Assembly (NCBI GenBank): GCA_001799695.1
Contig: MGTY01000130.1
Location: 52,504-116,503 of the forward strand
Source: Elusimicrobia bacterium GWA2_69_24
GTDB lineage: Bacteria > Elusimicrobiota > Elusimicrobia > UBA1565
Length of the DNA: 64,000 bases
Reading direction: 5' to 3'
Notes under the pieces: model-generated
Seen by the model: only the letters and a program-made list of their open reading frames with translations
Databases searched by the model: none
What the model was told of the DNA's origin: nothing
Made by a program: the position numbers and the translations under genes
Shown here: positions 1-64,000 of the stretch, piece by piece
Layout: every line of letters starts with the position of its first letter
Numbering within the stretch: the first letter of the stretch is position 1

Positions 1-3000
1 GGAGCGCCCCGGTCAAGGAGTCCTTGAGGACGCCGCGCGCGTAGAAAGTGTCGCCGATCTTGGCCAGGATGTCCGAGGCGAGCAGGTTGGTCGGCCGGCG
101 GGCGACCTCGAGCGCGGCGTTGTCCGCCGCCGGCTCGTAGAGGGGATCTCCGTCGAAGAGGGCCGTGTAATAGTAGCTGCCCGAGGAGGCCGGCGCGGTG
201 AACGAGGCGGTCGCGACCCCCAAGGCGTCCGTGGTCACGGTCTTGGTGGACCCGCTGAAGATGAGGGAGACGGTCCGCCCCGCGAGCGTCCCCCCGTTGG
301 CCGCGTCGTTGAGTGTCGCCTTGGCCACCCAGCCGTCGCTGATGGCGGTCAGGACGTTCTCGGCCGTGAGCGCGCTCAGGCGCCGGGTCACGTTCACGGT
401 CCCCGTATCCGAACGCGTGTCGTAGAGCGTGTCGCCCCCGAAGAGGGCCAGGTAGGTGTAGGTCCCGGTGGACACGGGCGCCGTGAAAGTCACGGAAGCC
501 ACGCCCACCCCGTCCGTCACGGCCGTCCGGGTGGTCCCCTGGAAGGAGAACAGGATGCTGCGCCCCACGACGGCGGCGCCCGTGGCCGTCTCCTGCAGGC
601 GGGCCAGGGCCCAGAAACCGTCCCCCGCCCGCACATCGATATTGCTCACCATGACCGAGGTGGGGCGCAGGATGACCCGGATGGTGGCCGTACCGTTGGA
701 GGCCGAGAACGTGTCGTCCCCAGGGAAGGCGGCCGTATAAAGGTAGGTCCCGGTCGAGAACGGCGCCGTGAAAGTGGCGCTGGAAACGCCCTGGGCGTTC
801 GCGAAAGCGGTGATCGACGAGCCCTGGAAGGCGAAGGTGACCGTGGCCCCCGCCACCGGGGTGCCCGCGATCGCGTCCTTGACCTGGGCCACCGTCGTGA
901 ACGAGCTGCCCGCGTCCACGTCCTGGTCGGAGACGAGCATCACCGAGAACCGCGTCACCGCAGTCAGTTGGCCGGAATTGCTGGAGGGGTTGTAGGTTAT
1001 GTCGCCGGAATCGAAATAAGCGTAAATCGGATAATAGCCGATGGTCGCCGGGGCCGTGAACGTGGCGCTGGCCACGCCGAAGGCGTTCGCGGTGACGGTC
1101 CGGGTGGAACCCTGGAACACGAAGCGGATGGATTTGTTCGCCACCGGGTTCCCGGTGAAGCTGTCCCCCAGCATGGCCAGGGCCGTGAACACGGTGTTGA
1201 GGTTGGCCTCGATGTTGGGCACCGCCAGATAGGTGGGGCGGAAGGCGTTGGTGTGCCCGGCGCTCGAGGAGCTGAAAGCGTAAGTGGCGTTGCCTCCGAA
1301 GGTCGCGTTCCAAGGATAGTAGCCCGCGGCCTCGATGGCCGGGAAGGTCGCGAAGCTCTGCCCGGAGGCGTTGGTCGTGGCCGAGCGCGTGGAGCCGCTC
1401 ATCATGAAGATGACGGGCAGACCCGGGACCGGGGTCCCCAGGTTGGAGTCCTTGATGTCCGTCCTCATGTTGACCGGGTCCAGGGCCAGGTCCCAGGAAT
1501 CGTAGGCGACCGCCGTGGTCGGCCGCGGGTAGACGCTCACCGCGGTCACGCCGGAGTTGGCGGGCTCATAGGTCTGGTCGCCGGCGTAGGACGCCGAATA
1601 CGTGTAGGTCCCGGAGGTCGTGGGCGCGATATAGGTCACGGTCGCGACCCCCAGGGCGTCGGTGACCACGCTCTTGGTGGAGCCCAGGAAATCAAACACG
1701 ACGGACATGCCGGGCATCATGCCGCCGCCCACGTAGTCGCGCAGGTCGGCCCGGGCCGTGAAGGTGTCCATGGCGATGGTCAAGACATCGTAGGAGATGA
1801 GCTGCGTAGGCCGGCGGTAGACGCTGCCCGTGGACGAGCTGAAGCTCGGGGCATAGGTCTGGGTGCCGGCGAAATCGACGTCGAGCCGGTAGCTCCCCGA
1901 GCTGGGGCCGCAGGCGAAGGTGGCCCCCGCGTTGCCGAAGCCGTCGCTCTGCGCGGTGCTTGACGCCCCCTGGAAGGAGAAGGTCACGCTGCTGGCGGCC
2001 AACCGGTCTCCGGTGGCCCCGTCCAGCAGGAGGGAGCCGAAACCGATGGAGCTCAGGGTGTAGCACCAGTTGCCGAAGGCGGTGAGGCTGGTGGGCCGGC
2101 GCACGATGGTGATGGTGGAGCTGCCGGCGCTCGCCACGTAGATGGAGTTCGAGGCGTAATTCGCGTCCAGGGTGAAGTTCCCGGAGCTCGGCGGGGCCGC
2201 GTACGTCACGCTGCCGATGCCGATGACGTCCGTGTTCGCGGACAGCGTGGAACCGAGGAAAACGAAATCGATCCGCTCGCCCTGGATGGGATCTCCGGAG
2301 TTGCGGTCGATGAGCTTCGCGGTCCCGGGGAACGGATCCAGCGCGTAGGCGGTGGCGTTGAAGGGAACCACCGCGGTGAAGCGCAGGCCGATGGCCACCT
2401 CGCCGATGTCGGAAGCGGGGTCGTAAGTGAGCTCCCCGTCGAAGGAGGCTGTGTAGGTCAGGACCTCGGTCGAGGAGGAGGTCGTGTAGGCGGCGGAGGC
2501 GACTCCCAGCTCGTTGGTGAGCGCCGTCTGCGTCGAGCCGTCGAAGACGAAGCGCAGGGTCCTGCCGGAGAGCGGCAGGCCGGTCTCCGCGCTGGTCAAG
2601 GTGCCCTGCACGGTGAATTCCGCCTGGACCGCGGCCGTGACGTCCTTGGCCGAGAGGGACGTGGGATGCCGCGAGACGACGACGCTCTTAAAGTCCGACT
2701 GCCCCAGGTAGGTGGCGTCGCCGTCGTAGCGGGCCTCGTAGCCGTAGGTCCCGGTCGACGCCGGCGCGGTGAAGGAGGCGGTCGCGACCCCCACCCCGTT
2801 GGCAAGCACGGTCTGCGTGGTCCCGTTGAAGACGAAGGAAACGCCGGCCCCGGCACGGGGGCTGCCGGTCGCCTGGTCGGTCAGGGTGGCGCTGGTCTTG
2901 ACCACCTGCCCGGCGATGACCGCGGCGTTGAGGGCGGCCATGTTCACCGGCCGCCGCGCGGCCCCGAGATAGGAGAACGAGCTGACCGAGAGATACAGCT

Positions 3001-4960
3001 CGTCCCCCGCGAAGTCCGCGGTGTAGGAATAGGTCCCGGAGGAGGCGGGGGAGTCGTAGGCCGCCGTGGCGACCCCCACGGCGTCGGTGACCGCGTCCTT
3101 GGTGAGCCCCTGGAAGGTGAAGCGGACCGTGCGCCCCTGGATGCCCGCCCCGTTGTGGAGGTCCGACAGCGTCACGGTGGCCCGGAAGACGTCCCCGATG
3201 TTGACGCCCGCGTCCCGCGCGAACATCACGCTGGTGTGGCTCTGCACGGTCACGGGCTGGGTGTCGCTCTGGAAAAGGAAGGAACCGTCCCCCGGGAAGG
3301 TCGCGGAGAAAGTGTACGGCCCGGTGGCGTTGGGGGCCGTGAAGCCCACCGTGGCGAGGCCCGTCCCCGAGGTGGCTCCCGACTGCTCCCCCCCATTAAA
3401 AAGGAAGGACACGGCCCGGCCCACGATGGGGTCCCCGGTGCCGCTGACGGTCAAGGTCGCGCTGGCCGTGAAGACGTCTCCCCAGCGCACGGTGACCGGC
3501 TGGCCCGAGAGCACGCTGAGCCGCGTGTCCACCGTCACCGTCCCCGAGCCCCAGGAAGCCGCGTAGGTCACCGCCCCGGCATAGTCGGACTGCAGGGGAT
3601 AGGTCCCGATGCCCCCGGGGGCGACGAAGGAGGCCGTGGCCACCCCGAGGGCGTCGGACACCGCGGCCTTGGTGGAGCCCGCGAACGAGAATACCAGGGT
3701 CTCGCCCGCGAGCGGGGCGCCGCCTTCGGCGGTCAAGGTGGCCGTGGCGGTGAACACGGTCGAGGCGTTGGCCCGGATGTCGGCCGGCATGGCGATGCTC
3801 GTGTTGCGCCGCACGGCCGTGACGGCGGCCGTGGCCTGACCGGTCGCGTAGGTGAAATCGCCGTCGTAGGATGCGGAATAGACGTAGGTCCCGGACGCCG
3901 TGGGCGCCGTGAACGCGGTCGCGACGATCCCGTCCCCGTCCGTCACCGAGGTCTGCGTAGAACCCTGGAACACGAAGCGGACGGTCCGGGCCCAGAGGGG
4001 GTCCCCGGTCAACTGGTCGGTGAGGGTGGCCTGGGCGTCGAACGCCATCCCCACGGTCGTGGAGACCGCCACGGTCTGGATGCGCACCGGGCGCATGGCG
4101 ATAGTGAGAGTGCCGGTCCCGCTCTTGGCCGAGAAGCCGGCGTTGCCGGAGAATTCCGCCAGATAGGTATGGGTGCCGCTCGAGGAGCCCGCGTTGAACA
4201 TCGTGGTCGCGACCCCGGCATCGTCGGTCACGCCGTCCTGGGAGGCCGCTTTGTAGGTGAAATGGATCGTCTCCCCGACCACCGGAGACCCGTCCGCGGA
4301 GGCGATCAGCGTCCCCTTAGCCTGGAAATCCTCCAGGAGGTAGGTCCCGACGTTCTGGGCGATGAGCAGGGTCGAGCGCTTGGTCACCGTGACCACCTTC
4401 GTGCTCTGGGACTGGCGGTAGGTGGCCCCTCCCGCATAGGAGGCGGTGTAGTTGTAGTTGCCGGCGTTGGTGGGGGCGGTGAAGGTGGATTCGGCCATGC
4501 CCAGCGCGTCGGTGAGCGCCGTGTTGCTCGACCCCTCGAAATAGAAGGTGATGAGCTTGCCGGGCATGTCCTCCAGGGTCTCCACGTCCACCAGGTTGAC
4601 CTGCATGGTCACCGTGCTGCCCGTGAACGCGGTGGTGTTCAAGGCGATGAGCACGGTGGAGCGCTGCTGCACGGTGACCGTGTTGTTGACCGAGGAGGCG
4701 TCGTAGTCCACGTTCCCCGCGAAGCTCGCGTCCAGGGTGTAGGACCCGCTGGTGGCGGGGGCGGCGTAGCTCACGGTCGCCACGCCCGAGGCGTTGGTCG
4801 CCGCGGTCTTGGTCTCCCCCCGGAAGACGAAGGACACCGTGGCCCCGGAGAGCGGCGCTCCCGTGGGGGAATAGGTCAGGGTGGCCTGGGCGTCGAAGGT
4901 CTTGGCCTGGCCCCCCGTCTCTCCCGTGGCCGGCGTCGTGACGGAAGGCAGGTTCAGGGT
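1..4960 (-). repeat. Tandem array of about 17 Ig-like modules (period about 255-300 nt, about 95 aa) inside the giant CDS
   Basis: Recurrent protein pattern A.ATLT...G.P..G..V.F.F.G.....TDA.GVAT..F.AP...GTY.Y.A.F.GD..Y....RRPT. Similar antisense pseudo-ORFs on the plus strand start at 198, 468, 768, 1041, 2514, 2769, 3066, 3609 and 3900 (MNEAVATP.., MKEAVATP..). Boundaries are approximate. Confidence 0.7.
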
Positions 4961-7591
4961 CGTGGCGCGGTTGAGGGTGATCGTGTCGGAGACGCTCAGC
5001 ACGTTGCCGGCCTGGTCCAGGATCTCGATCTCCACCTGCTTGATGCCGGCGCCGGGCAGGAGGTTCCAGGTCCGGGAGGAGGAGGCTCCCTCATACCCCG
5101 TCCAGGCGTCTCCCAGGTTGCGGTAGCGAACCTTGTCCACACCCGAGATGGCGTCCGCGAAGGTCATGTCCAGGCGCACGGTCGCCGAGGTGGTGTAGGC
5201 TTCGCCGTTGGCGATGAGGATGGACCCGGTGGGGGCGCCCTGGTCCAGGGAGTAGGAGCCGGAGAAGGTGTAGGTGCTGTTGCCCGCCCGGTCCTCCACC
5301 TGCGTGTGCAGGTACCAGGTCCCGGAGACGTATTGGACCCGGTTGACCGTGGCCGCGTTCCCGAAGACGTTGTTGTCCCACACGGACCAGCCTCCCGCCG
5401 GCGTGCCGGAGGAGGCGCTCCATTGGTGCCGCAGGCGGCCCAGCCCGGCCCCGCCGGTGTCCAAGAGCGACATGTCGACCGAGATCTCCGTGTTCCTCCA
5501 GGGGCTGGAGGAGGGCGAGAAGGAGGCCACGCCCGGCCGCAGCTGGTCATAGTAGAAGGGGCCGTAGGCCGCGGTGAAGCTGGGGACGTCGTCGCCGTTG
5601 TAGGAGCGCAGATGCAGGTAGTACTCCCCCGACGAGGAGGGCGAGAGGGGCAGGGTGCCGATGGTCCACTGCGTCTCCGAGCCCGTCCAGGAGTGGGTCG
5701 GCGAGGTCTCCCAAGCGTACCGATAGTACTCCAGGGCCCCCGCGCCGAACCCGGCCAGGTTCGTGAAAGTGAACACCGTCCCCGCCACGTACCAGGTTCC
5801 GGTGGAGCGGTCGCCGGAGGCGCTGGGGACCGCCCCCAGGGTGCGGCGGTTGTCCAGGGCCGAATCCGCGCCTCCGACCGTGTTGTAGGCCCGCACGTAG
5901 CGGGAATACGCCGTATTGGCCGTCAGCCCGGGCTCGATCCAATAGGTCGCGTCCGAGGCCAGCTGCTGGAGCTGGACCCCGATCGAGGTGAAGACGCGCA
6001 GCCCGTCCTCCTGGTACTGTCCGGCGGAATCGTCGGTCCAGCCCCACTGGATCTGGGAGGTGGACACCGCGGTCCCCCCGAATCCGAGGGGCGTCCGGGC
6101 CGCCGAGGTGTAGGTGAGGGTGATGCTGCTCAGGGCCGCCGTGTAGAGGGGGTCGTTCGTCCCCAAGTCCGCCCGGTACTGCTGGTAGCGTCCGGTGAGG
6201 GACTGCCCGAGCACCGCTCCCGAGGAGACCTCCACGAAGGAGGCCAGGAAGACGTCGGTGTCATGCGAGCGCGCGAGGACCTTGAGCGTCGCATCCGCCG
6301 GGACCGTCGCGACCCAATCCAGGCGGTCGAGCCGGCTGCCGTCCGCCGCGAGGTTCAGGATCCGCGAGGTGAACTCGCCCGGGGTATCGTAGCGCCCCTG
6401 CTCGGCCCCGGTCGCCGTGTGCGACGGCTCGGGGCTGGAATACTGTCCGACCAGGAGGGCGTCGTAGTCGTAGTCGCGCAGGTTCGTGGTCCCGGCCCCG
6501 GCCTCGATGTAGATGTACGGGTCGCTGAAGGAGAGGCCCGCCCCGCTGTAGACCTGGCTCCCGTCGTAGACCACCTTGGTGGTGGACGGACCGAGCAGGA
6601 AGTCCACGTCGTGGAACCCGGCCGAGGTGTTGCTGGGGGCGACCAAAGAGAACGGGATGTAGGAGAGGGCCTTCTCCACCTGGTAGGTCGGGGTGGCGGT
6701 CGAGTGGATGATGCGCAGGCGCAGCCACTCCGCCTCCAGGGCCGAGAACGAGGCGCTGGTCGGGCACAGGGTGATGTCCGAGGTCCGATTCGACTCCACC
6801 GTCGAGGCCTTGACGCGGATGTGGTAGCGGCGGCCGCTGGAGAAGTTGTGCTTGCCCACGCTGCGCAGTCCGTAGTAGTCGGCGGCGCTCGCTCCATAGG
6901 TCAGGCGCAGGGCGTCGCCCTGGAGGTTGCGGACCGAGCCCGCCTCCGGCGCGGCGGACTGGATGTTCGACCACTTGCCCGAGTCGGGCGCGGAGCCGTC
7001 CGTGCCGTCGAAGGGGTCGGTGAAGACGAAGGTGTTCGCCGCGCTCGAGACGTCGGAGGCGCCGGAGTTGCCGTAGTACATGTAGAGGGTAACGCTCGAA
7101 TTGGCCGGGATGGAGGGGACCTTCACCCAGATGCGGGTGGCCGTCGTGCTCATCCCCCGCTCCACCCAGTGGTAGATCAGGGTCGTCCCGTCGCTGGTCG
7201 TGAACCGGAGGTCGGCGCCGTCCGAGCGCAGGCGGCCGGCGGAGATCAGGCCCGCCGTGTCGAAAGTCAGCAGGATCTGGTAGTCCGTGAGGGCGGAGCC
7301 GTTGGTCGAATCGAGGGTGATGGTCCGCCGGTGGTTCCAGTCCGCGTCGTACCACGCGGCGCCGCTCGGCGCGCTCAGCCCCACCGCCCGGCCCGCGTAG
7401 TCCAGCCGGACGTCCGCGGCGCCGCCCGAGCCCGAGCGGTAGGTGGTCGCGAAGGTCCCGGCGTCGAAATCCGTATCCGAAGTGTCGGTCTGCGTCCCGG
7501 CGGCCCCGGCGAGGCCCGGCGCGCTGAGGCAGGCCGCGGCCAGGACGAAGCCGCGGACCCTGCTCTGCAGCGCCGGGGGAGTCGGTCTCAT
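1..7591 (-). CDS. Giant secreted cell-surface protein, >2530 aa with its 3' end beyond the window: signal peptide, DUF2341, LamG/concanavalin-like region, FN3-like modules, then about 17 tandem Ig-like repeats
   Basis: Absent from the supplied ORF track (no stop inside the window). The reverse-strand ATG at 7591..7589 gives MRPTPPALQSRVRGFVLAAACLSAPGLAGAAG (signal peptide). Hand translation stays open down to position 2. DUF2341-type signature: WNHRRTITLDSTNGSALTDYQILLTFD...GADLRFTTSDGTTLIYHWVE...IWVKVPSIPANSSVTLYMYYGN. None of the listed minus ORFs in 1..7591 is in this frame. The ATG overlaps the TGA of the upstream regulator (ATGA). Confidence 0.85.
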   Translation of the reverse strand, partial: MRPTPPALQSRVRGFVLAAACLSAPGLAGAAGTQTDTSDTDFDAGTFATTYRSGSGGAADVRLDYAGRAVGLSAPSGAAWYDADWNHRRTITLDSTNGSALTDYQILLTFDTAGLISAGRLRSDGADLRFTTSDGTTLIYHWVERGMSTTATRIWVKVPSIPANSSVTLYMYYGNSGASDVSSAANTFVFTDPFDGTDGSAPDSGKWSNIQSAAPEAGSVRNLQGDALRLTYGASAADYYGLRSVGKHNFSSGRRYHIRVKASTVESNRTSDITLCPTSASFSALEAEWLRLRIIHSTATPTYQVEKALSYIPFSLVAPSNTSAGFHDVDFLLGPSTTKVVYDGSQVYSGAGLSFSDPYIYIEAGAGTTNLRDYDYDALLVGQYSSPEPSHTATGAEQGRYDTPGEFTSRILNLAADGSRLDRLDWVATVPADATLKVLARSHDTDVFLASFVEVSSGAVLGQSLTGRYQQYRADLGTNDPLYTAALSSITLTYTSAARTPLGFGGTAVSTSQIQWGWTDDSAGQYQEDGLRVFTSIGVQLQQLASDATYWIEPGLTANTAYSRYVRAYNTVGGADSALDNRRTLGAVPSASGDRSTGTWYVAGTVFTFTNLAGFGAGALEYYRYAWETSPTHSWTGSETQWTIGTLPLSPSSSGEYYLHLRSYNGDDVPSFTAAYGPFYYDQLRPGVASFSPSSSPWRNTEISVDMSLLDTGGAGLGRLRHQWSASSGTPAGGWSVWDNNVFGNAATVNRVQYVSGTWYLHTQVEDRAGNSTYTFSGSYSLDQGAPTGSILIANGEAYTTSATVRLDMTFADAISGVDKVRYRNLGDAWTGYEGASSSRTWNLLPGAGIKQVEIEILDQAGNVLSVSDTITLNRATTLNLPSVTTPATGETGGQAKTFDAQATLTYSPTGAPLSGATVSFVFRGETKTAATNASGVATVSYAAPATSGSYTLDASFAGNVDYDASSVNNTVTVQQRSTVLIALNTTAFTGSTVTMQVNLVDVETLEDMPGKLITFYFEGSSNTALTDALGMAESTFTAPTNAGNYNYTASYAGGATYRQSQSTKVVTVTKRSTLLIAQNVGTYLLEDFQAKGTLIASADGSPVVGETIHFTYKAASQDGVTDDAGVATTMFNAGSSSGTHTYLAEFSGNAGFSAKSGTGTLTIAMRPVRIQTVAVSTTVGMAFDAQATLTDQLTGDPLWARTVRFVFQGSTQTSVTDGDGIVATAFTAPTASGTYVYSASYDGDFTYATGQATAAVTAVRRNTSIAMPADIRANASTVFTATATLTAEGGAPLAGETLVFSFAGSTKAAVSDALGVATASFVAPGGIGTYPLQSDYAGAVTYAASWGSGTVTVDTRLSVLSGQPVTVRWGDVFTASATLTVSGTGDPIVGRAVSFLFNGGEQSGATSGTGLATVGFTAPNATGPYTFSATFPGDGSFLFQSDTQPVTVQSHTSVMFARDAGVNIGDVFRATVTLSDLHNGAGIQGRTVRFTFQGLTKDAVTDAVGVATAAYDSPASSGTYSYTADFAGDELYLSVSSFSYLGAARRPVNMAALNAAVIAGQVVKTSATLTDQATGSPRAGAGVSFVFNGTTQTVLANGVGVATASFTAPASTGTYGYEARYDGDATYLGQSDFKSVVVSRHPTSLSAKDVTAAVQAEFTVQGTLTSAETGLPLSGRTLRFVFDGSTQTALTNELGVASAAYTTSSSTEVLTYTASFDGELTYDPASDIGEVAIGLRFTAVVPFNATAYALDPFPGTAKLIDRNSGDPIQGERIDFVFLGSTLSANTDVIGIGSVTYAAPPSSGNFTLDANYASNSIYVASAGSSTITIVRRPTSLTAFGNWCYTLSSIGFGSLLLDGATGDRLAASSVTFSFQGASSTAQSDGFGNAGATFACGPSSGSYRLDVDFAGTQTYAPSFSSSTGSVYRRPTQLISYDVLTIAMDTFTARADLRDYVGGGMMPGMSVVFDFLGSTKSVVTDALGVATVTYIAPTTSGTYTYSASYAGDQTYEPANSGVTAVSVYPRPTTAVAYDSWDLALDPVNMRTDIKDSNLGTPVPGLPVIFMMSGSTRSATTNASGQSFATFPAIEAAGYYPWNATFGGNATYAFSSSSAGHTNAFRPTYLAVPNIEANLNTVFTALAMLGDSFTGNPVANKSIRFVFQGSTRTVTANAFGVASATFTAPATIGYYPIYAYFDSGDITYNPSSNSGQLTAVTRFSVMLVSDQDVDAGSSFTTVAQVKDAIAGTPVAGATVTFAFQGSSITAFANAQGVSSATFTAPFSTGTYLYTAAFPGDDTFSASNGTATIRVILRPTSVMVSNIDVRAGDGFWALARLQETATGAAVVGRSILFSFQGTTRTAVTDGVGVASVTFTAPVSTGTYTYLALFGGDTLYDTRSDTGTVNVTRRLSALTAENVLTAISDGWVAKATLNDAANGGTLAGRTVSLIFSGSTKTVTTDALGVATASFTAPASSGSYYYTALFDGDPLYEPAADNAALEVARRPTNLLASDILAKIGDTFYARGVLKDSLTGAL

Positions 7592-7989
7592 TGCATCCTG
7601 TGGCTCTTCTGCGCCTTCAACACGGCCGCGCGCGCCCGGGCCATGAGGATGGGCGGCGACACGGGCTTCAGGAGATAGTCGTCGGCGCCGAGGTCCAGAC
7701 CCTCGACTTTGCTCTCCGTCGACATCATCGTCCCCGTCAGCATGATGACGGGGATGAGCCTCAGGACGGGGTCCTGGCGGAGGGACTGCAGCACTTCGAA
7801 TCCGTTCGGGCTCAGCTCCCCGAGGTTGAAATCCAGGATGATGACGTCCGGCCGGCGGGCCTGGGCCTCCGCCACTCCCGCCTCCCCGCTGCTGGCCGAG
7901 AAGAACTCCCACTGCGGGTCGATCTCCACGATCTTCTTCATCACGCGGCTGAGATTCGCGTCGTCGTCGACCATCAGCATGCGATACAT
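7588..7989 (-). CDS. CheY-like single-domain response regulator (canonical receiver)
   Basis: MYRMLMVDDDANLSRVMKK...PDVIILDFNL...VIMLTG...DDYLLKP: acidic pocket DD, phospho-Asp, Thr and Lys are all present. Start moved to the internal ATG at 7989. Its stop overlaps the start of the giant CDS. Confidence 0.85.
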   Translation of the reverse strand: MYRMLMVDDDANLSRVMKKIVEIDPQWEFFSASSGEAGVAEAQARRPDVIILDFNLGELSPNGFEVLQSLRQDPVLRLIPVIMLTGTMMSTESKVEGLDLGADDYLLKPVSPPILMARARAAVLKAQKSHRMQ

Positions 7990-8079
7990 GGCACGGGCTC
8001 CTGGACTCCGCCTGCTACCAAGGAAAGTATAGGCCGCATTTCGCCTTCCCATTGTAAAGAAGTTGTAAAAAAACGCTGT

Positions 8080-8763
8080 TCAGCGCACGGTCGTCAGCTT
8101 GTAGCCGAGCGGCCGTACCGTATCGATCCGGCAAGACGAGGGAGAGAGTTTCCTGCGCAGATGCGACACGTGCATGTCGATGGAGCGCGTGCGGAACTGG
8201 TCATCCGTGTCCCACAGATACCGCAGCAGATAGCGCCGCGGCAGGGTCCGTCCGGCCTTCTGGATGAACAGGTGCAGGAGCTGATATTCCGTCCGCGTCA
8301 AGGTCTCTTCCCGGTCCCCGATCCGGATGCGGCGGTTCTCCGCGTCCAAGGAGATGTCCTGGAACACGAACTGCCCCCCGCCCCGCCCCAGGACGATCCG
8401 GCGCAGGATGGCGCGCACGCGGGCGCGCAGCTCCGCGTCGGGGATGGTGAGGGAGAGGAGCTCGTCGGTCCCCCGCTCGAAGGCGGCGAGGGTGGCCTGA
8501 TCGTCGAGCTCGGCGGCGATGGACACCACGAAGAGGGTGTTGAGGGTATCCGTCTTGCGGACGTGGTCCAGCAGCTCGTACTCGCGCCCATCGGCGGAGC
8601 CCAGCTCCAGGACCACCAGGTCGGGCCGCTCCCGGCGCCGCAGCACGGACTTCGCGGCCGGGACGCCGGGGGCGGTCCGGATGTCCGCCCCCAATTCCAG
8701 CAGCGCGCGCCGCAGCCGCTCCTGGAAGGGCCGCCGCCCGACCACGAGGATGCGCGGGCCCAT
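8080..8763 (-). CDS. OmpR/PhoB-family winged-helix response regulator with a degenerate receiver domain
   Basis: C-terminal Trans_reg_C-like region: LTRTEYQLLHLFIQKAGRTLPRRYLLRYLWD...SIDMHVSHLRRKL...IDTVRPLGYKL. Receiver positions are altered: ILVVGRRP (DD to GR), LVVLELG (Asp to Glu), DELLSLTIP (Lys to Leu). Confidence 0.85.
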   Translation of the reverse strand: MGPRILVVGRRPFQERLRRALLELGADIRTAPGVPAAKSVLRRRERPDLVVLELGSADGREYELLDHVRKTDTLNTLFVVSIAAELDDQATLAAFERGTDELLSLTIPDAELRARVRAILRRIVLGRGGGQFVFQDISLDAENRRIRIGDREETLTRTEYQLLHLFIQKAGRTLPRRYLLRYLWDTDDQFRTRSIDMHVSHLRRKLSPSSCRIDTVRPLGYKLTTVR

Positions 8764-8765
8764 TA

Positions 8766-9034
8766 GGGCCTGTCAACCAATAATATGAACATTTTGGAGG
8801 CTCGATATTGAGCGGATTCCTAGGCGCGAGGAGCGCGCATAGTGTGAACTATGCAAGCGACGAGCAACGACGAAATCAGCCGATAGCGAGCCTCCCCGAA
8901 GGGCCGGGGTGCTTTTGGGCTGCGCCTTTGCGCTGCTCGGCTTACATGCTCTACGAGCATGCGCGCCTCGCATCGCTTCGGCTCGCTCCAAAATCACCTC
9001 CGGCAAAATGCTCATATTATTGGTTGACAGGCCC
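8766..9034. mobile_element. MITE-like 269-bp palindromic element with 31-bp terminal inverted repeats
   Basis: 8766..8796 GGGCCTGTCAACCAATAATATGAACATTTTG is the reverse complement of 9004..9034 with 1 mismatch (position 8789). The inner halves are also imperfectly complementary (GCGAGGAGCGCGCAT vs GCGAGGCGCGCATGC). The ends are AT-rich in a 70% GC genome. It fills almost the whole 276-bp gap between the kinase stop (9040) and the regulator start (8763). Confidence 0.6.
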
Positions 9035-9039
9035 TTGCA

Positions 9040-10479
9040 TCAGGAGCTCTCGACCCGGGTGTTGGGAAGGGTGAAATGGAAGGTGCTGCCGCGGCTCGCG
9101 GTGCTCTCGGCCCAGATGCGGCCGTGATGCGCCTCCACGACCTCCTTGCAGAAGGCCAGCCCGATGCCGCTGCCGCGGATGCGCTCCCCCGGGGCCTTCT
9201 TGTCCGCGACCTGGAAGAAGCGGCCGAAGAGCTTCGGGAGCTGGTCCTCGGGGATGCCGATCCCGGTGTCGCGGATAGTCACGTGCACCGCGCCGGACTC
9301 CACCCCGGCGCCCAGGTGGATGCTCCCCCCCTCCGGCGTGAACTTGAGGGCGTTGAGCACGAGGTTGCCGATGACTTCGGAGACCAGGTTCCGGTCGCAG
9401 AAGGCCTCCACGGGGTCCGCGGGCATCTGCACGAAGAGGCGGACGCTCTTCTCCTCCACCACCCGCTCGAAGAGCTGCCGGGTCTCCTCGCACAGGGCCC
9501 CGACGTCCGTCTTCTCGAATTTGAAGTTCATGCGCCCGGCGCGGATCCGTTCCAGGTCCAGCAGGTTGTTGACGAACCGGGTGAGCTCCTTGACCCCCAG
9601 GTCGATGATGCGGATGTCCTCCTGGATCGTCTCCGGCACCTGGTGCGAGAGCTGATGCGCGTGATAGGCGGCGCCGGTGATCGCCGACAGGGGCGAACGC
9701 ATGTTGTGGGAGACGCTCTGCAGGAAGCGGTCCTTGAGTTCGTCGACCTCCTTGAGCTGGCGCGCCATGCGGTTGAGGTCCCCGGCCAGCGTCCCCAACT
9801 CGTCCTTGCGCTGCACGGGGATGTCCGCGTCGAACTTGCCCACGCCGATCTGCCGGGCGGCCTCGCTCAGGGCGCGGATGGGCCGGGTGAGGTTGGACGC
9901 GAAGAAGAAGGACACCAGGAGGCTCAAGGCCAGGCACACCCCTCCCACGGCGAAGAGCTCCTTGAGGGTGGCCTTGAGCGTCGCGGCCAGCTCCCGGTCG
10001 ATGACGCCCCGGTTGTAGCGCACCACCGTGGAGCCGAAGCGCTTGCCCTCGCTCCAGACCGGGACGGCCATCAGCAGGACCTTCTTGCCGTCCTGCACGA
10101 CCGGCTCCGCGCGGATGCCCTCCGCCCGGTTCGCCCGCTCCACGAACGGGTCCCGCTTGGGGGACACGACCTTCGAGTAGTCCTTCTTGAGGAAATCGGA
10201 GTGGATATGGACGCGCCCGTCCAGGTCCCAGAGGGCGACGTCCAGGACCTCATCCGACTTCATCCAGGAATCGAGGTAGGCGAGGAGGATGCGCTCCTCC
10301 CGGGCGTCCAGGGTGGACTCGCTGATGCGGGCCAGCTTCTCGAGGGCGCTGGTGCGCTCGTGCGCCATGCGCTCGGTCAGGTTGATCCGCTCGCGGATGT
10401 AGACCGCCGTCAGGGTGGCGCCGACCACGACCGACACCATGAGCATGGTCAGGAGGCTGAGGCGGGTGCGCAGGCTCAC
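9040..10479 (-). CDS. Sensor histidine kinase (TM, periplasmic sensor, TM, HAMP, HisKA, HATPase_c)
   Basis: H-box FLQSVSHNMRSPLSAI, N-box NLVLNALKFTPEGG, G-boxes IRDTGIGIPED and GSGIGLAFCKEVV, HAMP-like RPIRALSEAARQIG...DELGTLAGDLNRMARQL. Start set at GTG 10479 (VSLRTRLSLL..). The track start at 10536 is a TTG, so the start is uncertain. Confidence 0.85.
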   Translation of the reverse strand: MSLRTRLSLLTMLMVSVVVGATLTAVYIRERINLTERMAHERTSALEKLARISESTLDAREERILLAYLDSWMKSDEVLDVALWDLDGRVHIHSDFLKKDYSKVVSPKRDPFVERANRAEGIRAEPVVQDGKKVLLMAVPVWSEGKRFGSTVVRYNRGVIDRELAATLKATLKELFAVGGVCLALSLLVSFFFASNLTRPIRALSEAARQIGVGKFDADIPVQRKDELGTLAGDLNRMARQLKEVDELKDRFLQSVSHNMRSPLSAITGAAYHAHQLSHQVPETIQEDIRIIDLGVKELTRFVNNLLDLERIRAGRMNFKFEKTDVGALCEETRQLFERVVEEKSVRLFVQMPADPVEAFCDRNLVSEVIGNLVLNALKFTPEGGSIHLGAGVESGAVHVTIRDTGIGIPEDQLPKLFGRFFQVADKKAPGERIRGSGIGLAFCKEVVEAHHGRIWAESTASRGSTFHFTLPNTRVESS

Positions 10480-10544
10480 GCGAGAAGTATACCCGTCAGT
10501 GCGCCCTCTCGCCAGGGGTGCTTTTAGGTGATACAATTACCGGG

Positions 10545-11315
10545 ATGCTCAAGCGCGCCGCCCTTATCCTGCTGTCGGCCCTCCTGTCCGGCTGCTTCGG
10601 CAGCCAGACCTCGACCCTGGTCCAGCCTTCCCAGGAGCTGGAAGGGACCCGCCGTATCGCCGTGCTCCCCTTCCGGGCGCAATACGGGGACGGGCAGGCC
10701 ATGGGCGACGCCTTCGTCACGGAGTTCATGTCGGCCGGGTTCCTCGTTGTCGAACGCGGGCTGCTCGAAGGCGTCTTCCGCTCCCTCTCCCTCGATTTCG
10801 AAACCGGCGCCCTCCGCCCGGAGGAGCTGGTCAGCGTGGCCAAGTCGGCGAAGGTCGACGCGGTCATCTTCGGGACCCTCCAGGCGGAATCCGAGAAGGT
10901 CGGTGGGGACCTCCTCTCGGTCTCCCTGCGCATGGTGAGCGCGCAGAGCGGGGAGATCCTCCTGAGCTCCACCTACCGCAACGAGAAGCTTCTGCCGGCC
11001 AACCAGATCCCCGGCGCCATGATGAAGGACATCCAGAAACAGCTGGATTCCTATCACGCCAAGCTCGCCCAGGACCGGCGCCGGGCCGAGAAGGCGCGCA
11101 AGAAGGCGGAAGCCGCGGCGGCCAAGGCCAAGAAGGCCGAGGAAGCCCGGCTCAAGAAGGAAGCCGCCCGGGCGGCGGAAGCCGCCAGAGCCAAGAAGGC
11201 CGAGGAAGCCCGGCTCAAGAAGGCCGCGGAAGAAGCCGTCGAAGCGGCCAAGAAGGCGGGCGCCGCGCCGGAGACCCCGCCCCCCGCGCCCAAGGCCGGC
11301 AAGAAAGCCAAGTAG
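10545..11315 (+). CDS. Lipoprotein with an LpoB/CsgG-like N-terminal domain and a Lys/Ala/Glu-rich repeat tail
   Basis: Lipobox in MLKRAALILLSALLSGC. IAVLPFRAQYGDGQAMGDAFVTEFMSAGFLVVER...VDAVIFGTLQ resembles LpoB/CsgG-type lipoproteins. The tail is AKKAEEARLKK repeats. Start moved to the ATG at 10545. Confidence 0.7.
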   Translation: MLKRAALILLSALLSGCFGSQTSTLVQPSQELEGTRRIAVLPFRAQYGDGQAMGDAFVTEFMSAGFLVVERGLLEGVFRSLSLDFETGALRPEELVSVAKSAKVDAVIFGTLQAESEKVGGDLLSVSLRMVSAQSGEILLSSTYRNEKLLPANQIPGAMMKDIQKQLDSYHAKLAQDRRRAEKARKKAEAAAAKAKKAEEARLKKEAARAAEAARAKKAEEARLKKAAEEAVEAAKKAGAAPETPPPAPKAGKKAK

Positions 11316-13252
11316 TGCGCGCGGTAATCCTCTCCCTGGCGGCGTGCCTGGCCGTCGCTATCGCGGTCTATGCGAATTCCCTCCACAACCCCTTCGTGTT
11401 CGACGACGTGGGGGACATCGTCGACAACGCGGACATCCGGAAGCTCGACAACCTGCGCACGAAGCTCTTCGCCCCGTTCGGGGGCAAGGACACCCCGTAC
11501 TACCACCGCAACGACCCCTCCCGCGCCATCACCTACCTCACCTTCACCCTGAACTATCATTTCGGCGGGCTCGACCCGTTCGGCTACCACCTGTTCAACA
11601 TGCTCCTGCACGCTCTGTGCGCCTGCGGGGTCCTGCTGCTGGCCCGGCGCATCACCGTGCGGATACTGGGCTCCCCCTCCGTCTGGATCCCCCTCATGGC
11701 CGGGCTGTTCTTCGCGGCGCATCCCGTCAATACGGAGGCCGTGACCTACATCTACCACCGGTCGGAGGGCCTGGCCCTGCTCTTCTTCCTGGCCGCCTTC
11801 CTCACCTTCGACGCCTCGGTCGAGCGGAAGGGGGCCTGGCTGCCGATATCACTGGCCTGCTTCGCCTTGGCTTTGCTCTCCAAGCAGACCTCGGCCACGC
11901 TCCCCCCCATGCTCCTGCTCTACGATCTCACGGTCCTGAGCGACTGCCGCTGGGACGGGATCCGCTCGCGGCGCTGGCGCCATCTCGCCTACTGGGCCGT
12001 ACTCGCCGCCCACCTGGCCTTCTCCCGTTTCTATCTCGGCGGTCTAGCCGACCGCGAACTCGATGCTTTCGCCAAGTGGACCCGATTTTCCTATCTGTCC
12101 ATCCAGCCCTTCGTTCTCCTGCGCTATCTGCAGCTCCTGGTCTTCCCTTCCGGCCTCTGCATCGACCACGCGATCGACGTCCCGCGCTCCTGCCTCGAGT
12201 TCCGGGTCTGGGCCCCATTTGTGGCCGCAATGGCCTCACTTTCCTGGCTCCTGGCGGCCTTCCGGCGGCGCACCCCGGACGCCCGGCTCTGGGCCTTTTG
12301 CGCCTCCTGGATGCTGCTGGGATTGGCCCCCACCTCGAGCCTGATGCCGATACTCGACGCCATGGCCGACCGGCGGCTCTACCTGCCGGGATTCGGCTTC
12401 CATCTGGCCCTCGCCTTCGCCTATGTCCGGGTCTTCCGTCCCGAAGGCAAGGGCTCCTCCGGACGGCGCCGGATCATGATCGCCCTGGCGGGCGGCCACA
12501 TACTCGCCCTCGGTGTGGCCACTTTGGCCCGCAATAGGGTATACGCCGACACCGTCCTCATCTGGCAGGATGTCGTCGCCAGCTATCCGCGCAACCACCG
12601 GGCGCACAACAACCTGGCGAACGCCTACTACGACCGGGGCGACTTCGACCGCGCTCTAGAGCACTACCGAGCCGCCCTGGCCATCGATCCCTCCTACGCG
12701 GGCAGCTACACCAACCTGGGGAACATCTACCTGGCGCGGGGAGACGACTCCGCCGCCTTCGGCTGGTACCAGAAGGCCGTCGCGGTCAATCCCACGATCG
12801 CGGGGCTGCACGTGAACCTGGGCAACATCTATTATCGGCGGGGCGAGCCGGACCGCGCCCTGGCCGAATTCCGCCAAGCGGCCCGCCTCGACCCCAACTA
12901 CGCCGAGGCGCGCTACAGCATGGGGCTCGCCCTCGAGGCCAAGAAGGACCTGGCCGCGGCCCGGGCCGAGTACCAGGCCGCCCTGGACTTGAAAGCCGAC
13001 CTGCCGGACGCCCACAACAACCTGGGCCGGCTCCTATTCCTGGCCGGCCGGCATGCCGAGGCCGAGCAGGCCTACCGCCGCGCGCTGGCGCTCCAGCCGG
13101 TTAACGCGGGGGCCCACTACAACCTCGGCCTGCTCCTCGAGGCCCTGGGGCGGCGCGAGGCGGCCCTGGCCGAGTACCGGGAGACGCAGCGTCTGGAACC
13201 GGCCAACGCCTGGGCCGCGCGCCGCAGCGAAGCCCTCGGAGGGAAACATTGA
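11315..13252 (+). CDS. TMTC/PMT-like polytopic membrane protein with a C-terminal TPR array
   Basis: N-terminal motif YANSLHNPFVFDDVGDIVDN, typical of TMTC-like TPR membrane proteins. Multiple hydrophobic helices, then six or more TPRs (AHNNLANAYYDRGDFDRALEHYRAALAIDPSYA ...). The GTG start shares one base with the upstream TAG. Confidence 0.8.
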   Translation: MRAVILSLAACLAVAIAVYANSLHNPFVFDDVGDIVDNADIRKLDNLRTKLFAPFGGKDTPYYHRNDPSRAITYLTFTLNYHFGGLDPFGYHLFNMLLHALCACGVLLLARRITVRILGSPSVWIPLMAGLFFAAHPVNTEAVTYIYHRSEGLALLFFLAAFLTFDASVERKGAWLPISLACFALALLSKQTSATLPPMLLLYDLTVLSDCRWDGIRSRRWRHLAYWAVLAAHLAFSRFYLGGLADRELDAFAKWTRFSYLSIQPFVLLRYLQLLVFPSGLCIDHAIDVPRSCLEFRVWAPFVAAMASLSWLLAAFRRRTPDARLWAFCASWMLLGLAPTSSLMPILDAMADRRLYLPGFGFHLALAFAYVRVFRPEGKGSSGRRRIMIALAGGHILALGVATLARNRVYADTVLIWQDVVASYPRNHRAHNNLANAYYDRGDFDRALEHYRAALAIDPSYAGSYTNLGNIYLARGDDSAAFGWYQKAVAVNPTIAGLHVNLGNIYYRRGEPDRALAEFRQAARLDPNYAEARYSMGLALEAKKDLAAARAEYQAALDLKADLPDAHNNLGRLLFLAGRHAEAEQAYRRALALQPVNAGAHYNLGLLLEALGRREAALAEYRETQRLEPANAWAARRSEALGGKH

Positions 13253-13278
13253 CACCCTCGGGGGCTAGGTACTCTAAT
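13249..13278 (+). promoter_or_regulatory. Possible sigma70-type promoter for motA: TTGACA-N18-TCTAAT
   Basis: TTGACA at 13249..13254, TCTAAT at 13273..13278, AAGGA Shine-Dalgarno at 13292..13296, ATG at 13305. Pattern match only. Confidence 0.35.
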
Positions 13279-13304
13279 ATGCCGGCGGCACAAGGATAAT
13301 ACCA

Positions 13305-14078
13305 ATGGACTTCATGACTTTGATCGGTCTGGTCGCCGGCCTGGCGATGTACTCCTGGGGGGTCTACGAGGGGGGCTCCGTCAAAGCCTTCCTCAACTCC
13401 CACGGCATCGGCCTCGTGGTCGGCGGCACCCTCTTCTCCACGATGATCATCTGCTCGGGCCGGGAATTCGTGGGCGCGATGCGCGCCGCCGTGGTCCTGA
13501 TCCTCTCCCCGCGCAACCTCGCACTCGACCCGGCCATAGACCTCCTGGCCGGGCTGGGCAAGAAGGCGCGGCAGAGCGGGATCGACTCCCTGGAGCCGGA
13601 CGCCCGCGGCGTGCGCGATGACGGCTTCTTCCTGCGCACCTACCACACCTGCCTGACCAGCCCGGATGAGATCATGGCCCGCAACGTCATCGAGCGCGAG
13701 ATCATACAGACCGGGATGCGCCATAAGGAGATGGGCAACGTGTTCAAGACCCTCGGGATGATCTCCCCCATGATGGGACTGATGGGGACCGTCATCGGCA
13801 TCGTCGGCGTGCTGCGCAACATCTCCGACCCCCAGATGGTCGGCGCCTCCATGGGCGTCGCCATGTCCACCGCTTTCTACGGGATCCTGCTCTCCGGCTT
13901 CATCTTCACCCCCCTAAGCGGCAAGCTCCGCCTGCGCAGCAACTCCGAGCTCCTGGTCAAGGAGACCATCATGGAGGGCCTGCTGGCGATCCGCTTCACC
14001 AACGCGCCCCCCAAGGTCCTGGAGCGCCAGCTCTTATCCTACCTGACCGCCCGCTCCATCGCCTCCCGGGGGAAATAG
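13305..14078 (+). CDS. motA: MotA/TolQ/ExbB-family proton channel, MotA/PomA-like stator subunit (257 aa)
   Basis: Four-TM layout. Conserved C-terminal channel region GMISPMMGLMGTVIGIVGVL...AMSTAFYGILLSGFIFTPLSGKLR. Followed 7 nt downstream by a MotB-like gene. Confidence 0.85.
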   Translation: MDFMTLIGLVAGLAMYSWGVYEGGSVKAFLNSHGIGLVVGGTLFSTMIICSGREFVGAMRAAVVLILSPRNLALDPAIDLLAGLGKKARQSGIDSLEPDARGVRDDGFFLRTYHTCLTSPDEIMARNVIEREIIQTGMRHKEMGNVFKTLGMISPMMGLMGTVIGIVGVLRNISDPQMVGASMGVAMSTAFYGILLSGFIFTPLSGKLRLRSNSELLVKETIMEGLLAIRFTNAPPKVLERQLLSYLTARSIASRGK

Positions 14079-14084
14079 CGCGCC

Positions 14085-14801
14085 ATGCTGGCCAAACACG
14101 GCGAAGAGGAAGGGGAGAGCGCGGTATGGGCCATCACCTACGGCGACCTCATGAGCTTCCTCATGATCTTCTTCCTGTTCCTATACGCCTTCGCGGTCCA
14201 GGACGACCAGAAGAAGCAGGAGTTGGCGGAGGTCATGCAGGAGACCCTGGGGGACAAGAAGGCCAAGGACCCCAAACCCCAGCTTCCCCTCGAGGTCCAG
14301 GCCGCCGAGGCCCTCAAGGACCGCTTCGAGGATTCCAAACTCACCGCCGTCGCGGAAGTCGAGACGGACAAGCTTTTCGTGAGGATCACCCTCAAGGAGA
14401 AGGTGCTCTTCAAGTCCGGCCGGGCGGAGCTGCTCCCCGAGGCCGCCGCCGTCATCCACCAGTTCGCCCTGGTGGGCAAGGGACTCGACAACGACATCAT
14501 GATCGAGGGCCACACCGACAACGTCCGGCCCGGGAAGCACCTGCCCTACAAGACCAACTGGGAGCTCTCCTTCGCGCGCGCCCACTCCATCGTGAAATAC
14601 CTCGTGGACCAGGAAGACTTCTCTCCGGCGCGCCTGGCCGCCGTGGGCTACGGAGAGTTCCGGCCCCTGGCCCCTAACGACTCCCCCGAGCAGCGGGCGC
14701 TGAACCGGCGCATCCAGATCACCATCATCCGCAAACCCGCCTGGGCCCCCGTGCCGCCCAAGCCCGCCCCCGCCCCGGCGCCGATCCCGGCGCACCACTG
14801 A
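14085..14801 (+). CDS. motB: MotB-like stator subunit with an OmpA-type peptidoglycan-binding domain
   Basis: N-terminal plug/TM with the invariant Asp: WAITYGDLMSFLMIFFLFLYAF. OmpA-like domain: IEGHTDNVRPG...NWELSFARAHSIVKYLV...ARLAAVGYGEFRPLAPNDSPEQRALNRRIQI. Confidence 0.85.
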   Translation: MLAKHGEEEGESAVWAITYGDLMSFLMIFFLFLYAFAVQDDQKKQELAEVMQETLGDKKAKDPKPQLPLEVQAAEALKDRFEDSKLTAVAEVETDKLFVRITLKEKVLFKSGRAELLPEAAAVIHQFALVGKGLDNDIMIEGHTDNVRPGKHLPYKTNWELSFARAHSIVKYLVDQEDFSPARLAAVGYGEFRPLAPNDSPEQRALNRRIQITIIRKPAWAPVPPKPAPAPAPIPAHH

Positions 14802-14814
14802 GAAGGTCTCGGGC

Positions 14815-16254
14815 TCAATTAGCGACGGCTTGCGTCTGGAGCGATTCGGCCGCGGGAGCGCGCAGGGTGAGGAGCCCCGCGGTCTTGAGGCGTTCGACCA
14901 CGTCCACGATGCGGATGAACTCCTCGTCCGCGGCCTCCGGCGGGACCGGAGGCATGAAGCTGATCTGCTCGCGCAGGATGTCGGCGAACTCGGGGCTGAG
15001 GCGCTCGCAGACGCGGTCGGTGAGGCCGGGCGAACTGGCCTTGAGGAAGCGCGCGAAGGACTGCAGGCTGAGTTCGCGGAAGATGCGCAGGAAGGACCGG
15101 TCGTCGAAATCGAAGAGGTCCTCGAACTCCAGGAGGTTGTCCCGGAGATGCTGGGCCAACTCGGGGTCGGAGGCCTCCACCGCCGCGATGAGCGCGGAGC
15201 GGACGCCGGAATCGGTCCGCTGTATGATCTGGCACATCTTGCGCACGCCTCCGAAGCTGAAGCCCAGCTTGCGGCGGATCTGCTTCTCGATGAGCCGGAT
15301 GGACTCCGGGTTCCCGTACTTCACGCTGCGGCACTGCAGGAGGATGTCGCGGCGCTTCTCCGGGGTGAAGAGCGCGAAGGCCTTGGCCGCCACCGGCCGG
15401 GGCAGACACTCCAGCACGCTGGCGATGAGGAGTTCACCCTCCTTGGCCAGGGCCTGCGTCAGTCCGGAGATGTTGTCCTCGTTGATGAAGTCGAAAAGCG
15501 GTTCCTCGTCGGGGGACGTCGGCTTCATCCCCCCCGCCGGGCCCGCGGCAGCCGCCTCGCCCGCGCCGGCGGCCGGTCCGGCGCTGGCCGCGAACGCCGC
15601 CATCTCGGCCGCGGCCGGGGCCGCCTTCTTGGACAGCGCGTCCACCAGGTTGTCGAAAAAGCGCCGCAGGGGTCCGAAGAGGAAATAGGAGGCTATCAGG
15701 GCCGCGATGAGCAGCACCGCCGTGGCGGCCATCCCCACGTAGGCCATCAGGCTCTGCGGGGCGCTCTGGGTGCGGGCGCTGAAGGTCTTGATCTGGAGGG
15801 AATCCCCCTTGGCCGGGATGATCTCGAGGATCTGCGAGGCGACCTGCTTCACCTGCTCGGTCCGGGCCGGGTCCAGGGTCTTGCCGATCCAGATCGTGCA
15901 GGTGACGATCTTGCTGGCCCGGGCCACCCGCACCGGCGCGTCGGGCTTCTGGGTCAGGTTCTGGTTGACCGGGACCCCGGGCAGGACGTACTCCACGGCG
16001 GCCTTGCCGAAGCGCTCCTCCAGCTCCTTGCGCGTCTCCTCGAGGACCAGCGAGACGTTGACCACGGGGATGATCTCGGATATGCCCAGGTAGGCGGACA
16101 GGGCGTCCCGGAGGCGGTTCTCCAGGTTCCGCTCCAGGTCGGCCTGATGCACCTGTACCTCGGGGGAGAGCGAGGCCGCGCCGAACGACGCGCCGGCGAA
16201 GGCGCCGCCGAGGACTGCGGCCAGCAGAAGCGCGGAAATGGGCTTTGGTTTCAT
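14815..16254 (-). CDS. Membrane-anchored FliF(ring-building-motif)-like / TM / FliG middle plus C-terminal-like fusion protein
   Basis: Signal-like MKPKPISALLLAAVLGGAFAGASFG. Periplasmic segment LENRLRDALSAYLGISEIIPVVNVSLVLEE (FliF/YscJ-like). TM LMAYVGMAATAVLLIAALIASYFLF. FliG_M-like LIASVLECLPRPVAAKAFALFTPEKRRDILLQ. FliG_C-like FDFDDRSFLRIFRELSLQSFARFLKASSPGLTDRVCERLSPEFADILREQ...IVDVVERLKTAGLL. Confidence 0.7.
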   Translation of the reverse strand: MKPKPISALLLAAVLGGAFAGASFGAASLSPEVQVHQADLERNLENRLRDALSAYLGISEIIPVVNVSLVLEETRKELEERFGKAAVEYVLPGVPVNQNLTQKPDAPVRVARASKIVTCTIWIGKTLDPARTEQVKQVASQILEIIPAKGDSLQIKTFSARTQSAPQSLMAYVGMAATAVLLIAALIASYFLFGPLRRFFDNLVDALSKKAAPAAAEMAAFAASAGPAAGAGEAAAAGPAGGMKPTSPDEEPLFDFINEDNISGLTQALAKEGELLIASVLECLPRPVAAKAFALFTPEKRRDILLQCRSVKYGNPESIRLIEKQIRRKLGFSFGGVRKMCQIIQRTDSGVRSALIAAVEASDPELAQHLRDNLLEFEDLFDFDDRSFLRIFRELSLQSFARFLKASSPGLTDRVCERLSPEFADILREQISFMPPVPPEAADEEFIRIVDVVERLKTAGLLTLRAPAAESLQTQAVAN

Positions 16255-16345
16255 GCTCGGTGGTCCCGCCTAGATTATAGGTAAGTATGTGCGGCTCTTG
16301 TTGCCAAGATATTGACCGACCTGCGGCGGCTTCCTGTCGGCTTCC

Positions 16346-16374
16346 TTGAAAGGAAGGAGTCCTTCTGTTACAAT
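16346..16374 (+). promoter_or_regulatory. Possible sigma70-type promoter TTGAAA-N17-TACAAT giving a near-leaderless mRNA
   Basis: TTGAAA at 16346..16351, 17-nt spacer, TACAAT at 16369..16374. The ATG of the signal-peptide start (MPRNVFSAWSAAAALSLALAAPLAAQ) is at 16382, 8 nt after the -10 element. Confidence 0.35.
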
Positions 16375-16381
16375 CCAGAGT

Positions 16382-17332
16382 ATGCCTCGAAACGTCTTCT
16401 CAGCGTGGTCTGCGGCGGCCGCTCTGTCCTTGGCGCTGGCCGCGCCGCTCGCGGCGCAGCCCGCGCCGTCCCCTGAAGCGGCCCTCGCGGCGGCGCTCCA
16501 GGACCTGCGCAGCCCGGACCTGGCGGCCCGCCGGCAGGCGGTCAGCCAGCTCGGGGTCCTGCGCCGGCCCGAGTCCATACCCCCGCTCCGCGCCGCCCTG
16601 TCCGATGAGAGCCCCCTCGTCCGGACCGCGGTGCTGAACGTGCTGGGCCTCCTGCGGGCCGCGGAAGCCGCGCCGGACATGGCCCGCCTGGCGACCGCGG
16701 ATCCGGACGAGGTCGTGCGCCAGCAGGCGGCCGTCGCGCTGGGCTACGCCGGGGGCGCCGCCTCCGTCGACGCGCTCCTCTCCGCCCTCGACGACCCCGC
16801 GGCCGGGGTGCGCTCCGCCGCCGTCCGGTCTCTGGGCGCGCTCGCCTCGGACCGGGCCACGCCCAAGCTGAAAGCCCTGCTCTCCGACCCCGACCCGGGG
16901 GTACGGCGCGCGGCGGTGTCGTCTTTGGGCCGCGTCGCCTCCACTTCCGCGGTCTCGGGTCTGGGCGCGGCCCTGGCGGACCCGGACCCGGCCCTCCGCC
17001 TCGAGGCGGTCAAAGCCCTGGGCGCGGCGCGGTCGTCAGACGTCCGTGCCCTCCTGAAGCCCCTGCTCCAGGACCCCGACCCCTTCGTCCGCCTCAACGC
17101 GGTCTCGGCTCTCGGCCGGCGCGGGGACCGCTCCGGGGAGGCCGCCGCGATCGGGCTCCTCGGCAGCGCGGATCCGCAAGTCCGCCGACAGGCGGCCGAT
17201 TCCGTGTCGCTGGTGGGCTCCGCCGCCTCGGGACCGGGGGCCTTGCAGGCCGCCCTGGCCCGGGAGAAGGACCCGGAAGTGAAGGCCGCGCTCCAAGCCG
17301 CGTTCGAGCGGCTGCGCGCAAAGACCCGGTGA
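16382..17332 (+). CDS. Secreted HEAT-repeat (PBS-lyase-type) protein
   Basis: Signal peptide, then about 8 repeats of the type D.D..VR..A..ALG.....A...L...L.D (e.g. DPDPGVRRAAVSSLGRV, DPDPALRLEAVKALGAA, DPDPFVRLNAVSALGRR). Start moved to the ATG at 16382. Confidence 0.75.
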   Translation: MPRNVFSAWSAAAALSLALAAPLAAQPAPSPEAALAAALQDLRSPDLAARRQAVSQLGVLRRPESIPPLRAALSDESPLVRTAVLNVLGLLRAAEAAPDMARLATADPDEVVRQQAAVALGYAGGAASVDALLSALDDPAAGVRSAAVRSLGALASDRATPKLKALLSDPDPGVRRAAVSSLGRVASTSAVSGLGAALADPDPALRLEAVKALGAARSSDVRALLKPLLQDPDPFVRLNAVSALGRRGDRSGEAAAIGLLGSADPQVRRQAADSVSLVGSAASGPGALQAALAREKDPEVKAALQAAFERLRAKTR

Positions 17333-18441
17333 TGCTCCCCGGCGCCCTCCTGGGGGCGGCCGTCGCCGTATTCCTCCTTTGGCAGCTTGGGAAGTTCGGC
17401 TGGCGCCGCTACGCCGCCGCCCGCGAGGAAGTCTACCAGCCCATCATCCTCATGGCGATCGCCATGGAGATGATGCGCAGGCTCGGCCCGCCCTTCTCGG
17501 AGGGACGCCGGCTCGGGGACTGGACGATCGTGGAGGACGCGGTCGTCAAATGGAGCAAGGGCCTGCGGGGCTACGCGCGCAAGGCCTTCTGCGACATCTT
17601 CGAACAGAACGGTTTCGGCGAGTACGAAGCCCGGCGGCTCCACAGCCTGAGCCGCGGCGCCCGCGCAGAGGCCGCGCGCCGGCTGGGTCAGATGCTGGCG
17701 TTCAAGGCCGCGCCGGACCTGCTCCAAGCGCTCGAAGACCCCTGCGCGGAAGTGCGGCGCACGGCGTCCTGGGCCCTGGCCAACATGAGCCAGTGCGACG
17801 AAGCCCTCCGGCTCGCCACCACGGGCAAGCCCCGCATCTGCAAGGACGAGGACCTCGGCCGCAACGGCGCCGTCTCGGGCCGCTTCTATTGGGACGACGG
17901 CGAGCCGGTCATCGGCTGCGTCGGGGGCAACGTGCAGAGCATGGGCTCTTTGGGCAGCGAATCCCCGCGGGCGCCCTACGAGGATTCCGGCTACCGGCTC
18001 AACGGCGTCAGCGCCGGGGCCCCGGCCGCCCTGCGCGCCAAGCTTCGGCAGTTCGTGGGGGATTACAGCGTCGTGGTGTACCGCACCCGGGAGAATGTGC
18101 TCGTCCGTATGGGCTACATCACCGAGCACATCGATTTCGTCTTCCCGAAGTACCTGAGCCCGGACGACCGGATCTCCATCATGGGTAAGCTCGTGGTGCC
18201 CGCTCCCCCGAAAGAGGACCCCGCGCGCAACCGCATTCCCGAGGCCTGGGTCTCCATCCACTCCCGGGACGCCAGCTTCGGCATGGAGTACCGCTCCTGC
18301 GAAGCCGTCTCGTCCTACCGCCTGCACGACGTCCCGCCCGGCGACTATCACATCCGGGCCGCCTTCGGGGAATACTCCTACGAAGCGCCCCTGAAAGTCT
18401 CCCAGACCCAGCCGATGGTGCTCGACCTTACTTTGAAGTAG
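17329..18441 (+). CDS. N-terminally membrane-anchored protein with a HEAT-like segment and a C-terminal beta-sandwich-like domain
   Basis: TM ALLGAAVAVFLLWQLG. HEAT-like RAEAARRLGQMLAFKAAPDLLQALEDPCAEVRRTASWALANM. C-terminus YRLHDVPPGDYHIRAAFGEYSYEAPLKV resembles carboxypeptidase-regulatory-like folds. Its GTG/ATG start overlaps the upstream TGA. Confidence 0.7.
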   Translation: MMLPGALLGAAVAVFLLWQLGKFGWRRYAAAREEVYQPIILMAIAMEMMRRLGPPFSEGRRLGDWTIVEDAVVKWSKGLRGYARKAFCDIFEQNGFGEYEARRLHSLSRGARAEAARRLGQMLAFKAAPDLLQALEDPCAEVRRTASWALANMSQCDEALRLATTGKPRICKDEDLGRNGAVSGRFYWDDGEPVIGCVGGNVQSMGSLGSESPRAPYEDSGYRLNGVSAGAPAALRAKLRQFVGDYSVVVYRTRENVLVRMGYITEHIDFVFPKYLSPDDRISIMGKLVVPAPPKEDPARNRIPEAWVSIHSRDASFGMEYRSCEAVSSYRLHDVPPGDYHIRAAFGEYSYEAPLKVSQTQPMVLDLTLK

Positions 18442-18613
18442 GGTAGGCCTTCTGCTCCGCCTTCCACGCCGGGCAATGGTCCGCATGCAGGGGATTGTGC
18501 AGCAGCTTCCCGATGAAGGAGTCGGGATGGCTGCGGGCGTGGCTGCACACCGGACAATGGTGGCACACGAAGGACAGCGCCTTCTCGATAGCGGAAAGCT
18601 CCGATGGGTTCAT
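18428..18613 (-). CDS. Small Cys/His-rich protein (61 aa), putative zinc-binding
   Basis: MNPSELSAIEKALSFVCHHCPVCSHARSHPDSFIGKLLHNPLHADHCPAWKAEQKAY. GC3-rich codons are consistent with host coding. Convergent with the upstream gene and overlaps it by 14 nt. Family not recognised. Confidence 0.45.
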   Translation of the reverse strand: MNPSELSAIEKALSFVCHHCPVCSHARSHPDSFIGKLLHNPLHADHCPAWKAEQKAYPTSK

Positions 18614-18645
18614 ATATCCATCTTACCAAAGCCGGGCGGAGGGCC

Positions 18646-18667
18646 GACTCTGTCCAGACAGAGTTGC
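18646..18667. repeat. Palindromic repeat copy 1 (GACTCTGTCCAGACAGAGTTGC)
   Basis: 8-bp arms ACTCTGTC/GACAGAGT around a central CA. Lies 16 nt downstream of the HNH gene stop. Confidence 0.8.
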
Positions 18668-18682
18668 GGGGTTCATTCGGCT

Positions 18683-19726
18683 TCACCCCTTGCGGGGTCC
18701 GAACACCTGCCGCGCAGCGTGCTGGTTGTGGGTACGGCACAGGAGCCGGATGTTGGCCGGGTCGTCCGAGCATCCACCCAAAGCCCAAGGGAGAAGGTGG
18801 TCGAATTCGAGCCACTCCGTCGCCTCGCAGCGCCGCCCATCCCGGGCTACGAAGGCGCAGCGTCCGCCATCCCGGCTCCAGACCTCATCTTGAACACCTT
18901 GGGGGATCCGCCGTGACGACCGGCTCGGCCGCACCCCTCTCTTTCTCGCGTGGGTTCGCCTCCGGGCCGCTTTCCGGGCGATCCTCCGGCGCGGGTCCCG
19001 CGCATCCAGCAGCGATTCGATCGCTTCACCGACGACGTCCTCCAGGCGACCAACGGGATACTTATGCCGGAGCAGACCCTTCGCCAGTTCGATCCGCGCG
19101 AGCAGGTGTTCCGACGCCGTAAAACTGATGCGTACCAGACGGTTCGGCACCGTGGCCTGGGAGGCTTGCGCTGGAGCATCAGGCGGGGAGGGCGGGTCGG
19201 GCGGCGCCGCGGTGACGACCAATTCTGGCTGACGATCGTCGCGTGGGCCTTCAAAGTCCCCCGATTCTCCTGATGGCGGAGGCGGCAGAGCCCGGACCAC
19301 ATCCGCTTGGGGGCCAAACGGCTCGAGTTCGGCCGCGATACGCTCGACTTCCCGGCGGGTTTTCCCGCTGGCCCGAACAAGGAGTCCCTCGGCGTTCGCC
19401 TGGGTCAGATGGGGGGATAGACGGACGAGCGCGCTGAGATGGATCTCACCTCGCGCGAGCATTCCCATCGCTTGCGGGAAATCGCCTATGAGGCGCGCTG
19501 CCCGGATGCGGCAATAGGCTTCGGCCTCGGATAACCCAAGGCGTTTGGTACAGTATTCGAAGAGTGAGGGAAAACTGCGCGGCTCATGACCCCTTCGGCG
19601 ATCGAACTCGGCAAGATGCGCCAGAAAGATGACCAGGACCTGCCGCTCGCCGCTGACAAGTCTTCGGAAGCGGCTGTCGAGTTCGTCGTCCGTGAGGCTC
19701 CCGACCACGACCAATTCGCGAGGCAT
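18683..19726 (-). CDS. HNH endonuclease-domain protein with a DUF222-like N-terminal region (REP13E12-like family)
   Basis: C-terminus CAFVARDGRRCEATEWLEFDHLLPWALGGCSDDPANIRLLCRTHNQHAARQ (HNH). N-terminus LAHLAEFDRRRGHEPRSFPSLFEYCTKRLGLSEAEAYCRIRAARL is typical of DUF222. Start moved to the ATG at 19726 (MPRELVVVG). Confidence 0.8.
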   Translation of the reverse strand: MPRELVVVGSLTDDELDSRFRRLVSGERQVLVIFLAHLAEFDRRRGHEPRSFPSLFEYCTKRLGLSEAEAYCRIRAARLIGDFPQAMGMLARGEIHLSALVRLSPHLTQANAEGLLVRASGKTRREVERIAAELEPFGPQADVVRALPPPPSGESGDFEGPRDDRQPELVVTAAPPDPPSPPDAPAQASQATVPNRLVRISFTASEHLLARIELAKGLLRHKYPVGRLEDVVGEAIESLLDARDPRRRIARKAARRRTHARKRGVRPSRSSRRIPQGVQDEVWSRDGGRCAFVARDGRRCEATEWLEFDHLLPWALGGCSDDPANIRLLCRTHNQHAARQVFGPRKG

Positions 19727-19769
19727 GCCTACAAGTACGATCGACCCGCCGGAAAGTTCCCTGAATTGT

Positions 19770-19788
19770 GACTCTGTCTGGACAGAGT
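19770..19788. repeat. Palindromic repeat copy 2 (GACTCTGTCTGGACAGAGT)
   Basis: Same core as copies 1 and 3. Intergenic, between the HNH gene and the upstream hypothetical gene. Confidence 0.75.
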
Positions 19789-19887
19789 GCGGAGGCGAAG
19801 AGCACGCACCCAAAGAGATGGTCCAGATGTTATCGAACTGCCCCAAAGCGTTTGATGGTGTGCCAGCCAGGCGGGGCTACACTCAAT

Positions 19888-20817
19888 CTATTTCACTTCC
19901 CATTCCTTGGGGTCGTAGTTGTCTATGACATCCAATGCTGGGCCATAGGAGTGGCGAAAAACTTCCTCACGCAACCGCTCTATGCGCTGCTCTCGACTGA
20001 GACCTGTATCAGCCATTATCTTTCTTACCTTGGCCCGCACATCCCCGCCAATTTGTTGACCTCCGGTAGATTTGAATGTCACAGAATGACCTTTCCGAAG
20101 ATCCCCGATGATCCACGACAACACTTGTTCGCAAGCTCTCCGCTCACCTTCTGCGGCCTTCTCTTTTTCCTGCGGCGTTTCTGCATAGTCTTCCGGCAGT
20201 GGTTCCTCAGAGAAATCCAGGCCCAGCAAGATCGGTTTCCCATAATCGGCCAGATGAACATCAAGGGTTGTCGCGCCGGTCCACTTCGGATTCTGAAACA
20301 CACCTGAAGACTTGTCGAGGAATCTAATGACTTCATCCTGGACTTTCTCAAGGGGCTTGGTCTTAATACCCTCCACATACAATTTATAGGCCAGTCGAAT
20401 AGCTCGCCCAGTTTCCCTGTATGCACCCAATTGAACCTGGGTGGGTGGCGGTGGACGATTTCGTGCCTCCTCCCGTTCCAGAAGCAGTGATGGTTCCACC
20501 TGCACTCCATTCACCATTAGACGCTTACCTTGGTACTCGACCTTGTAGGGCGGGGGGATGACATGCCCATAGGCAATGACCAGCCCGGTGGTTATACCTT
20601 GGCTCTGTTTGATCGGATGGATGTCAATCTTCCTAGAACCCCTAATCCTAGTCCGCTTGATATACCGAGATAGGCCGGTGTCCGTCATCTCGGACGATTG
20701 GGCCGACATATCCCTTTCAGTCTTCGCTGGCGACTGCGCGAACAAGGGATAGGGAGTCGGAATCGTCGGCAGGAGAATCATGCTGAGTCTTAGAATATAG
20801 GCGTTCAGTGTTGTCAT
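19888..20817 (-). CDS. Hypothetical protein, low GC, possible N-terminal signal/anchor, no recognised domain
   Basis: Long ORF in a segment of about 43-50% GC. MTTLNAYILRLSMILLPTIPTPYPLFAQSPA looks signal-like. Alternative starts at 20883 and 20781. No motif recognised. Confidence 0.6.
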   Translation of the reverse strand: MTTLNAYILRLSMILLPTIPTPYPLFAQSPAKTERDMSAQSSEMTDTGLSRYIKRTRIRGSRKIDIHPIKQSQGITTGLVIAYGHVIPPPYKVEYQGKRLMVNGVQVEPSLLLEREEARNRPPPPTQVQLGAYRETGRAIRLAYKLYVEGIKTKPLEKVQDEVIRFLDKSSGVFQNPKWTGATTLDVHLADYGKPILLGLDFSEEPLPEDYAETPQEKEKAAEGERRACEQVLSWIIGDLRKGHSVTFKSTGGQQIGGDVRAKVRKIMADTGLSREQRIERLREEVFRHSYGPALDVIDNYDPKEWEVK

Positions 20818-20920
20818 GCTCAGCACTTTGAACAGTATATGTGGATTCAGATATTTGTCAACCGGACTAGCATTGGGCGGCAATTAGGCGCATCGAGGAA
20901 GCACCTAATTGACTGCGCTG

Positions 20921-20942
20921 GCAACTCTGTCTGGACAGAGTC
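20921..20942. repeat. Palindromic repeat copy 3 (reverse complement of copy 1, 22/22)
   Basis: GCAACTCTGTCTGGACAGAGTC at 20921..20942. Confidence 0.8.
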
Positions 20943-20998
20943 ACCCCCCACTTTGGCCCTCCCCCACAAGAGGGGCGGGTATCCATAAGCCGCGCCGA

Positions 20999-23323
20999 CT
21001 ACTTCTTCTCGGCCAGGGCCTTGAGTACCTTCTCCCGGGTGAAGGGGGGGTAGCGCAGGCGCACTCCCACGGCGTTGTAGATGGCGTTGGAGATGCCGGG
21101 GAGCGCGCCGTTGATGCAGATCTCCGAGACGCTCTTGGCCCCGTAGGGCCCGGTCTTCTCGTAGCTGGGGACCAGGATGGTCTTGATCTCCGGCATGTCC
21201 CGCATGGAGTAGAGCCGGTAGTCGAGCAGGCTCGGGTTGAGGGTCTTGCCCTTGGCGTCGAAGCGGTACTCCTCGGTCAGGGCGTAGCAGATGCCGTTCA
21301 TCACCCCGCCCTCGGTCTGGCCCTCGGCCAGGGCCGGGTTGATCGCGGTCCCGCAGTCCACCGCGGCCACGTACTTCACCACGCGCACCGCGCCCGTCAG
21401 GGTATCCACCTCGACCTCGATGAAATGGGCCGAGAAGGGCGGCGGCGACTTGTGGGTGATGTGCGAGGCCATGTCCCCGATCTGGAACTGGTTCGCCCCG
21501 TAGAGGGCGTGCAGGGCGACCTGGGAGAAGGTCAGCTCCTTGGACCCGTCCTTGGCCACGACCTTGGAGTCCTTGAGGTCGAGCTCGGCGGCGGGCTTGC
21601 CCAGCAGGGCCGCGCCCACCTCCAGGATCTGCTTGCGCACCTTCAGGGCGGCCTTTTGCACCGCGGAGCCCGTGAGGTACGTCGTGCTCGACGCGTAGGC
21701 GCCCACGTCGAACGGGGTCAGGTCCGTGTCCGAGGAGTACACGAGCATCTTCTCGATGTCGGTGCCCAGGGCCTCGGCCGCGATCTGGGCCAGGATGGTG
21801 TCCGACCCGGTGCCGAGGTCGGTGGCGCCCATGAGCAGGTTGAAGGAGCCGTCGTCGTTCATCTTGATGGACGCCGCCCCCATGTCGATCTCGGGGACGC
21901 TGGAGCCCTGCATGAGCGTGCACATGCCCAGACCGCGGCGCAAGCGCCCGGTCTTCTCCGTGTGGGGCTTGCGCTTGCGCCAACCGATCTCCTTGGCGCC
22001 GAGCTTGATGCACTTGTCGAGCTCGCAGGAGCCGATGGTCTGCTCGACGCCTTCCTTACCCTCGCCCAGGGCCGCGAACACCGGGGAGCCCTCGCCCCCG
22101 CGGATATGGTTCTTGAGGCGGAGCTCGGCGGGGTCCATGCCGATGGCCTCGGCCATCTGGTCCATGTTCACCTCGACGCCGAAGGCGGCCTGCGTGGCGC
22201 CGTAGCCGCGGTAGGCGCCGGCGACCGGGAGATTGGTGTATACCGAGGTCCCATTGAACAGCACGTTGGGCGTCTTATAGAGCGGCAGGACCTTGCTGCC
22301 GCAGTTGCAGACCACGGTCAGGGCGTGGGAGCCGTAGGCTCCGGTGTTGGTGATGACGTCCATGCCGATGGCCGTGATGGAGCCGTCCTTCTTCACTGCC
22401 GTCTGGATGCGGACCCGCGCGGGATGCCGCGTCCGGGAGCTGATGAACTCCTCGGCCCGGGTGTATTCCAGCAGCACCGGCTTCCGGGCTTTAAGCGCCA
22501 GCATGCCCACGAGGTCCTCGATGAGGACTTCCTGCTTGGCGCCGAAACCGCCGCCGATGCGGGGCTTGATGACCCGGATCTTGCGCACCGGGACGCCGAT
22601 CGCCTGCGCCGCGATGCGCCGGGCATGGAAGGGTACCTGCGTGCTGGTCAAGATCACGAGCCGGTCCTCGGAGTCGAGATGGGCCATGGTGACGTGCGGC
22701 TCCATGGGGGTGTGCTGTCCGTATTGCGTCTCGTAGGTCTCGTCGAAGCGGAAGTCGCCTTCCGCGAGCCCTTTTTCCAGGTCGCCGACCTTCATGGCGA
22801 CCCGGGCCGCGACGTTCTTCTTGGGCTCGTAGGGGACGGGGATGAGGATGGAGGCATCCGCCTCGTCATGGATGACCGGGGAGCCCTCCTTCAGGGCCGC
22901 GTCGATGGACAAGACCGGCTCAAGGACCTCGTACTCGACCTTGATGGCCTCCAGGGCGGCTTCGGCGATCTCAGCCGTGCGCGCGGCCACGGCGGCTACG
23001 CGGTCGCCCACGAAGCGGACCTTGTTGTCGAACATGAAGGTGTCGTAGGGGGACGGCTCGGGGAAACCCTGCCCGGCGGTGGTGTGGGGGATGCGGGGCA
23101 CGTTGCCGTGATAGAGCACGGCCGCCACGCCCGGCATCTTCTCCGCGGCGCTCACGTCGATGGACTTGATGCGCGCGTGGGCGTGCGGGCTCCAGAGCAC
23201 CTTGGCGATGAGGCAGTCCTCCGGCGCGAAGTCCGCCACGTACATGGGTTTGCCCAAAGACAGGGCGAGCGCGTCGCGTTTCTTGACCGATTTGCCGACG
23301 ACGTTGAACTCCCTAGCGGCCAT
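20999..23323 (-). CDS. Xanthine dehydrogenase/aldehyde oxidase-family molybdopterin-binding large subunit
   Basis: 774 aa. MAAREFNVVGKSVKKRDALALSLGKPMYVADF...VRFVGDRVAAVAA...GGGFGAKQE... is typical of this family. Last gene of a four-gene operon. Confidence 0.9.
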   Translation of the reverse strand: MAAREFNVVGKSVKKRDALALSLGKPMYVADFAPEDCLIAKVLWSPHAHARIKSIDVSAAEKMPGVAAVLYHGNVPRIPHTTAGQGFPEPSPYDTFMFDNKVRFVGDRVAAVAARTAEIAEAALEAIKVEYEVLEPVLSIDAALKEGSPVIHDEADASILIPVPYEPKKNVAARVAMKVGDLEKGLAEGDFRFDETYETQYGQHTPMEPHVTMAHLDSEDRLVILTSTQVPFHARRIAAQAIGVPVRKIRVIKPRIGGGFGAKQEVLIEDLVGMLALKARKPVLLEYTRAEEFISSRTRHPARVRIQTAVKKDGSITAIGMDVITNTGAYGSHALTVVCNCGSKVLPLYKTPNVLFNGTSVYTNLPVAGAYRGYGATQAAFGVEVNMDQMAEAIGMDPAELRLKNHIRGGEGSPVFAALGEGKEGVEQTIGSCELDKCIKLGAKEIGWRKRKPHTEKTGRLRRGLGMCTLMQGSSVPEIDMGAASIKMNDDGSFNLLMGATDLGTGSDTILAQIAAEALGTDIEKMLVYSSDTDLTPFDVGAYASSTTYLTGSAVQKAALKVRKQILEVGAALLGKPAAELDLKDSKVVAKDGSKELTFSQVALHALYGANQFQIGDMASHITHKSPPPFSAHFIEVEVDTLTGAVRVVKYVAAVDCGTAINPALAEGQTEGGVMNGICYALTEEYRFDAKGKTLNPSLLDYRLYSMRDMPEIKTILVPSYEKTGPYGAKSVSEICINGALPGISNAIYNAVGVRLRYPPFTREKVLKALAEKK

Positions 23324-23792
23324 CGGAGCCTCCTCCGGACACCTTCCGGAACGCGGTCCAGATCTTCTCGTAGCCGGTGCAGCGGCAGAGCACGCCGTCC
23401 ATGTATTCCCGCGCCTTGGCCTCCGTCGGGCGCGGGTCCTGGTCCAGCAGGGCTTTGGCCGACAGCACCATGCCGGGGGTGCAGTAGCCGCACTGGACCC
23501 CGCTCGACTCTACCAGCGCCTCTTGGAACGGGTGGGGCTTGTCGAAGTCCCCGACGCCCTCGATCGTCCGCACGTCCCGCCCGTCGGCCTGGAAGGCGTA
23601 GAGGATGCAGGAGTATTCGGCGCGCCCGTCGATGATGACGGTGCAAGTCCCGCAGGACCCCTCGCCGCAGCCGAACTTCACGCCCTTGCAGCCCGAGCGG
23701 CGCAGGAGGTGGAGCAGATGCTCGTCGGGGAGCACGGAGAACTCCCGCTTCTCCCCGTTGAGCGTGAACGATATCTTCCTGGTCTCAGCCAT
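23313..23792 (-). CDS. (2Fe-2S)-binding small subunit of the xanthine-dehydrogenase-family enzyme
   Basis: GCGEGSCGTCTVIIDG...CGYCTPGMVLSA...LCRCTGYEKI. Start moved to the ATG at 23792 (MAETRKISFTLNG). Confidence 0.9.
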   Translation of the reverse strand: MAETRKISFTLNGEKREFSVLPDEHLLHLLRRSGCKGVKFGCGEGSCGTCTVIIDGRAEYSCILYAFQADGRDVRTIEGVGDFDKPHPFQEALVESSGVQCGYCTPGMVLSAKALLDQDPRPTEAKAREYMDGVLCRCTGYEKIWTAFRKVSGGGSDGR

Positions 23793-24654
23793 GGTTCCCC
23801 TCCTGGGCGTCGCGCACCGCCGCCGCGACCGCGTCCCGGACCGCCACCGGCGCCAGCGCCGCGGCGTACGCATCCGAAAAACCGCACTCCCCCTTCCAGG
23901 GCAGGCCCGCGCAGCCTTCCCGCGCCTCCGCGAGGAAGGCGTCCTCGTCCAAGCCCTTCCTGGGCACCGCCTTGCCCACCAGCAGGGACTCCACCTTCTC
24001 GAGTCGCTTGGGGAAGGGGAGCGCGGCGCCCGCGGCCGCCCGCAGTTCCACGATCCGGCCGCTCACCACGCGGGCCGCGACCGCCGCGGTCGCCAGGGAG
24101 AAGTCCGCGTGCGTACGGACCTCCTTGCGGTAGCCGAAACCCCAGCCCGAGGCCAGCCGCCCCACCTTCACGGCGGTCAGGATGTCGCCGTCCGGGAGGA
24201 AGCGGCGCGGGGACGCGGCCAGGAACTCGCTCCCGCGGACGGGGCGGTCCTGGCCGGTGAGCGTGCGCACGGTCATCTCGCATTCCAGCGCAAGCAGGGC
24301 GACCGGGAAATCGTTCCAGCGGAACACCCGGGCCAGGTTGCCGCCGAAGGTGGACATGTTGCGGATCTGCTGGGTGGCGAAGGCCCGGGCCACGCGGTCC
24401 AGCGCCCACCCTTTGGCGCGGAACTCCTGGAGCTCCGCCACCGGGGTCAGGGCGCCGACGAGGAACGCCTCGGGGAGCTCCTTGATGCCGGACAGCCCGA
24501 GACGACGGATGTCGACGGCCGTGCGCCCCGCTTTCCCCTTGTTGAACACCAGCGAGGTCCCCCCCGCCAGGAGCAGGCCGGCTTCGCCGAGCTCCTTGAG
24601 GGTCCGGCCGGCGTCCTCCAGCCGGGCCGGGGTCTTAAAATCGATGATCTTCAT
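23785..24654 (-). CDS. FAD-binding (CoxM/XdhB-like) medium subunit
   Basis: MKIIDFKTPARLEDAGRTLKELGEAGLLLAGGTSLVFN...IRNMSTFGGNLA is typical of FAD_binding_5 subunits. Confidence 0.85.
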   Translation of the reverse strand: MKIIDFKTPARLEDAGRTLKELGEAGLLLAGGTSLVFNKGKAGRTAVDIRRLGLSGIKELPEAFLVGALTPVAELQEFRAKGWALDRVARAFATQQIRNMSTFGGNLARVFRWNDFPVALLALECEMTVRTLTGQDRPVRGSEFLAASPRRFLPDGDILTAVKVGRLASGWGFGYRKEVRTHADFSLATAAVAARVVSGRIVELRAAAGAALPFPKRLEKVESLLVGKAVPRKGLDEDAFLAEAREGCAGLPWKGECGFSDAYAAALAPVAVRDAVAAAVRDAQEGNHG

Positions 24655-24670
24655 CCCATTCCTCCCGAAA

Positions 24671-26062
24671 TCAGCGGTATGACGTCTTCAGCTTGCTTTC
24701 CGCCGCCGACAGCATCCGCTCGGAGACGCGGTTCGCCTCGTGGAAGAGCTTCTCCTCGTCGATCCCCACGAGCCGGCCTTCGCGGACCAGGACCTTCCCA
24801 TTCACGACCGTGACGTCCGCCCGCTGTCCCGAACCGCAGAAAAGCACCGCGGAGGCCGGGTCGTGCATGGCCCCGGCGAAATCCAGGCGGTCGAGGCGGA
24901 AAACGGCCAGGTCGGCGGCCTTCCCGGGCGCCAAGGACCCGATCTCGTCGTGCCCCAGCACGCGCGCGCCGCCCGTCGTGGCCATCTGGAGCACCTTCTG
25001 GGGCGGCATCGCGCCGACCCCGGTCCCCACCCGGTGCACCATGAGCGCCGTCTGCATCTCGCGCAGGAAACCCGAGGAATCGTTGGACGCGCTGCCGTCC
25101 ACCGCGAGCCCCACCGGGACTCCGGCCGCGAGCATCTCGGGGACGCGGGCGATCCCCGACCCCAGGCGGAGGTTCGAACAGGGGCAGTGGGCCACCCCCG
25201 TCCCGGTCTTGGCCAGCTGGCGGATCTCGTCGTTGTTGAAGTAGATGCCGTGGGCGTACCACACGTCGTCGCCCAGCCAGCCCACGCTCTCCATGTAGTC
25301 CAGCGGCCGCATGCAGAGCTTCTCCAGGCAGTACTCCTCCTCGTCGCGGGTCTCGCAGAGGTGGGTGTGCAGGCGCACCTTGTGCCGGCGCGCGAAGGCC
25401 GCGGTCTCCTTAAGGAGTTCGGTGGTCACCGAGAAGGGCGAGCACGGGGCCAGGGCGATGCGGCACATGGAGAAGGGCTTGGGATCGTGATATTTCGCGA
25501 TGAGCCGCTCGCAATCCTTGAGGATGACGTCCGGCGTCTGCACCACGTCGTCGGGAGGCAATCCGCCGGCGGAGCGGCCGCGGCTCATGCTGCCGCGGGT
25601 GGGGTGGAAGCGCACCCCCATGGCGCGGGCCGCCGAGATCTCCGCGTCGATGAGTTCTCCGGAGACCCCCTTTGGGAACAGGTACAGGTGGTCCGTCGTG
25701 GTGGTGCAGCCGGAGAGCAGGAGCTCCCCCACGCCGACCCGGGTGCTGACGTCCACGGCCTCGGGATCGAGCTCGCGCCAGACCTCGTAGAGCCCGAGCA
25801 GCCAGTCGAAGAGCTTGGCGTTCTGGACCTTGGGGATGTTGCGAGTGAGCGTCTGATAGAGGTGATGGTGGGTGTTGACGAAGCCCGGGTAGACCACCCT
25901 CCAGCGCCCGTCCAGGACCTCGTCCCCCGGCTGCTGCTCCAGACCCTTCCCGATGGCGGAGACCTTCCCATCCTCGGCCAGAAGGTCGACGCCATGCAGC
26001 GGTGCCTGGCCTTCGACCATCGTGACCAGGGTGTGGATGTCGCGGATGAGCAATCGTGGCAT
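24671..26062 (-). CDS. Amidohydrolase, 8-oxoguanine deaminase / guanine-deaminase-like
   Basis: PGFVNTHHHLYQTLTR...HTHLCETRDEEEY...WYAHGIYFNNDE...GVAHCPCSNLRLGSG...VGLAVDGSASND. Start moved to the ATG at 26062 (MPRLLIRDIH). Confidence 0.8.
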   Translation of the reverse strand: MPRLLIRDIHTLVTMVEGQAPLHGVDLLAEDGKVSAIGKGLEQQPGDEVLDGRWRVVYPGFVNTHHHLYQTLTRNIPKVQNAKLFDWLLGLYEVWRELDPEAVDVSTRVGVGELLLSGCTTTTDHLYLFPKGVSGELIDAEISAARAMGVRFHPTRGSMSRGRSAGGLPPDDVVQTPDVILKDCERLIAKYHDPKPFSMCRIALAPCSPFSVTTELLKETAAFARRHKVRLHTHLCETRDEEEYCLEKLCMRPLDYMESVGWLGDDVWYAHGIYFNNDEIRQLAKTGTGVAHCPCSNLRLGSGIARVPEMLAAGVPVGLAVDGSASNDSSGFLREMQTALMVHRVGTGVGAMPPQKVLQMATTGGARVLGHDEIGSLAPGKAADLAVFRLDRLDFAGAMHDPASAVLFCGSGQRADVTVVNGKVLVREGRLVGIDEEKLFHEANRVSERMLSAAESKLKTSYR

Positions 26063-26155
26063 AGGGTCCCCTGGAAGACGGAGTCTCTGGCCGTATACTG
26101 CCAAAATGGAGAATCCTTGGCAATCGGGCCCGCCCATCTTGGTACGCTATACGCG

Positions 26156-27010
26156 ATGGAGCCCGAGCCCATGGACGAGGCGGAGTTGCGCCGCTACCGC
26201 CTGCACCGCCGCTTCGACCGCATGGGGCGTCTGGTGGGCGACGACGCCATGGAGAAGCTGCTGCGCTCCCACGTGGCGGTGCTGGGGCTCGGGGGCGTGG
26301 GCTCCTGGACTGCCGAGGCCCTGGCGCGCGCGGGGGTCGGCCGGCTGACCCTGATGGATTTCGACGACATCTGCGTCACCAACGCCAACCGGCAGCTCCA
26401 CGCCCTGGCGGACACGGCCGGACGCAAGAAGGCCGCGGTGATGGGGGAGCGCCTGCGCGGGGTGAACCCCGAAGCCGAGGTCCGGGTCCTGGAGCGCTTC
26501 TACGACGCGGAGTCCTCCGCCGAGATATTCTCCCTCGCCCCTGATTTCGTGGTGGACGCGATCGACAGCATCGGGGCCAAATGCCATCTCCTGGCCGCCT
26601 GCCGGGAGCGCGGCGTCCCGGTGGTCGCCGCCACCGGCTCGGGCGGGCGCCTGGACCCGTCTTCGGTCCGCATCTCCGACCTGTCGGAGACCGCGGCCGA
26701 TCCCCTGGCCCGCGACCTGCGCCGCATCCTGCGGGAGAAGCACGGCTTCCCGGAGGCGGAGGGCGCGCCCTTCGGCATCCCGGCCGTCTGGTCCCCCGAA
26801 CCGCCCCGGCCGCCCGTCGAACTCCACTACGACGGGGGCAAGGGCTTCCGCTGCGTCTGCCCGGGCAAGGAGGACTCCCCCTTCACCTGCGACTCCCGGC
26901 GGCGGATCTACGGCAGCGCCGGCTTCGTCACGGGCGCGTTCGGACTGGCCTGCGCCTCCGTGGCGGTGCGCCGCCTTCTGGGGGAATGGCCGTCTTCGCC
27001 TCTGGTATAA
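26156..27010 (+). CDS. tcdA: tRNA threonylcarbamoyladenosine dehydratase (TcdA/CsdL, ThiF/E1-like)
   Basis: VAVLGLGGVGSWTAEALARAGVGRLTLMDFDDICVTNANRQLHAL...VDAIDSIGAKCHLLAACRERGVPVVAATGSGGRLDP aligns by eye along its length with E. coli TcdA. Only the 3' part of track ORF 24740..27010 is real. Confidence 0.85.
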   Translation: MEPEPMDEAELRRYRLHRRFDRMGRLVGDDAMEKLLRSHVAVLGLGGVGSWTAEALARAGVGRLTLMDFDDICVTNANRQLHALADTAGRKKAAVMGERLRGVNPEAEVRVLERFYDAESSAEIFSLAPDFVVDAIDSIGAKCHLLAACRERGVPVVAATGSGGRLDPSSVRISDLSETAADPLARDLRRILREKHGFPEAEGAPFGIPAVWSPEPPRPPVELHYDGGKGFRCVCPGKEDSPFTCDSRRRIYGSAGFVTGAFGLACASVAVRRLLGEWPSSPLV

Positions 27011-27252
27011 TGAAAGGAATGAAGATCAAGGTGAAGGTGATGGGGACCCTGATCCGCCCCTTCGGCGCGGACGAGTTCGACTACGACTGTCCCCCGGCCG
27101 CCACGGTGCGCCAGCTCCTGGGTGCCTTGAAGTACGAGCCCCGCCACATCCCTCACATCATGGCCTGCGTGAACGGCGAACTGCGCCACCAGGACCACGC
27201 CCTGAAAGCCGGGGACTCCGTCGTGCTGTCGGTGACCGTCGGCGGCGGCTAG
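27010..27252 (+). CDS. ThiS/MoaD-family ubiquitin-like small protein ending in GG
   Basis: 80 aa, MKGMKIKVKVMGTLIRPFG...VNGELRHQDHALKAGDSVVLSVTVGGG-stop. The ATG overlaps the tcdA TAA (TAATG). Confidence 0.7.
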   Translation: MKGMKIKVKVMGTLIRPFGADEFDYDCPPAATVRQLLGALKYEPRHIPHIMACVNGELRHQDHALKAGDSVVLSVTVGGG

Positions 27253-27356
27253 TGTAGTGTCCCCAACGCTTCTTTACATTTGAAAAGCCGTCATGCCGGC
27301 GCCAGCCGGCAGCCAGCGTGTGGAACGGATTCAACATTCCTGTTCTGGTGCCTGGA

Positions 27357-27374
27357 CCCCGGCTTTCGCCGGGG
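27357..27374. repeat. Short GC hairpin CCCCGGC-TTTC-GCCGGGG
   Basis: Sits in a lower-GC 237-bp intergenic region. It translates as the LDPGFRRGDE-type pseudo-peptide that I associate, from memory, with dispersed intergenic repeats in environmental bacteria. Confidence 0.4.
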
Positions 27375-27453
27375 TGACGAATGCAATCGGACTTATAACT
27401 CACTACACTGGGGGTTGCTGGCTCGTCCATCTTATCCAGCGACGGCCCCCCCG

Positions 27454-27473
27454 GACTGTGCCCGGGCACAGTC
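27454..27473. repeat. Perfect 20-bp palindrome GACTGTGCCCGGGCACAGTC, possible terminator or protein-binding site
   Basis: Exact self-complement, 17 nt downstream of the minus-strand stop at 27490. No T-tract follows. Confidence 0.6.
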
Positions 27474-27489
27474 GCCCAGGAGGTTCGGG

Positions 27490-27963
27490 CTAGTGCTCTG
27501 CCGCGGCCGGCGGTGCGACTCGATAGAGCAGACCCGTCCGGGAGCGGACGAATCCCCCCAGGGCCCAGGCGTAGCCGGGAGTACCTTTTTTCACCGGCGC
27601 CTCATCCATCCCCACCCCCGGGCGCCCGTCCAGGACGGCCGGGGTCTCGGTCATGAGGGGCAACGCCGGCTGGCGCTGGGCCTCGTCGAGCGCGGCTTGC
27701 ACCTGGCGGGCGATTTCAGGCTCGCTCGAGCGCAGGAGCACGGCGTTGCCCTGGGCGTCGAAACCGACATCGGCGACGTGGACCCCCGGAGCGTTCCCGA
27801 GGGCCGCGCCGTCCGCTTCGACATACAGAACCAGAGTCTCTTCCGTCGCCGCGGGCGCAGGCCCCTCCTCGGGATCGGGCTTCCGGACGCCCCATAGGAC
27901 GGCGAACGTCACCAGGATCAGGGCCCCGGCGCTCAAGAACATCAGCTTGCGGCTAGACCCCAT
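27490..27963 (-). CDS. Hypothetical N-terminally anchored protein
   Basis: MGSSRKLMFLSAGALILVTFAVLWG (TM) followed by a soluble domain. Start moved to the ATG at 27963. Overlaps the upstream gene end by 11 nt. Confidence 0.55.
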   Translation of the reverse strand: MGSSRKLMFLSAGALILVTFAVLWGVRKPDPEEGPAPAATEETLVLYVEADGAALGNAPGVHVADVGFDAQGNAVLLRSSEPEIARQVQAALDEAQRQPALPLMTETPAVLDGRPGVGMDEAPVKKGTPGYAWALGGFVRSRTGLLYRVAPPAAAEH

Positions 27964-29152
27964 CGGCGGATCCCCCCCCGGCGCGCTGCCGGCGCAGGTG
28001 CAGCGTCGCGGCCTCTCCCGCCTCGAAGGCGGACCGCTCCACCGACTGCGCGCGATACGCGGCGTAATCGCAGCGCTTCTCGCAGTATTCACAGCAGTAC
28101 CGCTCCAGCTCGGCGCCCCACTCCTCGGCGAGCCCATGCTCCTCGCTGCCGGGCTGGAGCCTGCCGGCGCGCAGCTTGGCCACCAGTTCCCGCTGATAAT
28201 GATGCGTCGCCTCGTGGGTCAGGAGGCCGAGCGCCTCATCCGGGTTCTGGAAGGCCCGCTTGCTGGGATCCACCCATATCTGGTCCCCGGTGTAGAGACC
28301 CAGCCGTTTGGGCTCCAGGCCCCGGTATCCGACCTGGGCGACGCTGGTCCCGAAGACGGCGGCGTGGATCTGCGCGGCGCGGCGCAGGACCTCGAGGCGC
28401 TCCTCCCGGGTCCGGCGCGGCCAGTCCGCGTAGCCCCGGCGGATGAGCTCGTCCTGGAGCAGGGCTGCGCGGTAGGCGCGGTTCTTCCCCGCGAAGGAGC
28501 GGGGGTCCCCACCGACCTCGTAGGTCTTGCCGTCGAGACCGCGTACCCGCTGAGGTTCAGCGCGCGGGAGCGGCGCGGGCGGGGGGACTTCGGGGACCGG
28601 GGGGACCTCTTCCCCGTCATCGTCCCCCTCCCCTTCCGGCGCCTCGGCCTTGAAGGAGCCCGCGGGCGTCTGCGTCGCCCGCGGCGGTCCGGAGCCGGGA
28701 TCCCCCCTGCGCGCCGCGTCGCCGCCGCCGCGGAGAGCGGGGATGACCCGCACCTTCTTCTCCTTGCCCCAACAGACGAACTTATGGGCCTTGGAATAGC
28801 CCTGGGGAGAACAGAAACCCAGCGCCACGGTGACCGTGGCGGGGCGGACGAAATCCGGAGCGGCCAGGGATGTCGCCGCGGCCCGCGACCCGCAGGGGAA
28901 GGGTCCCGTCCGCTCCTTGCGCAGGAGGAGGCTGACCCGACAGGTCCACTCCCCCGGGGCGAACGGACGGACCTCCACCCGGATATCTTCCCGCGCCCGG
29001 ACCGTCTCCGGCGACACGCTCCAAGCCACCTCGGGGAGCTTGTCCTTGAAGTAGTCCTTGACCGCGTTCGCGCCGAGCGCTCCGGGCGGCGCGCCCGCCG
29101 CCGCGGCCGCCGCGCACAGGAGCAGACGGACGAGCGGGAGACGACTCCTCAT
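27953..29152 (-). CDS. Secreted protein with an HExxH zincin-like motif
   Basis: Signal peptide MRSRLPLVRLLLCAAAAAAGAPPGALG. Acidic/Pro-rich linker. C-terminal LGLLTHEATHHYQRELV (HExxHxxQ, reminiscent of DUF4157-type metallopeptidase folds). Start moved to the ATG at 29152. Confidence 0.6.
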   Translation of the reverse strand: MRSRLPLVRLLLCAAAAAAGAPPGALGANAVKDYFKDKLPEVAWSVSPETVRAREDIRVEVRPFAPGEWTCRVSLLLRKERTGPFPCGSRAAATSLAAPDFVRPATVTVALGFCSPQGYSKAHKFVCWGKEKKVRVIPALRGGGDAARRGDPGSGPPRATQTPAGSFKAEAPEGEGDDDGEEVPPVPEVPPPAPLPRAEPQRVRGLDGKTYEVGGDPRSFAGKNRAYRAALLQDELIRRGYADWPRRTREERLEVLRRAAQIHAAVFGTSVAQVGYRGLEPKRLGLYTGDQIWVDPSKRAFQNPDEALGLLTHEATHHYQRELVAKLRAGRLQPGSEEHGLAEEWGAELERYCCEYCEKRCDYAAYRAQSVERSAFEAGEAATLHLRRQRAGGGSADGV

Positions 29153-29153
29153 C

Positions 29154-30182
29154 TCAGAGCGCCTTGAGCTCGGTCCAGAGGCGGTCATAGACCGCTCCCG
29201 CCTCGCCGGCATCCGGGATCCATTCCAGCGAGTCGAGGGTCTTGCCCTGCGGGACGATGCCGGGGTTCTTCCGCAGGGTCTCGGGCAGGAGTTCCCAGGC
29301 GGTACGGTTGGGACAGCCGAAATAGGTCTTCTCTACGATGCGGGCGATGTTCCGGGGCTCCAGCATGAAATCGATGAGCTTGAGCGCCGCCTCCGGGTCC
29401 GGCGCGGTGCGCGGGACGCAGAGGTTGTCCTGGAAGATGAAGCCCCCCTCCTTGGGGATGACGAAGCGCAAGGACGGCTTCTGGGCCGCCGCGCGGAACA
29501 GGTCCCCGCTCCAGAGATGCGCGACGTCCACTTCCCCGGAAAGGAGCAAGGCCGAGATGTTCTCGCTCACGTAGGTCTTGGTGAGACGCTTCTGCTCCGC
29601 CAGCCGCGCCTTCACCTTCTCCAGGACGGCGGGGTCGGTGTTCCCGGCCTTGTACCCCATGGACTGCAGGCCCATGGCGAAGACCTCGCGCGGATCGTTG
29701 AGCAGGCTGATGCGGCCCGCACGCGCCGGGTCCCAGAACACCGACCACCCGGTGGGCGGCGCGGAGAGCCGGTCCGAGTCGTAGCCGATACCCGTGATCC
29801 CCCACAGGTAGGGCACGCAGTACCGGTTGCCGGGGTCATAGCTCAGGTCTCGGAAGCGGGGGTCGATGTGGGAGAGGTTCGGGGTCTTGGCCTTGTCCAG
29901 CGCGGTCAGCAGTCCCTGCCGCGCCATGACCGGAACCATGTAGTCCGAAGGCACGATCACGTCGTAGCCCCGGGCTCCTCCCATCAGCTTGGCCAGCAGC
30001 TCCTCGTTGGAAGCGAAGCGGTCCACCACCACGCGGATGCCGGTGCCGGCCTCGAACTCCGCGAAGACCGCCGGGTCGTCGTAGTTGTCCCAGGTGAAGA
30101 GATGCACTTCGCGCGCCGCTTTGGAGGAACATCCCGCCGTCAGCGCCAGGGCGCAGACCAGGGCCGCCTTTCTAATGGACAT
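29154..30182 (-). CDS. potD: Spermidine/putrescine ABC transporter substrate-binding protein
   Basis: Lipoprotein signal ALVCALALTAGC. PotD/PotF-type sequence HLFTWDNYDDPAVFAEFEAGTGIRVVVDRFASNEELLAKL. Last gene of the potABCD operon. Confidence 0.9.
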   Translation of the reverse strand: MSIRKAALVCALALTAGCSSKAAREVHLFTWDNYDDPAVFAEFEAGTGIRVVVDRFASNEELLAKLMGGARGYDVIVPSDYMVPVMARQGLLTALDKAKTPNLSHIDPRFRDLSYDPGNRYCVPYLWGITGIGYDSDRLSAPPTGWSVFWDPARAGRISLLNDPREVFAMGLQSMGYKAGNTDPAVLEKVKARLAEQKRLTKTYVSENISALLLSGEVDVAHLWSGDLFRAAAQKPSLRFVIPKEGGFIFQDNLCVPRTAPDPEAALKLIDFMLEPRNIARIVEKTYFGCPNRTAWELLPETLRKNPGIVPQGKTLDSLEWIPDAGEAGAVYDRLWTELKAL

Positions 30183-30954
30183 AACCCTCCTTCCGGTCCT
30201 GCAGGAAATGCGCCGCGCCCACCAGGACCATGGAGGCGACGAACAGCACCGCGGAGAGCGCGTTGACCTCCGGGCTGATGGAGAACTTCAGCATCGAGTA
30301 GATCTGGATGGGCAGGGTGGTCGAGTTCGGGCCCGCCACGAAGAAGCTGATCACGAAATCGTCGATCGAGATGGCGAAGGCCGTGAGCGCCCCGCCCACG
30401 ATCGCGGGAGAGAGCAGGGGGAAGGTGACCCGCCAGAACGCCGTCCAGGGCGTGGCCCCCAGGTCCAGGGCGGCCTCCTCCAGGCGCGGGTCCAGCTTCT
30501 TGAGGCGGGCGCGCACGATGAGCCAGACGATGGGGAGGTTGAGCGTGGTGTGCCCCAGGAGCAGCGTGCCCAGCCCGAAGGGGAAGCCGAAGACCCCGAA
30601 GAGGAGCAGGAACCCGATCGCCATCATGAGCTCGGGGACCACGATGGGGATGAAGAAGAACCCCTCCCAGAGCTCCGGCCGCGCCCAGCGGAAGCGCTCG
30701 ACCGCGAGCGCGGCCATGGTCCCCAGGACCGTGGCGAGGGCGCTGGAGACCACCCCGATGAGGAGGCTGTTCCAGGCGGCGCGGAGGATGTTCTGGTTGT
30801 GGGCCAACCGGGCGTACCACTCCCAGGTGAAGCCCCCCCACCGCGCCCCGTACTGGGACGCGTTGAAGGAGAAGACGAGGACCACCAGGATCGGCATATA
30901 GAGGAAGAGCAGCGTGGCCCACCCAGCCGCAGCCAGCATCCTCCCGCTCTTCAC
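30172..30954 (-). CDS. potC: Spermidine/putrescine ABC transporter permease PotC
   Basis: From the GTG start the N-terminus (V)KSGRMLAAAGWATLLFLYMPILVVLVFSFN has the same length to the SFN motif as E. coli PotC. EAALDLGATPWTAFWRVTFPLL permease motif. GTGA overlap with the potB stop. Alternative ATG at 30939. Confidence 0.85.
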   Translation of the reverse strand: MKSGRMLAAAGWATLLFLYMPILVVLVFSFNASQYGARWGGFTWEWYARLAHNQNILRAAWNSLLIGVVSSALATVLGTMAALAVERFRWARPELWEGFFFIPIVVPELMMAIGFLLLFGVFGFPFGLGTLLLGHTTLNLPIVWLIVRARLKKLDPRLEEAALDLGATPWTAFWRVTFPLLSPAIVGGALTAFAISIDDFVISFFVAGPNSTTLPIQIYSMLKFSISPEVNALSAVLFVASMVLVGAAHFLQDRKEGYVH

Positions 30955-31781
30955 GCCGCCTTCTCCAGCCTGCGGAAGAGCAGGAGCCCGCCGCCGATGA
31001 CCAGCATCTGCGTCAACGACAGCGCCGAACCGAAAGGCCAGTCCCGGGCCACCAGGTACTGCTGCTGGATGAGGTTGCCCACCAGCATGTTCTTGGCCCC
31101 CCCGAGCAGGTCGGGAGTGGCGAAATCGCACAGCGCCGAAGTGAACACCAGGATGCAGCCCGCGGCCAATCCCGGCTTGGCCAGCGGCAGGATCACCCGG
31201 AACAGGGTCTGGGCCGGCGAGGCGTAGAGGTCCCGCGCCGCCTCCAGCAGGCTCTTGTCGATCCTCTCCAGGGAAGCGTAGAGCGGCAGGATCATGAGCG
31301 GCAGGTTCCCGTAGAGGAGCCCCAGCAGGATCGCGCCGCGGGTGTAGAGGATGTCGACGGGACCCCGGGTCAGGCCCAGCGCCTGCAGGGCCGAGTTCAG
31401 CAGACCCGCGCCGCTGAGCAGGAACATCCACGCGTAGAGGCGCACGAGGATGTTCGTCCAGAAGGGGATGAGGACCAGCAGGAGCAAGGTCTCCTGGGAG
31501 CGCTTGGGGCTGCGCGCCATCCACCAGCTCACGGGGAAAGCCAGCAGGGCGCAAGCCGCGGTCGCCGCCGTCGAAAGGACGATGGAGCGGAAGAAGACGG
31601 CCCCGTAGAGGGAGTCGAAGATGCGGCCGTAGTTCCCCCAGTTCGGGGTCCAGGACACCCCCCCGTAGGCGCCCCGCGAGACGAAGGACACCGCCAGGAT
31701 GAGCAGGAGGGGAACGACGTAGAAGACGCCGATCCAGGCCAGGGGCGGCGCCAGGAGCCGCACGCGCGCTGGGACCCTCAT
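30951..31781 (-). CDS. potB: Spermidine/putrescine ABC transporter permease PotB
   Basis: EAARDLYASPAQTLFRVILPLAKPGL permease motif. The ATG at 31781 overlaps the potA TGA (ATGA). Confidence 0.85.
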   Translation of the reverse strand: MRVPARVRLLAPPLAWIGVFYVVPLLLILAVSFVSRGAYGGVSWTPNWGNYGRIFDSLYGAVFFRSIVLSTAATAACALLAFPVSWWMARSPKRSQETLLLLVLIPFWTNILVRLYAWMFLLSGAGLLNSALQALGLTRGPVDILYTRGAILLGLLYGNLPLMILPLYASLERIDKSLLEAARDLYASPAQTLFRVILPLAKPGLAAGCILVFTSALCDFATPDLLGGAKNMLVGNLIQQQYLVARDWPFGSALSLTQMLVIGGGLLLFRRLEKAA

Positions 31782-32893
31782 CGCGTCAGCACGGTCGAGT
31801 CCTCGGCGCGCCACTGCAGGTACACCGACTCCCCTTCGCGCCGGGCCGGCTGGAGGGGAGAATAACTGTCGTGCACCCGCACCAGGGTCCCGCTCTTGAG
31901 CCGGATGTGATAGTGGATCTCGCTGCCCAGGAAGAGAGCCCGCTCCACCATGCCCAGGACGCGGTTGACCAGGTCCTCCACGGGGCTCGCGGCCAGGTGG
32001 ATCCGCTCGGGCCGCAGGCAGAGGGTCACCCGGGCGCCGGTCTCCATCGCAGAGCGGGACACCGCTTCGACGCGGCCGAAGCCGTCCAGCGCCAGCACCA
32101 CGCGCCGGGACGCGCCCGGGGCGGACTCCACCAGCAGCCGCTCCCGCTCCACGACCTTCCCGGGGATCAGGTTGGAGACGCCGACGAAGTCCGCCACGAA
32201 GGCGGTCTGGGGGACCTCATAGATCTCCTGGGGCGCTCCCACCTGCACCACCTTCCCGCGCTCCATGACCGCGATCCGGTCCGCCAGCTCCAGCGCCTCC
32301 TGTTGGTCGTGCGTGACGTAGAGAAAGCTGATGCCGACCCGGTGCTGCAGGGTCTTGAGCTCCTGGCGCATGTCCTCCCGGAGCTTCTCGTCCAGGGCGG
32401 CCATCGGTTCGTCGAGCAGGAGCAGCTCCGGCCGGTTGACCAGGGCCCGGGCCAGGGCCACCCGCTGCTGCTGGCCTCCCGAGAGCTGGGCCGGCATGCG
32501 CCCCGCCAATCCCGCCAGCTGGACGGAGGCGAGCGCCTCGGCCACGCGCTCGCGGAGCTCGGGCTCCGGGGTCCGGCGCACCCGCAGGCCGAACGCCACG
32601 TTCTCCGCGACGCTCAGGTGGGGGAACAGCGCGTACTGCTGGAACACCATGTTGACCGGCCGCTCGTTGGCGGGCACGCCGGTCATGTCGCGGCCGCCGA
32701 TGCGGATGGAGCCGCGGTCGGGCATCTCGAAGCCCGCGACCATGCGCAGGAGCGTCGTCTTGCCGCAGCCGCTCGGCCCCAGGAGCGCGAAGAACTCCCC
32801 GCGGCGGATCTCGAGGTCGACGCCCTCCACGGCCTGGACGCCGTGGAACAGCTTTCCGACGCCCTCCATCCGGACGGTGGCCTGTTCTGACAT
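31778..32893 (-). CDS. potA: Spermidine/putrescine ABC transporter ATPase PotA
   Basis: Walker [10 protein letters not shown], signature [15 protein letters not shown], Walker B LLLLDEP, C-terminal TOBE-like domain. Confidence 0.9.
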
Positions 32894-32958
32894 CGTGCGA
32901 TGGGATTTTACCCTTTTTGTATACTCTCGGGACCGTTGGAATCGATATCGGGGGCATC

Positions 32959-34884
32959 ATGAGCGAAGAGCACAAGCACACCGTCGAAGAGGAGTCCGAG
33001 GGCTTCCCGGACCTCGAGGCGTTCCAGGCCAGCGACCGCTCCGCGGGCGACCGGAAGAAGACCCCCGAGCAGCTGGACCGCGAATGGCTGCGGGACGTGT
33101 ACCAGGGCGACGCCCCCCAGCTCACCGTCCGCGCCGTGGTCATGGGCGCCCTGCTCGGCGGCTTCATGTCCCTGTCCAACCTCTACGTGGGCCTCAAGAC
33201 CGGCTGGGGCCTCGGCGTCGCCATCACCGCCTGCATCCTGGCCTTCGCCATCACCAAGGTCCTGCGCCTGGTGGGGATCTTCAAGACCGACATGACCATC
33301 CTCGAGAACAACGTCATGCAGACCACCGCCTCCTCCGCCGGCTACTCGACGGGCGGCACGATGGTCTCGGCCATATCCGCCTACCTGCTCATCACGGGCT
33401 CGCACATGTCCTGGCAGGTCCTGGGGGTCTGGACCCTCTTTTTGGCCCTGCTCGGGGTGATGATGGCCATCCCCATGAAGCGGCAGATGATCAACGCCGA
33501 GCAGCTGCGCTTCCCCAGCGGCGTCGCCTGCGCGGAAACGCTCAAGAGCCTCCACGCCGAGGGCGAAGCGGGGCTGCGCAAGGCCAAGGCGCTCGCCTAT
33601 GCCGGCGGCTTCGGAGCCGCCGTGGCCTGGTGCCGCGACGCAGGCATCCCGAAATTCCTGCAGATCCCGGCCCACCTGCCGTTCGGGAACCTCACGCTCG
33701 GCGGCTTCGCCCTGACCAAGTGGACCATACAGCTCGACATGAGCGCCATCATGATCGCAGCCGGAGCCATCATGGGCTGGAAGGTCTGCTGGTCGCTGCT
33801 CCTGGGCGCCTGCATCAACTACGGCATCCTGGCCCCCTGGGCTGTCAAGATCGGGGCCATCCCGATCGCCGCGGACGGGGCGGACCTGGGCTACCGGGCC
33901 ATCGTGCGCTGGAGCACCTGGGCCGGAGCCGCCATCATGGTCTCCTCCGCGCTCTTCTCATTCGCCCTGCAATGGCGTTCCATCCTGACGGTCTTCAGCG
34001 GATTCGCCGCCACCCTGGGCCTGGGGGCGAAGAAGACCGGCGCCGACCCCATGGAGGCCATCGAAGTCCCCACGAAATGGTTCCTCTGGGGGACGCTGGT
34101 CTCGGGACTCGGATGCATGGCGGTCCTCTATTTCGCCTTCGGCACGAGCTGGTGGATGAGCATCGTAGCCATCCTCATGACCTTTTTCCTCGCCGTGGTC
34201 GCCTGCCGGGTCACCGGCGAGACGGACACGACCCCCATCGGGGCCATGGGGAAGATCACCCAGCTCCTCTTCGGCGTGCTCGCTCCCGGCAACCACGTGA
34301 CGAACCTCATGACCGCGGGCGTGACCGCCGGCGCCGCCGGCTCCTCGGCGGACCTGCTGACCGGGCTCAAGACCGGCTATCTGCTGGGCGCCAACCCCCG
34401 CAAGCAGTTCCTCGCGCAGTTCTTCGGCATCTTCGCCGGGACCTTGATCGTGGTGCCGGCGTTCTACATCCTGGTCCCCGATGCCGGCGCGCTGGGCTCG
34501 GCGCAATGGCCGGCGCCTTCGGCGCAGGTCTGGGCCGCGGTCGCCCGCCTGCTCTCGGAGGGATTTACGGCTTTGCACCCGACGGCCCGCTGGGGCCTCT
34601 TCGTTGGCCTGGGCGTGGGCCTGGTCATACCTCTGCTCGAACTCGCCTTCCCGAAAGCCCGGCCCTACATCCCATCGGCCACGGGCATCGGATTGGCCAT
34701 GGTCATCCCGTTCTTCAATTCCTTTTCCATGTTCCTGGGAGCGCTCATCACGCTGTACCTGGAGAAGAAGCACGCCCAGCTCGCCGACACCTACATCGTC
34801 ACCACGGCCTCCGGCATCATCGCCGGGGAATCCCTGCTGGGGGTGTTCGTCGCCCTCCTGGCGGCGACCGGCGTGATAGGCTGA
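32959..34884 (+). CDS. OPT-family oligopeptide transporter
   Basis: [42 protein letters not shown] and [18 protein letters not shown] are typical of the OPT superfamily. Start moved to the ATG at 32959. Confidence 0.9.
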
Positions 34885-34891
34885 GGAACCC

Positions 34892-36559
34892 ATGGCCAAC
34901 ATCCTGGTAGTCGACGACGATCCGGCCTTCGCGGCGATGCTCAAGGAGTGGCTCGTCTCCTGGGGCCACTCCGTATCCACGGCCGGCAGCGTCGACACCT
35001 TCGTCAGCGCGGCGACCCTGCAGGCTCCCGCCCTCATCCTCATGGACATGCAGTTCCCCGGCGGCGGAGCCCCCGCGGCCGTCGAGAGGATCAAGTCGAA
35101 CGCCGCGCTGAACGCTCTCCCGATCATCTTCATCTCCTCGATGCCCCTGGCCCAGATCAAGCGCTGGTTCCCCGACGCGCCGCATCGCCGGCATCACTCC
35201 AAGCCGCCGGATTTCAACGCCCTGGCCAAGCACCTCGAGGAACTCCTGCCCGGCTCGACCTCGGCCCAGTCCGCGGCCCAGCTCCACCCCGCGGCCGCGG
35301 TCCAGTCCTCTTTGTCGAAGCTGTTCGAGCCGGAGATCGCCAAGACCCGCGGCGAGAAGGAGACCTCCGACGCCAAACTGGCCGCGGCGGGACGCCTGGT
35401 GGACCTGCTCATGGCGGACGCGATCAAGGCCGGGGCGAGCGACATCCACATCGACCCCGCGCCCGACACGGTGTACATCCGCTACCGCATCGACGGGATC
35501 CTCCTGGACCAGCTCACCTACCCCAAGGACCTGCCCCTGCTCGCGCGCGTGCGCTCCCAGGGCGGCCTGGCCCCCGTGGGCGCCTCCAACCCGGTCCCTG
35601 AGGAAGGGAGCTTCGACGTCTCTTCGGGCATACGCGCCCGCCTCGCCGTGTACCCTTCCGCCTACGGCGACAAGATCACCCTGCGGCTCCTGAACCGGAA
35701 CACGGGGCTGCTGAACCTGGATTCGCTGGGCTTCCTGCCCGACGATCTGAAATCGCTGCGCAAGCTCATCCATCGCCCCTACGGGATGTTCCTGGTCTCG
35801 GGGGCGACCGGCAGCGGCAAGACCACCACGCTCTGCAGCATCCTTCTGGACCAGGAGATCGGCAAGATCAACATCATGACCCTGGAAGACCCGATCGAAT
35901 ACCAGCTGCCCCGGGTCACCCACACCCAGATCTGCCCCAAGGTGGGGCTGACCTTCACCGAAGGGCTGCGCTCCATGCTGCGTCAGGACCCCAACGTCAT
36001 CATGGTGGGGGAGATCCGCGATCCCCAGACCGCCGAGATCGCGCTCCAGGCCGCCATGACGGGCCACATGATCTTCTCCTCGGTCCACGCGACCAACTCC
36101 AGCGGCGTCGTCGCCCGGCTCATCGGCATGGGCGTCGAGCCGTACATGATCAGCTCCTTCCTGCTGGGAGCCCTCTCCCAGCGGCTCATCCGGAAGGTGT
36201 GCACGCAGTGCGCCCAGCCGTCGGCCCCGGACGCCGCCCGGATCGAGAAGACGGTGACCTCCGCGGACCCTCGCCAGCGGCAGGCGCTGCAGGCGCTCTT
36301 CGCGGCGAAGGGCGGGAAATTCACGGTCGGGAAGGGCTGCCCGGCCTGCGGCGGCACGGGCTACAAGGGCCGGGTCGGGATCTACGAACTGCTGGCCATC
36401 AGCCCCGCCATCTCCGAGCTCATCCACAAGAAGGCCACCGCGGCCGAGATCCACGAGGCGGCCATCCAGGCCGGGATGCGGACCTTCCTCATGGACGCGG
36501 CCTACAAGGCCTGGGCCGGCTGGACCACCCTGGAGGAAGCCCTCCGGGTGACCGGATAA
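34892..36559 (+). CDS. GspE/PilB-family secretion ATPase with an N-terminal response-regulator receiver domain
   Basis: REC: [13 protein letters not shown]...[10 protein letters not shown]...HHSKP. ATPase: [23 protein letters not shown], Walker [22 protein letters not shown]-terminal [23 protein letters not shown] Shine-Dalgarno upstream. Confidence 0.9.
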
Positions 36560-36566
36560 GGGCGGA

Positions 36567-36589
36567 GGCGGGTCCCGAGAGGACCCGCC
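36567..36589. terminator. GC hairpin GGCGGGTCC-CGAGA-GGACCCGCC between the GspE-like gene and the orphan glgP 3' fragment
   Basis: Perfect 9-bp stem, 7 nt after the TAA at 36559. No T-tract. Its position fits a bidirectional terminator for an ancestral convergent gene pair. Confidence 0.4.
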
Positions 36590-36612
36590 CCGCGCCCGCC
36601 GCCCGGCCGCGC

Positions 36613-36798
36613 CTACGCGGCGACCGTCGCCTCTTTCCGGGCGAGCTTCCCCGGCAGATAGAGCTGGGCCACATAGTCCTTGAGCATCCGGTCCGAGCAG
36701 AACACCGGGCCCACCGTCTGTATGGACTCCTTCATGACCCGCACCCAGCCATGCGGCACGCCGTCCCGGCCCCGGTCGTAGAAGAGCGGGATGATCTG
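36613..36798 (-). pseudogene. Orphan duplicated 3' end of glgP (about 61 codons plus TAG); left direct repeat of the island
   Basis: 36614..36798 is identical to 41858..42042 except at 36751 (A vs G; synonymous CAT/CAC). Encodes ...IIPLFYDRGRDGVPHGWVRVMKESIQTVGPVFCSDRMLKDYVAQLYLPGKLARKEATVAA-stop with no upstream gene body. Confidence 0.8.
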
Positions 36799-36827
36799 CT
36801 GATGCCGCAGGATTCCTGGGGGCCAAT

Positions 36828-38129
36828 TCAGCCGGGGCCTGGGGCCCCACCTGCGGCTTTTAGTTCAATCCAAGCGCGATGGTGTTCCGTGCACGGCGCA
36901 ACTTGTCGCTGAAGTCTGTCGACCGCCTGCTCCAGCCGCAGAATCGCGGTCTGGTCGATTACTCCAGCCGTGAATCGGCGCTTCATGGATTTCAGGACTT
37001 CCGCGCCATAGAACATGAGCCTCGTCGCGCCGGAATCGTCGAACACCCGTTCTGGATTCATGGGCGGCGGATTCTCTCGTCCGTCAACATGCCAACATAG
37101 CCAAGGATAGTTCTCTAGGAACTCCGCGAGCTTGACGAGGATGTCCTGGCAGAGCTTGCGGTCCAGACGAACGACTCGCGCCCGCGCCGGACCTTGGAAC
37201 CTGGAAGGCTTGTCGAAAACCTTAGCCAGCAAAGCATCCAGGGCCATACCCGCCTCGCCTCCCTTGGTGACGATGGTCGGGGACCCCTCCCAGAATCGGG
37301 CTCCGTCACCCCGATTGCGTTGTCTCGCGCGGAGACGGGAAGCCTGGTCCATACGGGAATCGAGTTCGCCCAAGAATCCCTGGACCCCGATTGGCCGTTC
37401 CTGTCGATGGAGTTCGCGCAGGCGATTCTCCAAGGCCTTACGCCTCTCACGGTCAGCGGGGCGCCAGGACATTCGAATAATCTTCTTCAAGGTTTCGATG
37501 TGATGGAATTTCTCCGTGGGAACGCGATCCAGGATGGCCTTTGCCGCTTTGACCTGCTTCAAATCATCGAAGATGTGCCCGAGATAAATGAGCGCTCTCC
37601 AATAATCAGGTTTTAATTCGATGGCGTGTTCAATCGGCGCAATCGCCTCTCGGGCGCCCTTCAGGCGATGAAGCGCGGCCCCTAGGCCCATCCACGAGGA
37701 CTCATGATTTGGGTCGATCTCTACCGCCTTGCGATAGAGACGAACCGCGTGCTCATACCGGCGGTGCTCATAGAGCAGGTACCCGAAACTGTTCGCGGTT
37801 TCCGCGGCGGGCCCCGGCAGCGCCATCACCGCTTCAATGCACGACAGCGCCTCAGAGAACCGGCCCAGGTTGACATACGCCTTGGCCAGATTCGCCAGGA
37901 CCGTATCCCAACAGGGATGGGCCCTGCGCAGCGGCTCCAGGAGGGCGCAGGCGTTCGGATAGTCGCCCATCCTATTGTGCGCGCGGGCCAATCCAAGCTG
38001 AAGGGCCGCACTCGCTGGGAAGTGAATAAGCCCGTCTTTGAAAGATTTGATGGCCTTTTCCGGGCATCCCTCGGCAAGGGCCTGGTCTCCCAGACGCCCG
38101 TACCCTACCTCGTCTCGGTTCGTCATCAT
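36828..38129 (-). CDS. TPR-repeat protein with an uncharacterised C-terminal domain (433 aa)
   Basis: N-terminal TPRs (AIKSFKDGLIHFPASAALQLGLARAHNRMGDYPNA..., AVRLYRKAVEIDPNHESSWMGLGAAL, IEHAIELKPDYWRALIYLGHIF). C-terminal about 230 aa without a recognised motif. Its ATG overlaps the TGA of the upstream gene. Confidence 0.75.
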   Translation of the reverse strand: MMTNRDEVGYGRLGDQALAEGCPEKAIKSFKDGLIHFPASAALQLGLARAHNRMGDYPNACALLEPLRRAHPCWDTVLANLAKAYVNLGRFSEALSCIEAVMALPGPAAETANSFGYLLYEHRRYEHAVRLYRKAVEIDPNHESSWMGLGAALHRLKGAREAIAPIEHAIELKPDYWRALIYLGHIFDDLKQVKAAKAILDRVPTEKFHHIETLKKIIRMSWRPADRERRKALENRLRELHRQERPIGVQGFLGELDSRMDQASRLRARQRNRGDGARFWEGSPTIVTKGGEAGMALDALLAKVFDKPSRFQGPARARVVRLDRKLCQDILVKLAEFLENYPWLCWHVDGRENPPPMNPERVFDDSGATRLMFYGAEVLKSMKRRFTAGVIDQTAILRLEQAVDRLQRQVAPCTEHHRAWIELKAAGGAPGPG

Positions 38130-39769
38130 GTGTCTCCTGGCGATACGGTGGACAGCACCGGGACACCGCCGCGGATAACGATGTACCGCAAGACTGGCCC
38201 ACCCAGAGGGCCGAGTCCGACGACAAGACCATCGCGGCCCTCAGCATAAGCTCCTTTCTTACGGAGACGAAACACCTGCCGAGCCCGCCAGGGTCCATCA
38301 GTCTCATGCCGCGCCTTATTGAGACAGATTCTCTGCCCTTTGCTCAAGTCGTCCCTCGCCTGGTCGTGTTCTGTCGGCGGCGAATAGGATAAGGCGTCGC
38401 TGCAGTATTCATCGATTGGCAGGTATCCCTTCCAACGGGAAGGAACCTCCCCAGCCCATTTTGCAGCACTTTGACCACGAAACCGCTTCCTCAATGCGGC
38501 AGGTGACAACGGCTCAAGGCGGAGGCAAACTCCGCCGACCCGCGCCTCTGATACGATGAAATCGTCCCAACAGGATTGCTCTGCCAGTTTGGCGAGGCGA
38601 TTCCATGACACATGGCCGGTGCCCTGACGCTTCGCGCGCTCGCGCCATCTGCGCAGAAAATGGGCCAGTTCCGGCTCAAGTAGCTTCGCCATTATTATGG
38701 CGCAGCCTAGAGTCAATAGGTAGGCGAGGAGGTGGTCGCGACTCTCCGTGACAACGCAGACACGACCACCCGCTGCCTTGGCCTGATTATGCAGGAGCGC
38801 AAGAAACAAGAACGGGCGCAGGGCGCCCTTGCCGCTGCCGAAAATCCTGCCGAGAACGATGAAGCATCGCTTGCCGCCGATCCAGCGTCCGCAATCATCA
38901 ATATATCGCTCGCTCCTGAGCAATACACGGAGATGCTCGATGCTCTCAAACGGTGAGCTAGCCACCACCGCGGTCGAGGTTGTTCCTATCTCGCCGCCGC
39001 CGATGATTTCACTCACCTCCGTGTTGATCTGTGGCCGGCGTTCCGCCGCGATGAAGGGAAGCCGCGCTCTGATGTCAAGGAACGAAAATCCCGGCAAGGG
39101 CTTTCGGTCCCAACGGAGAATCATGAGCCGCTCCAGCGCCCGCGGATCGCCATGTTGCTGCAGAGGGATTGATGTCCAAAGTTTGTGGGCTTCACGGCGA
39201 TCGCCGGCATCGAAGCGGAGGTGCCCAAGATACGAGATCGCCTGGACGTGGCGCGGTGCCCGTTCGAGCAGGCGGCGCAGGATGCCTTCTGCAAATCGGG
39301 GATGCCCGGCCCGGTGCAGGGTCGCCGCCAGCCCCATGGCGGCGTTTTCGTCATCGGCCCGCAAGCGCAGACATGCTCCATACGCCCGCACGGCAGGCGT
39401 CTTCTGCCTAGCCCGGAAAAGCTCCTCCGCCGCCGACAACGCATCATTCGGGGTGAGGTCGGGGGCATCCAACAATCGCGCCAGCGTATTCGCGGCTTCC
39501 CGGGGCAATCCAAGTCGCACCTCGGCAACCATAAGTCCGCAGAGAACATTGGCGTTTCTTGGAAGTTTCTGAAGAAGCGCAAGAAAGCGCTCGCGCCCGC
39601 CGGCGATCTCGCCCCCATACAGAAGGCACAACGCCTCTGAGAGCAGCAAGCCCGTATCGCCGGGGAAACGCGCCAAGCCCTCGCGGGCGACACGAAGACC
39701 TTCATCATATTGCCCCGCGGCAAACAACGCGGGGCAGCGGCGCTCGTACTCATCGCTTGTCTGGAACAT
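38126..39769 (-). CDS. TPR-like repeat protein with a large uncharacterised C-terminal domain (547 aa)
   Basis: N-terminal about 220 aa of TPR-like helical repeats (GQYDEGLRVAREGLARFPGDTGLLLSEALCLLY..., AEGILRRLLERAPRHVQAISYLGHLRF). C-terminal about 320 aa not recognised; it contains FGSGKGA and VVTESRD strings of uncertain meaning. Confidence 0.75.
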   Translation of the reverse strand: MFQTSDEYERRCPALFAAGQYDEGLRVAREGLARFPGDTGLLLSEALCLLYGGEIAGGRERFLALLQKLPRNANVLCGLMVAEVRLGLPREAANTLARLLDAPDLTPNDALSAAEELFRARQKTPAVRAYGACLRLRADDENAAMGLAATLHRAGHPRFAEGILRRLLERAPRHVQAISYLGHLRFDAGDRREAHKLWTSIPLQQHGDPRALERLMILRWDRKPLPGFSFLDIRARLPFIAAERRPQINTEVSEIIGGGEIGTTSTAVVASSPFESIEHLRVLLRSERYIDDCGRWIGGKRCFIVLGRIFGSGKGALRPFLFLALLHNQAKAAGGRVCVVTESRDHLLAYLLTLGCAIIMAKLLEPELAHFLRRWRERAKRQGTGHVSWNRLAKLAEQSCWDDFIVSEARVGGVCLRLEPLSPAALRKRFRGQSAAKWAGEVPSRWKGYLPIDEYCSDALSYSPPTEHDQARDDLSKGQRICLNKARHETDGPWRARQVFRLRKKGAYAEGRDGLVVGLGPLGGPVLRYIVIRGGVPVLSTVSPGDT

Positions 39770-39784
39770 CCCGCATCCCCCAAA

Positions 39785-39812
39785 GGCGGGTCAAAAGAAT
39801 CCCGCCTTTTTT
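39785..39812 (+). terminator. Intrinsic-terminator-like hairpin GGCGGG-N10-CCCGCC followed by TTTTTT
   Basis: Stem at 39785..39790 and 39801..39806, T6 at 39807..39812. The U-tract is on the plus strand only, yet no plus-strand gene ends upstream, so its role is unclear. Confidence 0.35.
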
Positions 39813-39855
39813 AGGTCCCGGTTGTCGGTCGGGGCCAAGTTTGACGACAAAGTCC
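39810..39855 (+). repeat. Direct repeat copy 1 (TTTAGGTCCCGGTTGTCGGTCGGGGCCAAGTTTGACGACAAAGTCC)
   Basis: About 85% identical, with small indels, to 39923..39965. Lies in the divergent intergenic region between the TPR operon and the R-M operon. Confidence 0.6.
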
Positions 39856-39922
39856 AGCCTGTGTCGGAGTTCCCAAAAAATACGGAACCCCGATTCCAAG
39901 GTGGAACCAGGGTCTACGTCGC

Positions 39923-39965
39923 TTTAGGTCCCGTTTAGGCCGGGGCCAAGTTGACCTTAAAGTCC
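39923..39965 (+). repeat. Direct repeat copy 2 (TTTAGGTCCCGTTTAGGCCGGGGCCAAGTTGACCTTAAAGTCC)
   Basis: See copy 1. Followed by a 7-bp-stem hairpin GCTGAGA/TCTCAGC at 39970..39989. Confidence 0.6.
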
Positions 39966-40187
39966 CACCGCTGAGAAACAGCTCTCAGCCTATTAACTTT
40001 AACAGGAATCCCTGGATTTTCAAGACCCAGAGAAGACCTGGACATCGGGGGCCTCATCGCCGCCGGAAGGGTCGATAACACACATGGCACGGTTCGCCTG
40101 GGAATGATAAAATGCGGCAAGGGAACTATTTTGATGCTCAATCGTATAAGAGGGGTCCCCCATGGTTCCGGCAAGGAGGAAAAAGCC

Positions 40188-41108
40188 ATGAGCATGAACG
40201 TTCCCCATCCCATACCGTATCAAGGCAGTAAGAGAAACCTAGCGGATCGTATTCTAAGGTGCTTCCCTGCCAGGGTGGAAACCCTTTTTGAGCCTTTTGC
40301 CGGTTCGGCGGCCGTCTCATTAGCCGCAGCCGCGCAAAGGAAGGCCAAACGATTCCACATCAATGACCTAAACAAGCCGCTGATCGATCTCTGGCGCGAA
40401 ATTGTGAACACCCCCGAGCAGCTCGCGGAGGCGTACGAAACTCTTTGGCATTTGCAGCTCAATGAACCTAGGACCTACTATAAGGCCATCCGCGAGAAAT
40501 TCAATCTAACGGGACGACCGGATTATTTCCTCTACCTTCTAGCCAGATGTGTCAAAGCCTCAGTGCGCTATAACTCGAATGGGGAATTCAATCAGAGCCC
40601 GGATAATCGTCGCAAAGGTACATTGCCGACAACCATGAGGGAACAGATTGCCGACGCGTCGTTCTTATTGAAAGGCCACACCGCATTCTCTTCCCAAAAC
40701 TACCGAGATGTTGTGCTGCACGCCAACAGGAACGATTTGATTTATATGGACCCCCCATATCAGGGGGTTTGCGGGAACCGTGACACGCGCTATCTTGCCA
40801 GCGTTCAATTCTGCGAATTTGTCAGTGTTCTGGAAGAACTTAATTCCAGGCAAATCAAATATATTGTCAGCTATGATGGCCGCACCGGCAACAAGGTGCA
40901 TGGTCGTCTTTTGCCCGAGCATCTAAGGCTAACCCATATGGAGTTGCAGGCGGGGCGCTCCTCTCAGGCGACACTTCTTGGCAGAAAGGACGCCACTTTT
41001 GAATCCCTTTATCTTTCTCCCGGATTGTCTGAAGAGCTCAAGGCGTCTGGGATGGCATACGACCTCCTCCCCAGCAAGCAGCTGTGCTTTTTGGATTCGA
41101 GACCATGA
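40188..41108 (+). CDS. D12-class N6-adenine DNA methyltransferase (Dam-like)
   Basis: PYQGSKRNLADRIL, FEPFAGSAAVSL (SAM-binding FxGxG-type motif), catalytic DPPYQG. AAGGAGG Shine-Dalgarno 8 nt upstream of the ATG at 40188. Confidence 0.9.
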   Translation: MSMNVPHPIPYQGSKRNLADRILRCFPARVETLFEPFAGSAAVSLAAAAQRKAKRFHINDLNKPLIDLWREIVNTPEQLAEAYETLWHLQLNEPRTYYKAIREKFNLTGRPDYFLYLLARCVKASVRYNSNGEFNQSPDNRRKGTLPTTMREQIADASFLLKGHTAFSSQNYRDVVLHANRNDLIYMDPPYQGVCGNRDTRYLASVQFCEFVSVLEELNSRQIKYIVSYDGRTGNKVHGRLLPEHLRLTHMELQAGRSSQATLLGRKDATFESLYLSPGLSEELKASGMAYDLLPSKQLCFLDSRP

Positions 41109-41827
41109 ACAAGGCAAGATTACCCAAAGAATTCGTGCGGCTATGCAAAAAGGTAACTGCCAAGCGTCCTCGCACGGTCATCGAGCACATCCTCAAACAT
41201 GGCTTCATAACGACCCAACAGTTGAAAGATAGGTACGGTTATAATCACCCTCCTCGGGCCGTCCGCGATGTCAAGGAGAATGGAATCCCAATCGAGATGT
41301 TCCGCGTGGAAGGCACGGATGGCCGCAAAATCGCAGCCTACCGGTTCGGCGACTACAAAAAGGCTCGGTTTGGGAAGTTTGCAGGCCGCACAGCGTTCAC
41401 CAAAGAACTAAGACGACATCTCGTCAGGCTCAATGGCGCAAGGTGCGCCATTTATCTTGAACCATTCGATGAACGCGATCTGCAAATCGACCACCGGATT
41501 CCCTTTGAAGTGTCCGGCGACCAGCCCGAAGAGGGGAGTAAGGCCGCGGACTTTATGCTGCTGTGCGGCTCCGCCAATCGCGCCAAGTCCTGGTCTTGCG
41601 AACACTGCGCAAACTGGCGTGCCCAGAAAGAACCGCATATCTGCCGCTCATGTTACTGGGCCTACCCAGACAATTACTCGCACATTGCCATGCGTCCGCT
41701 TCGACGATTGGATCTCATGTGGACGGGCAATGAAGTTCAGTCCTATGAGCAATTGAAGAAGAAATCGGAAGAACTTCAACAAACGATGCCCGCCTACGTT
41801 AAGCGCGTTATCGAGAAGAATCTGTAG
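41105..41827 (+). CDS. HNH-type endonuclease, probable cognate type II restriction enzyme
   Basis: LQIDHRIPFEVSGD...LLCGSANRAKSWSCEHCANW...CRSCYWAYP (HNH plus Cys-rich zinc motifs). Its ATG overlaps the methyltransferase TGA (ATGA). Specificity unknown. Confidence 0.75.
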   Translation: MNKARLPKEFVRLCKKVTAKRPRTVIEHILKHGFITTQQLKDRYGYNHPPRAVRDVKENGIPIEMFRVEGTDGRKIAAYRFGDYKKARFGKFAGRTAFTKELRRHLVRLNGARCAIYLEPFDERDLQIDHRIPFEVSGDQPEEGSKAADFMLLCGSANRAKSWSCEHCANWRAQKEPHICRSCYWAYPDNYSHIAMRPLRRLDLMWTGNEVQSYEQLKKKSEELQQTMPAYVKRVIEKNL

Positions 41828-41856
41828 TCGGGCATACGAACCTTCCCAGGCCTCCC

Positions 41857-44001
41857 TTACGCGGCGACCGTCGCCTCTTTCCGGGCGAGCTTCCCCGGCA
41901 GATAGAGCTGGGCCACATAGTCCTTGAGCATCCGGTCCGAGCAGAACACCGGGCCCACCGTCTGTATGGACTCCTTCATGACCCGCACCCAGCCGTGCGG
42001 CACGCCGTCCCGGCCCCGGTCGTAGAAGAGCGGGATGATCTGTTCCTCCAGCACATCGTAGAGACCCTGGGCGTCCGCGTCGTCGCGCTCTCCCTCCGGC
42101 AGGTGCGTGGTCGCCTTGGGCGCCCAGCCGTTCTGCCGGTTGTAGCCCTCCTCCCACCAGCCATCGAGGATGCTGAGGTTGGGGACCCCGTTGACCGCCG
42201 CCTTCTGGCCGCTGGTGCCGCAGGCCTCCAGGGGAGCGAGCGGGTTATTGAGCCAGAGGTCCACCCCGGAGACGAGGTAGTGGGCCTTGTGCATGTCGTA
42301 GTCCTCGACGAAGGCGATGTGCCCGCCGATCTCCGGATCCTTGGCCAAGTTGTACACCTGCTGGATGAGCTTCTTCCCGCCGTCGTCGGCCGGATGGGCC
42401 TTGCCCGCGAACACGAGCTGCACGGGCCGCCACGGGTCGAGCAGGAGCTGGCGCAGGCGCCCGAGGTCGCGCAGGATGAGGGTAGCCCGCTTGTAGGGCG
42501 CGAAGCGCCGGGAGAACCCGATGGTGAGGGCGTCCGGGTCCAGCATGGAGCCGTGCGCCAGGACCTGCATCGGGTCGATCCGGTCGCGCATCCAGCGCGC
42601 GCGCACCTGGGAGCGGATGAAGTTCATGAGGTCGTGCTTGCGCCGGGCGTGATGCTCCCACACCGCCTCGTCCGGGACCTTGGCGATCCTGGCCCACATC
42701 GCCGGGTCGTCCTGCCGTTCCTTCCAGTCTTTGCCCAGATGCAGGTCATAGACCTCGGCCATGGACTGACAGACCCAGGTGGGCAAGTGCACCCCGTTGG
42801 TGACGTGGGTGATGGGGACCTCCGCCGCGGGTCGGCCCTCGTAGAGCTTGCGCCACATCTTCCGGCAGACCTCGCCATTGGGGCGACTCACCCCGTTGGT
42901 CCGCCCGGCCAGGCGCAGCGCCAGGGCGGTCATGTTCCAGCCGTCCTCGCCCGGCACCCGGGCGAGGCCCATGAAGGCCTCCCGGTCGAGCCCCAGGGAG
43001 GGCCAGAAGTCCTTGAAGTACTCCTCGATGAGCGGCTCTTCGAACACGTCGTGCCCGGCCTCCACCGGCGTATGCGTCGTGAACACCACCTCTCCGGAGA
43101 GCACGCGCCGCGCCTCCGCGAAGCTCCGACCCTGCGCCACGAGCTCGCGCAGGCGCTCCAGGAGCATGAACGCTGCATGGCCTTCGTTGATGTGGAACAG
43201 GCGGATGTCCAGCCCGAGCTCGCGCAGGACGCGCAGACCGCCCATGCCCAGGACGATCTCCTGACGCAGGCGGGTGCTGCGGTCGCCGCCGTAGAGCCGG
43301 TTGGAGACCTCCCGGTCGCGCAGGTCGTTGCCCTCCACGTTGGTGTCCATCAGGATGAGCGGTACCCGGCCGACCTGGACGCGCCAGACCGCGATCTTGA
43401 GGTGCCAGCCGCCGATGTCCAGGGTCAGCACGCAGGGGCTGCCGTCGGGCCGGCACGCGGGCCGCACGGGAGAGGAGGCGCGGTCGAGGCGCTCGTAGTG
43501 GTTCTGCTGCCAGCCCTCGATGCCGAGCCGCTGCTGCACATAGCCCTCGGGATACATGAAGCCCACGCCCGCCAGGGGCACTCCGAGGTCGGAGGCCGTC
43601 TTGCAGTGGTCGCCGGCGAGTATGCCGAGGCCGCCGGAGTAGATGGGCAGGGACTGGTGCACGCCGAACTCGGCCGAGTAGTAGGCGATCATGCCCTGAT
43701 GCTCGGGGTGGCTGCGCTTGAACCAGGTCGCGCGGTCCGGGGCCGTGTATTCCTCGAACTGGGCGATGACGGAGTCATAGGCCTGCAGGAAGGCGGGGTC
43801 CTTGGCCCGGTCGCGCAGATCCGCGGCCCGCATCTTCCCCAGCATGCGCACGGGGTTGTGGTTGGTCTCGCGCCAGAGCGTCATGTCCATGCTCTTGAAC
43901 AGGGCCCGGGCGCTGGGGTTCCAGGTCCACCACAGGTTGTAGGCGACGTCCTCGATGCGTCCGATGCGCTGGGGCAGCTTGCCGGTCTCGTTTCCTGCCA
44001 T
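41857..44001 (-). CDS. glgP: Alpha-glucan (glycogen/maltodextrin) phosphorylase, GT35 family
   Basis: MAGNETGKLPQRIGRIEDVAYNLWWTWNPSARALF...YYSAEFGVHQSLPIYSGGLGILAGDH...FSRRFAPYKRATL...EACGTSGQKAAVNG. AAGGAG Shine-Dalgarno 7 nt before the ATG at 44001. Alternative ATG at 44019. The 1013-aa track ORF over-extends upstream. Confidence 0.9.
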   Translation of the reverse strand: MAGNETGKLPQRIGRIEDVAYNLWWTWNPSARALFKSMDMTLWRETNHNPVRMLGKMRAADLRDRAKDPAFLQAYDSVIAQFEEYTAPDRATWFKRSHPEHQGMIAYYSAEFGVHQSLPIYSGGLGILAGDHCKTASDLGVPLAGVGFMYPEGYVQQRLGIEGWQQNHYERLDRASSPVRPACRPDGSPCVLTLDIGGWHLKIAVWRVQVGRVPLILMDTNVEGNDLRDREVSNRLYGGDRSTRLRQEIVLGMGGLRVLRELGLDIRLFHINEGHAAFMLLERLRELVAQGRSFAEARRVLSGEVVFTTHTPVEAGHDVFEEPLIEEYFKDFWPSLGLDREAFMGLARVPGEDGWNMTALALRLAGRTNGVSRPNGEVCRKMWRKLYEGRPAAEVPITHVTNGVHLPTWVCQSMAEVYDLHLGKDWKERQDDPAMWARIAKVPDEAVWEHHARRKHDLMNFIRSQVRARWMRDRIDPMQVLAHGSMLDPDALTIGFSRRFAPYKRATLILRDLGRLRQLLLDPWRPVQLVFAGKAHPADDGGKKLIQQVYNLAKDPEIGGHIAFVEDYDMHKAHYLVSGVDLWLNNPLAPLEACGTSGQKAAVNGVPNLSILDGWWEEGYNRQNGWAPKATTHLPEGERDDADAQGLYDVLEEQIIPLFYDRGRDGVPHGWVRVMKESIQTVGPVFCSDRMLKDYVAQLYLPGKLARKEATVAA
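41858..42042 (-). repeat. Right 185-bp direct repeat (3' end of the intact glgP)
   Basis: Identical to 36614..36798 apart from one synonymous mismatch (41995). Confidence 0.9.
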
Positions 44002-44015
44002 GGGTCTCTCCTTGT

Positions 44016-45290
44016 TCATGCGGGCGGGGACAACCGGGCTTTCGCCTCGGCCACCGCCTCCTTCGTGCCGATGAGCGCGACGCGGTCCCCGGCGCGCAGA
44101 CGCACATCCCCGCGCGGCACGATGACCGCGCCTCTGCGGATGAGGGTCCCGATCACGACCTGCCGGGGGAGACCGCAGCCGCGGATCTCCTGGCCTATGA
44201 GGGGCGAGGCGGGGTCGGCGGTCACGTGCGCGATGAGGCCGCCGCCCTGCCGGACGTCGCGGGCGAGGGCTTCCGCCTGCTCGACCTCGCGGACCGCCTC
44301 CTGCATATCGTCGTAGAGGTCCTGCTCGCCCACGATCTCGGTCCCCAGCAGGGCCTCCAGCACGTCCTCGAGAGTGACGACGCCGATCCACCGGCCCTGG
44401 CCGTCGCGTACGCAGAACAGATGCTGCTTCTTCTGGATGAAAAGGTTGAGCAGGTCGTGGGCCGGCAGGGAATCGGCGATGAATACGGGGGGGTGCATGA
44501 GGTCGCGCATGGTCAGCGCGTCGTTGCCCGCGAGGAGGCTGAGGTAGACGTCGCGGCGCTGGACCACGCCCACGATCCGATCCGGGGCGTCGTCCCGGCA
44601 GACCGGGATGCGGCTGAAGCGCCAATGGTCCGCGTCCACCTTGGTCATGCTCAAGGGCAGGGCATCCGGGACCCGGCGCACCACGCTCGCGGGGGTCATG
44701 ATGTCGTCGGTGCGGAGCCGGTCCAGATGCAGGGCGTTGACGATCCAGCGGGCCTCCTGGGCCCGGAGCACCCCCCCCTGGAGGCTCATGGTCGCCAGGC
44801 TGATGATGTCGTCCTTGGGGACCGCCACGATGTGGGGATGCCGGCCGAACATCCCGGTGATCGCGGTCAAGAGCTTGACCAGCGGCCAGAATGTCCACAC
44901 CATCGCCCGCAGGGGCCAGGCGCAGTAGGGCGCCAGACGGTTGGCGTATTTCGTCCCCAGGGTCTTGGGGATGATCTCGCCGACCAGGAGTATCCCCAGC
45001 GTCATGCCCGCCGAGAAGAACCCCACCAGGTCGCTGTGGAAACGATCCCCGACCAGGACGCCGATCCAGGTCGCTCCGCCGGTATTGACCAGCGTGTTGA
45101 CCAGGAGGATGGCGGTTATCGGCTCGTCCATCCGGTCGCGCAGGTCCGCCAACAGCGCCCCGCGCCGGTCCCCCTGGCGCTTGAGGGTCTCGATGCGGGC
45201 GCGGCTCACGGAATAGAAGGTCGCCTCCAGCACGGAGCAGCTGAAGGATACGAGGAAGCAGAGCAGGATGAGGAGGACGACCAGCGCCAT
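44016..45290 (-). CDS. CNNM/DUF21-family membrane protein with a CBS pair and a C-terminal RCK_C (TrkA_C) domain
   Basis: DUF21 region MALVVLLILLCFLVSFSCSVLEATFYSVS...GEIIPKTLG. CBS pair (DIMTPASVV..., RIVGVVQRRDV..., WIGVVTLEDVLEALLG). C-terminus LIGQEIRGCGLPRQVVIGTLIRRGAVIVPRGDVRLRAGDRVALIG is typical of TrkA_C. Confidence 0.85.
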   Translation of the reverse strand: MALVVLLILLCFLVSFSCSVLEATFYSVSRARIETLKRQGDRRGALLADLRDRMDEPITAILLVNTLVNTGGATWIGVLVGDRFHSDLVGFFSAGMTLGILLVGEIIPKTLGTKYANRLAPYCAWPLRAMVWTFWPLVKLLTAITGMFGRHPHIVAVPKDDIISLATMSLQGGVLRAQEARWIVNALHLDRLRTDDIMTPASVVRRVPDALPLSMTKVDADHWRFSRIPVCRDDAPDRIVGVVQRRDVYLSLLAGNDALTMRDLMHPPVFIADSLPAHDLLNLFIQKKQHLFCVRDGQGRWIGVVTLEDVLEALLGTEIVGEQDLYDDMQEAVREVEQAEALARDVRQGGGLIAHVTADPASPLIGQEIRGCGLPRQVVIGTLIRRGAVIVPRGDVRLRAGDRVALIGTKEAVAEAKARLSPPA

Positions 45291-46366
45291 CAGGCGATAT
45301 CCCGGAAGGGGTACCGCCGCGGGGCCGTACTGCGGATGTCGCGGCTGGCGAGGAAGGCGTCGACGATCCTTTCCTCCGCCTCCCGCCAATCGCTCTCGGG
45401 CGCCTCGGGACCGAAGCGCAGCGAGCCTCCGGCCATCATCCGGTGGCCGCCGCCCCGGTGCTTGCCGCCGAGTACGCGCCGGAGGATGCGGCCCGAGTGC
45501 TCGGAGAGGCTCGTGGTCCGCAGGGAGACGAACAGCCTCCCCCCGTAGCGGCCGGTGACGAGGGACCACTGCATCCCCTCGTGACTCAGCAGGAAATCCG
45601 CCATCTGGGCCACGCTGTCCGGGCTGGACAGCTCCCGCAGATGCACGCCGATGACGTTGCGCACCATGAAGGCGTGGCGGATGGCGCGGGCGATGGTGCG
45701 GAACAGGGAGGCGGGCTTGGGGGGGTTGGTGATGCGCCACAGGGCCTTGAGGCTGGCGCTGGGGAGGAGCGCCGTGTACGCCGCCGCGTCCCGCGGACCG
45801 GCTTCACGTCCCAGGTTCTGGGTCTCGGCCCCGATCCCGTAGACCAGCGCGGTCGCCAGGCGGATAGGGACCGGGATGCCGGCCTGCTGGAACGCCTCGG
45901 TGAGGATGGTCGCGGTCGCGCCGGCGCCCTCGTCGACCAGGGTCAGCCCCGCCCGAGTGTGGGGGGACAGCGGATGGTGGTCGACGATGAGGCTGGGCTT
46001 GCGGCGCGGGGGGAAGCGGTTGTTCTTGAAAGGGGGCTGGGTGTCGATGAGCGCGATCGCGGGCGCCTCGAGGTCGGCCGGGCGGACCGGCGAGGCCGGT
46101 ATGCCGAGGCTCTGCCACATCATCCGGTTCTCGCGGCGGCCGATGGCGCCGCCGTAGACGATGCGCGCCTGCGCCCGCGCCAGCTTCTTGGCCAGGTAGG
46201 CCAGCGCCCAAGCGCTCGAGAGCGCGTCCGGGTCCGGATGGTCGTGGGTCAGGATCACCAGGCGCTTGAGGGTCTTCCGGTTGGACTCCAGCCAGCGCAG
46301 GAGCAGCCCGGCGGTCTTGCGCCGCCCGCGGTGCCGCGGGAGCGGCAGGTCCTCGGTCTCGGTCAC
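45290..46366 (-). CDS. DHH/DHHA1-family phosphoesterase (NrnA/DhhP-like)
   Basis: VILTHDHPDPDALSSAWAL, LIVDHHP (DHH), GGGHRMMAGG (DHHA1). GTG start at 46366 overlaps the cdaA TGA (GTGA). Shares one base with the downstream ATG. Confidence 0.85.
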   Translation of the reverse strand: MTETEDLPLPRHRGRRKTAGLLLRWLESNRKTLKRLVILTHDHPDPDALSSAWALAYLAKKLARAQARIVYGGAIGRRENRMMWQSLGIPASPVRPADLEAPAIALIDTQPPFKNNRFPPRRKPSLIVDHHPLSPHTRAGLTLVDEGAGATATILTEAFQQAGIPVPIRLATALVYGIGAETQNLGREAGPRDAAAYTALLPSASLKALWRITNPPKPASLFRTIARAIRHAFMVRNVIGVHLRELSSPDSVAQMADFLLSHEGMQWSLVTGRYGGRLFVSLRTTSLSEHSGRILRRVLGGKHRGGGHRMMAGGSLRFGPEAPESDWREAEERIVDAFLASRDIRSTAPRRYPFRDIA

Positions 46367-47532
46367 GGGCGGGCCTCCTTCTCCGCGACGTCCACCGCGA
46401 CCCGCAGCGGGTCGATCTCCTCGACGGACAAGTGGGCGGGACGCACCACGTCCTCGGCCGCGAAGCGGACCAGGTTGGCCCCCGGCTTGGCCAGGGTCAG
46501 GTCCACCCGGGCGGCCAGGCCGCGCCGGTCCACCCAGTAGAAGTCGCGCAGCTTCCCCGCGAACACCACTCGGACCCGCTCCGGCTGGATGCGGACCACG
46601 CGCATGCCGGCCGCCAGGTTGCGCGGGACGGCGGGCAGCTCGTAGGCCTGCCGCCATTCCTTCGCCCCGAAGACGATGAAGAACCAGAGGATGACCGCGG
46701 AGACGGTCGCGATGACCTTCTCGCGGACGTTGCGCTGGAGGAACACCTGGAGGGCGTCGCGGTGCGGCTGGGGCTGAGTATCCTCCACGAACCGGGAGAT
46801 GCGCTCGCCCAGGTCGTCCGGGTTCAGGAGGGTCTCGATGCTCCCCTCCCGCGCCACGGACACCGAGCCGCGCTCCTCGCTGACGACGACGACCAGGGCG
46901 TCGGTCAGCTCCACGATCCCGAGCGCCGCGCTGTGGCGGGTGCCCAGCTTATCGGTCTTGCTGAAATCCTTGGATAGGGGCAGGTGGCAGCCGAAGCGGG
47001 TCAGCCGCTCCCCCTCGATGATCACGGCCCCGTCGTGACCCATGGAGTGGTAGTCGAAGAGGCTCTTGATCAGCGGCTCGGAAAGCAGCCCGTTGAGCTC
47101 CCAGCCTCCTTCCACGTGCCGGTCGAGCGGGTCGCGCCCGCGCAGGACGATCAGGGCGCCGACGCGGTCCGCCGCCATGTCGTGGATGGTGCGGGTCAGC
47201 ATGCCGGTCTGCCGCGCCAGCGGCCGCAGGTCGGCCGTCCCGGGCAGGCTCAGGACCGCGATGCGCTCGAAGACCGTGCGCAGCTCCTCCTGGAAGATGA
47301 CCACCAGCGCGACGACCACGATGGCGAAGAAGCCGTGGAATATGCCCGTAGTCATGGTCATGCCCATGCCGCGGGAGAAGAGGTAGACCACCGCGGCGAT
47401 GAGCATGCCCTTGGCCACGACCGCCGCCTTCGCGCGCTTGAACCACACCAGGAGGGCGTAGACCAGGACCGCCACGAAGGCCATATCGAGGAGGTCGGCC
47501 GTCCCTATCGCCCGGATCGAGGAGAGAAACAT
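46363..47532 (-). CDS. cdaA: Diadenylate cyclase CdaA fused to a YbbR/CdaR-like domain
   Basis: Three N-terminal TMs. DAC motifs HDGAVIIEG and GTRHSAALG. Then an extra TM (VIATVSAVILWFFIVFG) and a YbbR-like repeat (VRIQPERVRVVFAGK...ARVDLTLAKPGANLV...EEIDPLRVAVDV). Alternative ATG at 47556. Confidence 0.85.
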   Translation of the reverse strand: MFLSSIRAIGTADLLDMAFVAVLVYALLVWFKRAKAAVVAKGMLIAAVVYLFSRGMGMTMTTGIFHGFFAIVVVALVVIFQEELRTVFERIAVLSLPGTADLRPLARQTGMLTRTIHDMAADRVGALIVLRGRDPLDRHVEGGWELNGLLSEPLIKSLFDYHSMGHDGAVIIEGERLTRFGCHLPLSKDFSKTDKLGTRHSAALGIVELTDALVVVVSEERGSVSVAREGSIETLLNPDDLGERISRFVEDTQPQPHRDALQVFLQRNVREKVIATVSAVILWFFIVFGAKEWRQAYELPAVPRNLAAGMRVVRIQPERVRVVFAGKLRDFYWVDRRGLAARVDLTLAKPGANLVRFAAEDVVRPAHLSVEEIDPLRVAVDVAEKEARP

Positions 47533-47578
47533 CGTCTGAGATTCTCCGTATATCATAGGAAATTGGCGATACCTCGTT

Positions 47579-47587
47579 TGCTACAAT
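47579..47587 (+). promoter_or_regulatory. Possible extended -10 element TGcTACAAT upstream of acnA
   Basis: TG at 47579..47580, TACAAT at 47582..47587, ATG at 47624. The -35 is weak. Pattern match only. Confidence 0.25.
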
Positions 47588-47623
47588 CCCTGAAAGCGAT
47601 CCATCGCGACCCGGAGCCCCTCC

Positions 47624-50386
47624 ATGAAAAGAACCCGCTTGAACAGCTTCCACGCGCGCACGCCCCTCCGCTCGGGGGACAAGACCTACGACATCTTCCG
47701 CATCGGGGCGCTCGCCCCGAAGTTCGACATCTCCCGCCTCCCCTTCTCCATGCGGATCTTCCTGGAAAACCTGCTCCGCAACGAGGATGGCCGGCACGTC
47801 TCCGCCGCGGACGTGGAGGCGGCGGCCCGCTGGTCCCCCGCCATGGGCGCCGCGCGCGAGGCCGCCTTCACCCCCGTACGCGTGCTCATGCAGGATTTCA
47901 CCGGCGTCCCGGCGATCGTCGACCTGGCCGCGATGCGCGACGCCGTCCAGCGCATGGGCCGCGACCCGAAGAGCATCAACCCCCTGGTGCCCGTGGACCT
48001 CGTGATCGACCACTCCATCCAGGTCGACCGGTTCGGCGCCCCGGACGCCGCGGACGCCAACACCGCGCTCGAGTTCCGGCGCAACCGGGAGCGCTACATC
48101 TTCCTCAAATGGGGCCAGGGCGCCTTCCGGAACTTCCGCGTCATCCCCCCCGCCACCGGCATCTGCCACCAGGTGAACCTCGAGTATCTGGCCCGCGTCG
48201 TCTGGACCGACAAGGAGGAGGGCCGGACGCTGGCCTTCCCCGACACCCTCGTGGGCACCGATTCCCACACGACCATGATCAACGGACTCGGAGTCCTGGG
48301 CTGGGGCGTCGGAGGCATCGAGGCCGAGGCGGCCATGCTGGGACAGCCCCTGGCCATGGTCCTGCCTGAGGTCATCGGCATGCGCCTCACCGGGAAGCTG
48401 CCCGAGGGAACCACCGCCACCGATGCGGTCCTGACCGTCACCCAGCTCCTGCGCAAGAAGGGCGTCGTGGGCAAGTTCGTCGAATTCTACGGCCCCGGCG
48501 TCGGCGCGCTGCCCCTCGCGGACCGCGCGACCATCGCCAACATGGCCCCCGAATACGGGGCCACGGTCGGGTTCTTCCCCGTGGACGCGCGCACCCTGGA
48601 GTACCTGGCCATGACCGGCCGGCCCCAGGAGCTCATCCGCCTGGTGGAGGACTACTGCCGGGCGCAGGGCGTCTTCCGCACCGACGACACCCCCGACCCG
48701 GCGTTCACGTCCACCCTGGAACTGGACCTCGCGACGGTGAAACCCTGCATCGCCGGACCCAAGCGCCCCCAGGACCGGGTCGTCCTCTCGGAGGCGAAGC
48801 AGGCCTGGGGCGCGGCGCTCCCCGAGCTCCTCTCCCGGACGAAGGGCGCCGCGCCCGACGCCGCGGCGAAGGTCTCTTGGAACGGCCAGGATTTCGAGCT
48901 CCGCCACGGGAGCGTGGTCATCGCGGCGATAACCTCCTGCACCAACACCTCCAACCCCTCCGTCCTCATCGCCGCCGGCCTCCTCGCCAAGAAGGCCGCG
49001 GACAAGGGCCTGCGCGCCCGCCCCTGGGTCAAGACCAGCCTATCGCCGGGCTCCAAGGTCGTCCTGGACTACCTCCAGGAATCGGGACTGCTGCCCTGCC
49101 TCGAGAAACTGGGCTTCCATCACACGGGCTTCGGCTGCATGACCTGCATCGGAAACTCCGGCCCGCTGCCGGAGCCCGTGGCCCAGGCCATCGCTCAGAA
49201 GAACCTGGTCGTGGCCTCGGTCCTCTCGGGCAACCGCAACTTCGAGGGCCGGGTCAACCCGCATTGCCGGGCCAACTACCTGGCCTCGCCGCCGCTGGTG
49301 GTGGCCTACGCGCTCGCCGGGCGCATGGACATCGACCTGGCCGCGGAGCCCCTGGGCACCGGCGCCGACGGCCGTCCGGTCATGCTCGCCGACATCTGGC
49401 CCAGCGACCACGAGATCGCCCAGGCCGTCCAGAAGACCGTGCGCAAGGAGCAGTTCGTCCGGCAGTACGCGGCGGCCACGGCGGGCAACGCCGACTGGAA
49501 GGCCATCGCGGCCCCGGGGGGTGAACGCTACTCCTGGGACCGGGAGTCCACCTACATCCAGGACCCTCCCTACTTCCGGGATTTCGACGGCCGCCCCAAG
49601 ACCCTCGGAGACATCGGGGGCGCCCGGGTGCTCATGGTTTTGGGGGATTCCGTGACCACGGACCACATCTCCCCCGCGGGCTCCATCCCGAAGAACGGGC
49701 CGGCCGGCGGCCACCTGCTCGAGCGGGGCGTCGCCGTCGAAGACTTCAACCAGTTCGGCACGCGGCGCGGCAACCACGAGGTCATGATGCGCGGGACCTT
49801 CGCCAACATCCGCATCCGCAACCTCATGCTCGACAACGTCGAGGGGGGCTACGCCCTGCACCTGCCCGACGCCAAGCAGACCACGGTCTACGACGCCGCC
49901 ATGCAGTACCGCGCGGAGAAGACCCCGCTCCTCATCCTGGCGGGGAAGGAATACGGCACCGGCTCCTCCCGGGACTGGGCCGCCAAGGGTCCTTCCCTGC
50001 TCGGGGTGCGCGCCGTCATCGCGGAGAGCTTCGAGCGCATCCATCGCTCCAACCTGGTCGGCATGGGGATACTCCCGCTCCAATTCGCCCCCGGCCACAG
50101 TCGGGGGGCGCTGGGGCTCACCGGCGAAGAGTCCTATGACCTCGAGGGGATCGCGGCCGGCCTGCGGCCCGGCATGGAAGTGCGCGTGACCGCGACGGCC
50201 TCGGATGGGTCCAGCAAGGAGTTCCGCTGCCTGCTGCGGGTCGACACCCCGGCCGAAGTCGAGTACTGCCGTTACGGCGGCATCCTGCACTACGTGCTGA
50301 GCACCCTGAAGGACCCGGCCGCCGCCCCCTCCGCGCAAGGCCTGACGGCACGCCCCGGGGACGGCGGCCCCATGGCCGCCGTCTGA
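47624..50386 (+). CDS. acnA: Aconitate hydratase A
   Basis: 920 aa. [102 protein letters not shown]. Confidence 0.95.
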
Positions 50387-50391
50387 CGGGA

Positions 50392-50832
50392 ATGGAACCC
50401 CTGGAGGAGCGTCTCCATGCCGCCGCCCCCTCCGCGCAAGGTAAGAAGGCGCGCCCCGGGGACGGCGCCCCCTGGGTCGCCGGGATCCGCCGCGACCAGG
50501 TCGAAGAGACCTTCGTCCGCTCCGGGGGCAAGGGGGGGCAGAACGTCAACAAGGTGGAGACCTGCGTCGTCCTGCGCCACACCCCCACGGGGCTCGTGGT
50601 GCGCAGCTCCTCCGAGCGCAGCCAGGGCCAGAACCGCCGCCTGGCCTGGGAGCGCCTCGCCGAAGCCGTGCTCCGTCTCCGCCGGGACCGGGAGGCCGCG
50701 CGCCGCGCCGCCGCCGAGAAGGAGCGCCGGCGCAAGCGCCCCCGCCCGGGTTTCCTGAAGCGGGCCATCCTGCAGGACAAGCGCCGCCGCTCCGAGACCA
50801 AGAAGCGTCGCGGCCGCCCTGCCGAGGACTGA
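50392..50832 (+). CDS. RF-1-domain GGQ protein (ArfB/YaeJ-like peptidyl-tRNA hydrolase)
   Basis: [27 protein letters not shown]...[13 protein letters not shown], followed by a basic C-terminal tail ([14 protein letters not shown]). Confidence 0.75.
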
Positions 50833-50838
50833 ACTGGG

Positions 50839-52929
50839 TCAGTAGATGAGCCGGCGGCCGACGGGGGTCTCCTCCGCCAGCTTCACGCTCCCCCCCGGAA
50901 GGCGAAGCCTTCTCCCGTCCCCGGCGCCGCTCAGCTCGAACACTTCCACGCGCGCGACGCCGGTGCGCAGCGCGGACTCGGGCACCAGGACCGCGAACCC
51001 GGTCTCGCGGCCCTTCCACGGAAACGCCCGGCCGACCGCCCATATCGTCCCGTCGACGGCCACCGCCAGGCGCGGCAGCCCCCCCGCCGGCCGGCCGGCG
51101 ATGGTCCCGCGGACGTAGGCGGGGACGAAGGACGCATCCGCCGCGTCCCAGCGCAGCTCCACCCCTCCCGAGCCGGACTGGTAGGCGGAGACCGGCCTCC
51201 CGACCAGATCCCCGTCGGGCCCGAAACGGAACAACCCGTCGGGACGCAAGGCCCCGGTCCCGAATAGACGGAGCTTGCGCCGCAGCGCGGGCCCGGGCGC
51301 CGGGAGCTCCCCGGCCGCGGCGGCGGTGCCCCTCCCGCCGGGGAGCAGGGCTCGTCCGGGCAGTTCCGCCGGGACGATCCGGCCCGCCGCCGCGAGTATC
51401 GTCGGGAGGACATCGATGCCGCGGGCCTCTCCCAGCACGGCCCCGCCTCGGGACTGTCCAGGCAGCTTCACCAGCAAGGGGACCCTGCGGACGTCCTCGG
51501 GATCGGCCGGGGCCGGCTCCCGCGCGGGCCCTCCCGGCCAGAAATTGAAGCCGTGGTCGGAGGTCACGACGACGAGAGCCGCGTCGAAGAGGCCCGTCTC
51601 GCGCAGACGGGACGTCAGCTCCCCGAGGAGGCGGTCCGTGAATCCCACCTGCAGGAGGTAGCGCTGCTGCGCCAGGAGCGCGAGCTCCTCGGGACCGGTC
51701 CAGCGGTCCTCCTCCACGCCGAGCAAGGGCTCCTCGAAACGGTAATGCCGTCCCGAGGGGAGATAGCTCGCGGGGCGATGCGGGAGATATACATGCATGA
51801 AATGCACCATGGGCCGGTCCCCCGCGACTAAGCCGCTGAGGAATGAACGGAACTCGTCGACGCGCTCATCCGCGCAAGACGACCGTCTCCCGCCGAAGGC
51901 CCCTTTCCGGGCGCAGGGATCGCGGGGGATGAACCCCTTCCAGCGGCCGGAGATGTCGGGCAGGTCCCCCGTCAATTCCTCCGGAAGAAGGTGCTGGAGT
52001 GCGGCGACGGCGGAATCCTCCAACAGGAGGCCGATCCTCTCCGCCAGGCTCGAGCGTCCGGTGATGATCCCGCAGAGGGACTCCGGACACGCACGCGTGA
52101 CCAGCTCGCGGACGTTGAAGTCATAGTCCCCGGCTATCAGGGTGAAGAGGCTGCGCCCGGAGGAAGGGGGACCCCGGGGCCCCGGCGGCGCCATACCGCT
52201 CAGCAGGACTGGGACGGAGTCTATGGTCCGGGCCGCCGCGGACTTCGCCTCGGGGAACCAGAATCCAGTCTCAGCCAAGGCCGCGAAGTTCGGGTAACGC
52301 ACGGGGTCGATGCGCGCCCGCTCATCCTGCATAGCGGACAGCGACAACCCGTCGAACACCACGAAGACGATGGGGGGAGGAGGTCCGGCCCGTCCCGACC
52401 CGGCGGGCGCTGCGGGGAAGGCTTGCTGCCCGGCGGCCGGCAAGGCGGGTGCGATCCTCCACAGGAAGAGTGCGGGGAAGACGAGCAGCGCGGGAGAAAG
52501 GGCCGTGACGAAGGCCCGCGCCGCGGGCCGGCGGGCGTACAGGGCGGCGGCGCCCGCACCCGAACCGAGCACCGTCACCCAGAAGATCGGCCACCACTGA
52601 ACGGCGAGAGCCAGCGGATAGACGTACAACCCGTATTGGCGGCGCAGAGCCATCCCGAAGGGCATGATCGCCGCGGCGGCCAGGCCTCCGATGATGAGAA
52701 GATCCGCGGCCCGACGGGTCCCCGGGAACACACGTCCCCAGACGGAGCGCAGGAGGGTGAGCGCCGCGGGAAGCGCCCCGCAGAGGAACGTCAGGAGGAT
52801 CACGGCGTCAGGCAGGCGGGTCCGATGGGCGAGGAAGAAGTCCGGCTGCCGGCCCAGCAGATCGAGCACCGGTTGGGTGAAGGCGAAAGCGGAGAGGGTC
52901 CAGATGTGGAGGACCAGCCGCCGGCCCAT
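50839..52929 (-). CDS. Sulfatase-like (alkaline-phosphatase superfamily) enzyme with an N-terminal polytopic membrane domain
   Basis: Multiple TMs, then IVFVVFDGLSLSAM... and VVVTSDHGFNFWPGG (sulfatase/LTA-synthase-type motifs). Start moved to the ATG at 52929 (MGRRLVLHIW). Confidence 0.8.
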   Translation of the reverse strand: MGRRLVLHIWTLSAFAFTQPVLDLLGRQPDFFLAHRTRLPDAVILLTFLCGALPAALTLLRSVWGRVFPGTRRAADLLIIGGLAAAAIMPFGMALRRQYGLYVYPLALAVQWWPIFWVTVLGSGAGAAALYARRPAARAFVTALSPALLVFPALFLWRIAPALPAAGQQAFPAAPAGSGRAGPPPPIVFVVFDGLSLSAMQDERARIDPVRYPNFAALAETGFWFPEAKSAAARTIDSVPVLLSGMAPPGPRGPPSSGRSLFTLIAGDYDFNVRELVTRACPESLCGIITGRSSLAERIGLLLEDSAVAALQHLLPEELTGDLPDISGRWKGFIPRDPCARKGAFGGRRSSCADERVDEFRSFLSGLVAGDRPMVHFMHVYLPHRPASYLPSGRHYRFEEPLLGVEEDRWTGPEELALLAQQRYLLQVGFTDRLLGELTSRLRETGLFDAALVVVTSDHGFNFWPGGPAREPAPADPEDVRRVPLLVKLPGQSRGGAVLGEARGIDVLPTILAAAGRIVPAELPGRALLPGGRGTAAAAGELPAPGPALRRKLRLFGTGALRPDGLFRFGPDGDLVGRPVSAYQSGSGGVELRWDAADASFVPAYVRGTIAGRPAGGLPRLAVAVDGTIWAVGRAFPWKGRETGFAVLVPESALRTGVARVEVFELSGAGDGRRLRLPGGSVKLAEETPVGRRLIY

Positions 52930-52934
52930 AGGGA

Positions 52935-53621
52935 TCAGAACGGCTCGCGCGAGGACTGCAGGGAGTGGCGCCGGTCCCCGTCGAAGAAGCGCAGGGAGAT
53001 CACGGTCCGGCTGGCCCCTTCCACCCGGATGAACCGCTCGCGCGGCTGCCAGTCCGCCCCCAAAGGCGCCCACGAGAGGGGCGGCAGGAAGACCCACTGC
53101 TCGAAGCGGAACAGGTGGTTGCCGGGGGCGAGCTTGAGCCCCCACCGCTTCTCCGCCGATTTTGGGCCGATATGGGTCTCGCCGGCCGCCGCCCCGTCGA
53201 TGAAGACCCGGGTCTGCGACAGCACATCCTCCTCCGAACCGCTGATGGCCTCGGACACGGAGAGCACGAGGTTCGCGTCCGCAGGGACCGGGACGGGCGG
53301 AGTGGGGAGCACGGGGGGAGGCAGAACCACGTCGGGCGCGGGCGCCGTGGAAAGGACGAGCTCTTGCGGCGCCGGAGCGGCGGAGATTACTTCGAACACG
53401 GTCAAGGAGGACAGCTCCACCGCCGCGACGGGGACCGGCGCGAAGACCGCCGGCAGGGTGAGGGGGATGGGGACCGCGGGGACGGCCGTCGGCGCGGGCG
53501 CGGGAAGCGCGACCCCCGGAGGCGGAGACGGCGGGGCGGAAGGCGCCGCGGCCTGCCGGGACCCGGAACAGGCCGCCAGGGCCAGCAGGGCCAGCGGCAC
53601 GCAGCGCCGCAGGAGCCTCAT
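52935..53621 (-). CDS. Lipoprotein with a Pro/Ala-rich linker, unknown function
   Basis: MRLLRRCVPLALLALAACSG lipobox. Long PAPxP-rich region. C-terminal about 110-aa domain not recognised. Confidence 0.65.
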   Translation of the reverse strand: MRLLRRCVPLALLALAACSGSRQAAAPSAPPSPPPGVALPAPAPTAVPAVPIPLTLPAVFAPVPVAAVELSSLTVFEVISAAPAPQELVLSTAPAPDVVLPPPVLPTPPVPVPADANLVLSVSEAISGSEEDVLSQTRVFIDGAAAGETHIGPKSAEKRWGLKLAPGNHLFRFEQWVFLPPLSWAPLGADWQPRERFIRVEGASRTVISLRFFDGDRRHSLQSSREPF

Positions 53622-55159
53622 TTGGCGCTCAACCTCAGGCTGTACTTGTCGCGCACGTTGTTCTGGCCCGGGTCGGAAGCCGCCAGCCGCAGGAAATAGG
53701 TGCCCACGTCCAGCTCCCGGGAGAACGACATGGATTCCCCGGACTTGTTCGCGGTCCAGGCCTGCACGGGGTTGTACTCCTGGTCGTAGAGCGCCGCCTG
53801 GAAGCGGACGTTCAGTATCCCCGCGGCCTCGAAGAGCACCGTCCCCTTCTGGTAGACGTTGAACTCGTAGAAGTCGGCGTCGCCCCTGGGGGCGATGTAG
53901 CCGTCGACGGATTGGCCGAGCTTGATGGGCTGGGCCGCGGCGGTCGAATCGTTGACCTCGGACTCGAGCCCCTCCTGCCAGTCGACGAGCTGCCGGGTCA
54001 GGGTGTAGGGCTGCCGGGCGTCCGCCTTCCTCCCCGACTTCTCGGAGACGACCAAAAAGTAGTCCCCCTTCGTCACGCCGACTCCGGTCAGCGCCTCGGG
54101 CTGGCCCTTGCCCCCGTTGTCCACCTGGGCGACGGGATTGCCGAGGGCGTCGCAGAGGCGCAGGACCAGATCCAGGGAATCCGGGCCGTTAAGGGTCGCG
54201 CGCAGGATCCCCCGGCCCTCTCCCGGGACCGTCACCCGGACCCAGTCCGAGTCCCCCTCTGGGACGATGGTCCCGGTCATGCCGTCCTGCATCATCGGCG
54301 TGGCGTCCTGCCGCTGGTCGTTAGGCTCGAACTCCGACGCCCCCTGATAGGGCAGGAGCTCGGTCAATATCTCGTAGGGAGCCGCCGCGTTGGCGGAGCG
54401 AGTCCGGCTGCGCAGGCGCAGGTAATACTTGGACGGGCCGCGGACCCCGAAGGCCTTGAAGCTCACGGCCTCGCCGGGCTTCCCCCCGGACACCTCCTTG
54501 AGCTTGTAGGCGTTGCTGTCGTAGATCTCCAGCACCGGATCCACGTTGGCCACGCCGCCGATGGAGATGTTCAGCAGGAAGAGGTCCGCCTGCTGGACGT
54601 CGATGCGGAACCAGTCCGCCTCCATGTAGTCCGTGTCCCCCGCCAGCAGGTTCCGGGACGGATAGTAGCGTCCGCGGGTCACCCCGGAGAGCACGAGGGG
54701 GCTGGCGGTCTGGAGGCTGTCGTCGGGCTCGGCCTCATGTCCGGGGTCGCGGTCCAAAGCGAGCTCCAGGACATAGGTCTGGTCGGGATTGGCGGCCTTA
54801 GGGTTCTTGTTGGACAGCGCGAGGGTGTAGGGGCCGGGAACGACCCCGATGTCGAGCGCGCTCTCGTCCCCCCCTTCGCCGGTCTCGTCGCAGCGCTTGA
54901 GCTCCCGCTGGTCCGGCCCGTAGACGCTGAGCACGAAATCCATGCTCCGGATCCCCCCCACTCGGGCGGAGAGCGTCCCCGGCTCCCGGACCTCGATGCG
55001 GTAGAAGTCCTTATCCGACGCGCTCGCCATGGCCCCCTGCACCCGGCCGGCGCGGACGGCGGTCGCGGAGGCCAGGTCGTCGTTGGGCTCCTTTTCCCGG
55101 GGCGCGCCGCAGGCCGCGAGGGACAGGAAGGCGGCCAGGAGAGCGAGGCGCCGGCGCAT
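53618..55159 (-). CDS. Lipoprotein built from about 5 pre-peptidase C-terminal (PPC)-like domains
   Basis: MRRRLALLAAFLSLAAC lipobox. Recurrent E(P)ND..(Q)A..(I/L)...G.I....D.D(F/W)Y.(I/F) units (EKEPNDDLASATAV...DKDFYRIEV; EAEPDDSLQTASPL; EFEPNDQRQDATPM...DSDWVRVTV; ESEVNDSTAAAQPI...DADFYEFNV). Confidence 0.75.
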   Translation of the reverse strand: MRRRLALLAAFLSLAACGAPREKEPNDDLASATAVRAGRVQGAMASASDKDFYRIEVREPGTLSARVGGIRSMDFVLSVYGPDQRELKRCDETGEGGDESALDIGVVPGPYTLALSNKNPKAANPDQTYVLELALDRDPGHEAEPDDSLQTASPLVLSGVTRGRYYPSRNLLAGDTDYMEADWFRIDVQQADLFLLNISIGGVANVDPVLEIYDSNAYKLKEVSGGKPGEAVSFKAFGVRGPSKYYLRLRSRTRSANAAAPYEILTELLPYQGASEFEPNDQRQDATPMMQDGMTGTIVPEGDSDWVRVTVPGEGRGILRATLNGPDSLDLVLRLCDALGNPVAQVDNGGKGQPEALTGVGVTKGDYFLVVSEKSGRKADARQPYTLTRQLVDWQEGLESEVNDSTAAAQPIKLGQSVDGYIAPRGDADFYEFNVYQKGTVLFEAAGILNVRFQAALYDQEYNPVQAWTANKSGESMSFSRELDVGTYFLRLAASDPGQNNVRDKYSLRLSAK

Positions 55160-55175
55160 GGGCTGATTCTACTTC

Positions 55176-57188
55176 TTAGCTTCCCGGGGTGGCAAACTCG
55201 CGGGTCGGACGGTCCCGGTACACCGCCTTGACGAATTCCATCCAGATGGGCGCCGCGATGGCGCCCCCGGCGTAGCCGTAGCCGAGGGGCACGCGCATGT
55301 CGTCGTGCCCGAGCCAGACCACCGCGGACAGGTCCGGGGTCACGCCCGCGAACCAGGCGTCGCGGTAGTCGTTGGTGGTTCCGGTCTTCCCGGCGGCCGG
55401 GATGTTGAACCCCGTCTTGAGCGCCGCGGCGCGGGCGCTGCCCTCGGGTCCCAGGACCCCGCGCATCACCGACAGCAGCAGGCGGCAGGTCTCCGGCTTC
55501 AGCACGGGCCGCGGCGGCTCCGGCGGCGGTCCCTGGCCCGCCGTCCCCGGAACCGGAGGCGTCTCCGCGGCCCCCTCATCGGCGTCCGCTTCCGCGGCCG
55601 GTTCCCCGGCCGTCATGTCCTCTCCCGAGCGGCCTTCGATGGAGCGGATGAAATGCGGCTCCACGGGCCGCCCCTCGTTGACGAACACCGCGTAGGCCCG
55701 GGCCAGCTGAAAGGCGGACAGGTCCACCGTCCCCAGCGCCAGCGTGAGGTTACGGGGGAAGGCCTCCGGGGCCTTCCCCGAGGCGGCGGCCACGACCGCG
55801 ATCACCGGGTCCAGACCCACGGCCTCCAGCAGGCGGATGGCGACCGAGTTGAGGGACTTATGCAGGGCCAGGGCCAGCGTGACCTTCCCGTAGTATTTCT
55901 TCCCGTAGTTCTGCGGCGACCAGGTCCGGCCCCCGCTCTTGTAGTGGACGGGCGCGTCCTCCATCGTGTCCTCGGGCTTGAAGCGCCCCGACTCGAAGGC
56001 CGCGGCGAAGATGAAGGGCTTGACCGAGGAGCCGATGGGACGGGCGCTGTCGGCGCGGATGAGCTGGTTCTGGAAGTTGAAGCCGCTGCCGCCCACGAGG
56101 GCGAGCACGGAACCGTCCCGGGGGTCCAGCGCGACCAGGGCCCCCTCGATGCCCTTGACCGCCCCGGTCGATTTCCCGGACTCCGCGCGGGCGTTGAGCT
56201 CCGCCAGCCCGCGGCGCAGGGCGTCCTGCGCCGCGCGCTGGAGATCGAGGTCGAAGGTCGTGTTCACCTTGAGTCCGCCCTTGAGCAGGCGGTCCTTGCT
56301 GAAATCCTTGAGCAGCCGGCGGCGCACGGCCTCGACCGCGTAGGGCGCTTCGTTGACCCGCATGCGCCAGAACGCGGTCTCCGGGACCTTCAGCCGCTCG
56401 CTCATCCGCTTCCAGAAATCGGCGGAGATGCCCTCCACCGCGCTCGCGGGCACGAAATCCAGCTTCGCCATGCGCGAGAGCACGGTGCGGTGCCGGGCCT
56501 GGGCCAGACCGAGGTTCGCGAACGGCGAGTAGCGGTTGGGATTGGGGATGATGCCGACCAGCATGGCGCACTCCGCCAGGTCCAGGTCCCGCGCGGATTT
56601 CCCGAAATAGTAGCGAGCCGCGGACTCGATCCCGAACACCCCATGGCCGAAATAGGCGAAATCCAGGTACATGAGCAGGATCTGGTCCTTGGTGAACTTG
56701 GCCTCGAGCTTGCGCGCGCAGAAGAGCTCGTAGATCTTCCGGCCGTAGGTCTTGCGGCGGGTCGTGAACATCATCTTGGCCAGCTGCTGGGTGATCGTGC
56801 TCCCGCCCTGACTGCGCCGCATGTTGCGCGCATTGACCCAGAGGGCCCGGACCAGCGCGCTCCAATTCACCCCGTGGTGCTCGTAGAAGGTCCCGTCCTC
56901 GGAGGCGACCAGGGCCTTCTTGAGGAAGGCCGGGAGTTCCGCGGGATCGCTCACGTAGAGCCGCTTCTCGCTGGAGAACTCCCCCAGGAGCCGGCCCTTG
57001 ACGTCCAGGATCCGGGTCGGCACGGCCTCGACCGACAGCTTGGAGGCCATGTAGGGGACTTCGAAGGTCTCGTCGTCTTCCAGGAAGTACTCCTCCCGGC
57101 CCGGGGCGCTGACGGTGAGGTAGAACTGGTCCATGCGGTCGACGATCGTGGACTCATGGCTCTTATAGGTCCACCAGCCGCGGGCCAC
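55176..57188 (-). CDS. mrcA: Class A penicillin-binding protein (PBP1A-type glycosyltransferase plus transpeptidase); the true start is probably upstream of 57188
   Basis: GT51 motifs EDGTFYEHHGVNW and GGSTITQQLAK. Transpeptidase SVKPF and KTGTTN. The in-frame sequence upstream of the GTG at 57188 encodes the expected TM anchor (see findings). Confidence 0.9.
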   Translation of the reverse strand: MARGWWTYKSHESTIVDRMDQFYLTVSAPGREEYFLEDDETFEVPYMASKLSVEAVPTRILDVKGRLLGEFSSEKRLYVSDPAELPAFLKKALVASEDGTFYEHHGVNWSALVRALWVNARNMRRSQGGSTITQQLAKMMFTTRRKTYGRKIYELFCARKLEAKFTKDQILLMYLDFAYFGHGVFGIESAARYYFGKSARDLDLAECAMLVGIIPNPNRYSPFANLGLAQARHRTVLSRMAKLDFVPASAVEGISADFWKRMSERLKVPETAFWRMRVNEAPYAVEAVRRRLLKDFSKDRLLKGGLKVNTTFDLDLQRAAQDALRRGLAELNARAESGKSTGAVKGIEGALVALDPRDGSVLALVGGSGFNFQNQLIRADSARPIGSSVKPFIFAAAFESGRFKPEDTMEDAPVHYKSGGRTWSPQNYGKKYYGKVTLALALHKSLNSVAIRLLEAVGLDPVIAVVAAASGKAPEAFPRNLTLALGTVDLSAFQLARAYAVFVNEGRPVEPHFIRSIEGRSGEDMTAGEPAAEADADEGAAETPPVPGTAGQGPPPEPPRPVLKPETCRLLLSVMRGVLGPEGSARAAALKTGFNIPAAGKTGTTNDYRDAWFAGVTPDLSAVVWLGHDDMRVPLGYGYAGGAIAAPIWMEFVKAVYRDRPTREFATPGS

Positions 57189-57246
57189 CAGGACCAGGGC
57201 GGCGAACGGCCCCAGAAGGAGGGCGAGGCAGACGCCGAGAGCTATC

Positions 57247-57771
57247 TTAAGGAAGCCGGAGGAAATCGGCCATCTCCTGTAGCGCTTCCACCGGCACGGG
57301 CGGCTGGACGATCCTCGGGACCCCGGGCTGGCGCAGGAGTATCCGGCCCGAAGCGTCGCTGACGATGAACTGCGGCACCCCGCCCCCCACGTCCACCAGC
57401 CCCGACGGGTCCAGCAAGGTATCCGGGCCCAGCTCCCGGGCGTAGTCCGTCATGGCCCCGGCGCGGTCCCGGCCCACGACCACGCGCATCGCGACGCCGC
57501 GCTCGCGCAGATAGCCCTTCAGGTCGACGATGAGCGCCGTGGAAGCCCGGCACACGCCGCACCAGGGGGCCACGTAGGCCGTCAGGCACTTGGCGGTGGG
57601 ACATTCCTTGAGAGAGACCTTCTGTCCGTCGACCGAGACCAGGGGCGCCTCCGGGAAGCCGTCGCCGGAGGCCCCGCCGCCCCCCCCGCCCGGGCGCCGC
57701 GCGAGCCAGGAGAGCGTCAGCAGGGCGACGAAGACCCCGGCCACGACGAGGAGGCGGCGTCCGTTCTGCAT
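57247..57771 (-). CDS. Membrane-anchored thioredoxin-fold (TlpA/redoxin-like) protein
   Basis: TM RRLLVVAGVFVALLTLSWL. CxxC active site in AYVAPWCGVCRAS. Start moved to the ATG at 57771. Confidence 0.8.
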   Translation of the reverse strand: MQNGRRLLVVAGVFVALLTLSWLARRPGGGGGGASGDGFPEAPLVSVDGQKVSLKECPTAKCLTAYVAPWCGVCRASTALIVDLKGYLRERGVAMRVVVGRDRAGAMTDYARELGPDTLLDPSGLVDVGGGVPQFIVSDASGRILLRQPGVPRIVQPPVPVEALQEMADFLRLP

Positions 57772-57827
57772 GGTTGCACCCCTATGGTACAACATCTAGA
57801 ATATCCCCAGCTTCGTAGGAGGCGCCC

Positions 57828-58502
57828 ATGGATATCCAGCAGTTCTTCGCTTCGCCGTTTTCGATCTTCCTGCTGGTCGCCTGCGTCTTCGGCGTCATGG
57901 CCTACTACAGCTGGTATCTGGAGAAGAAGCGCCGGGAAGCCATGGCCGCCGCGGCCGCCCAGGTCGGCTTCACCTACGAGCCGGCCTCGGGGGGAGTCCC
58001 CGGCGATACCTTCGGCTCGTTCCATCTCTTCAACCAGGGCCACAGCCGCTCCTACTCCAACGTCCTGCGCGGCCCGCTGAGCGCGGAGGCCCAGGCACTG
58101 CTCTTCGACTACACCTACGTGACCGGCAGCGGGAAGAACCGCTCGACCCATCGCCAGAGCGTCGCGGCGCTCTACGACTCCCGGGCGCATTTCCCCGGCT
58201 TCGAGCTCCGTCCGGAGCACATGTTCCACAAGCTCGGCTCCCTGTTCGGCTACCAGGACCTCGATTTCGATTTCAACCCCAAGTTCTCCGGGGAGTACCT
58301 CCTGCGCGGCCAGGATGAGGCCGCGATCCGGAACCTGTTCGGCCCCTCGGTGCTGAGCTACTTCGAGAACAACCCCGGCTGGTGCGTAGAGGGCGGCGGG
58401 GACTGCCTCGCGGTCTACCGCTCCGGCAAGCGCATCGAGCCCGAAGAAGTCCCCTCCCACCTGGACCGCCTGCGCACCCTCTTCTTCGTCTTCCCGAGAT
58501 AG
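57828..58502 (+). CDS. Hypothetical membrane-anchored protein
   Basis: TAGGAGG Shine-Dalgarno upstream. N-terminal TM FSIFLLVACVFGVMAYYSWY. No recognised domain. Confidence 0.65.
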   Translation: MDIQQFFASPFSIFLLVACVFGVMAYYSWYLEKKRREAMAAAAAQVGFTYEPASGGVPGDTFGSFHLFNQGHSRSYSNVLRGPLSAEAQALLFDYTYVTGSGKNRSTHRQSVAALYDSRAHFPGFELRPEHMFHKLGSLFGYQDLDFDFNPKFSGEYLLRGQDEAAIRNLFGPSVLSYFENNPGWCVEGGGDCLAVYRSGKRIEPEEVPSHLDRLRTLFFVFPR

Positions 58503-58512
58503 CGCCCAACCG

Positions 58513-58619
58513 GGTGCCAGGGGTCAACTTGCTGGAATCAGTGGAATTGTCTGCCTTCCCTACGCCAGAACGACCCCGATAGACTTCCCAATAAGTCCAG
58601 TAAGTTGACCCCTGGCACC
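58513..58619. repeat. Long inverted repeat: 24-bp arms (one G/A difference, G-U compatible) around a 59-nt loop
   Basis: GGTGCCAGGGGTCAACTTGCTGGA at 58513..58536 against TCCAGTAAGTTGACCCCTGGCACC at 58596..58619. The loop is AT-richer. Lies 11 nt downstream of the stop at 58502. Confidence 0.7.
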
Positions 58620-58766
58620 GGCCTCAACAATCTGGGCCCTGGGGCCCAGAAAGGGCTGGGCCTGTTGCCCCTTACGCGTAGGCCTCTTGGGAACCATACT
58701 TAGGCCAGAAGGCCCAGCAGGAAGTCAGGGGGATGCGGGCCGCGCAGAGCCTCGGAGGTGGAGAAG

Positions 58767-60050
58767 ATGACGAACATCAAGCTGCAGTCCCTTCTTCGGA
58801 AAGCCCTAGCCCTCGTCGTGTGGATCCCCCTGGCGGCGCCGGTGTTCGGCGCCGAAGTCATCTACACCGCGACGGAAAGCAAGATCATGACCTTCGCCCC
58901 CGGAACCTCCGTGGCGGCCATGCGTTCCGCGGCCGAGGCTTCCGGCGCCAAGGTCCTGCGCGAACTCCCCCTGATCGACGCCGTCGAAGTCGTCCCCTCC
59001 GCCACCCGGATGGAGGTCCGCCTGGCGGCCTTCTCCTCCAAGGGGATCCGGTCCATCGAACCCAATGAGTACCGGAAGTGGATCGAGACCGTCTCCCCCG
59101 AGGCCCTGCGCGCCGCGGACCCGCTGGCCGGCGCCTCGCTGGGCGCGGCCCGCGGCGGCGACGTCCCCGAAGCGACGGAGGGCGAGGCGAAGGAAGGCGA
59201 CAACGCCGCCACCCCTGACGAGAAGTACTTCTGGGGCTTGAAGCGCGTGAAGGCGCCCGGCATCTGGAAGCAGGCCACCGGCAAAGGCGTCAAGGTCGCG
59301 GTCATCGACACCGGGATCGACTACACCCACCCCGATCTCGCCTCCAACTACGTGGGGGGCTACAACGCCCTCGACCCCAAGAAGGACCCGATAGACGACC
59401 ACGGGCACGGCACGCACGTCGCCGGCACCATCGCCGGCGCGGGGGAGAAGGCCGTGGTCGGGGTCGCCCCGCGGGCCAGCCTGTACGCGGTCAAGGTGCT
59501 CGACGCCGACGGCGGCGGGAGCTACGCCTCCATCATCGCCGGCATCCAGTGGGCGGTCGAGAACAAGATGGACATCGTCAATATGAGCCTGGGCGGGCCG
59601 GCCTCTCCGGCCCTCCAGAAGGCCATCCAGGCGGCCTATAAAGCCGGGGTCACGGTGGTCGCGGCCGCGGGCAACGACCCGGAGGCACCGGTCTCCGCCC
59701 CCGCCATGTACGAGGAGACCATCTGCGTCAGCGCCAGCACCTTCGACGACAAGCTGGCCTTCTTCTCGACCACCGGCCCCGAGGTGGACTTCATCGCCCC
59801 GGGCCACGAGATCGACTCGTCCTGGCCCGGCGGCAAGATCGCGCGCCTCTCCGGGACCTCCATGGCCACCCCGCACATGGCCGGCCTAGCCGCCCTGGCC
59901 AAGCAACTCGGCGCGCGGGGTCCGGACGCCATCCGGTCCAAGCTGGCGCAGGCCGCCGGCCTGCTCCCCGACCTCACCGCGGACCAGCAGGGCGCGGGAC
60001 TGGTCGAGGCGGACCGCTGGGTCAAGGCCCTCATGGCCTCTACTAAGTAG
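58767..60050 (+). CDS. Secreted subtilisin-family (S8) serine protease with an N-terminal propeptide
   Basis: Catalytic triad motifs VAVIDTGIDYTHPDL, HGHGTHVAGTIAG and GTSMATPHMAG. Signal peptide LALVVWIPLAAPVFG. GGAGG Shine-Dalgarno 8 nt before the ATG at 58767. Confidence 0.9.
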   Translation: MTNIKLQSLLRKALALVVWIPLAAPVFGAEVIYTATESKIMTFAPGTSVAAMRSAAEASGAKVLRELPLIDAVEVVPSATRMEVRLAAFSSKGIRSIEPNEYRKWIETVSPEALRAADPLAGASLGAARGGDVPEATEGEAKEGDNAATPDEKYFWGLKRVKAPGIWKQATGKGVKVAVIDTGIDYTHPDLASNYVGGYNALDPKKDPIDDHGHGTHVAGTIAGAGEKAVVGVAPRASLYAVKVLDADGGGSYASIIAGIQWAVENKMDIVNMSLGGPASPALQKAIQAAYKAGVTVVAAAGNDPEAPVSAPAMYEETICVSASTFDDKLAFFSTTGPEVDFIAPGHEIDSSWPGGKIARLSGTSMATPHMAGLAALAKQLGARGPDAIRSKLAQAAGLLPDLTADQQGAGLVEADRWVKALMASTK

Positions 60051-60063
60051 CCGATCATACGAA

Positions 60064-60110
60064 GGACCGGGGGGCCGCCCCCTGAATCCCGCGGCCCCCC
60101 GGTCCTTTTT
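60064..60110 (+). terminator. Rho-independent terminator: 15-bp perfect stem plus T5
   Basis: GGACCGGGGGGCCGC (60064..60078), loop CCCCTGAATCCC, GCGGCCCCCCGGTCC (60091..60105), TTTTT (60106..60110). Begins 14 nt after the protease stop. Confidence 0.7.
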
Positions 60111-60138
60111 AATCCCCCCTCCCTACCCCCCACCCCGG

Positions 60139-60161
60139 CCCTCCCCCGCAAGGGGGGAGGG
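60139..60161 (-). terminator. GC hairpin CCCTCCCCC-GCAA-GGGGGAGGG downstream of the minus-strand Memo-AMMECR1 gene
   Basis: 9-bp stem, about 20 nt after the stop at 60182. No clear T-tract. Confidence 0.35.
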
Positions 60162-60181
60162 AGAACTGCCGGGGAGGGTGA

Positions 60182-61831
60182 TCAGATGCCTTCGGGTATG
60201 ATCTGCGCCTCGAACACCTGGTAGGTCGCCCCGCTCCGCCAGCCGTCCTCCTCCAGCCCGGCCTTGCGCGACAGCTGGGAGAGCATCTGGTCCCGGGTCC
60301 AGCCGAACTCCAGAGGGACCTGCGGCAGGAACACGGCCTGCCGATCGCCCTTGGTAAGCAGGACGCCGTGCCAGCCGACGAGGATCTGGTCCGGCCCGGA
60401 CACGGCCCGCAGGGGCCCCAGGACCGAGACCTCGACCGAGACCTCCGACAATTCCGCCGGCTGGACGGGGGGGAAGCGGCGGTCGTTGGCGCTGGCGTTC
60501 ACCGCGTTCTCGATGACCCCCTGGTAGAGGGGCGCGGCGCCCACGATGCTCCCGATGCAGCCGCGCAGTTCCCGCTGCCGGCGCAAGGTGACGAAGACCC
60601 CGCGCGTCTTGAGCAGGCCCTTCTTGACGGTGTTGGCGAGGACCCGCGGGTCCGGGACGATCCCCTTGTTGACGAAGGCGTCGACCGTGTCGCGGGCCAG
60701 GGTGACGAGCTGCCGCTGTTCCTCGGGCCCGAGCATGTCCGCCTCGCGGGTCTCGGCCTCCGACCCCGAGACGGCCACGGCCGGCTCGCCGGGCGCGCTC
60801 CCATCGGTGAAGAGGATGGACGCGTAGCTGACGGAGCCCTCCCACTCCCCCGTGATGTCCCCCGACCGGTAGTAGCGCAGCAGGCTGCCCCGCGCCCGCT
60901 CCGGGAGCGCGTTGAGCAGGACGGCGATCGGCGTCTCGCCGCAGACCGTGTTCCCGGTCTGCTTCTGCGCTGCGAGAAAGCCCTTGGGGTCCCGGCTCAG
61001 GATCCGGTCGATGGACTTCCGGTCGAACGCCGCGATGCCGCGCGGGACGTCCTTGGAGAAAGGCCGGTAGTTGAAGCGCTCGCCGTAGTGCATGAAGTCC
61101 GAGCTGGCCACGATCACGGTCTTATCGTCCACGAGCTTGCGCAGGGCGGCCGCGGCCGCGGCGTATTCCTCGCCCTTGAGCACCCCGAAGAGGACGGGGA
61201 CGATGGCATAGCCCTCGGGCAGGACCTTCTGCACGAAAGGCAGCTGGATCTCGATGGAGTGCTCGCGCTCATGGACCTCCGGCCGCACGGCGAAGAGCGG
61301 CGAGCCGCTCAGCGCGGCCAGCGCTCGCGTGTCCACGGGAATGAGGCCGAGGGGGGTCTTGAAATGCGTGGCGTCCGGGAGGGCCGCGCCGCGCAGGGGG
61401 AAGGCATGGCTGACGCCCAAGACGATCACCCGGCGCACGTCCCGGCCCGCGAGGGCCTGGTACGCGTACGCCGCGGCCTGTCCCGAGAACACGTGCCCGG
61501 CGTGCGGGGCGATCAGGGCCAGGACCCGTTCGCGCGTCTCCACGCGGCCGGTCCGGTCCAGATACAGCCCCAGCTGGTTCTCCAGCTCGATGGGCTCGGC
61601 GGGATACCAGGAGCCCGCCAGGGCGGGAAGCCGGATCCGGTCCTGCGCGTCGGAGGACGGCGCGCCGGAGGCCGCAGTCGCCCCCGGCCCGGGGACGGCG
61701 CCCTGGTCCTCGGCGCCGGGAGAGCCCTTCGACCCGCAGCGCGACAGGGACGCGATGAGGATCAGCCCGGCGAGAGGCACGGCCAGGAGCGGGAGCCGGC
61801 GCCGGTCAGCCAGCCAATTCATCGGGTCCAT
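60182..61831 (-). CDS. amrB-amrA: Fused AmmeMemoRadiSam system protein B (MEMO1-like) and protein A (AMMECR1) with an N-terminal signal/anchor
   Basis: Memo part: GSWYPAEP...LIAPHAGHVFSGQAAAYAY...VIVLGVSH...EHSIEIQLPFVQ...SSDFMHYG. AMMECR1 part: RGVFVTLRRQRELRGCIGSI...NAVNASANDRRFPPV...VEVSVLGPL...GVLLTKGDRQAVFLPQV. N-terminus: ADRRRLPLLAVPLAGLILIASLSRCGS. Confidence 0.85.
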   Translation of the reverse strand: MDPMNWLADRRRLPLLAVPLAGLILIASLSRCGSKGSPGAEDQGAVPGPGATAASGAPSSDAQDRIRLPALAGSWYPAEPIELENQLGLYLDRTGRVETRERVLALIAPHAGHVFSGQAAAYAYQALAGRDVRRVIVLGVSHAFPLRGAALPDATHFKTPLGLIPVDTRALAALSGSPLFAVRPEVHEREHSIEIQLPFVQKVLPEGYAIVPVLFGVLKGEEYAAAAAALRKLVDDKTVIVASSDFMHYGERFNYRPFSKDVPRGIAAFDRKSIDRILSRDPKGFLAAQKQTGNTVCGETPIAVLLNALPERARGSLLRYYRSGDITGEWEGSVSYASILFTDGSAPGEPAVAVSGSEAETREADMLGPEEQRQLVTLARDTVDAFVNKGIVPDPRVLANTVKKGLLKTRGVFVTLRRQRELRGCIGSIVGAAPLYQGVIENAVNASANDRRFPPVQPAELSEVSVEVSVLGPLRAVSGPDQILVGWHGVLLTKGDRQAVFLPQVPLEFGWTRDQMLSQLSRKAGLEEDGWRSGATYQVFEAQIIPEGI

Positions 61832-61973
61832 AGAAATCCGCCTCCTTGAGCTCCCTCTCCCGAGGGACCGTCCCCGTCCAGCGGCGCAGCCCCGTCGCCA
61901 GCAGCCCCGCGGCCGCCGCGGCGAGCCCCCTCAGGAGCCCACGCCGCGTGCACGTCGGATGATCCGGTCTCAT
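61806..61973 (-). CDS. Possible small (55 aa) twin-arginine-signal peptide
   Basis: MRPDHPTCTRRGLLRGLAAAAAGLLATGLRRWTGTVPRERELKEADFYGPDELAG. Its ATG overlaps the TGA of the radical SAM gene (ATGA). It fills the 138-nt gap in the operon. GC3-rich codons. Its 3' end overlaps the next gene by 26 nt. Confidence 0.4.
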   Translation of the reverse strand: MRPDHPTCTRRGLLRGLAAAAAGLLATGLRRWTGTVPRERELKEADFYGPDELAG

Positions 61974-62953
61974 GCTCCCCACCTCCCCGCTATCTTCCCG
62001 CCGCAGGACCGGCAGCGCCCGTCCCTGACCCCCATCTCGAGCACCTGGAAACCGACGCGCCGCACGGCGTCCTTGCCGCAGGAGGGGCAGCGCGTGTTCT
62101 CCTCCGCCCCCCCATGCAGGTTCCCCACGTAGACGTAGCGGAGCCCGGCCGCCAGCCCCTCCTCCCGGGCGCGCAGGAGCGTCTCCACCGGGGTCGGCGG
62201 CAGGTTCTGCAGCTTGTACATCGGGAAGAAGCGGCTGAAGTGGAGCGGGGTATCCGGGCCGAGGTGCTTGACCATCCAGCGGCACATCTTCCGTATCATC
62301 TCCATGTCGTCGTTGAGCGTGGGGACGACGAGGTTGGTCACCTCCAGCCAGACCCCCTCCTCCTTTTGGATGACCAGGGCGTCCAGGACGGGCTTGAGCG
62401 TGGCGTCGCTGTAGCGCCGGTAGGCGCCGTCGTCGAAATACTTCAGATCGGTGTTGCTGGCGTCCACGACCTTGCAGAGCCGGCGCAGGGGACCGGGGGT
62501 GATGTAGCCCGCGGTGACCAGCACGTTCTTCAGGCCCTTCTCCCGGGCCAGGCGCGCCGTGTCGAACGTGTACTCGTAGAAGACCACCGGATCCGAATAG
62601 GTGTACGCGATGGAGCGGCAGCCGGTCTGGAGCGCCCCGGCGACCACCTTGGGCGGGTCCGCCTGGTAGCGCACCTCCATTTCCGTCCCGTCCCGCTGGG
62701 AGAGCTCCCAGTTCTGGCAGAACTTGCAGTGCAGGTTGCAGCCCGCGGTCGCGATCGAGAAGGTCCCGGTCCCGGGCAGGAAGTGGAACAGCGGCTTCTT
62801 CTCGATGGGGTCCACATGCACGGCGCTGGGCCGGCCGTAGGTCGTGGCGCGGAGCTTGCCGCCGACGTTGACCCGGACGCGGCAGTCCCCGGCCTCGCCC
62901 TCGGGGATGCGGCAGGACTTGGGGCAGAGCTCGCAGATCAAGGAGGCGCTCAT
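61970..62953 (-). CDS. amrS: AmmeMemoRadiSam system radical SAM enzyme
   Basis: MSASLICELCPKSCRIPEGEAGDCRVRVN...DPIEKKPLFHFLPGTGTFSIATAGCNLHCKFCQNWELSQ (CxxxCxxC) and a C-terminal Cys cluster CPSCG...CRSCG. Confidence 0.9.
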   Translation of the reverse strand: MSASLICELCPKSCRIPEGEAGDCRVRVNVGGKLRATTYGRPSAVHVDPIEKKPLFHFLPGTGTFSIATAGCNLHCKFCQNWELSQRDGTEMEVRYQADPPKVVAGALQTGCRSIAYTYSDPVVFYEYTFDTARLAREKGLKNVLVTAGYITPGPLRRLCKVVDASNTDLKYFDDGAYRRYSDATLKPVLDALVIQKEEGVWLEVTNLVVPTLNDDMEMIRKMCRWMVKHLGPDTPLHFSRFFPMYKLQNLPPTPVETLLRAREEGLAAGLRYVYVGNLHGGAEENTRCPSCGKDAVRRVGFQVLEMGVRDGRCRSCGGKIAGRWGA

Positions 62954-63210
62954 GGCTCCGCCCCCCAGTAGGCGGCCTCGCGCTCCGAGAGCTCCCCGCG
63001 CTCCGTGAGCCGGCGCAAAGCGTCCCGATCCACCTTCCGCGACCGGGCGTGGACCTCCCGCTCCCGCGGCGGCCGCGCGGTCCCCGGCGCGGCCCCCCGG
63101 CGGATGCCGGGATCCGTCCGCTCCCGGGCGAGGTCGCGCCGGACCTGCAGACCCACGAGGGTGAGGGCGACGGCCAGCAGTCCGAGGAAACGCAGGTCTC
63201 CGGCTCTCAT
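62950..63210 (-). CDS. Small (86 aa) membrane-anchored hypothetical protein
   Basis: MRAGDLRFLGLLAVALTLVGLQV (TM) then a charged tail ...DRDALRRLTERGELSEREAAYWGAEP. ATGA overlaps at both ends. Only the 3' part of track ORF 62950..63732 is plausible. Confidence 0.5.
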   Translation of the reverse strand: MRAGDLRFLGLLAVALTLVGLQVRRDLARERTDPGIRRGAAPGTARPPREREVHARSRKVDRDALRRLTERGELSEREAAYWGAEP

Positions 63211-63974
63211 GTTCCGGAGGCTCCCGGGGGCGCGCGCTGAATGCAGTGCTGGCATTGGATGCAGGTTGCGTCGAATTCCGAGCGTACGCCGTAAGCGCAG
63301 CGCGACAGGTCGCGCCGCCGCGCCGCGCCGCGCGCCAGAGCCAGCTTGTTGGCCAGCGCCAGGACTGCGCCGGTCGGGCAAAGAAAGCGGCACCAGAAAC
63401 GGAAATACGCCGCGGACCCGGCGAGCACCGCGGCTATTAGGATACCCGTGAGGGTCCCGGTTTTCAACAGGAAAATGTGCTGCATGGGCTCGAAGGATAT
63501 CCAGCCCCGGCGTCCCGTGGCCCACGCCAGGCCCAGCGCGGCGGCCAGCAGCAGCAGCCTCAAGATACCGGCCCTCCCCGCCAGCCCGGGGCTGGGCTCG
63601 GAGCGCAGGCCCAGACTGCGTCCGGCCTCCCACAACAGCTCCTGGAGCGCGCCGAACGGGCATACCGATCCGCAGAACACCGCGCCCCACAGCAGGCTCG
63701 TCACGGCGATGAACGCGGCGACGAGCAACCACCCCGGATTCTCGAGCCCGGGGAGATGTCCCTCGGACAGGTTGTGTATGTCCACGAGGGTGAAGAGCGT
63801 GTTGGCGTAGAATCCCGGTATCGCCGCGGCTCCGGCCAGGTAGGCCAGCCGTGCCCTCCGGCCGCCCCGGAGGAATACCGGGAAGAAGGCGGCCAGGAAG
63901 AGCGCGAGCGCCCAGAACCGCGGCGAGCCGGCCCGCCGGACTGCGCCGCCGGGCGGGGTCCTCTCGGACTTCAA
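63207..63974 (-). CDS. Polytopic membrane 4Fe-4S-binding protein (NapH/MauN-like)
   Basis: WGAVFCGSVCPFGALQEL, FRFWCRFLCPTGAVLAL and C-terminal CIQCQHC. The track start at 63974 is a TTG close to the window edge, so the start is uncertain. Confidence 0.7.
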   Translation of the reverse strand: MKSERTPPGGAVRRAGSPRFWALALFLAAFFPVFLRGGRRARLAYLAGAAAIPGFYANTLFTLVDIHNLSEGHLPGLENPGWLLVAAFIAVTSLLWGAVFCGSVCPFGALQELLWEAGRSLGLRSEPSPGLAGRAGILRLLLLAAALGLAWATGRRGWISFEPMQHIFLLKTGTLTGILIAAVLAGSAAYFRFWCRFLCPTGAVLALANKLALARGAARRRDLSRCAYGVRSEFDATCIQCQHCIQRAPPGASGT

Positions 63975-64000
63975 TCCCAGGACTCCGTCCGCCGCGGCCT

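What the first reader, a model, noticed from the sequence alone, without database searches (positions are those of the whole stretch)
7588..18441. Orphan MotA/MotB stator in a non-flagellar envelope locus with a DUF2341 giant protein: candidate new PMF-driven surface machine
Within 18 kb the window holds:
- a histidine kinase, a degenerate OmpR-type regulator and a CheY-like regulator, the last coupled to the giant DUF2341/LamG/Ig protein;
- a divergent operon of LpoB/CsgG-like lipoprotein, TMTC-like TPR membrane protein, MotA and MotB;
- a convergent membrane-anchored FliF/FliG-like protein;
- secreted and membrane-anchored HEAT-repeat proteins.
No other flagellar component (fliM/N, flhA/B, rod, hook, flagellin) and no Tol-Pal or TonB partner occurs anywhere in the 64 kb. 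From memory of the Pfam PF10102 description, DUF2341 occurs fused to some MotA/TolQ/ExbB channel proteins. That gives an independent domain-level link between the giant protein and a stator. The inference is that a MotAB-type proton motor, a rotor-like FliG surrogate and a CheY-type switch act on a very large surface protein, for example in gliding, surface remodelling or adhesin deployment. I know of no characterised system with this composition.
Basis: partly seen in the sequence, partly recalled or inferred. Interest (0 to 1): 0.75.

Follow-up and report, generated by a model that had tools for sequence, protein, structure and literature searches.

The report
Flagellum-free MotAB–FliF/FliG mini-motor locus
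A groundwater Elusimicrobiota-type bacterium carries a flagellar-type proton motor (MotA/MotB plus one protein that fuses a piece of the flagellar MS-ring to FliG) with no other flagellar gene nearby, repeatedly found next to giant surface proteins, so it is probably an uncharacterised envelope machine built from flagellar motor parts.

Summary
MotA and MotB are flagellar-type stator proteins: PomA 4e-34 against ExbB 1e-3, with the plug, the OmpA domain and the R90, E98, P173, P222 and D32 equivalents all kept.

The "FliG-like" protein is more specific than stated. It has a periplasmic FliF RBM3/collar-like domain, one membrane helix, a disordered linker, then FliG middle and C domains. It lacks FliG_N and the FliM-binding EHPQR motif.

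An exhaustive profile search finds 271 cluster representatives at E<=1e-30. Named members and both GTDB species genomes are Elusimicrobiota. In nine further distinct loci the gene lies beside MotA/MotB, beside a giant Ig-repeat protein, or beside HK/REC genes, and never beside other flagellar genes.

Relatives add a PorV-like barrel-TPR protein and T9SS-like C-terminal domains, all below curated cut-offs.

The HEAT proteins and the TMTC-like gene are not conserved, and the DUF2341 argument is weak.

Best reading: a non-flagellar rotary motor coupled to the cell surface. Its output (gliding, secretion or deployment) is unknown, and the absence of a flagellum genome-wide could not be tested.

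The parts
14815..16254 (-). Candidate rotor subunit: N-terminal hydrophobic segment (signal peptide or TM1), periplasmic FliF RBM3/collar-like domain (about aa 31-157, invariant LPGVP and GD motifs), membrane helix (aa 168-193), disordered Ala/Gly linker (aa 210-250), then FliG_M and FliG_C. No FliG_N.
   Evidence: Pfam FliG_C 6.8e-19 and FliG_M 7.8e-7. PDB sequence hit to T. maritima FliG-MC, 1e-21. AF2 model with alpha-beta-beta-alpha-beta periplasmic topology. Foldseek hits to the FliF RBM3/collar (9.5e-4 and weaker, TM-score 0.43-0.49), SpoIIIAG, PrgK and EscJ. hhalign to E. coli FliF 374-437, E=1.4e-4. Family member P0161 passes the Pfam YscJ_FliF_C cut-off.
13305..14078 (+). MotA, flagellar-type stator A subunit
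   Evidence: Pfam MotA_ExbB 6e-19. PDB: PomA 3.8e-34, C. sporogenes MotA 7.5e-33, ExbB only 1e-3. Equivalents of E. coli R90, E98, E150, P173 and P222 are kept.
14085..14801 (+). MotB, stator B subunit with plug and OmpA-type peptidoglycan-binding domain
   Evidence: Pfam MotB_plug 1.7e-14 and OmpA 7.5e-17. PDB: C. sporogenes MotB 1e-35, PomB 7e-26. The Asp32 equivalent is kept. The gene starts 6 nt after the motA stop.
10545..11315 (+). Lipoprotein (lipobox LLSGC) with a GNA1162/FlgT-N/TolB-N/PelC/LpoB-like fold and a Lys/Ala/Glu-rich tail. First gene of the motAB operon.
   Evidence: Weak Pfam FlgO hit, 2e-3. AF2 plus Foldseek: GNA1162 1.4e-6, FlgT 5.4e-6, PelC, LpoB, CsgG. Homologue lies next to motAB in L003/L007 and L006 at 46-50% identity.
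11315..13252 (+). Multi-pass membrane protein with C-terminal TPR repeats (GT-C/PMT_2/TMTC-like, sub-threshold). Specific to this locus, so an accessory part.
   Evidence: TPR families up to 7e-40; PMT_2 at 23.4 bits, below the 26.1 cut-off. Several hydrophobic segments. No counterpart in related loci.
9040..10536 (-). Sensor histidine kinase (two TM helices, HAMP, HisKA, HATPase_c), divergent from the lipoprotein-motAB operon. The true start is probably near 10479.
   Evidence: Pfam. 55%-identical orthologue in the same position in L006. HK genes also flank distant family members in L012 and L013.
8080..8763 (-). OmpR-type DNA-binding regulator with a degenerate receiver (acidic pocket and phospho-acceptor Asp replaced)
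   Evidence: Trans_reg_C 1.6e-20; Response_reg only 20.4 bits. Residues read from the translation. Partial orthologue in L006.
7588..8052 (-). CheY-like single-domain receiver with all phospho-acceptor residues. Its stop codon overlaps the start codon of the giant gene.
   Evidence: Response_reg 6.7e-21. ATGA overlap. A REC-only gene follows the HK next to a distant family member in L013.
2..7591 (-). Giant secreted protein (more than 2530 aa, C-terminus outside the window): signal peptide, DUF2341, at least 11 Big_3_5 Ig-like domains, Invasin_D3
   Evidence: Pfam. Third-position G+C of 0.91 on the minus strand. 33-36% identity over more than 1200 aa to the giant proteins next to FliG-like genes in L001, L004 and L010.
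16346..17332 (+). Secreted HEAT-repeat protein. A neighbour, not shown to belong to the system.
   Evidence: HEAT_2 2e-70. N-terminal hydrophobic segment. No counterpart in related loci.
17329..18441 (+). Membrane-anchored protein with weak HEAT repeats and an unassigned C-terminal domain. A neighbour, not shown to belong to the system.
   Evidence: HEAT_2 at 26.7 bits, just below the cut-off. N-terminal TM helix. No counterpart in related loci.

Best explanation
The locus encodes a non-flagellar, ion-driven rotary motor assembled from flagellar motor parts.

Shown:
- MotA and MotB are of the flagellar stator class. They keep the ion-binding Asp, the plug, the peptidoglycan anchor and the charged residues that push on FliG.
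- The convergent gene encodes a single polypeptide that joins the last periplasmic ring-building domain of the MS-ring protein FliF (RBM3/collar-like) and its following membrane helix directly to the FliG middle and C-terminal (torque-helix) domains.
- This gene family travels with motAB, with HK/REC genes and with giant Ig-repeat surface proteins. It is never seen with export-apparatus, rod, hook, filament or FliM/FliN genes.

Inferred:
- The fusion protein oligomerises into an MS-ring-like ring in the inner membrane, with a FliG ring beneath it.
- Peptidoglycan-anchored MotA5B2 units turn that ring using the ion gradient.
- The histidine kinase phosphorylates the CheY-like receiver, which modulates the motor or its expression. 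The degenerate OmpR-type protein handles transcription.
- The periplasmic face of the ring passes work to envelope partners: the FlgT/PelC-fold lipoprotein here, and a PorV-like outer-membrane barrel with a periplasmic TPR domain in relatives. That work moves, secretes or deploys the giant DUF2341/Ig-repeat protein at the cell surface. This is functionally analogous to GldLM/T9SS driving the SprB adhesin, but with a flagellar-type rotor.

My rough sub-probabilities:
- Stator and fusion protein form a working pair independent of a flagellum: about 0.8.
- The pair is functionally tied to the giant protein: about 0.65.
- The output is surface motility rather than secretion or anchoring: about 0.3.
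For: 1. Stator class. MotA matches PomA at 3.8e-34 and ExbB at 1e-3. MotB matches flagellar MotB at 1e-35, with the plug and OmpA domains. The R90, E98, E150, P173, P222 and D32 equivalents are kept.

2. Rotor, cytoplasmic part. FliG_M and FliG_C are present. Across 40 diverse members the Gly-Gly hinge is kept in 39, K264 in 28, and an acidic residue at D288/D289 is common.

3. Rotor, periplasmic part. The AF2 topology is alpha-beta-beta-alpha-beta with an insertion. Foldseek hits the FliF RBM3/collar, SpoIIIAG, PrgK and EscJ. hhalign aligns it to FliF 374-437, including the RGDSL motif. Pfam YscJ_FliF_C is above its cut-off in family member P0161.

4. Not a canonical FliG. There is no FliG_N, and the EHPQR FliM-binding motif is lost. 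NCBIfam fliG scores 97.5 bits against a cut-off of 226.7.

5. Family size. 271 representatives at E<=1e-30, and most of the 150 listed hits match along nearly the whole profile.

6. Conserved neighbourhood:
- L001/L002: giant DUF2341 protein (7963 aa), barrel-TPR, FliG-like, MotA, MotB, MotB, beta-propeller.
- L006: the same layout as the window, including HK and OmpR.
- L003/L007 and L011: FliG-like convergent with motAB.
- L012: FliG-like, MotA, MotB, MotB, HK.
- L013: TPR, FliG-like, HK, REC.
- L004, L010, L014/L015: giant protein, barrel-TPR, FliG-like and beta-propeller, with overlapping genes.

7. No other flagellar, Tol or Ton genes in the 64 kb.

8. Literature. Most free-living Elusimicrobiota lack flagellar structural genes yet carry motAB and fliG homologues of 'unclear' role (bioRxiv 10.1101/2022.07.08.499144). 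Rotor proteins without a filament occur in 11% of non-motile species (PMC12199754).
Against: - There is no experimental evidence for assembly, rotation or any phenotype.
- Ring formation was not modelled, because only a monomer could be predicted. The collar insertion has pLDDT below 50.
- FliG charges R281 and R297 are not conserved.
- In the window the giant gene and the motor genes lie in different, divergent and convergent, transcription units.
- L004 and L010 show no motAB on contigs of 12-14 kb.
- The T9SS-like assignments in relatives (Por_Secre_tail, PorV/PorP, PorZ C-terminal domain) are all below curated cut-offs. A PDB profile search found only the TPR part.
- The window lacks the barrel-TPR and beta-propeller genes. 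They may lie beyond its left end.
- The absence of a flagellum in this genome was not tested.
Confidence: 0.6

Rival explanations
1. The rotor-stator core is the same, but its job is to energise secretion or attachment of proteins bearing a C-terminal sorting domain across the outer membrane. This would be a T9SS-like pathway with a flagellar-type motor replacing PorLM/GldLM. It would not move an adhesin for motility.
For: In relatives the giant protein and the beta-propeller protein end in domains resembling the T9SS type A C-terminal domain: Por_Secre_tail at 19.6 and 22.3 bits against a cut-off of 23, and the PorZ C-terminal domain at 8e-11. The gene before the FliG-like gene resembles PorV/PorQ/PorP barrels (2e-11) and carries a TPR domain. 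That barrel-TPR gene stays next to FliG-like genes even at 22-35% identity.
Against: All these hits are below curated thresholds. No Sov/SprA, PorK or PorN was seen in any locus. The reviews returned by my search describe T9SS as confined to Bacteroidota/FCB, and none of the listed papers mentions Elusimicrobiota. The C-terminus of the window's giant protein is not visible.
Confidence: 0.25
2. The motor and the giant protein are merely neighbours. The MotAB/FliF-FliG module drives something else, or acts as an ion-gradient-dependent envelope sensor or anchor. The giant adhesin is an independent target of the two-component system.
For: In the window the giant gene belongs to the HK-OmpR-CheY transcription direction, not to the motAB operon. 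L003/L007 pairs the motor with a different giant protein (Big_7 and GH10). L012 and L013 show no giant gene within the contig. Giant surface proteins are common in these genomes.
Against: Four distinct loci (L001/L002, L004, L010, L014/L015) place a homologous giant protein, 33-36% identical where compared, in the same codirectional cluster as the FliG-like gene. Three of them have 4-nt gene overlaps.
Confidence: 0.12
3. These are spare or divergent parts of a genuine flagellum encoded elsewhere in the genome: an extra stator set and a FliG paralogue.
For: MotA and MotB are indistinguishable in class from flagellar stators. A few Elusimicrobiota genomes do encode complete flagella. The whole genome could not be inspected.
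Against: The FliG-like protein has no FliG_N for binding the FliF tail and no EHPQR motif for binding FliM. It is itself membrane-anchored through a FliF-like domain. No flagellar gene lies in the 64-kb window or in nine further distinct loci. Most free-living Elusimicrobiota lack flagellar structural genes.
Confidence: 0.06
4. It is a Zorya-type anti-phage system or a Tol-Pal/TonB-type envelope energiser.
For: MotB matches the PADLOC ZorB models at 5e-23, which reflects general MotB homology. OmpA-type anchoring is shared with Pal and TolR-like systems.
Against: MotA has no ZorA match and is 257 aa with no long tail. There is no ZorC/D/E. MotA matches ExbB only at 1e-3. There is no TolA, TolB, Pal, TonB or TonB-dependent receptor in the locus. 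FliG has no place in either system.
Confidence: 0.02

Closest known systems
Bacterial flagellar motor core (MotA5B2/PomAB stator, FliG torque ring, FliF MS-ring)
   Same: The stator is homologous and of the same class: plug, OmpA-type anchor, Asp32, R90 and E98. FliG_M and FliG_C are homologous, with the Gly-Gly hinge and torque helix. The periplasmic domain is homologous or isostructural to FliF RBM3 and is followed by a membrane helix in the same order as in FliF.
   Different: FliF and FliG are one polypeptide. RBM1, RBM2, FliG_N and the FliM-binding motif are absent. No FliM/FliN, export gate, rod, hook or filament genes lie nearby. The neighbours are giant adhesin-like proteins, an outer-membrane barrel-TPR protein and HK/REC genes.
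Bacteroidota gliding/T9SS machinery (GldLM or PorLM 5:2 motor, GldKN ring, SprB giant adhesin with its adjacent PorP-like SprF, PorV shuttle, PorXY two-component control)
   Same: The overall logic matches. An inner-membrane ion-driven 5:2 motor sits next to a giant repetitive surface adhesin, followed by a PorV/PorP-like outer-membrane protein. Cargo carries C-terminal beta-sandwich domains. A two-component system is attached.
   Different: The motor proteins are MotAB, not GldLM. The rotor is FliF/FliG-derived, not GldM/GldKN. No Sov/SprA, PorK or PorN was seen. The T9SS-like matches are sub-threshold and were seen in relatives only. The phylum lies outside the group in which T9SS is described.
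Engineered or natural FliF-FliG fusions (for example PDB 8z4d, a Vibrio FliF-FliG fusion; metagenomic protein P0283 with YscJ_FliF plus FliG_N/M/C)
   Same: A covalent FliF-FliG link is compatible with ring assembly in flagellar systems. This makes a fused rotor subunit plausible.
   Different: Those fusions keep full-length FliF and FliG_N and work inside a flagellum. Here only RBM3 and FliG-MC are kept, and no flagellum genes accompany them.
Orphan motAB/fliG homologues noted in non-flagellated Elusimicrobiota (bioRxiv 10.1101/2022.07.08.499144)
   Same: This is probably the same genes. That survey notes numerous motAB, flbD and fliG homologues despite the absence of flagellar structural genes, and calls their role unclear.
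   Different: That work gives no architecture, neighbourhood or model. The FliF-RBM3 fusion, the link to giant proteins and barrel-TPR genes, and the family size are worked out here.

Membership tests
Flagellar stator MotAB/PomAB (the 'FIT' class of PMC12505986) | A subunit with four TM helices and a cytoplasmic torque-generating interface carrying the R90 and E98 equivalents, plus P173 and P222 | tested here: met
   alignment with E. coli MotA. PomA 3.8e-34, ExbB 1e-3.
Flagellar stator MotAB/PomAB (the 'FIT' class of PMC12505986) | B subunit with the TM Asp32, a plug helix and an OmpA-like peptidoglycan-binding domain | tested here: met
   Pfam MotB_plug 1.7e-14 and OmpA 7.5e-17. D32 kept. 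C. sporogenes MotB 1e-35.
Flagellar stator MotAB/PomAB (the 'FIT' class of PMC12505986) | Works on a flagellar rotor in a flagellated cell | not testable with these tools
   The whole genome is not available. No flagellar structural gene lies in the 64 kb or in the related loci.
FliG (flagellar motor switch protein) | C-terminal domain with a torque helix, and a middle domain joined by a Gly-Gly hinge | tested here: met
   FliG_C 6.8e-19 and FliG_M 7.8e-7. 1lkv at 1e-21. GG kept in 39 of 40 members.
FliG (flagellar motor switch protein) | N-terminal domain that binds the FliF C-terminal tail | tested here: not met
   No FliG_N hit. Residues 1-250 are a periplasmic domain, a TM helix and a linker. 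NCBIfam fliG equivalog scores 97.5 bits against a cut-off of 226.7.
FliG (flagellar motor switch protein) | EHPQR motif for FliM binding, and the full set of charged torque-helix residues (K264, R281, D288, D289, R297) | tested here: not met
   only E125, K264 and an acidic residue at 288/289 are retained. R160, R281 and R297 are lost.
FliF / MS-ring (YscJ_FliF plus YscJ_FliF_C) | RBM3/beta-collar domain followed by TM2 | tested here: met
   Foldseek to the FliF RBM3/collar, E from 9.5e-4 and TM-score 0.43-0.49. hhalign to FliF 374-437, E=1.4e-4, probability 52%. Relative P0161 passes the PF08345 cut-off. The window protein itself gives no Pfam hit.
FliF / MS-ring (YscJ_FliF plus YscJ_FliF_C) | RBM1 and RBM2 domains (PF01514) that house the export gate | tested here: not met
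   The periplasmic region is a single domain of about 130 aa. There is no PF01514 hit.
Type IX secretion / Bacteroidota gliding | GldL/PorL and GldM/PorM motor, PorK/N ring, Sov/SprA translocon | tested here: not met
   None found among the window genes or the genes in related loci.
Type IX secretion / Bacteroidota gliding | Cargo with a type A or B C-terminal domain, and PorV/PorP-family outer-membrane partners | tested here: inconclusive
   Seen in relatives only and below cut-offs: Por_Secre_tail 19.6 and 22.3 bits against 23, PorV_fam 43.9 against 90, PorP 26.6 against 90.55. The C-terminus of the window's giant protein is off-window.
Zorya anti-phage defence | ZorA with a long C-terminal tail, plus ZorC/D or ZorE | tested here: not met
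   PADLOC gives no ZorA, ZorC, ZorD or ZorE hit. Only generic ZorB/MotB similarity is seen.
Tol-Pal / ExbBD-TonB | TolQ/ExbB-type A subunit, a B subunit without a plug, and TolA/TonB transducer partners | tested here: not met
   ExbB at 1e-3 against PomA at 4e-34. A plug is present. No TolA, TolB, Pal or TonB in the 64 kb.

The most novel reading that the evidence does not exclude
This is a previously undescribed class of trans-envelope machine: a minimal flagellar-type rotary motor with no axial structure and no type III export apparatus. It consists of a FliF-RBM3::FliG ring turned by MotAB. Its torque is used at the cell surface to move or deploy giant adhesins through a PorV-like outer-membrane partner. 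If so, it would be a new bacterial motility or secretion mechanism. It would also be a living example of a stand-alone rotor-stator module, either a stripped-down descendant of the flagellar motor or a model for a pre-flagellar stage.
Probability: 0.35. Interest if true: 0.92.

Novelty: new variant of a known kind. Interest (0 to 1): 0.8.

Why it matters
Flagellar stators and FliG are textbook flagellum-only parts. [quoted passage not shown]" (PMC12199754).

This locus gives that question a concrete object. It is a compact gene set of a fused FliF-RBM3/FliG rotor subunit and a MotAB stator. In relatives an outer-membrane barrel-TPR protein joins it, and a two-component system and giant surface proteins recur beside it. 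It recurs in at least a few hundred sequence clusters.

If it rotates, it shows that the stator-rotor core can work without a type III export apparatus, rod or filament. That bears on models of flagellar origin and loss. It could also explain how non-flagellated Elusimicrobiota, including magnetotactic ones whose motility is unexplained, move or handle giant adhesins.

The rotor-stator core is only three genes, small enough for heterologous expression, cryo-EM and multimer modelling.

Tried and rejected
- **Plus-strand ORFs at 968-1963 and 2666-7678.** Rejected as antisense shadows of the giant gene (third-position G+C 0.54-0.58 against 0.91).
- **Finding the end of the window's giant protein and its downstream gene.** An exact look-up of the CheY protein found nothing on record. 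A homology search with the DUF2341 N-terminus returned only proteins of 785 aa or less, and not the window's own. The question stays unresolved.
- **DUF2341 as a specific link to stators.** None of the 120 listed hits carries PF01618, so I treat it as weak.
- **Genome-contig scan with the family profile.** Only two GTDB species were found, because of narrow peptide patterns. The exhaustive HMMER search showed the family is far larger.
- **Second k-mer homology search with a 40-member profile.** It added only P0282 and P0283.
- **PDB profile search with the barrel-TPR proteins.** It gave only TPR hits.
- **Zorya, Tol-Pal and TonB readings.** Rejected.
- **HEAT proteins and the TMTC-like gene as core parts.** Not conserved.
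- **Per-genome flagellar gene tables in the supplement of the Elusimicrobiota paper.** Not held as text.
- **Literature searches for a described FliG-based non-flagellar motor.** None found.

Full report
**Gene map.** The window is about 68% G+C, so most long ORFs are shadows. I picked genes by third-position G+C above 0.85.
- The minus strand carries a histidine kinase (10536..9040), an OmpR-type regulator (8763..8080), a REC-only CheY-like protein (8052..7588) and a giant gene. The giant gene starts at 7591 and runs off the left end of the window (more than 2530 aa).
- The plus strand carries a lipoprotein (10545..11315), a multi-pass TPR membrane protein (11315..13252), MotA (13305..14078) and MotB (14085..14801).
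- A 479-aa gene (16254..14815) converges on motB, with 13 nt between the two stop codons.
- Two HEAT-repeat genes follow (16346..18441).
- Pfam assignments are, and junctions. The giant gene's ATG overlaps the CheY stop codon.
- The translation shows a complete CheY-type phospho-acceptor set in the REC-only protein. In the OmpR-type protein the set is degenerate: GR replaces the acidic pair and Glu replaces the Asp.

The exception is LamG, which was not detected.

**Rest of the window.** Forty further ORFs between 18.6 and 64 kb were scanned. They encode metabolism, transporters, a REC-fused type II/IV secretion ATPase, an R-M pair, c-di-AMP enzymes, PBP1 and proteases. No flagellar, Tol-Pal or TonB gene is among them.

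**The stator.**
- MotA matches solved flagellar stators: PomA 3.8e-34 and Clostridium MotA 7.5e-33. It matches ExbB only at 1e-3.
- MotB matches Clostridium MotB at 1e-35 and PomB at 7e-26, and it has MotB_plug and OmpA domains.
- Aligned with E. coli MotA and MotB taken from MG1655, the window proteins keep R90, E98, E150, P173 and P222, and Asp32.
- In the classification of PMC12505986, a plug, an OmpA-like anchor and a torque interface define flagellar stators, as opposed to Exb/Tol-like generic transporters.
- PADLOC gives no ZorA, ZorC or ZorD hit.

**The "FliG-like" protein.**
- Residues 254-470 are FliG middle and C domains: T. maritima FliG-MC at 1e-21, with high pLDDT in the model.
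- Upstream lie an N-terminal hydrophobic segment, a periplasmic domain (residues 31-157), a membrane helix (168-193) and a disordered Ala/Gly linker.
- The periplasmic domain has alpha-beta-beta-alpha-beta topology, the ring-building-motif pattern. A low-confidence insertion (residues 75-109) carries an invariant LPGVP motif.
- After the FliG hits, Foldseek returns the FliF MS-ring RBM3/beta-collar from many entries (E from 9.5e-4, TM-score 0.43-0.49 on the target). It then returns SpoIIIAG, PrgK and EscJ.
- Profile-sequence alignment places residues 114-164 on E. coli FliF 374-437. That segment includes the RGDSL motif just before FliF's second membrane helix (E=1.4e-4, probability 52%).
- A distant family member, P0161, scores above Pfam's cut-off for YscJ_FliF_C over the whole model.
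- The protein is therefore a natural fusion: FliF(RBM3)-TM-linker-FliG(MC).
- It lacks FliG_N and has lost the EHPQR FliM-binding motif and the R281 and R297 charges. It keeps the Gly-Gly hinge, K264 and an acidic residue at D288/D289, the partner of MotA R90.
- It fails NCBI's fliG equivalog cut-off (97.5 bits against 226.7).

**Family size and taxonomy.**
- The word-indexed search found 16 relatives. Those with names are Elusimicrobiota MAGs.
- A scan of GTDB species genomes found two groundwater Elusimicrobia MAGs. One of them gives its name to family JACRDR01, order UBA1565, whose listed genomes are groundwater MAGs of about 65-69% G+C.
- The exhaustive HMMER search found 7608 proteins at E<=0.001, mostly ordinary FliG. 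Of these, 271 reach E<=1e-30. Most of the 150 listed match nearly the whole profile, including the periplasmic domain, and most are 440-750 aa long.
- Longer members carry a C-terminal TPR extension.

**Neighbourhood conservation.** Nine further distinct loci were examined; L002, L007, L009 and L015 repeat the gene order of L001, L003, L008 and L014.
- L006 (46% identity) repeats the window's layout: FliG-like convergent with lipoprotein-MotA-MotB, and divergent HK-OmpR.
- L003/L007 and L011 have FliG-like convergent with motAB. L003/L007 also has the lipoprotein, and a different giant protein lies nearby.
- L001/L002 (35% identity) has a 7963-aa DUF2341 protein, a 600-aa protein, FliG-like, MotA, MotB, MotB and a beta-propeller protein, all codirectional.
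- L004, L010 and L014/L015 have giant protein, a 612-629-aa protein, FliG-like and beta-propeller, with 4-nt gene overlaps. No motAB lies on those short contigs.
- L012 (22% identity) has FliG-like, MotA, MotB, MotB and HK.
- L013 (24% identity) has TPR, FliG-like, HK and a REC-only gene.
- L008/L009 (a TPR-tailed member) has barrel-TPR, FliG-TPR, an 864-aa protein, FlbD, MotA and MotB.
- The window's giant protein is 33-36% identical over more than 1200 residues to the giants of L001, L004 and L010.
- FlbD in L008/L009 is the only other flagellum-related family in any locus. No export-gate, rod, hook, filament or FliM/FliN gene appears.
- The HEAT genes, the TMTC-like gene and this CheY have no counterparts elsewhere.

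**T9SS-like hints in relatives.**
- The 600-629-aa protein that precedes FliG-like genes has an N-terminal region resembling PorV/PorQ (2e-11) and PorP/SprF (4e-6) outer-membrane barrels. It also has a C-terminal TPR domain.
- The giant proteins and the beta-propeller proteins end in domains resembling the T9SS type A sorting domain or the PorZ C-terminal domain.
- All these scores are below curated cut-offs, and a PDB profile search saw only the TPR part.
- The barrel-TPR gene itself is conserved next to FliG-like genes in L001, L004, L012 and L008.
- These genes are not in the window. By analogy they would lie just beyond the giant gene's 3' end, outside the left edge.

**The lipoprotein.** A single-sequence model (pLDDT 67) matches GNA1162, FlgT, the TolB N-domain, the PelC dodecamer, LpoB and CsgG.

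**The DUF2341 argument.** PMC12505986 confirms that some non-flagellar Exb/Tol-type A subunits carry DUF2341. But 159 relatives of the window's DUF2341 region show many architectures in bacteria and archaea. None of the 120 listed has a MotA_ExbB domain. It is a generic extracellular module, and the stator here is of the other class. The functional link rests on synteny, not on this domain.

**Literature.**
- A survey of Elusimicrobiota genomes states that most free-living members lack flagellar structural genes yet carry motAB, flbD and fliG homologues. It calls their role unclear (10.1101/2022.07.08.499144).
- A tree-wide survey finds rotor proteins without filaments in 11% of non-motile species and raises the possibility of an alternative function (PMC12199754).
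- Four searches found no paper describing this architecture or system.

**Interpretation.** The best-supported reading is a flagellum-independent rotary module.
- The fusion protein would form a ring: RBM3 collar in the periplasm, FliG ring in the cytoplasm.
- Peptidoglycan-anchored MotAB would turn that ring.
- The HK and CheY-like pair would provide control.
- The work would be delivered to envelope partners and a giant surface protein.

The parts, their class, their key residues and their conserved neighbourhood are shown. Ring assembly, rotation, the CheY target and the nature of the output are inferred.

The closest functional analogy is the GldLM/T9SS-SprB gliding apparatus. The closest homology is the flagellar motor core. 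It is not a member of either system, because defining features of each were tested and not met.

The main caveat is that whole-genome absence of a flagellum could not be tested here.

Noticed in passing
window 34892-36559 (+): A type II/IV secretion ATPase (T2SSE, 2e-98) with an N-terminal response-regulator receiver domain. It is followed on the other strand by two TPR proteins (36828-39769) of lower G+C. It may be a phosphorylation-controlled pilus or secretion ATPase.
   Followed up: no
window 39975-41827 (+): A low-G+C island (53% against 68%) carrying a D12-class Dam-like adenine methyltransferase and a type II restriction endonuclease (PADLOC REase_II 1.5e-56). This is probably a horizontally acquired R-M system.
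   Followed up: partly
window 18683-20883 (-): Two genes with atypical codon-position G+C lie right after the HEAT genes. One has a weak HNH motif and the other has no family hit. They may be a mobile or defence insert bounding the locus.
   Followed up: no
L001 12855-13529 (and L012 3543-4824): Distant versions of the system carry two tandem MotB paralogues. In L001 the second has Asn in place of the ion-binding Asp32. This suggests a heteromeric or non-conducting B subunit.
   Followed up: partly
L008/L009 10001-16433 (GCA_001799875.1): A TPR-tailed branch of the same family (669 aa) sits in the order barrel-TPR, FliG-TPR, an 864-aa unknown protein, FlbD, MotA, MotB. FlbD is otherwise a flagellar accessory protein.
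   Followed up: partly
protein P0283 (metagenome, 649 aa): A natural single-polypeptide fusion of YscJ_FliF (RBM1/2) with FliG_N, FliG_M and FliG_C. It differs from the window family and is on a 3.9-kb contig.
   Followed up: no
window 45290-47556 (-): A c-di-AMP synthase (CdaA: DAC and CdaA_N domains) lies next to a DHH/DHHA1 phosphoesterase. This may be a synthase/phosphodiesterase pair.
   Followed up: no
window 8764-9039: A 276-nt gap separates the histidine kinase stop from the OmpR-type gene start. Only a short ORF with no family hit (8773-9015) lies there. It could hold an internal promoter or a small gene.
   Followed up: no
L003/L007 8570-13477: In this relative the motor locus is paired with a different giant protein (Big_7 repeats plus a GH10 xylanase domain) rather than a DUF2341/Big_3_5 protein.
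   Followed up: no

Follow-up and report, generated by a model that had tools for sequence, protein, structure and literature searches.

A natural single-chain FliF-FliG protein encoded with a flagellar-type stator in Elusimicrobiota, a candidate rotor of a minimal non-flagellar motor

The canonical flagellar rotor is made of two chains, FliF and FliG, and works with stators of the MotA5B2 or PomA5B2 type. The RBM1 and RBM2 domains of canonical FliF surround the export gate, and the Gly-Gly (GG) linker and F-E-D hinge of FliG have roles in ring packing and torque transfer. A flagellar-type stator is at present taken as a diagnostic mark of flagellar motility (PMC12505986). Non-flagellar 5:2 motors, including GldLM/T9SS with SprB, AglRQS/Glt, ExbBD-TonB, TolQR-TolA and ZorAB, move surface adhesins or energise the envelope; they are built on Exb/Tol/Gld/Zor-type units and contain neither FliG nor FliF. 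An RBM3-type domain with an insertion between strands beta1 and beta2 is also found in SpoIIIAG, the static channel ring of Bacillus sporulation, which has no FliG part and no stator.

Single polypeptides that join FliF to FliG have been described. A natural fusion occurs in the Chlamydiaceae, bacteria without flagella (Bergeron, bioRxiv 10.1101/023564 / PMC4768692). The Chlamydia protein is approximately 330 residues long and contains RBM2, an unassigned RBM-like segment and, of FliG, a FliG_M-like region only, with no SpoIIIAG-like domain; it has been proposed to partner the type III secretion system instead of MotAB (PMC4768692). Spontaneous Salmonella and engineered Vibrio fusions have demonstrated that a covalent 1:1 chain assembles rings and, in Salmonella, a working motor (PMC11481574, PMC10941966). 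Free-living Elusimicrobiota have been reported to lack structural flagellar genes while retaining motAB, flbD and fliG, and the role of motAB in members such as DUR002 was called unclear (Uzun et al., bioRxiv 10.1101/2022.07.08.499144).

Here we describe a gene of Elusimicrobia bacterium GWA2_69_24 found in a 64-kb window, a term used below for the whole stretch of DNA that was analysed. Its product consists, in order, of a hydrophobic N-terminus, a periplasmic domain, a transmembrane (TM) helix, an Ala/Gly/Pro linker, FliG_M and FliG_C:

14815..16254, minus strand: single-chain FliF(RBM3)-TM-FliG(M+C) gene, 479 aa, ATG start (Pfam, full-length homologues, AF2 model)
16174..16254, minus strand: N-terminal hydrophobic segment, residues 1-27, sequence MKPKPISALLLAAVLGGAFAGASFGAAS
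15757..16173, minus strand: periplasmic RBM3-like (FliF S-ring / SpoIIIAG-like) domain, residues 28-166 (AF2 secondary structure, Foldseek, family profile)
15970..15984, minus strand: invariant LPGVP, residues 91-95, within an insertion of about 35 aa (alignments of relatives)
15667..15750, minus strand: TM helix, equivalent to FliF TM2, residues 169-196 (hydropathy; AF2 helix 168-193)
15505..15627, minus strand: disordered Ala/Gly/Pro linker, residues 210-250 (pLDDT below 50; length differs among homologues)
15220..15495, minus strand: FliG middle (ARM_M) domain with GG linker G335-G336, residues 254-345 (Pfam FliG_M; alignment to T. maritima FliG)
14866..15219, minus strand: FliG C-terminal domain with an L-L-E-F-E-D hinge (MFxF-type) and the torque helix, residues 346-463 (Pfam FliG_C; Foldseek)
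14956..15000, minus strand: torque helix LSPEFADILREQISF, residues 419-433 (alignments to Salmonella and T. maritima FliG)

The open reading frame was exactly as described in the original prediction, and the three peptides quoted there were located at residues 44-73, 276-305 and 381-430. As also described, the gene lies tail-to-tail with motB, which ends at 14801, the two stop codons being 13 bp apart. The frame is not mis-joined, since 12 full-length homologues from a first search and more than 130 cluster representatives from an exhaustive search all share its collinear architecture. Retention of this order of parts by at least 130 representatives, together with the GG linker and F-E-D hinge, suggests that selection acts on the whole chain.

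Two hydrophobic segments flank the periplasmic part, one on each side, as in FliF, which assembles into a ring of about 34 subunits. The first, which had been noted as signal-like, was seen at residues 1-27 and is present in most family members; it is predicted to act either as a Sec signal peptide or, like its FliF counterpart, as a TM1 that stays uncleaved. The expected single TM helix and flexible linker were recovered by hydropathy and AF2 at residues 169-196 and 210-250, respectively. The helix ends in a conserved FLFGP, of which F191, L192 and F193 are conserved, followed by RRFF in the positive-inside sense. The linker occupies the place of the FliF C-terminal peptide and FliG_N, and the suggestion that FliG_N is missing was borne out by Pfam, which found no match to it in the window protein, where residues 1-250 comprise the hydrophobic segment, periplasmic domain, TM helix and linker.

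Both of the FliG domains that had been proposed were detected above their Pfam gathering cut-offs, FliG_M (PF14841) with 29.7 bits against a cut-off of 25 (E 7.8e-7) and FliG_C (PF01706) with 68.6 bits against 23.3 (E 6.8e-19). The TIGR00207 fliG model gave E 9.7e-28, but its 97.5 bits fall below the equivalog cut-off of 226.7 and the alignment covers model positions 108-326 only. The protein also matched the T. maritima FliG of the PDB (E 1.1e-21). Consistent with these matches, Foldseek superposed the FliG_C part of the AF2 model on the FliG_C crystal structure 1qc7 (TMt 0.80-0.82, rmsd 2-3 A), and the same model matched FliF RBM3 structures.

Conservation within the FliG part was uneven. 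The two glycines of the GG linker are present in 133/135 and 128/135 family members and the F-E-D hinge in approximately 95/135. The EHPQR motif, which docks FliM, is degenerate in the window protein (E-G-E-L ... Q), and across the 135 members its H is found in none, its Q in 7 and its R in 10. The torque-helix charges proposed for examination were retained in part (E. coli numbering throughout): the equivalents of K264 and D288 are kept as K405 and E429, but E422 stands in place of R281, Q430 in place of D289 and Pro in place of R297. Family-wide, K or R occupies the K264 position in 106 of 135 members, E is found at 288 in 78 and at 289 in 97, and the R281 equivalent is lost, being Gly in 94.

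The periplasmic region had been read as a FliF/YscJ-like ring-building stretch of approximately 165 residues. A ring-building domain is indeed there, but it spans about 140 residues (28-166) and its motif is that of RBM3 (PF08345), not YscJ/RBM1-2 (PF01514). PF01514 was rejected as a model, with no match in the protein and none among the top families of 46 relatives, and PF08345 was adopted in its place. PF08345 was found in 32 of those 46 relatives (best E 5.1e-9), while the window protein alone gave no match to it at E <= 0.1. A profile of the family matched FliF chains in the PDB with E values of 1.9e-8 to 1.6e-5, covering both halves of RBM3, and SpoIIIAG with E 1.9e-4. These findings were paralleled at the level of fold: AF2 secondary structure reads alpha-beta-[insert]-beta-alpha-beta, the best Foldseek matches of the domain were to Salmonella FliF RBM3 (E 2.1e-4, TMq 0.56), and the SpoIIIAG fold matched as well. 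RBM3 homology is therefore visible at the family-profile and fold level, the N-terminal domain of the window protein itself being too diverged for a direct Pfam match. Profiles and model together indicate that the periplasmic domain is homologous to FliF RBM3, of SpoIIIAG-like type, and not to RBM1/2.

Between beta1 and beta2 of this domain, at the site of the FliF beta-collar, lies an insertion of approximately 35 residues (75-109). In Salmonella FliF, approximately 130 residues separate the two matched RBM3 halves (236-283 and roughly 418-455). The insertion has low pLDDT in the AF2 monomer model and carries LPGVP, which is invariant in alignments A1, A3 and A4 and conserved as PG[VILM]P in the large majority of 145 representatives.

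The genes facing the fusion gene encode a stator pair:

13305..14078, plus strand: motA/pomA-like stator A subunit of flagellar type, 257 aa (Pfam MotA_ExbB; NCBIfam PomA; PDB PomA)
14085..14801, plus strand: motB-like stator B subunit, 238 aa (Pfam MotB_plug E 1.7e-14 and OmpA E 7.5e-17; NCBIfam MotB/MotD/MotS)

MotA matched NCBIfam PomA over its full length (E 1.4e-44, below the equivalog cut-off) and PDB PomA (E 3.8e-34). It carries R89 and E97, equivalent to E. coli R90 and E98, and both conserved prolines (Pro173 and Pro222 equivalents), which are invariant in 12/12 cognate MotAs. MotB has a plug, a TM helix with Asp21 (in YGDLM) and an OmpA-type peptidoglycan-binding domain. Both subunits fall in the flagellar-type ('FIT', TGI4) class of PMC12505986, whose A subunits have four TM helices and an enlarged cytoplasmic torque-generating loop. 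A reading of the locus as Zorya (ZorAB) defence was rejected: PADLOC returned no ZorA match for MotA and none for the fusion protein, and MotB matched ZorB models only as a generic MotB homologue.

Gene contexts were obtained by 12 exact-protein look-ups. motA and motB adjoin the fusion gene in 12 of 13 independent loci, the usual order being fusion gene-motA-motB-motB2-TPR. The fusion gene is thus genetically locked to a flagellar-type MotA/MotB stator. Among 12 MotA/rotor pairs, which are not phylogenetically independent, an acidic residue at FliG 288/289 accompanied a basic residue at MotA 88/89 in 10, and both were absent in 2, so that the acidic torque-helix residue and the MotA Arg90 equivalent co-vary in 12/12 pairs. 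At the MotA partner of R281 (Glu98 equivalent, PomA position 96), 4/12 pairs show relaxation to Gln. In the window clade the R281 site is acidic (E422) and MotA retains E97, so that two charges of the same sign occupy the position of a salt bridge in flagellar motors.

Upstream of motA and beyond, the window holds genes for envelope and surface proteins and a two-component system:

10518..11315, plus strand: lipoprotein (lipobox LLSGC) with a weak FlgO-like domain (Pfam FlgO E 0.0022, below cut-off) and a Lys/Ala/Glu-rich tail
11315..13252, plus strand: 645-aa membrane protein with a PMT_2-type (GT-C-like) N-terminal part and C-terminal TPR (Pfam TPR families, weak PMT_2)
2..7591, minus strand: 5' part of a giant secreted protein gene, at least 2,530 codons, running off the window (open frame 8014..2; probable start 7591)
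8080..10536, minus strand: HAMP histidine kinase (9040..10536) and OmpR-type response regulator (8080..8763) (Pfam)

The FlgO-like lipoprotein gene is the first of the motAB operon, and its orthologues (46-49% identity) lie directly upstream of motA in loci L004 and L005. The PMT_2/TPR gene, which directly precedes motA here, has homologues in the vicinity of the fusion gene at L007 (E 7e-36, with 25% identity over 700 aa) and at L017. A TPR partner family, with PorV- or UPF0164-like barrels, was found at 10 of 13 loci and is missing from the clade of the window. Traces of the outer-membrane barrel comprised a PorV match in L013, weak UPF0164 matches in L008 and L011 and a faint CHU_C match in L007; the window itself gave no PorV, UPF0164 or CHU_C match, and GldL/M of type IX secretion were not seen.

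The giant protein has a signal peptide, DUF2341, 11 Big_3_5 domains and Invasin_D3 (Pfam), its C-terminus lying outside the window. Giant proteins encoded next to the fusion gene at L001 and L007 share 34% identity with it over approximately 1,600 aa. Giant secreted proteins occur within 10 kb of the fusion gene in 5 of 13 loci, and three are mutually homologous. In the window this link is looser than in L001, L007 and L009, since the giant gene is 6.8 kb away and lies behind the two-component system. The giant protein is a likely accessory or cargo of the fusion/MotAB system. The kinase and regulator genes lie upstream of the gene for it and diverge from the motAB operon.

Two further candidates were set aside. 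The 1,670-aa plus-strand frame at 2666..7678 is an antisense artefact of the giant gene, since it has no Pfam match and is 54% Arg/Gly/Pro/Ala. The HEAT-repeat genes at 16346..18441, divergent from the fusion gene, were left out of the system because no related locus contains homologues of them.

At least 130 clusters at 50% identity carry the same fusion architecture. They belong to Elusimicrobiota (Elusimicrobia) and one clade in Nitrospirae, taxon names being those of NCBI-labelled matches only. A pattern scan with alignment A1 returned only two genome loci and one short metagenome locus, and a profile search via a word index with a diverse alignment added almost no further family members. 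Searches of the literature on FliG-like and MotAB non-flagellar systems, DUF2341 and Elusimicrobia found no description of the architecture apart from the gene-content remark and the Chlamydia precedent cited above. The combination of RBM3, FliG_M and FliG_C thus appears to be undescribed.

No other flagellar structural genes were found among the plausible open reading frames scanned over the 64-kb window or in the flanks of the 13 loci; fliM/N, flhA/B, fliPQR and rod, hook and flagellin genes were all missing from both. The only gene annotated as flagellar in the flanks was the small flbD, present at some loci. On the basis of these 64 kb and one preprint (Uzun et al.), the source organism probably has no canonical flagellum.

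Compared with the canonical rotor and its stator, the family shares the RBM3/S-ring domain, TM helix, ARM_M, GG linker and MFxF-type hinge, a six-helix FliG_C with its torque helix, a PomA-like MotA and a MotB with plug, Asp and OmpA domain. It differs in being one chain rather than two, in lacking RBM1/RBM2, the FliF C-terminal peptide and FliG_N, in having an LPGVP collar of about 35 aa instead of a beta-collar of about 130 aa, in the loss of the EHPQR FliM site, R281 and R297, and in the absence of export apparatus, rod, hook and filament genes nearby. The fusion protein therefore lacks all FliF and FliG parts for the export gate (RBM1/2), the rod (collar), FliF-FliG docking (FliG_N) and switching (EHPQR).

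The proposal that the membrane-ring and stator-facing elements are a single chain was supported by the domain matches; the idea has precedents in the Chlamydiaceae and in laboratory Salmonella and Vibrio fusions. Both the family and the Chlamydiaceae protein run from a signal sequence/TM through a shortened RBM region in the periplasm and a TM helix to a FliG-like part in the cytoplasm; judged by the description in PMC4768692, the family makes the opposite choice of domains, RBM3 with FliG_M and FliG_C, and it is stator-linked. The laboratory fusions (e.g. PDB 8z4d/8z4g) join full-length FliF to (nearly) full-length FliG, 945 aa in 8z4d, within a complete flagellum and are products of the laboratory, whereas the present family is natural and reduced. 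SpoIIIAG has in common with it the RBM3-type domain with its beta1-beta2 insertion. The non-flagellar 5:2 motors resemble the present loci in encoding an ion-driven stator-like unit with TPR, PorV-like barrel and giant surface proteins, but here the stator is of flagellar type and the receiver is a FliG torque domain.

Collectively, the architecture, whole-chain conservation, stator link, contact covariation, non-flagellar context and output-side neighbours lead us to regard it as probable, though well short of certain, that the product of the fusion gene is the rotor subunit of a minimal rotary motor, ion-driven and non-flagellar. The like charges at E422/E97, the diverged N-terminal domain, the Nitrospirae clade, the absence of the conserved partner from the window clade and the looser link of the giant gene there count against this reading. 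By homology, the RBM3 domains would assemble a ring in the inner membrane, and FliG_MC, in 1:1 ratio, would form a ring directly beneath the bilayer. Fixed to peptidoglycan through the MotB OmpA domain, MotA5B2 units would conduct ions through Asp21 and turn against the FliG-like torque helix via a contact between MotA R89 and E429, and the ring would rotate, probably in one direction only. More speculatively, the short collar with LPGVP could pass this motion to envelope partners, which in most lineages may be a TPR domain, in many cases joined to a PorV-like barrel of the outer membrane, and in the window clade the FlgO-like lipoprotein and PMT_2/TPR protein. The process served might involve the giant secreted Ig-repeat proteins, by moving, exporting or tensioning an adhesin for surface motility or attachment.

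A broader claim is put forward only tentatively: that these genes represent a previously unrecognised class of stand-alone, MotAB-driven motor with a single-chain ring, without type III export, rod or filament, in Elusimicrobiota, Nitrospirae and probably other phyla, which powers an envelope-spanning process of TPR/PorV-like and giant Ig-repeat proteins, for instance the handling of adhesins or a new kind of movement over surfaces.

An energy transducer without continuous rotation is a less likely alternative, in which MotAB force would be converted to a conformational change in envelope partners, as for TonB/TolA with ExbBD/TolQR, and a large ring may not be needed. The tight linkage of the stator genes with TPR, PorV-like barrel and OmpA-type proteins recalls such trans-envelope systems; two MotB paralogues are common at fusion loci, one often without the channel Asp, and the DUF2341 of the neighbouring giant protein is otherwise seen fused to ExbB/TolQ-type proteins (PMC12505986). 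However, the periplasmic domain has specifically the ring-building RBM3 fold of FliF and SpoIIIAG, the GG linker and F-E-D hinge of FliG are conserved, and the stator belongs with the flagellar torque generators and not with Exb/Tol units.

It is improbable that the locus is a regulatory or sensory module, in which a FliG decoy parks MotAB or reports proton-motive force or mechanical load to the kinase-regulator pair. Such a pair lies by the cluster in the window and L005, where a kinase orthologue (55% identity) holds the same position, and follows the fusion gene in L003; the only partial conservation of the torque-helix charges would also fit a decoy. Two-component genes are nevertheless missing from most loci, while motAB and TPR genes are nearly universal, and a decoy gives no reason for a conserved ring-building domain with an invariant LPGVP loop. 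Further, no canonical motor from which stators could be parked is encoded in the loci or reported for free-living Elusimicrobiota.

We consider it similarly improbable that the protein belongs to an unusual true flagellum, as a natural FliF-FliG forming the MS-ring and the top of the C-ring with the remaining genes elsewhere in the genome. Every recognisable domain of the chain is flagellar, the stator is of the PomA/MotB-plug type, flbD occurs at some loci, one clade lies in Nitrospirae, a phylum that includes flagellated members, and engineered or spontaneous fusions are reported to build working flagella or rings. Against this stand the absence of RBM1/RBM2, the reduction of the beta-collar from about 130 to about 35 aa, the loss of the FliM-binding EHPQR and the lack of other structural flagellar genes in the window, at the 13 loci and, as reported, in free-living Elusimicrobiota. 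That the gene is a decaying, functionless remnant of a lost flagellum, as reported flagellar loss in these lineages and the degeneracy of several motifs might suggest, is scarcely credible given an intact frame, more than 130 diverged clusters that keep architecture, invariant motifs and synteny over at least two phyla, and residues that co-vary with the cognate MotA.

If the minimal-rotor reading is true, these loci are a natural case of a rotor-stator core apart from the flagellar secretion core, with a bearing on the evolution of the flagellar motor; because the torque module exists here without the secretion module, the family also bears on the modular origin of the flagellum. It would serve as a natural experiment in which parts kept for rotor-stator interaction alone (RBM3, ARM_M, GG linker, hinge, acidic side of the torque helix, 1:1 stoichiometry) are separated from those that are dispensable (RBM1/2, collar, FliG_N, FliM site, R281, R297). 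The family also offers the orphan motAB genes of Elusimicrobiota a concrete partner and a testable model. Should the ring rotate, uncultivated groundwater bacteria would have a new ion-driven machine with a link to giant surface proteins, and its compact rotor (479 aa plus MotAB) would be an appealing subject for structural and single-molecule studies.

In a search for evidence of expression, the fusion-gene sequence was present only in DNA runs from groundwater metagenomes. A consensus promoter scan upstream of the gene did not call the following element, which lies 20 nt before the start codon and was found by inspecting the sequence:

16274..16279, minus strand: perfect TATAAT hexamer, promoter-like, with no good -35

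The proposed single-chain protein was confirmed, and its interpretation is supported with three refinements, concerning its periplasmic domain, its torque helix and its precedents. The fusion gene and its motB neighbour are convergent, the tail-to-tail arrangement originally described, with 13 bp between the end of motB and the fusion gene stop codon. The ATG of the fusion gene is preceded, at 20 nt, by a perfect TATAAT hexamer.

13305-14078, forward strand: motA
14085-14801, forward strand: motB
14815-16254, reverse strand: fusion gene, an open reading frame of 479 aa with an ATG start

The layout of the fusion protein was drawn from hydropathy and from an AlphaFold2 model built on 13 homologues, and the peptides quoted in the original prediction were located at residues 44-73, 276-305 and 381-430. 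In the model, a short helix lies between the transmembrane region and the linker.

Residues 1-27: hydrophobic N-terminus (hydropathy, AlphaFold2)
Residues 28-166: periplasmic alpha/beta domain (hydropathy, AlphaFold2)
Residues 169-196: transmembrane helix, then RRFF (hydropathy, AlphaFold2)
Residues 210-250: disordered Ala/Gly/Pro linker (AlphaFold2)
Residues 254-463: all-helical region of high model confidence (AlphaFold2)

The FliG part of the fusion protein is genuine. As predicted, both the middle and C-terminal domains of FliG were detected above the Pfam gathering scores (FliG_M, E 7.8e-7; FliG_C, E 6.8e-19), and FliG_N had no Pfam match. The fliG model TIGR00207 was matched at E 9.7e-28 over model positions 108-326 only, far under its equivalog cut-off. 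The closest solved relatives were Thermotoga maritima FliG middle-plus-C fragments (E 1.1e-21) and Salmonella FliG (E 4e-19), and the AlphaFold2 C-terminal domain superimposed on FliG_C crystal structures with TMt of 0.80-0.82 and an rmsd of 2-3 A. Kept and lost FliG residues were tallied over 135 family members. The two glycines of the Gly-Gly linker are kept in 133 and 128 members, the F-E-D of the MFxF hinge in about 95, and a Lys or Arg at the K264 equivalent in 106; Glu supplies the acid at the D288 and D289 equivalents in 78 and 97 members, respectively. R297 is lost across the family, as is R281 (Gly in 94 members, Arg in 2), and the FliM-binding motif EHPQR has lost its His, Gln and Arg. 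The torque-helix charges, whose conservation had been raised as a check, are half kept in the protein from the window: K405 and E429 stand, whereas R281 is replaced by E422, and Q430 and a Pro occupy the other equivalents.

The periplasmic part of the fusion protein is the third ring-building motif (RBM3) of FliF, not RBM1 or RBM2. Its modeled order is helix, strand, a low-confidence insertion of about 35 aa, strand, helix and strand. When the model of residues 28-166 was searched against the PDB with Foldseek, the top matches were to the RBM3/collar region of Salmonella FliF (best E 2.1e-4, probability 1.0, TMq 0.56), with SpoIIIAG lower in the list. A family profile built from 28 diverse N-terminal regions was run against every sequence in the PDB; its significant matches were chains of FliF (E 1.9e-8 to 1.6e-5) and SpoIIIAG (E 1.9e-4), and no others. 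On Salmonella FliF, this profile covered both RBM3 halves, 236-283 and about 418-455, which flank the beta-collar. PF08345 (Flagellar M-ring protein C-terminal) was matched by 32 of 46 diverse relatives (best E 5.1e-9), PF01514 was not among the leading Pfam families for these 46, and the protein from the window, too diverged, had no direct match to PF08345. The ring-building domain originally proposed is thus present, but it is RBM3 (PF08345) rather than the PF01514 domain. A short insertion stands in place of the long FliF beta-collar; its motif L91-P-G-V-P95 was invariant in all alignments made and was seen in the large majority of 145 representatives.

The fusion protein belongs to a large family and is neither a one-off nor a mis-join. 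A word-indexed search recovered 12 full-length homologues of 24-52% identity, the named ones being from Elusimicrobia or Elusimicrobiota, and when 1.84 billion cluster representatives were searched exhaustively with a profile, 271 proteins passed E <= 1e-30. Nearly all of the best 150 matched the profile over its full length and measured 450-700 aa; among them, 131 begin with a hydrophobic N-terminus and continue in the same order with PG[VILM]P (about residue 80-125), a transmembrane helix (about 160-230) and FliG_MC, so the N-terminal part is not a mis-joined separate reading frame. These proteins fall into about a dozen clades, one with extra C-terminal TPR repeats and one that includes a protein from a Nitrospirae MAG. 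The sequence from the window was also found in groundwater metagenomes.

The genomic contexts of 13 distinct family members were compared, and motA and motB lay beside the fusion gene in 12. The commonest gene order was fusion gene, motA, motB, motB2 and TPR gene, with flbD ahead of motA in the TPR-fused clade. The stator of the window is of the flagellar type: MotA is PomA-like (NCBIfam PomA, E 1.4e-44; PDB PomA, E 3.8e-34), with both mechanistic prolines and with R89 and E97 in the places of E. coli R90 and E98, and MotB has the plug, Asp21 and the OmpA domain. In 10 of 12 cognate pairs, an acidic residue at FliG 288/289 is matched by a basic one at MotA 88/89 (PomA numbering; E. coli R90), and in the remaining two both are absent. 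In 4 of the 12, the equivalent of MotA Glu98 (PomA position 96) has relaxed to Gln; its partner in flagellar motors is R281, which is lost here. These pairs, few and not phylogenetically independent, fit a retained MotA-Arg/FliG-acid contact. Seven loci (L001, L009, L012, L013, L015, L016 and L018) have two tandem MotB paralogues after motA. In five of the seven, one copy has N, T, A or G in place of the channel Asp, which points to a heteromeric pair of B subunits. Only one MotB, with Asp21, is encoded in the window.

Collectively, these analyses demonstrate the domain composition of the fusion protein, its conservation, and its linkage to and covariation with MotAB. The protein is clearly built from both FliF and FliG, yet it differs from FliG proper in falling under the TIGR00207 cut-off, in lacking FliG_N and EHPQR and in being membrane-bound, and from FliF proper in lacking RBM1/2, the long collar and the FliG-binding tail. 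The single-chain idea holds, with precedents both natural and from the laboratory. One natural FliF-FliG fusion is known from Chlamydiaceae (bioRxiv 10.1101/023564 / PMC4768692); compared by description, it makes the opposite domain choice, with RBM2, an RBM-like segment, FliG_M only and no stator. The spontaneous Salmonella and engineered Vibrio fusions join full-length FliF and FliG, unlike the reduced protein described here. No description of the RBM3-TM-FliG_MC family or of its gene neighbourhood was found in the searchable literature.

The fusion protein is best classed as a reduced single-chain rotor of the flagellar type, coupled to MotAB in a setting other than a flagellum. From established knowledge of FliF, FliG and MotAB, the RBM3 domains would form a ring, and the fused FliG_MC units a 1:1 ring under the membrane. 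Peptidoglycan-anchored MotA5B2 units would make the ring rotate by turning against the torque helix at its acidic face, probably without switching, since there is no FliM site. A non-rotary force transducer of the TonB/TolA kind is an unlikely alternative. The non-flagellar 5:2 motors (GldLM, AglRQS, ExbBD, TolQR and ZorAB) use other stator classes and no FliG, and PADLOC made no Zorya assignment. A regulatory or sensory module that binds the stator is improbable, and an odd but genuine flagellar part slightly more so. The flagellar-type stator class is regarded as flagellum-specific in a recent survey (PMC12505986). Genes for the export apparatus, C-ring (FliM/N), rod, hook and filament were absent from the plausible reading frames of the 64-kb window and from the called genes of the 13 loci; from this local context and a preprint on Elusimicrobiota gene content (Uzun et al., bioRxiv 10.1101/2022.07.08.499144), the fusion gene is not part of a recognisable flagellum. 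That preprint reports that free-living Elusimicrobiota are devoid of structural flagellar genes but retain motAB, flbD and fliG. A functionless relic is scarcely credible. There is a substantial chance that the family, read as such a rotor, marks a new envelope machine.

A conserved partner gene, encoding a TPR domain of about 200 aa, adjoins the core in 10 of the 13 loci. In five loci this domain is joined to a PorV/UPF0164-related barrel of about 300 aa; the resulting conserved protein, about 540-625 aa long, is encoded immediately upstream of the fusion gene.

L001, 8023-9900
L007, 8185-9975
L009, 8120-9964
L011, 8305-9933
L013, 1853-3475

The N-terminal part of this protein resembles PorV/UPF0164 outer-membrane barrels, and its C-terminal TPR domain has, in other loci, a gene of its own after motB2. 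The clade of the window lacks the TPR/barrel partner and instead has a lipoprotein with a weak FlgO-like domain, kept upstream of motA in L004 and L005. Also encoded in the window is a PMT_2+TPR membrane protein; L007 and L017 have relatives of it close to the fusion gene. Speculatively, the LPGVP mini-collar may couple the ring to TPR, outer-membrane or lipoprotein partners.

In 5 of the 13 loci, giant secreted proteins are encoded no more than 10 kb from the fusion gene.

7591-2, reverse strand (open frame 2-8014): giant secreted protein gene, probable start 7591, at least 2,530 codons, running past the left end of the window

This protein has a signal peptide, DUF2341, eleven Big_3_5 domains, Invasin_D3 and MG4, and shares 34% identity, across about 1,600 aa, with the giants beside the fusion gene in L001 and L007. 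Speculatively, the rotor might serve such surface proteins, for instance in moving, exporting or tensioning an adhesin. A "1670-aa" reading frame over the giant gene (2666-7678, forward strand) was rejected as an antisense artefact. In distant relatives, the called genes adjoining the fusion gene encode proteins of 9,263 (L007, 1-7775), 14,454 (L009, 1-7823) and 5,243 residues (L015, 19261-21500), among the largest in bacteria. The giant gene of the window is separated from the motAB operon by genes for a HAMP histidine kinase and an OmpR-type regulator. L005 has a conserved copy of this kinase, and in L003 the fusion gene is followed by a kinase-regulator pair.

The remaining features of the window are as follows.

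16346-18441, forward strand: two HEAT-repeat proteins, divergent from the fusion gene and not conserved in related loci
18683-19846, reverse strand: 387-aa reading frame with a weak C-terminal HNH endonuclease match
34892-36559, forward strand: type II/IV secretion ATPase (T2SSE) with an N-terminal response-regulator receiver domain
36828-38129 and 38126-39769, reverse strand: two TPR proteins, after the ATPase and on the opposite strand to it
40104-41108: D12-class N6-adenine DNA methyltransferase
46363-47556, reverse strand: CdaA-type diadenylate cyclase (DAC domain and CdaA_N)

One HEAT-repeat protein has a signal peptide; the other has an N-terminal transmembrane segment and a CarboxypepD_reg-like C-terminus. 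The HNH-type frame lies in a stretch of lowered GC (0.60-0.63), between the cluster and a xanthine-dehydrogenase-type operon (20999-24654). The methyltransferase falls in a low-GC island at about 40000-42000 (GC 0.53 versus about 0.68), which also holds an unannotated 247-aa reading frame and may be a horizontally acquired restriction-modification unit. Given the diadenylate cyclase, the organism probably uses c-di-AMP signalling.

Follow-up and report, generated by a model that had tools for sequence, protein, structure and literature searches.

The window analysed here (the whole stretch of DNA, 64,000 nucleotides long, from Elusimicrobia bacterium GWA2_69_24) contains a 5,059-bp segment of foreign DNA (36799..41857) at the 3′ end of glgP, the alpha-glucan phosphorylase gene, where it is flanked by an exact duplication of 185 bp, carries a predicted restriction–modification (R-M) pair and has an insert-free allelic counterpart in sister strains. 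The segment probably entered the 3′ end of glgP with duplication of exactly 185 bp of the target, i.e. by ‘insertion with long target duplication’, an already described entry route for R-M systems that is now found in Elusimicrobia. A first-pass annotation had proposed an island without a recombinase at this place, and that core of its proposal stands: the island is genuine and recently acquired.

The two direct repeats, both read here on the minus strand, span 36614..36798 (left) and 41858..42042 (right). They are 185 nt each and identical at 184/185 positions, with the coordinates, the one synonymous substitution and the two different stop codons that had been claimed for them. Both copies encode the last 61 codons of GlgP, and the single mismatch (A at 36751 in the left copy, G at 41995 in the right) leaves a His codon in either case, CAT versus CAC on the minus strand. 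The left copy ends with its native TAG (CTA at 36613–36615) and the right copy with TAA (TTA at 41857–41859), because base 41857 is derived from the insert. A 185-nt repeat of 99.5% identity is far beyond anything expected by chance. Its codon usage is host-like (GC3 0.93), only two copies are present in the 11 kb scanned (34000–45000), and similarity past the repeat ends amounts to 6/9 and 6/11 bases, barely above chance. The substitution in the left copy happens to create a CATG, and a GATC is located 2 nt away from the inner boundary of the repeat; neither exceeds what chance would produce.

As had been described, the right copy is continuous with an intact glgP and forms its functional 3′ end, whereas the left copy is an orphan lying after a GspE-like gene and a hairpin. 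The glgP gene (41857..44001, minus strand; 714 aa; Pfam DUF3417 and Phosphorylase), whose product shares 59–68% identity with GlgP of Elusimicrobia, constitutes the right host flank. The left host flank, convergent with glgP, is the gene for a GspE-like secretion ATPase with an N-terminal receiver domain (34892..36559, plus strand; Pfam T2SSE 2e-98, Response_reg 2.9e-12). The left repeat copy starts 53 nt past the stop of this gene, beyond a perfect hairpin read from the sequence (36569..36591; GGCGGGTCC CGAGA GGACCCGCC, with a 9-bp stem and a 5-nt loop), which is probably a terminator shared by the convergent GspE-like gene and glgP.

The empty site predicted by the first-pass annotation, with the GspE-like gene, the hairpin and glgP adjacent, is found in three contigs (L183, L184 and L185) that come from three samples and three assemblies and represent sister strains from the same groundwater project. 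Their common order is CNNM–glgP–single repeat (TAG stop, G at the variable position)–hairpin–GspE, with the hairpin unchanged. They correspond to positions 45049..41858 of the window joined to 36613..35766, base for base save 4–9 SNPs, with the insert absent and nothing lost or added. The one copy of the repeat that they contain is identical to the right copy over 185/185 nt and differs from the left one only at the SNP. Because this single copy matches both repeats and the codon usage is that of the host, the two repeats represent the duplicated host target; the insert supplies one base only, the T that converts TAG to TAA. Since the right copy thus reaches a stop codon, the last base of which is supplied by the insert, glgP stays intact. 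Among GTDB relatives, 80 glgP loci (at most 68% GlgP identity) showed no shared downstream synteny and no empty site, and the first 39 nt of the repeat, used as an exact pattern, had no match in JGI metagenome contigs.

The gross anatomy of the locus is that of icd/icdC around e14 in Escherichia coli, where e14 and phage 21 integrate into icd (Hill, Gray and Brody 1989; summarised in PMC13626634). In both cases an element sits at the 3′ end of a protein gene, with the intact gene on one side and an orphan C-terminal fragment on the other, and the insert-free state restores a single gene. A decayed or trans-mobilised island of this integrase type, with its integrase lost or located elsewhere, would account for the intact glgP and for the existence of an insert-free allele, but it is very unlikely. 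The prophage e14 has a site-specific recombination system of its own and a non-native icd end, and its two icd ends differ, including by amino acid substitutions (PMC13626634). Here, both copies are native: the copy next to the gene body is the single copy of the empty site, with host codon usage and one element-supplied base. Furthermore, Pfam, NCBIfam and PADLOC revealed no recombinase, excisionase, transposase or phage/ICE gene among the ORFs of the 5-kb island, in agreement with what had first been noticed, no tRNA occurs in the 64-kb window, and no integrases adjoin the homologous R-M cassettes examined elsewhere. The host origin of both copies does not support the first-pass idea of site-specific integration by an element bearing a replacement 3′ end; its fallback, a trans-mobilised island or one acquired by recombination, is closer to the evidence.

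All the data are short-read metagenome assemblies, and contigs L003, L004, L086 and L088 break inside the repeat, so that a collapsed or chimeric join at the 185 nt, between strain variants or with a contig of another organism, has to be weighed. Such an artefact is extremely improbable. The contigs break at precisely the points expected of a genuine repeat that exceeds k in length, and each of the four boundaries of the repeats is spanned by contigs obtained with different assemblers from different samples (L002, L087, L091 and L092). The left junction was recovered in L002/L090 (JGI), the right junction in L087 (NCBI) and both inner junctions in L091 and in L092, so that the junctions are reproduced in at least four independent assemblies; the check for mis-assembly suggested beforehand thus argues against one. 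The repeat copies are distinct loci because they differ in the SNP and in the stop codon, and a low-GC fragment of another organism would not bear 185 nt of host glgP at both ends. L088 (Logan, k=31) ends exactly at 41858.

The insert is compositionally foreign DNA. Its GC content averages 57.4% (about 60% in the TPR half, 51–53% in the R-M half and 50% in the lowest 500-nt windows) versus 67–70% in the flanks, and the contrast is far more abrupt at third codon positions than in overall GC, with GC3 values of 0.59–0.68 in the four island genes versus 0.92–0.95 in six flanking host genes. The GC values noted at first (sampled at 47–55%) thus hold only in part. The ‘accessory-type genes’ are indeed four cargo genes (two TPR genes, one methyltransferase and one restriction endonuclease), among which a complete Type II R-M system had not been recognised. 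No terminal inverted repeats occur at the island ends. A classical transposon or IS-flanked unit was rejected, as neither inverted repeats nor a transposase are present and the duplication measures 185 bp instead of 2–15 bp. The TPR and R-M operons diverge from an intergenic region of 54% GC (39770..40187) that contains two imperfect direct repeats of about 45 nt (39810–39855 and 39923–39965), a motif with no further occurrence within the window, and a featureless small ORF. Rfam gave no match, promoter-like and terminator-like sites are no commoner than in shuffled sequence, and no plasmid in PLSDB matched the island DNA.

The right half of the island encodes a Type II N6-adenine DNA methyltransferase of the Dam family/D12 class (40188..41108, plus strand; 306 aa) and a Type II restriction endonuclease of the HNH type (41105..41827, plus strand; 240 aa), in genes that overlap by 4 nt. 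The methyltransferase matches Pfam MethyltransfD12 (3.5e-38), NCBIfam TIGR00571 (129.6 bits for a cut-off of 114.85), PADLOC MTase_II (2.5e-81) and Dam structures in the PDB (~1e-12), and displays DPPY and FxGxG-type motifs. The endonuclease matches PADLOC REase_II (1.3e-56) and has 5,831 homologues, several of them named HNH endonuclease; D129–H130 is invariant and cysteines C165, C168, C180 and C183 are conserved. Measured against more than 100 homologues, neither protein is truncated. With identities resting on three libraries and on conserved catalytic residues, they are an intact predicted Type II R-M pair. The recognition site was sought by palindrome avoidance, and nothing was consistent across six homologous cassettes; over the whole island GATC is found 13 times versus 29 expected, a deficit that the TPR half accounts for and the R-M genes do not.

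The same methyltransferase–endonuclease cassette occurs elsewhere at 68–79% amino acid identity, on plasmids of 5–7 kb and at unrelated chromosomal sites of other phyla, and DNA similarity is limited to the two ORFs (40193–41823). Judged from these homologues, the cassette behaves as an R-M module that moves horizontally. A long flanking repeat is not a general feature of this Dam-family/HNH R-M family, since a flanking repeat is present at only 3/36 screened homologue loci: L153 and L154 have the same 61-nt repeat (93% identity), with DUF4238 cargo and an adjoining ApeA gene, and L125 has repeats of only about 30 nt, with a third copy nearby.

The TPR genes do not accompany the cassette elsewhere and are unexplained cargo. 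TPR1 (36828..38129, minus strand; 433 aa; Pfam TPR families) combines an N-terminal TPR array with a conserved all-helical C-terminal domain. It has only two full-length homologues, at about 52% identity, and the neighbours of its homologue in L100 gave no functional clue. Its AF2 model (pLDDT 79.7) retrieves only TPR scaffolds in Foldseek. TPR2 (38126..39769, minus strand; 547 aa) is a paralogue of TPR1 over its first ~220 aa (BLASTP, 26% identity, E 2e-14, colinear from residue 1), followed by an orphan C-terminal domain. A search of 5.8 billion proteins retrieved no homologue of TPR2, and the best HMMER match of its C-terminal domain among 1.84 billion representatives reaches 6.7e-9. PADLOC gave no match for either TPR protein.

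Filled and empty alleles coexist in one sample, ERZ27254745 (k=141), where the assembly graph forks between the two: contigs L003, L092 and L086 have the 141-mer 36610–36750 in common and diverge past it, A leading into the island and G into an intact glgP. Rather than being ancestral, the empty alleles could have arisen by deletion of the island through recombination of its repeats; a crossover in the 137-nt stretch would yield exactly the empty product with TAG and G. The arrangement could also reflect Campbell-type integration, in which a circle bearing a 3′ fragment of glgP (TAA stop, A variant), possibly released in a sibling cell when the two repeats recombined, would enter by a single RecA-type crossover within 36614–36750. 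This would be the ‘release and re-invasion’ step of a virus-like R-M life cycle, a hypothesis stated in PMC2853133. Crossing of a native TAG...G copy with an element copy TAA...A would leave TAG...A as the left copy and TAA...G as the right one, exactly as seen; the native TAG...G copy occurs in L183–L185 and in L086, and in L086 the empty junction lies on a haplotype that encodes the GlgP protein of the filled strain, in the same sample. It also fits that the island is 100% identical across all assemblies, with flanks that differ by 3–6 SNPs per 12 kb. Integration of this kind is nevertheless improbable as an explanation of the locus. It presupposes an earlier target duplication and accounts for spread, not for origin; the SNP is explained just as well by one mutation that arose later in the orphan copy; finding no SNP in 5 kb of island, where 1–2 are expected, is not a significant deficit; and no retrieved contig contains a circular or tandem junction (endonuclease end, repeat, TPR1 end).

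Under the preferred reading, an insertion with long target duplication, no site-specific recombinase would have been involved, and illegitimate recombination of the break-repair type would have joined the two ends of the incoming DNA to two target positions that lie 185 bp from each other; we infer this joining mechanism, as the literature also does. The A at 36751 would have arisen afterwards, by a G:C>A:T mutation in the left copy once this had lost its function. The 185-bp repeats would then serve as substrates for ordinary homologous recombination leading to deletion of the island, and in principle may also permit its amplification or the re-integration of an excised circle, whereas the R-M pair, through post-segregational killing, would counteract its loss. 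Integration without a dedicated recombinase is a feature in common with homology-facilitated illegitimate recombination (HFIR), reportedly described by de Vries and Wackernagel in 2002 for natural transformation. In HFIR, foreign DNA is integrated by host recombination, with short or patchy homology at the joint and a one-sided homologous anchor, and a long target duplication is not normally left. Unlike in HFIR, both repeat copies here derive from the host, so that no anchor from a foreign donor is apparent.

R-M insertions with long target duplication were described by Furuta, Abe and Kobayashi (2010, NAR 38:2428, PMC2853133), and also in Helicobacter pylori in 2000. The 2010 survey retained loci with R and M homologues in an insert of <20 kb, a flanking direct repeat of >30 bp that is not a multi-copy genomic repeat, a single-copy match in an insert-free genome of the same species, and no linked mobility genes or tRNA target. 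In the present island, R and M genes lie in 5,059 bp between 185-nt repeats, a single-copy empty site exists, and neither a mobility gene among the island genes nor a tRNA across the 64-kb window was found. As in the published cases, a short insert of deviant GC is bordered by long near-identical direct repeats that are single in an insert-free relative, and 185 bp falls within the published range of 46–423 bp; in some of those cases, as in Haemophilus influenzae, the repeats likewise overlap the 3′ end of a flanking gene (PMC2853133, Figure 3 legend). The published hosts are mainly Proteobacteria, with Thermus, cyanobacteria and actinobacteria, and many are naturally competent (PMC2853133). 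Unlike these, the host is here an uncultured member of the Elusimicrobia, two large TPR genes stand beside the R-M pair, and both alleles occur in one natural population, and even in one sample, instead of between sequenced isolates. The Kobayashi laboratory has also described amplification and loss of R-M units through long flanking direct repeats, with post-segregational killing (refs 84–85 in PMC2853133). The R-M pair between long direct repeats and its presence/absence polymorphism are in line with those units; in contrast to them, neither a tandem amplification junction nor a circular form occurs in the available contigs.

The island reveals neither a new kind of mobile element nor a new mechanism. 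It provides a clean, base-resolved case of an R-M system entering a genome without a mobility gene, in an uncultured bacterium of a candidate phylum, and widens the range of taxa known to have ‘long target duplication’ insertions. Excision, amplification and re-integration could be studied directly in the public reads of several samples that contain one allele, the other or both. That the island is currently mobile in the aquifer population, through recombination between the repeats, formation of a circle, uptake by a sibling and homologous crossover at glgP, seems doubtful, although it would agree with the TAG...A/TAA...G pattern and with the occurrence, within one sample, of an empty junction on the glgP haplotype of the filled strain. 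In such a recombinase-free cycle, the circle would comprise both R-M genes, both TPR genes and a single glgP fragment; if true, current mobility would be the first evidence from a natural population for the ‘release and re-invasion’ steps of R-M systems.

Comparison of the sequences confirmed the duplication of the glgP 3′ end, with one synonymous difference and two different stop codons, that had been described in the first-pass annotation. The direct repeats (36614–36798 and 41858–42042) are 185 nt long and contain a single mismatch (A 36751 versus G 41995), which changes a His codon (CAT versus CAC). Both copies encode, on the minus strand, the last 61 codons of the alpha-glucan phosphorylase, followed by TAG in the left copy (36613–36615) and TAA in the right copy (41857–41859), the base just outside the repeat being different. 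The right copy is indeed continuous with an intact glgP gene (41857–44001, minus strand, 714 aa, Pfam DUF3417 and Phosphorylase). The left copy is the orphan expected from the earlier description, lying 53 nt past the stop codon of a gene for a GspE-like ATPase with a receiver domain (34892–36559, convergent with the glgP fragment) and beyond a perfect 9-bp hairpin (36569–36591) situated between that gene and the repeat. The GC3 of the 61 repeated codons (0.93) is host-like. Between the repeats lies an island (36799–41857) of 5,059 bp with 57.4% GC, in flanks of 67–70%, and the contrast is much stronger in GC3, with 0.59–0.68 in the four island genes versus 0.92–0.95 in six flanking genes. The low GC noted earlier therefore holds relative to the flanks, but the range of 47–55% given for it fits only the right half of the insert.

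A second low-GC patch is present in the window at 18641–20947 (53–61% versus ~68%). It comprises two minus-strand genes, one for a 387-aa protein whose C-terminus weakly matches HNH (18683–19846) and one for a 331-aa protein of no family (19888–20883). A perfect 18-nt palindrome, ACTCTGTCYRGACAGAGT, bounds and parts the two genes in three copies (at 18647, 19771 and 20924; 0 expected by chance); with such REP-like boundaries, the patch is a candidate for a further acquired segment.

An assembly artefact, considered at the outset as a possible refutation, is opposed by contigs that represent the same population but come from other samples and assemblers, collected by exact-protein look-up. The window as such matches an ENA scaffold, with the label groundwater metagenome, at 100% identity. 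A JGI contig (L002/L090) runs from the left flank through the left repeat into the island, most of which it covers, an NCBI MAG contig (L087) spans the restriction endonuclease gene, the right repeat and glgP, and two island contigs (L091 and L092) cross both inner repeat boundaries. Contig ends also fit a true repeat longer than k: the last 127-mer of a further contig (L004) is 36614–36740, which is common to both copies. Mis-assembly is thus very unlikely, because the junctions recur in other assemblies, the breaks fall as a true repeat predicts and the copies differ at two positions. In cluster tables, 125,860 bp is also recorded as the longest contig for each of three proteins, namely GlgP, the GspE-like protein and, as a shorter gene call, the island protein TPR1, with an NCBI source given for the first two only. 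These records suggest a further assembly of the allele with the island. Separately, L087 (DNYI01000225.1) equals the window at 41650–47304 and diverges completely from 47305 on; there, the 5′ end of the diadenylate cyclase gene differs (385 versus 389 aa) and the gene upstream encodes a ferredoxin, versus an aconitase in the window. Either the locus has a further structural polymorphism or this end of the contig is chimeric.

Species-level relatives were too distant, without synteny, to yield an empty site, the nearest GlgP proteins in GTDB species representatives being those of Elusimicrobia MAGs with 59–68% identity. The predicted arrangement, with the GspE-like gene, the hairpin and glgP adjacent, was found through two variant proteins in the GlgP 90%-identity cluster, which led to three contigs (L183, L184 and L185) from three different samples and assemblies. 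Their order is CNNM, glgP, one repeat copy, hairpin and GspE, and they correspond base for base to window 45049..41858 fused to 36613..35766, bar 4–9 SNPs, of which those at 43033, 43401 and 43708 are common to all three. In the single repeat copy, the stop is TAG and the variable position is G. This empty site defines the event exactly: on this alignment, 5,059 bp would have been inserted and 185 bp of target duplicated, with nothing lost. The exact methyltransferase protein of the island occurs in only four assemblies, those of L183–L185 not among them, so that these samples, as far as the assemblies show, hold the empty allele only.

The same comparison bears on the origin of the repeats, both copies of which are host sequence. 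The copy attached to the body of glgP does not differ from the single native copy, and the sole contribution of the insert to glgP is base 41857, which turns TAG into TAA; a random base at this position would give a stop codon in half of the cases. The proposal that the element brings a replacement 3′ end for glgP is accordingly not supported. An element similar to e14, which carries its own substitute 3′ end for icd, was also considered and does not fit, since both copies are native here and only one base is insert-derived, whereas e14 has a site-specific recombination system and two ends that are not the same (PMC13626634). The published description of restriction–modification (R-M) insertions requires that R and M both lie inside an insert of <20 kb, that the repeat exceeds 30 bp, that no other mobile element is present and that a genome lacking the insert has one copy to which the repeats align (PMC2853133). 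Every one of these features that could be tested is seen in the island, and its 185-nt repeat compares with flanking repeats of 46–423 bp, reported for all R-M types (PMC2853133). The observation is real and is explained as a new and unusually well-documented case of an already known kind, insertion with long target duplication.

No demonstrated joining mechanism is offered in the literature, where a role of double-strand breakage is suggested (PMC2853133). Here, illegitimate, repair-type recombination would have joined the incoming DNA at both ends to target positions 185 bp apart; the similarity between insert ends and target just past the repeat (6/9 and 6/11 bases) is too weak to serve as evidence. 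The simplest reading of A at 36751 would be a later G:C>A:T change in a functionless copy. The same variant pattern is predicted if the island arrived as a circle already bearing a TAA...A glgP fragment and integrated via one homologous crossover, but this would explain the spread of the island and not its origin, and is considered unlikely. As for polarity, recombination between the repeats would also yield exactly the empty allele TAG...G, and the direction of the event is therefore not proven, although the distinct glgP haplotype common to L183–L185 favours an old insert-free lineage. In sample ERZ27254745 (assembled with k=141), the 141-mer 36610–36750 is common to three contigs, which then split: L092 continues with A into the island, whereas L086 has G, runs on through the repeat and reaches a glgP encoding the same protein as in the window. 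Since the stretch identical between the repeat copies is 137 nt, a genome with the filled allele only would show no branch at k=141, and this sample most likely holds both alleles. The empty junction of L086 sits on the haplotype of the filled strain and could be an excision product or a recombinant; an active cycle of recombinase-free excision and re-integration in the population seems improbable.

The island contains four genes, in two divergent operons with a 418-bp intergenic region between them. On the plus strand, a Dam-family, D12-class N6-adenine methyltransferase (40188–41108; Pfam 3.5e-38, PADLOC MTase_II 2.5e-81) passes the NCBIfam TIGR00571 cut-off and matches E. coli Dam structures at ~1e-12. 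Its gene is overlapped by 4 nt by that of a restriction endonuclease (41105–41827, plus strand; PADLOC REase_II 1.3e-56), which has no Pfam family and 5,831 homologues, several of them named HNH endonuclease, with an invariant D-H and four conserved cysteines. By homology, the two are predicted to form an intact Type II R-M system. In the filled allele, glgP is parted from its native hairpin, a probable terminator (36569–36591), and read-out would proceed antisense into the endonuclease gene, whose end is 30 nt away (41828–41857); such transcription might affect expression of the endonuclease.

The two minus-strand genes encode TPR proteins, TPR1 (36828–38129, 433 aa) and TPR2 (38126–39769, 547 aa), which are paralogous across the first ~220 residues (26% identity) and differ in their C-terminal domains. 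TPR2 had no homologue in a search of 5.8 billion proteins, and its C-terminal domain gave only marginal matches in the representative library. TPR1 has two homologues (~52% identity), and its AF2 model (pLDDT 79.7) comprises a TPR array and an all-helical domain, with matches to TPR scaffolds only. Neither protein matched the PADLOC defence-system models, and both are treated as cargo with no function assigned. The C-terminus of TPR1 (GGAPGPG, 36831–36851) is unlike those of both homologues and 1–4 residues longer. Only 29 nt separate the TPR1 stop codon from the repeat boundary, and the break in the donor DNA may thus have fallen within the original 3′ end of this gene or right at it. The absence of integrase, recombinase or transposase genes reported earlier holds for all island genes; neither an excisionase, a tRNA or an Rfam match in the island nor inverted repeats at its ends were found. 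Two imperfect ~45-nt direct repeats (39810–39965; TTTAGGTCCCG..GGGGCCAAGTT.GAC..AAAGTCC), 110–113 nt apart, lie in the intergenic region from which the TPR and R-M operons diverge. Neither an Rfam match nor a further copy in the window was found for them, and they could serve as regulatory sites or be left over from the donor context.

In Marinimicrobia, Verrucomicrobia, Planctomycetota and other groups, homologues of the R-M cassette (68–79% identity) have unrelated housekeeping or defence genes on either side; further homologues lie on 5–7 kb plasmids of Hymenobacter and Aeromonas. At the DNA level, they resemble the window only within the two ORFs (40193–41823), and from these contexts the cassette behaves as a moving module. 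The TPR genes never lie beside it elsewhere, and the insert would therefore be composite, with a donor of roughly 55–60% GC. In one unrelated contig with a homologous cassette (L093), a VapB/VapC (PIN) toxin–antitoxin pair lies between 66-nt direct repeats (9120–9185 and 9974–10039, 94% identity). What the repeat duplicates is the start of the glycoside hydrolase family 4 gene that lies downstream, with its ribosome-binding site and initial codons; this looks like a long target duplication around the toxin–antitoxin module and not the R-M system.

Among the 36 homologous R-M loci with enough flank, a flanking direct repeat was seen in three. Two of these contigs (L153 and L154) hold the same element, in which a 61-nt repeat (93% identity, 3,051 nt apart; 8966–9026 and 12017–12077 in L154) encloses the cassette and a DUF4238 gene; the element immediately follows an ApeA (HEPN) defence gene and is itself followed by an alpha/beta hydrolase gene. 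This element is a candidate for a second long-target-duplication insertion of the same R-M family. In the third (L125), the repeats are only ~30 nt long, with another copy close by. With repeats at 3 of the 36 loci only, arrival by long target duplication is thus occasional in this R-M family and not a built-in property.
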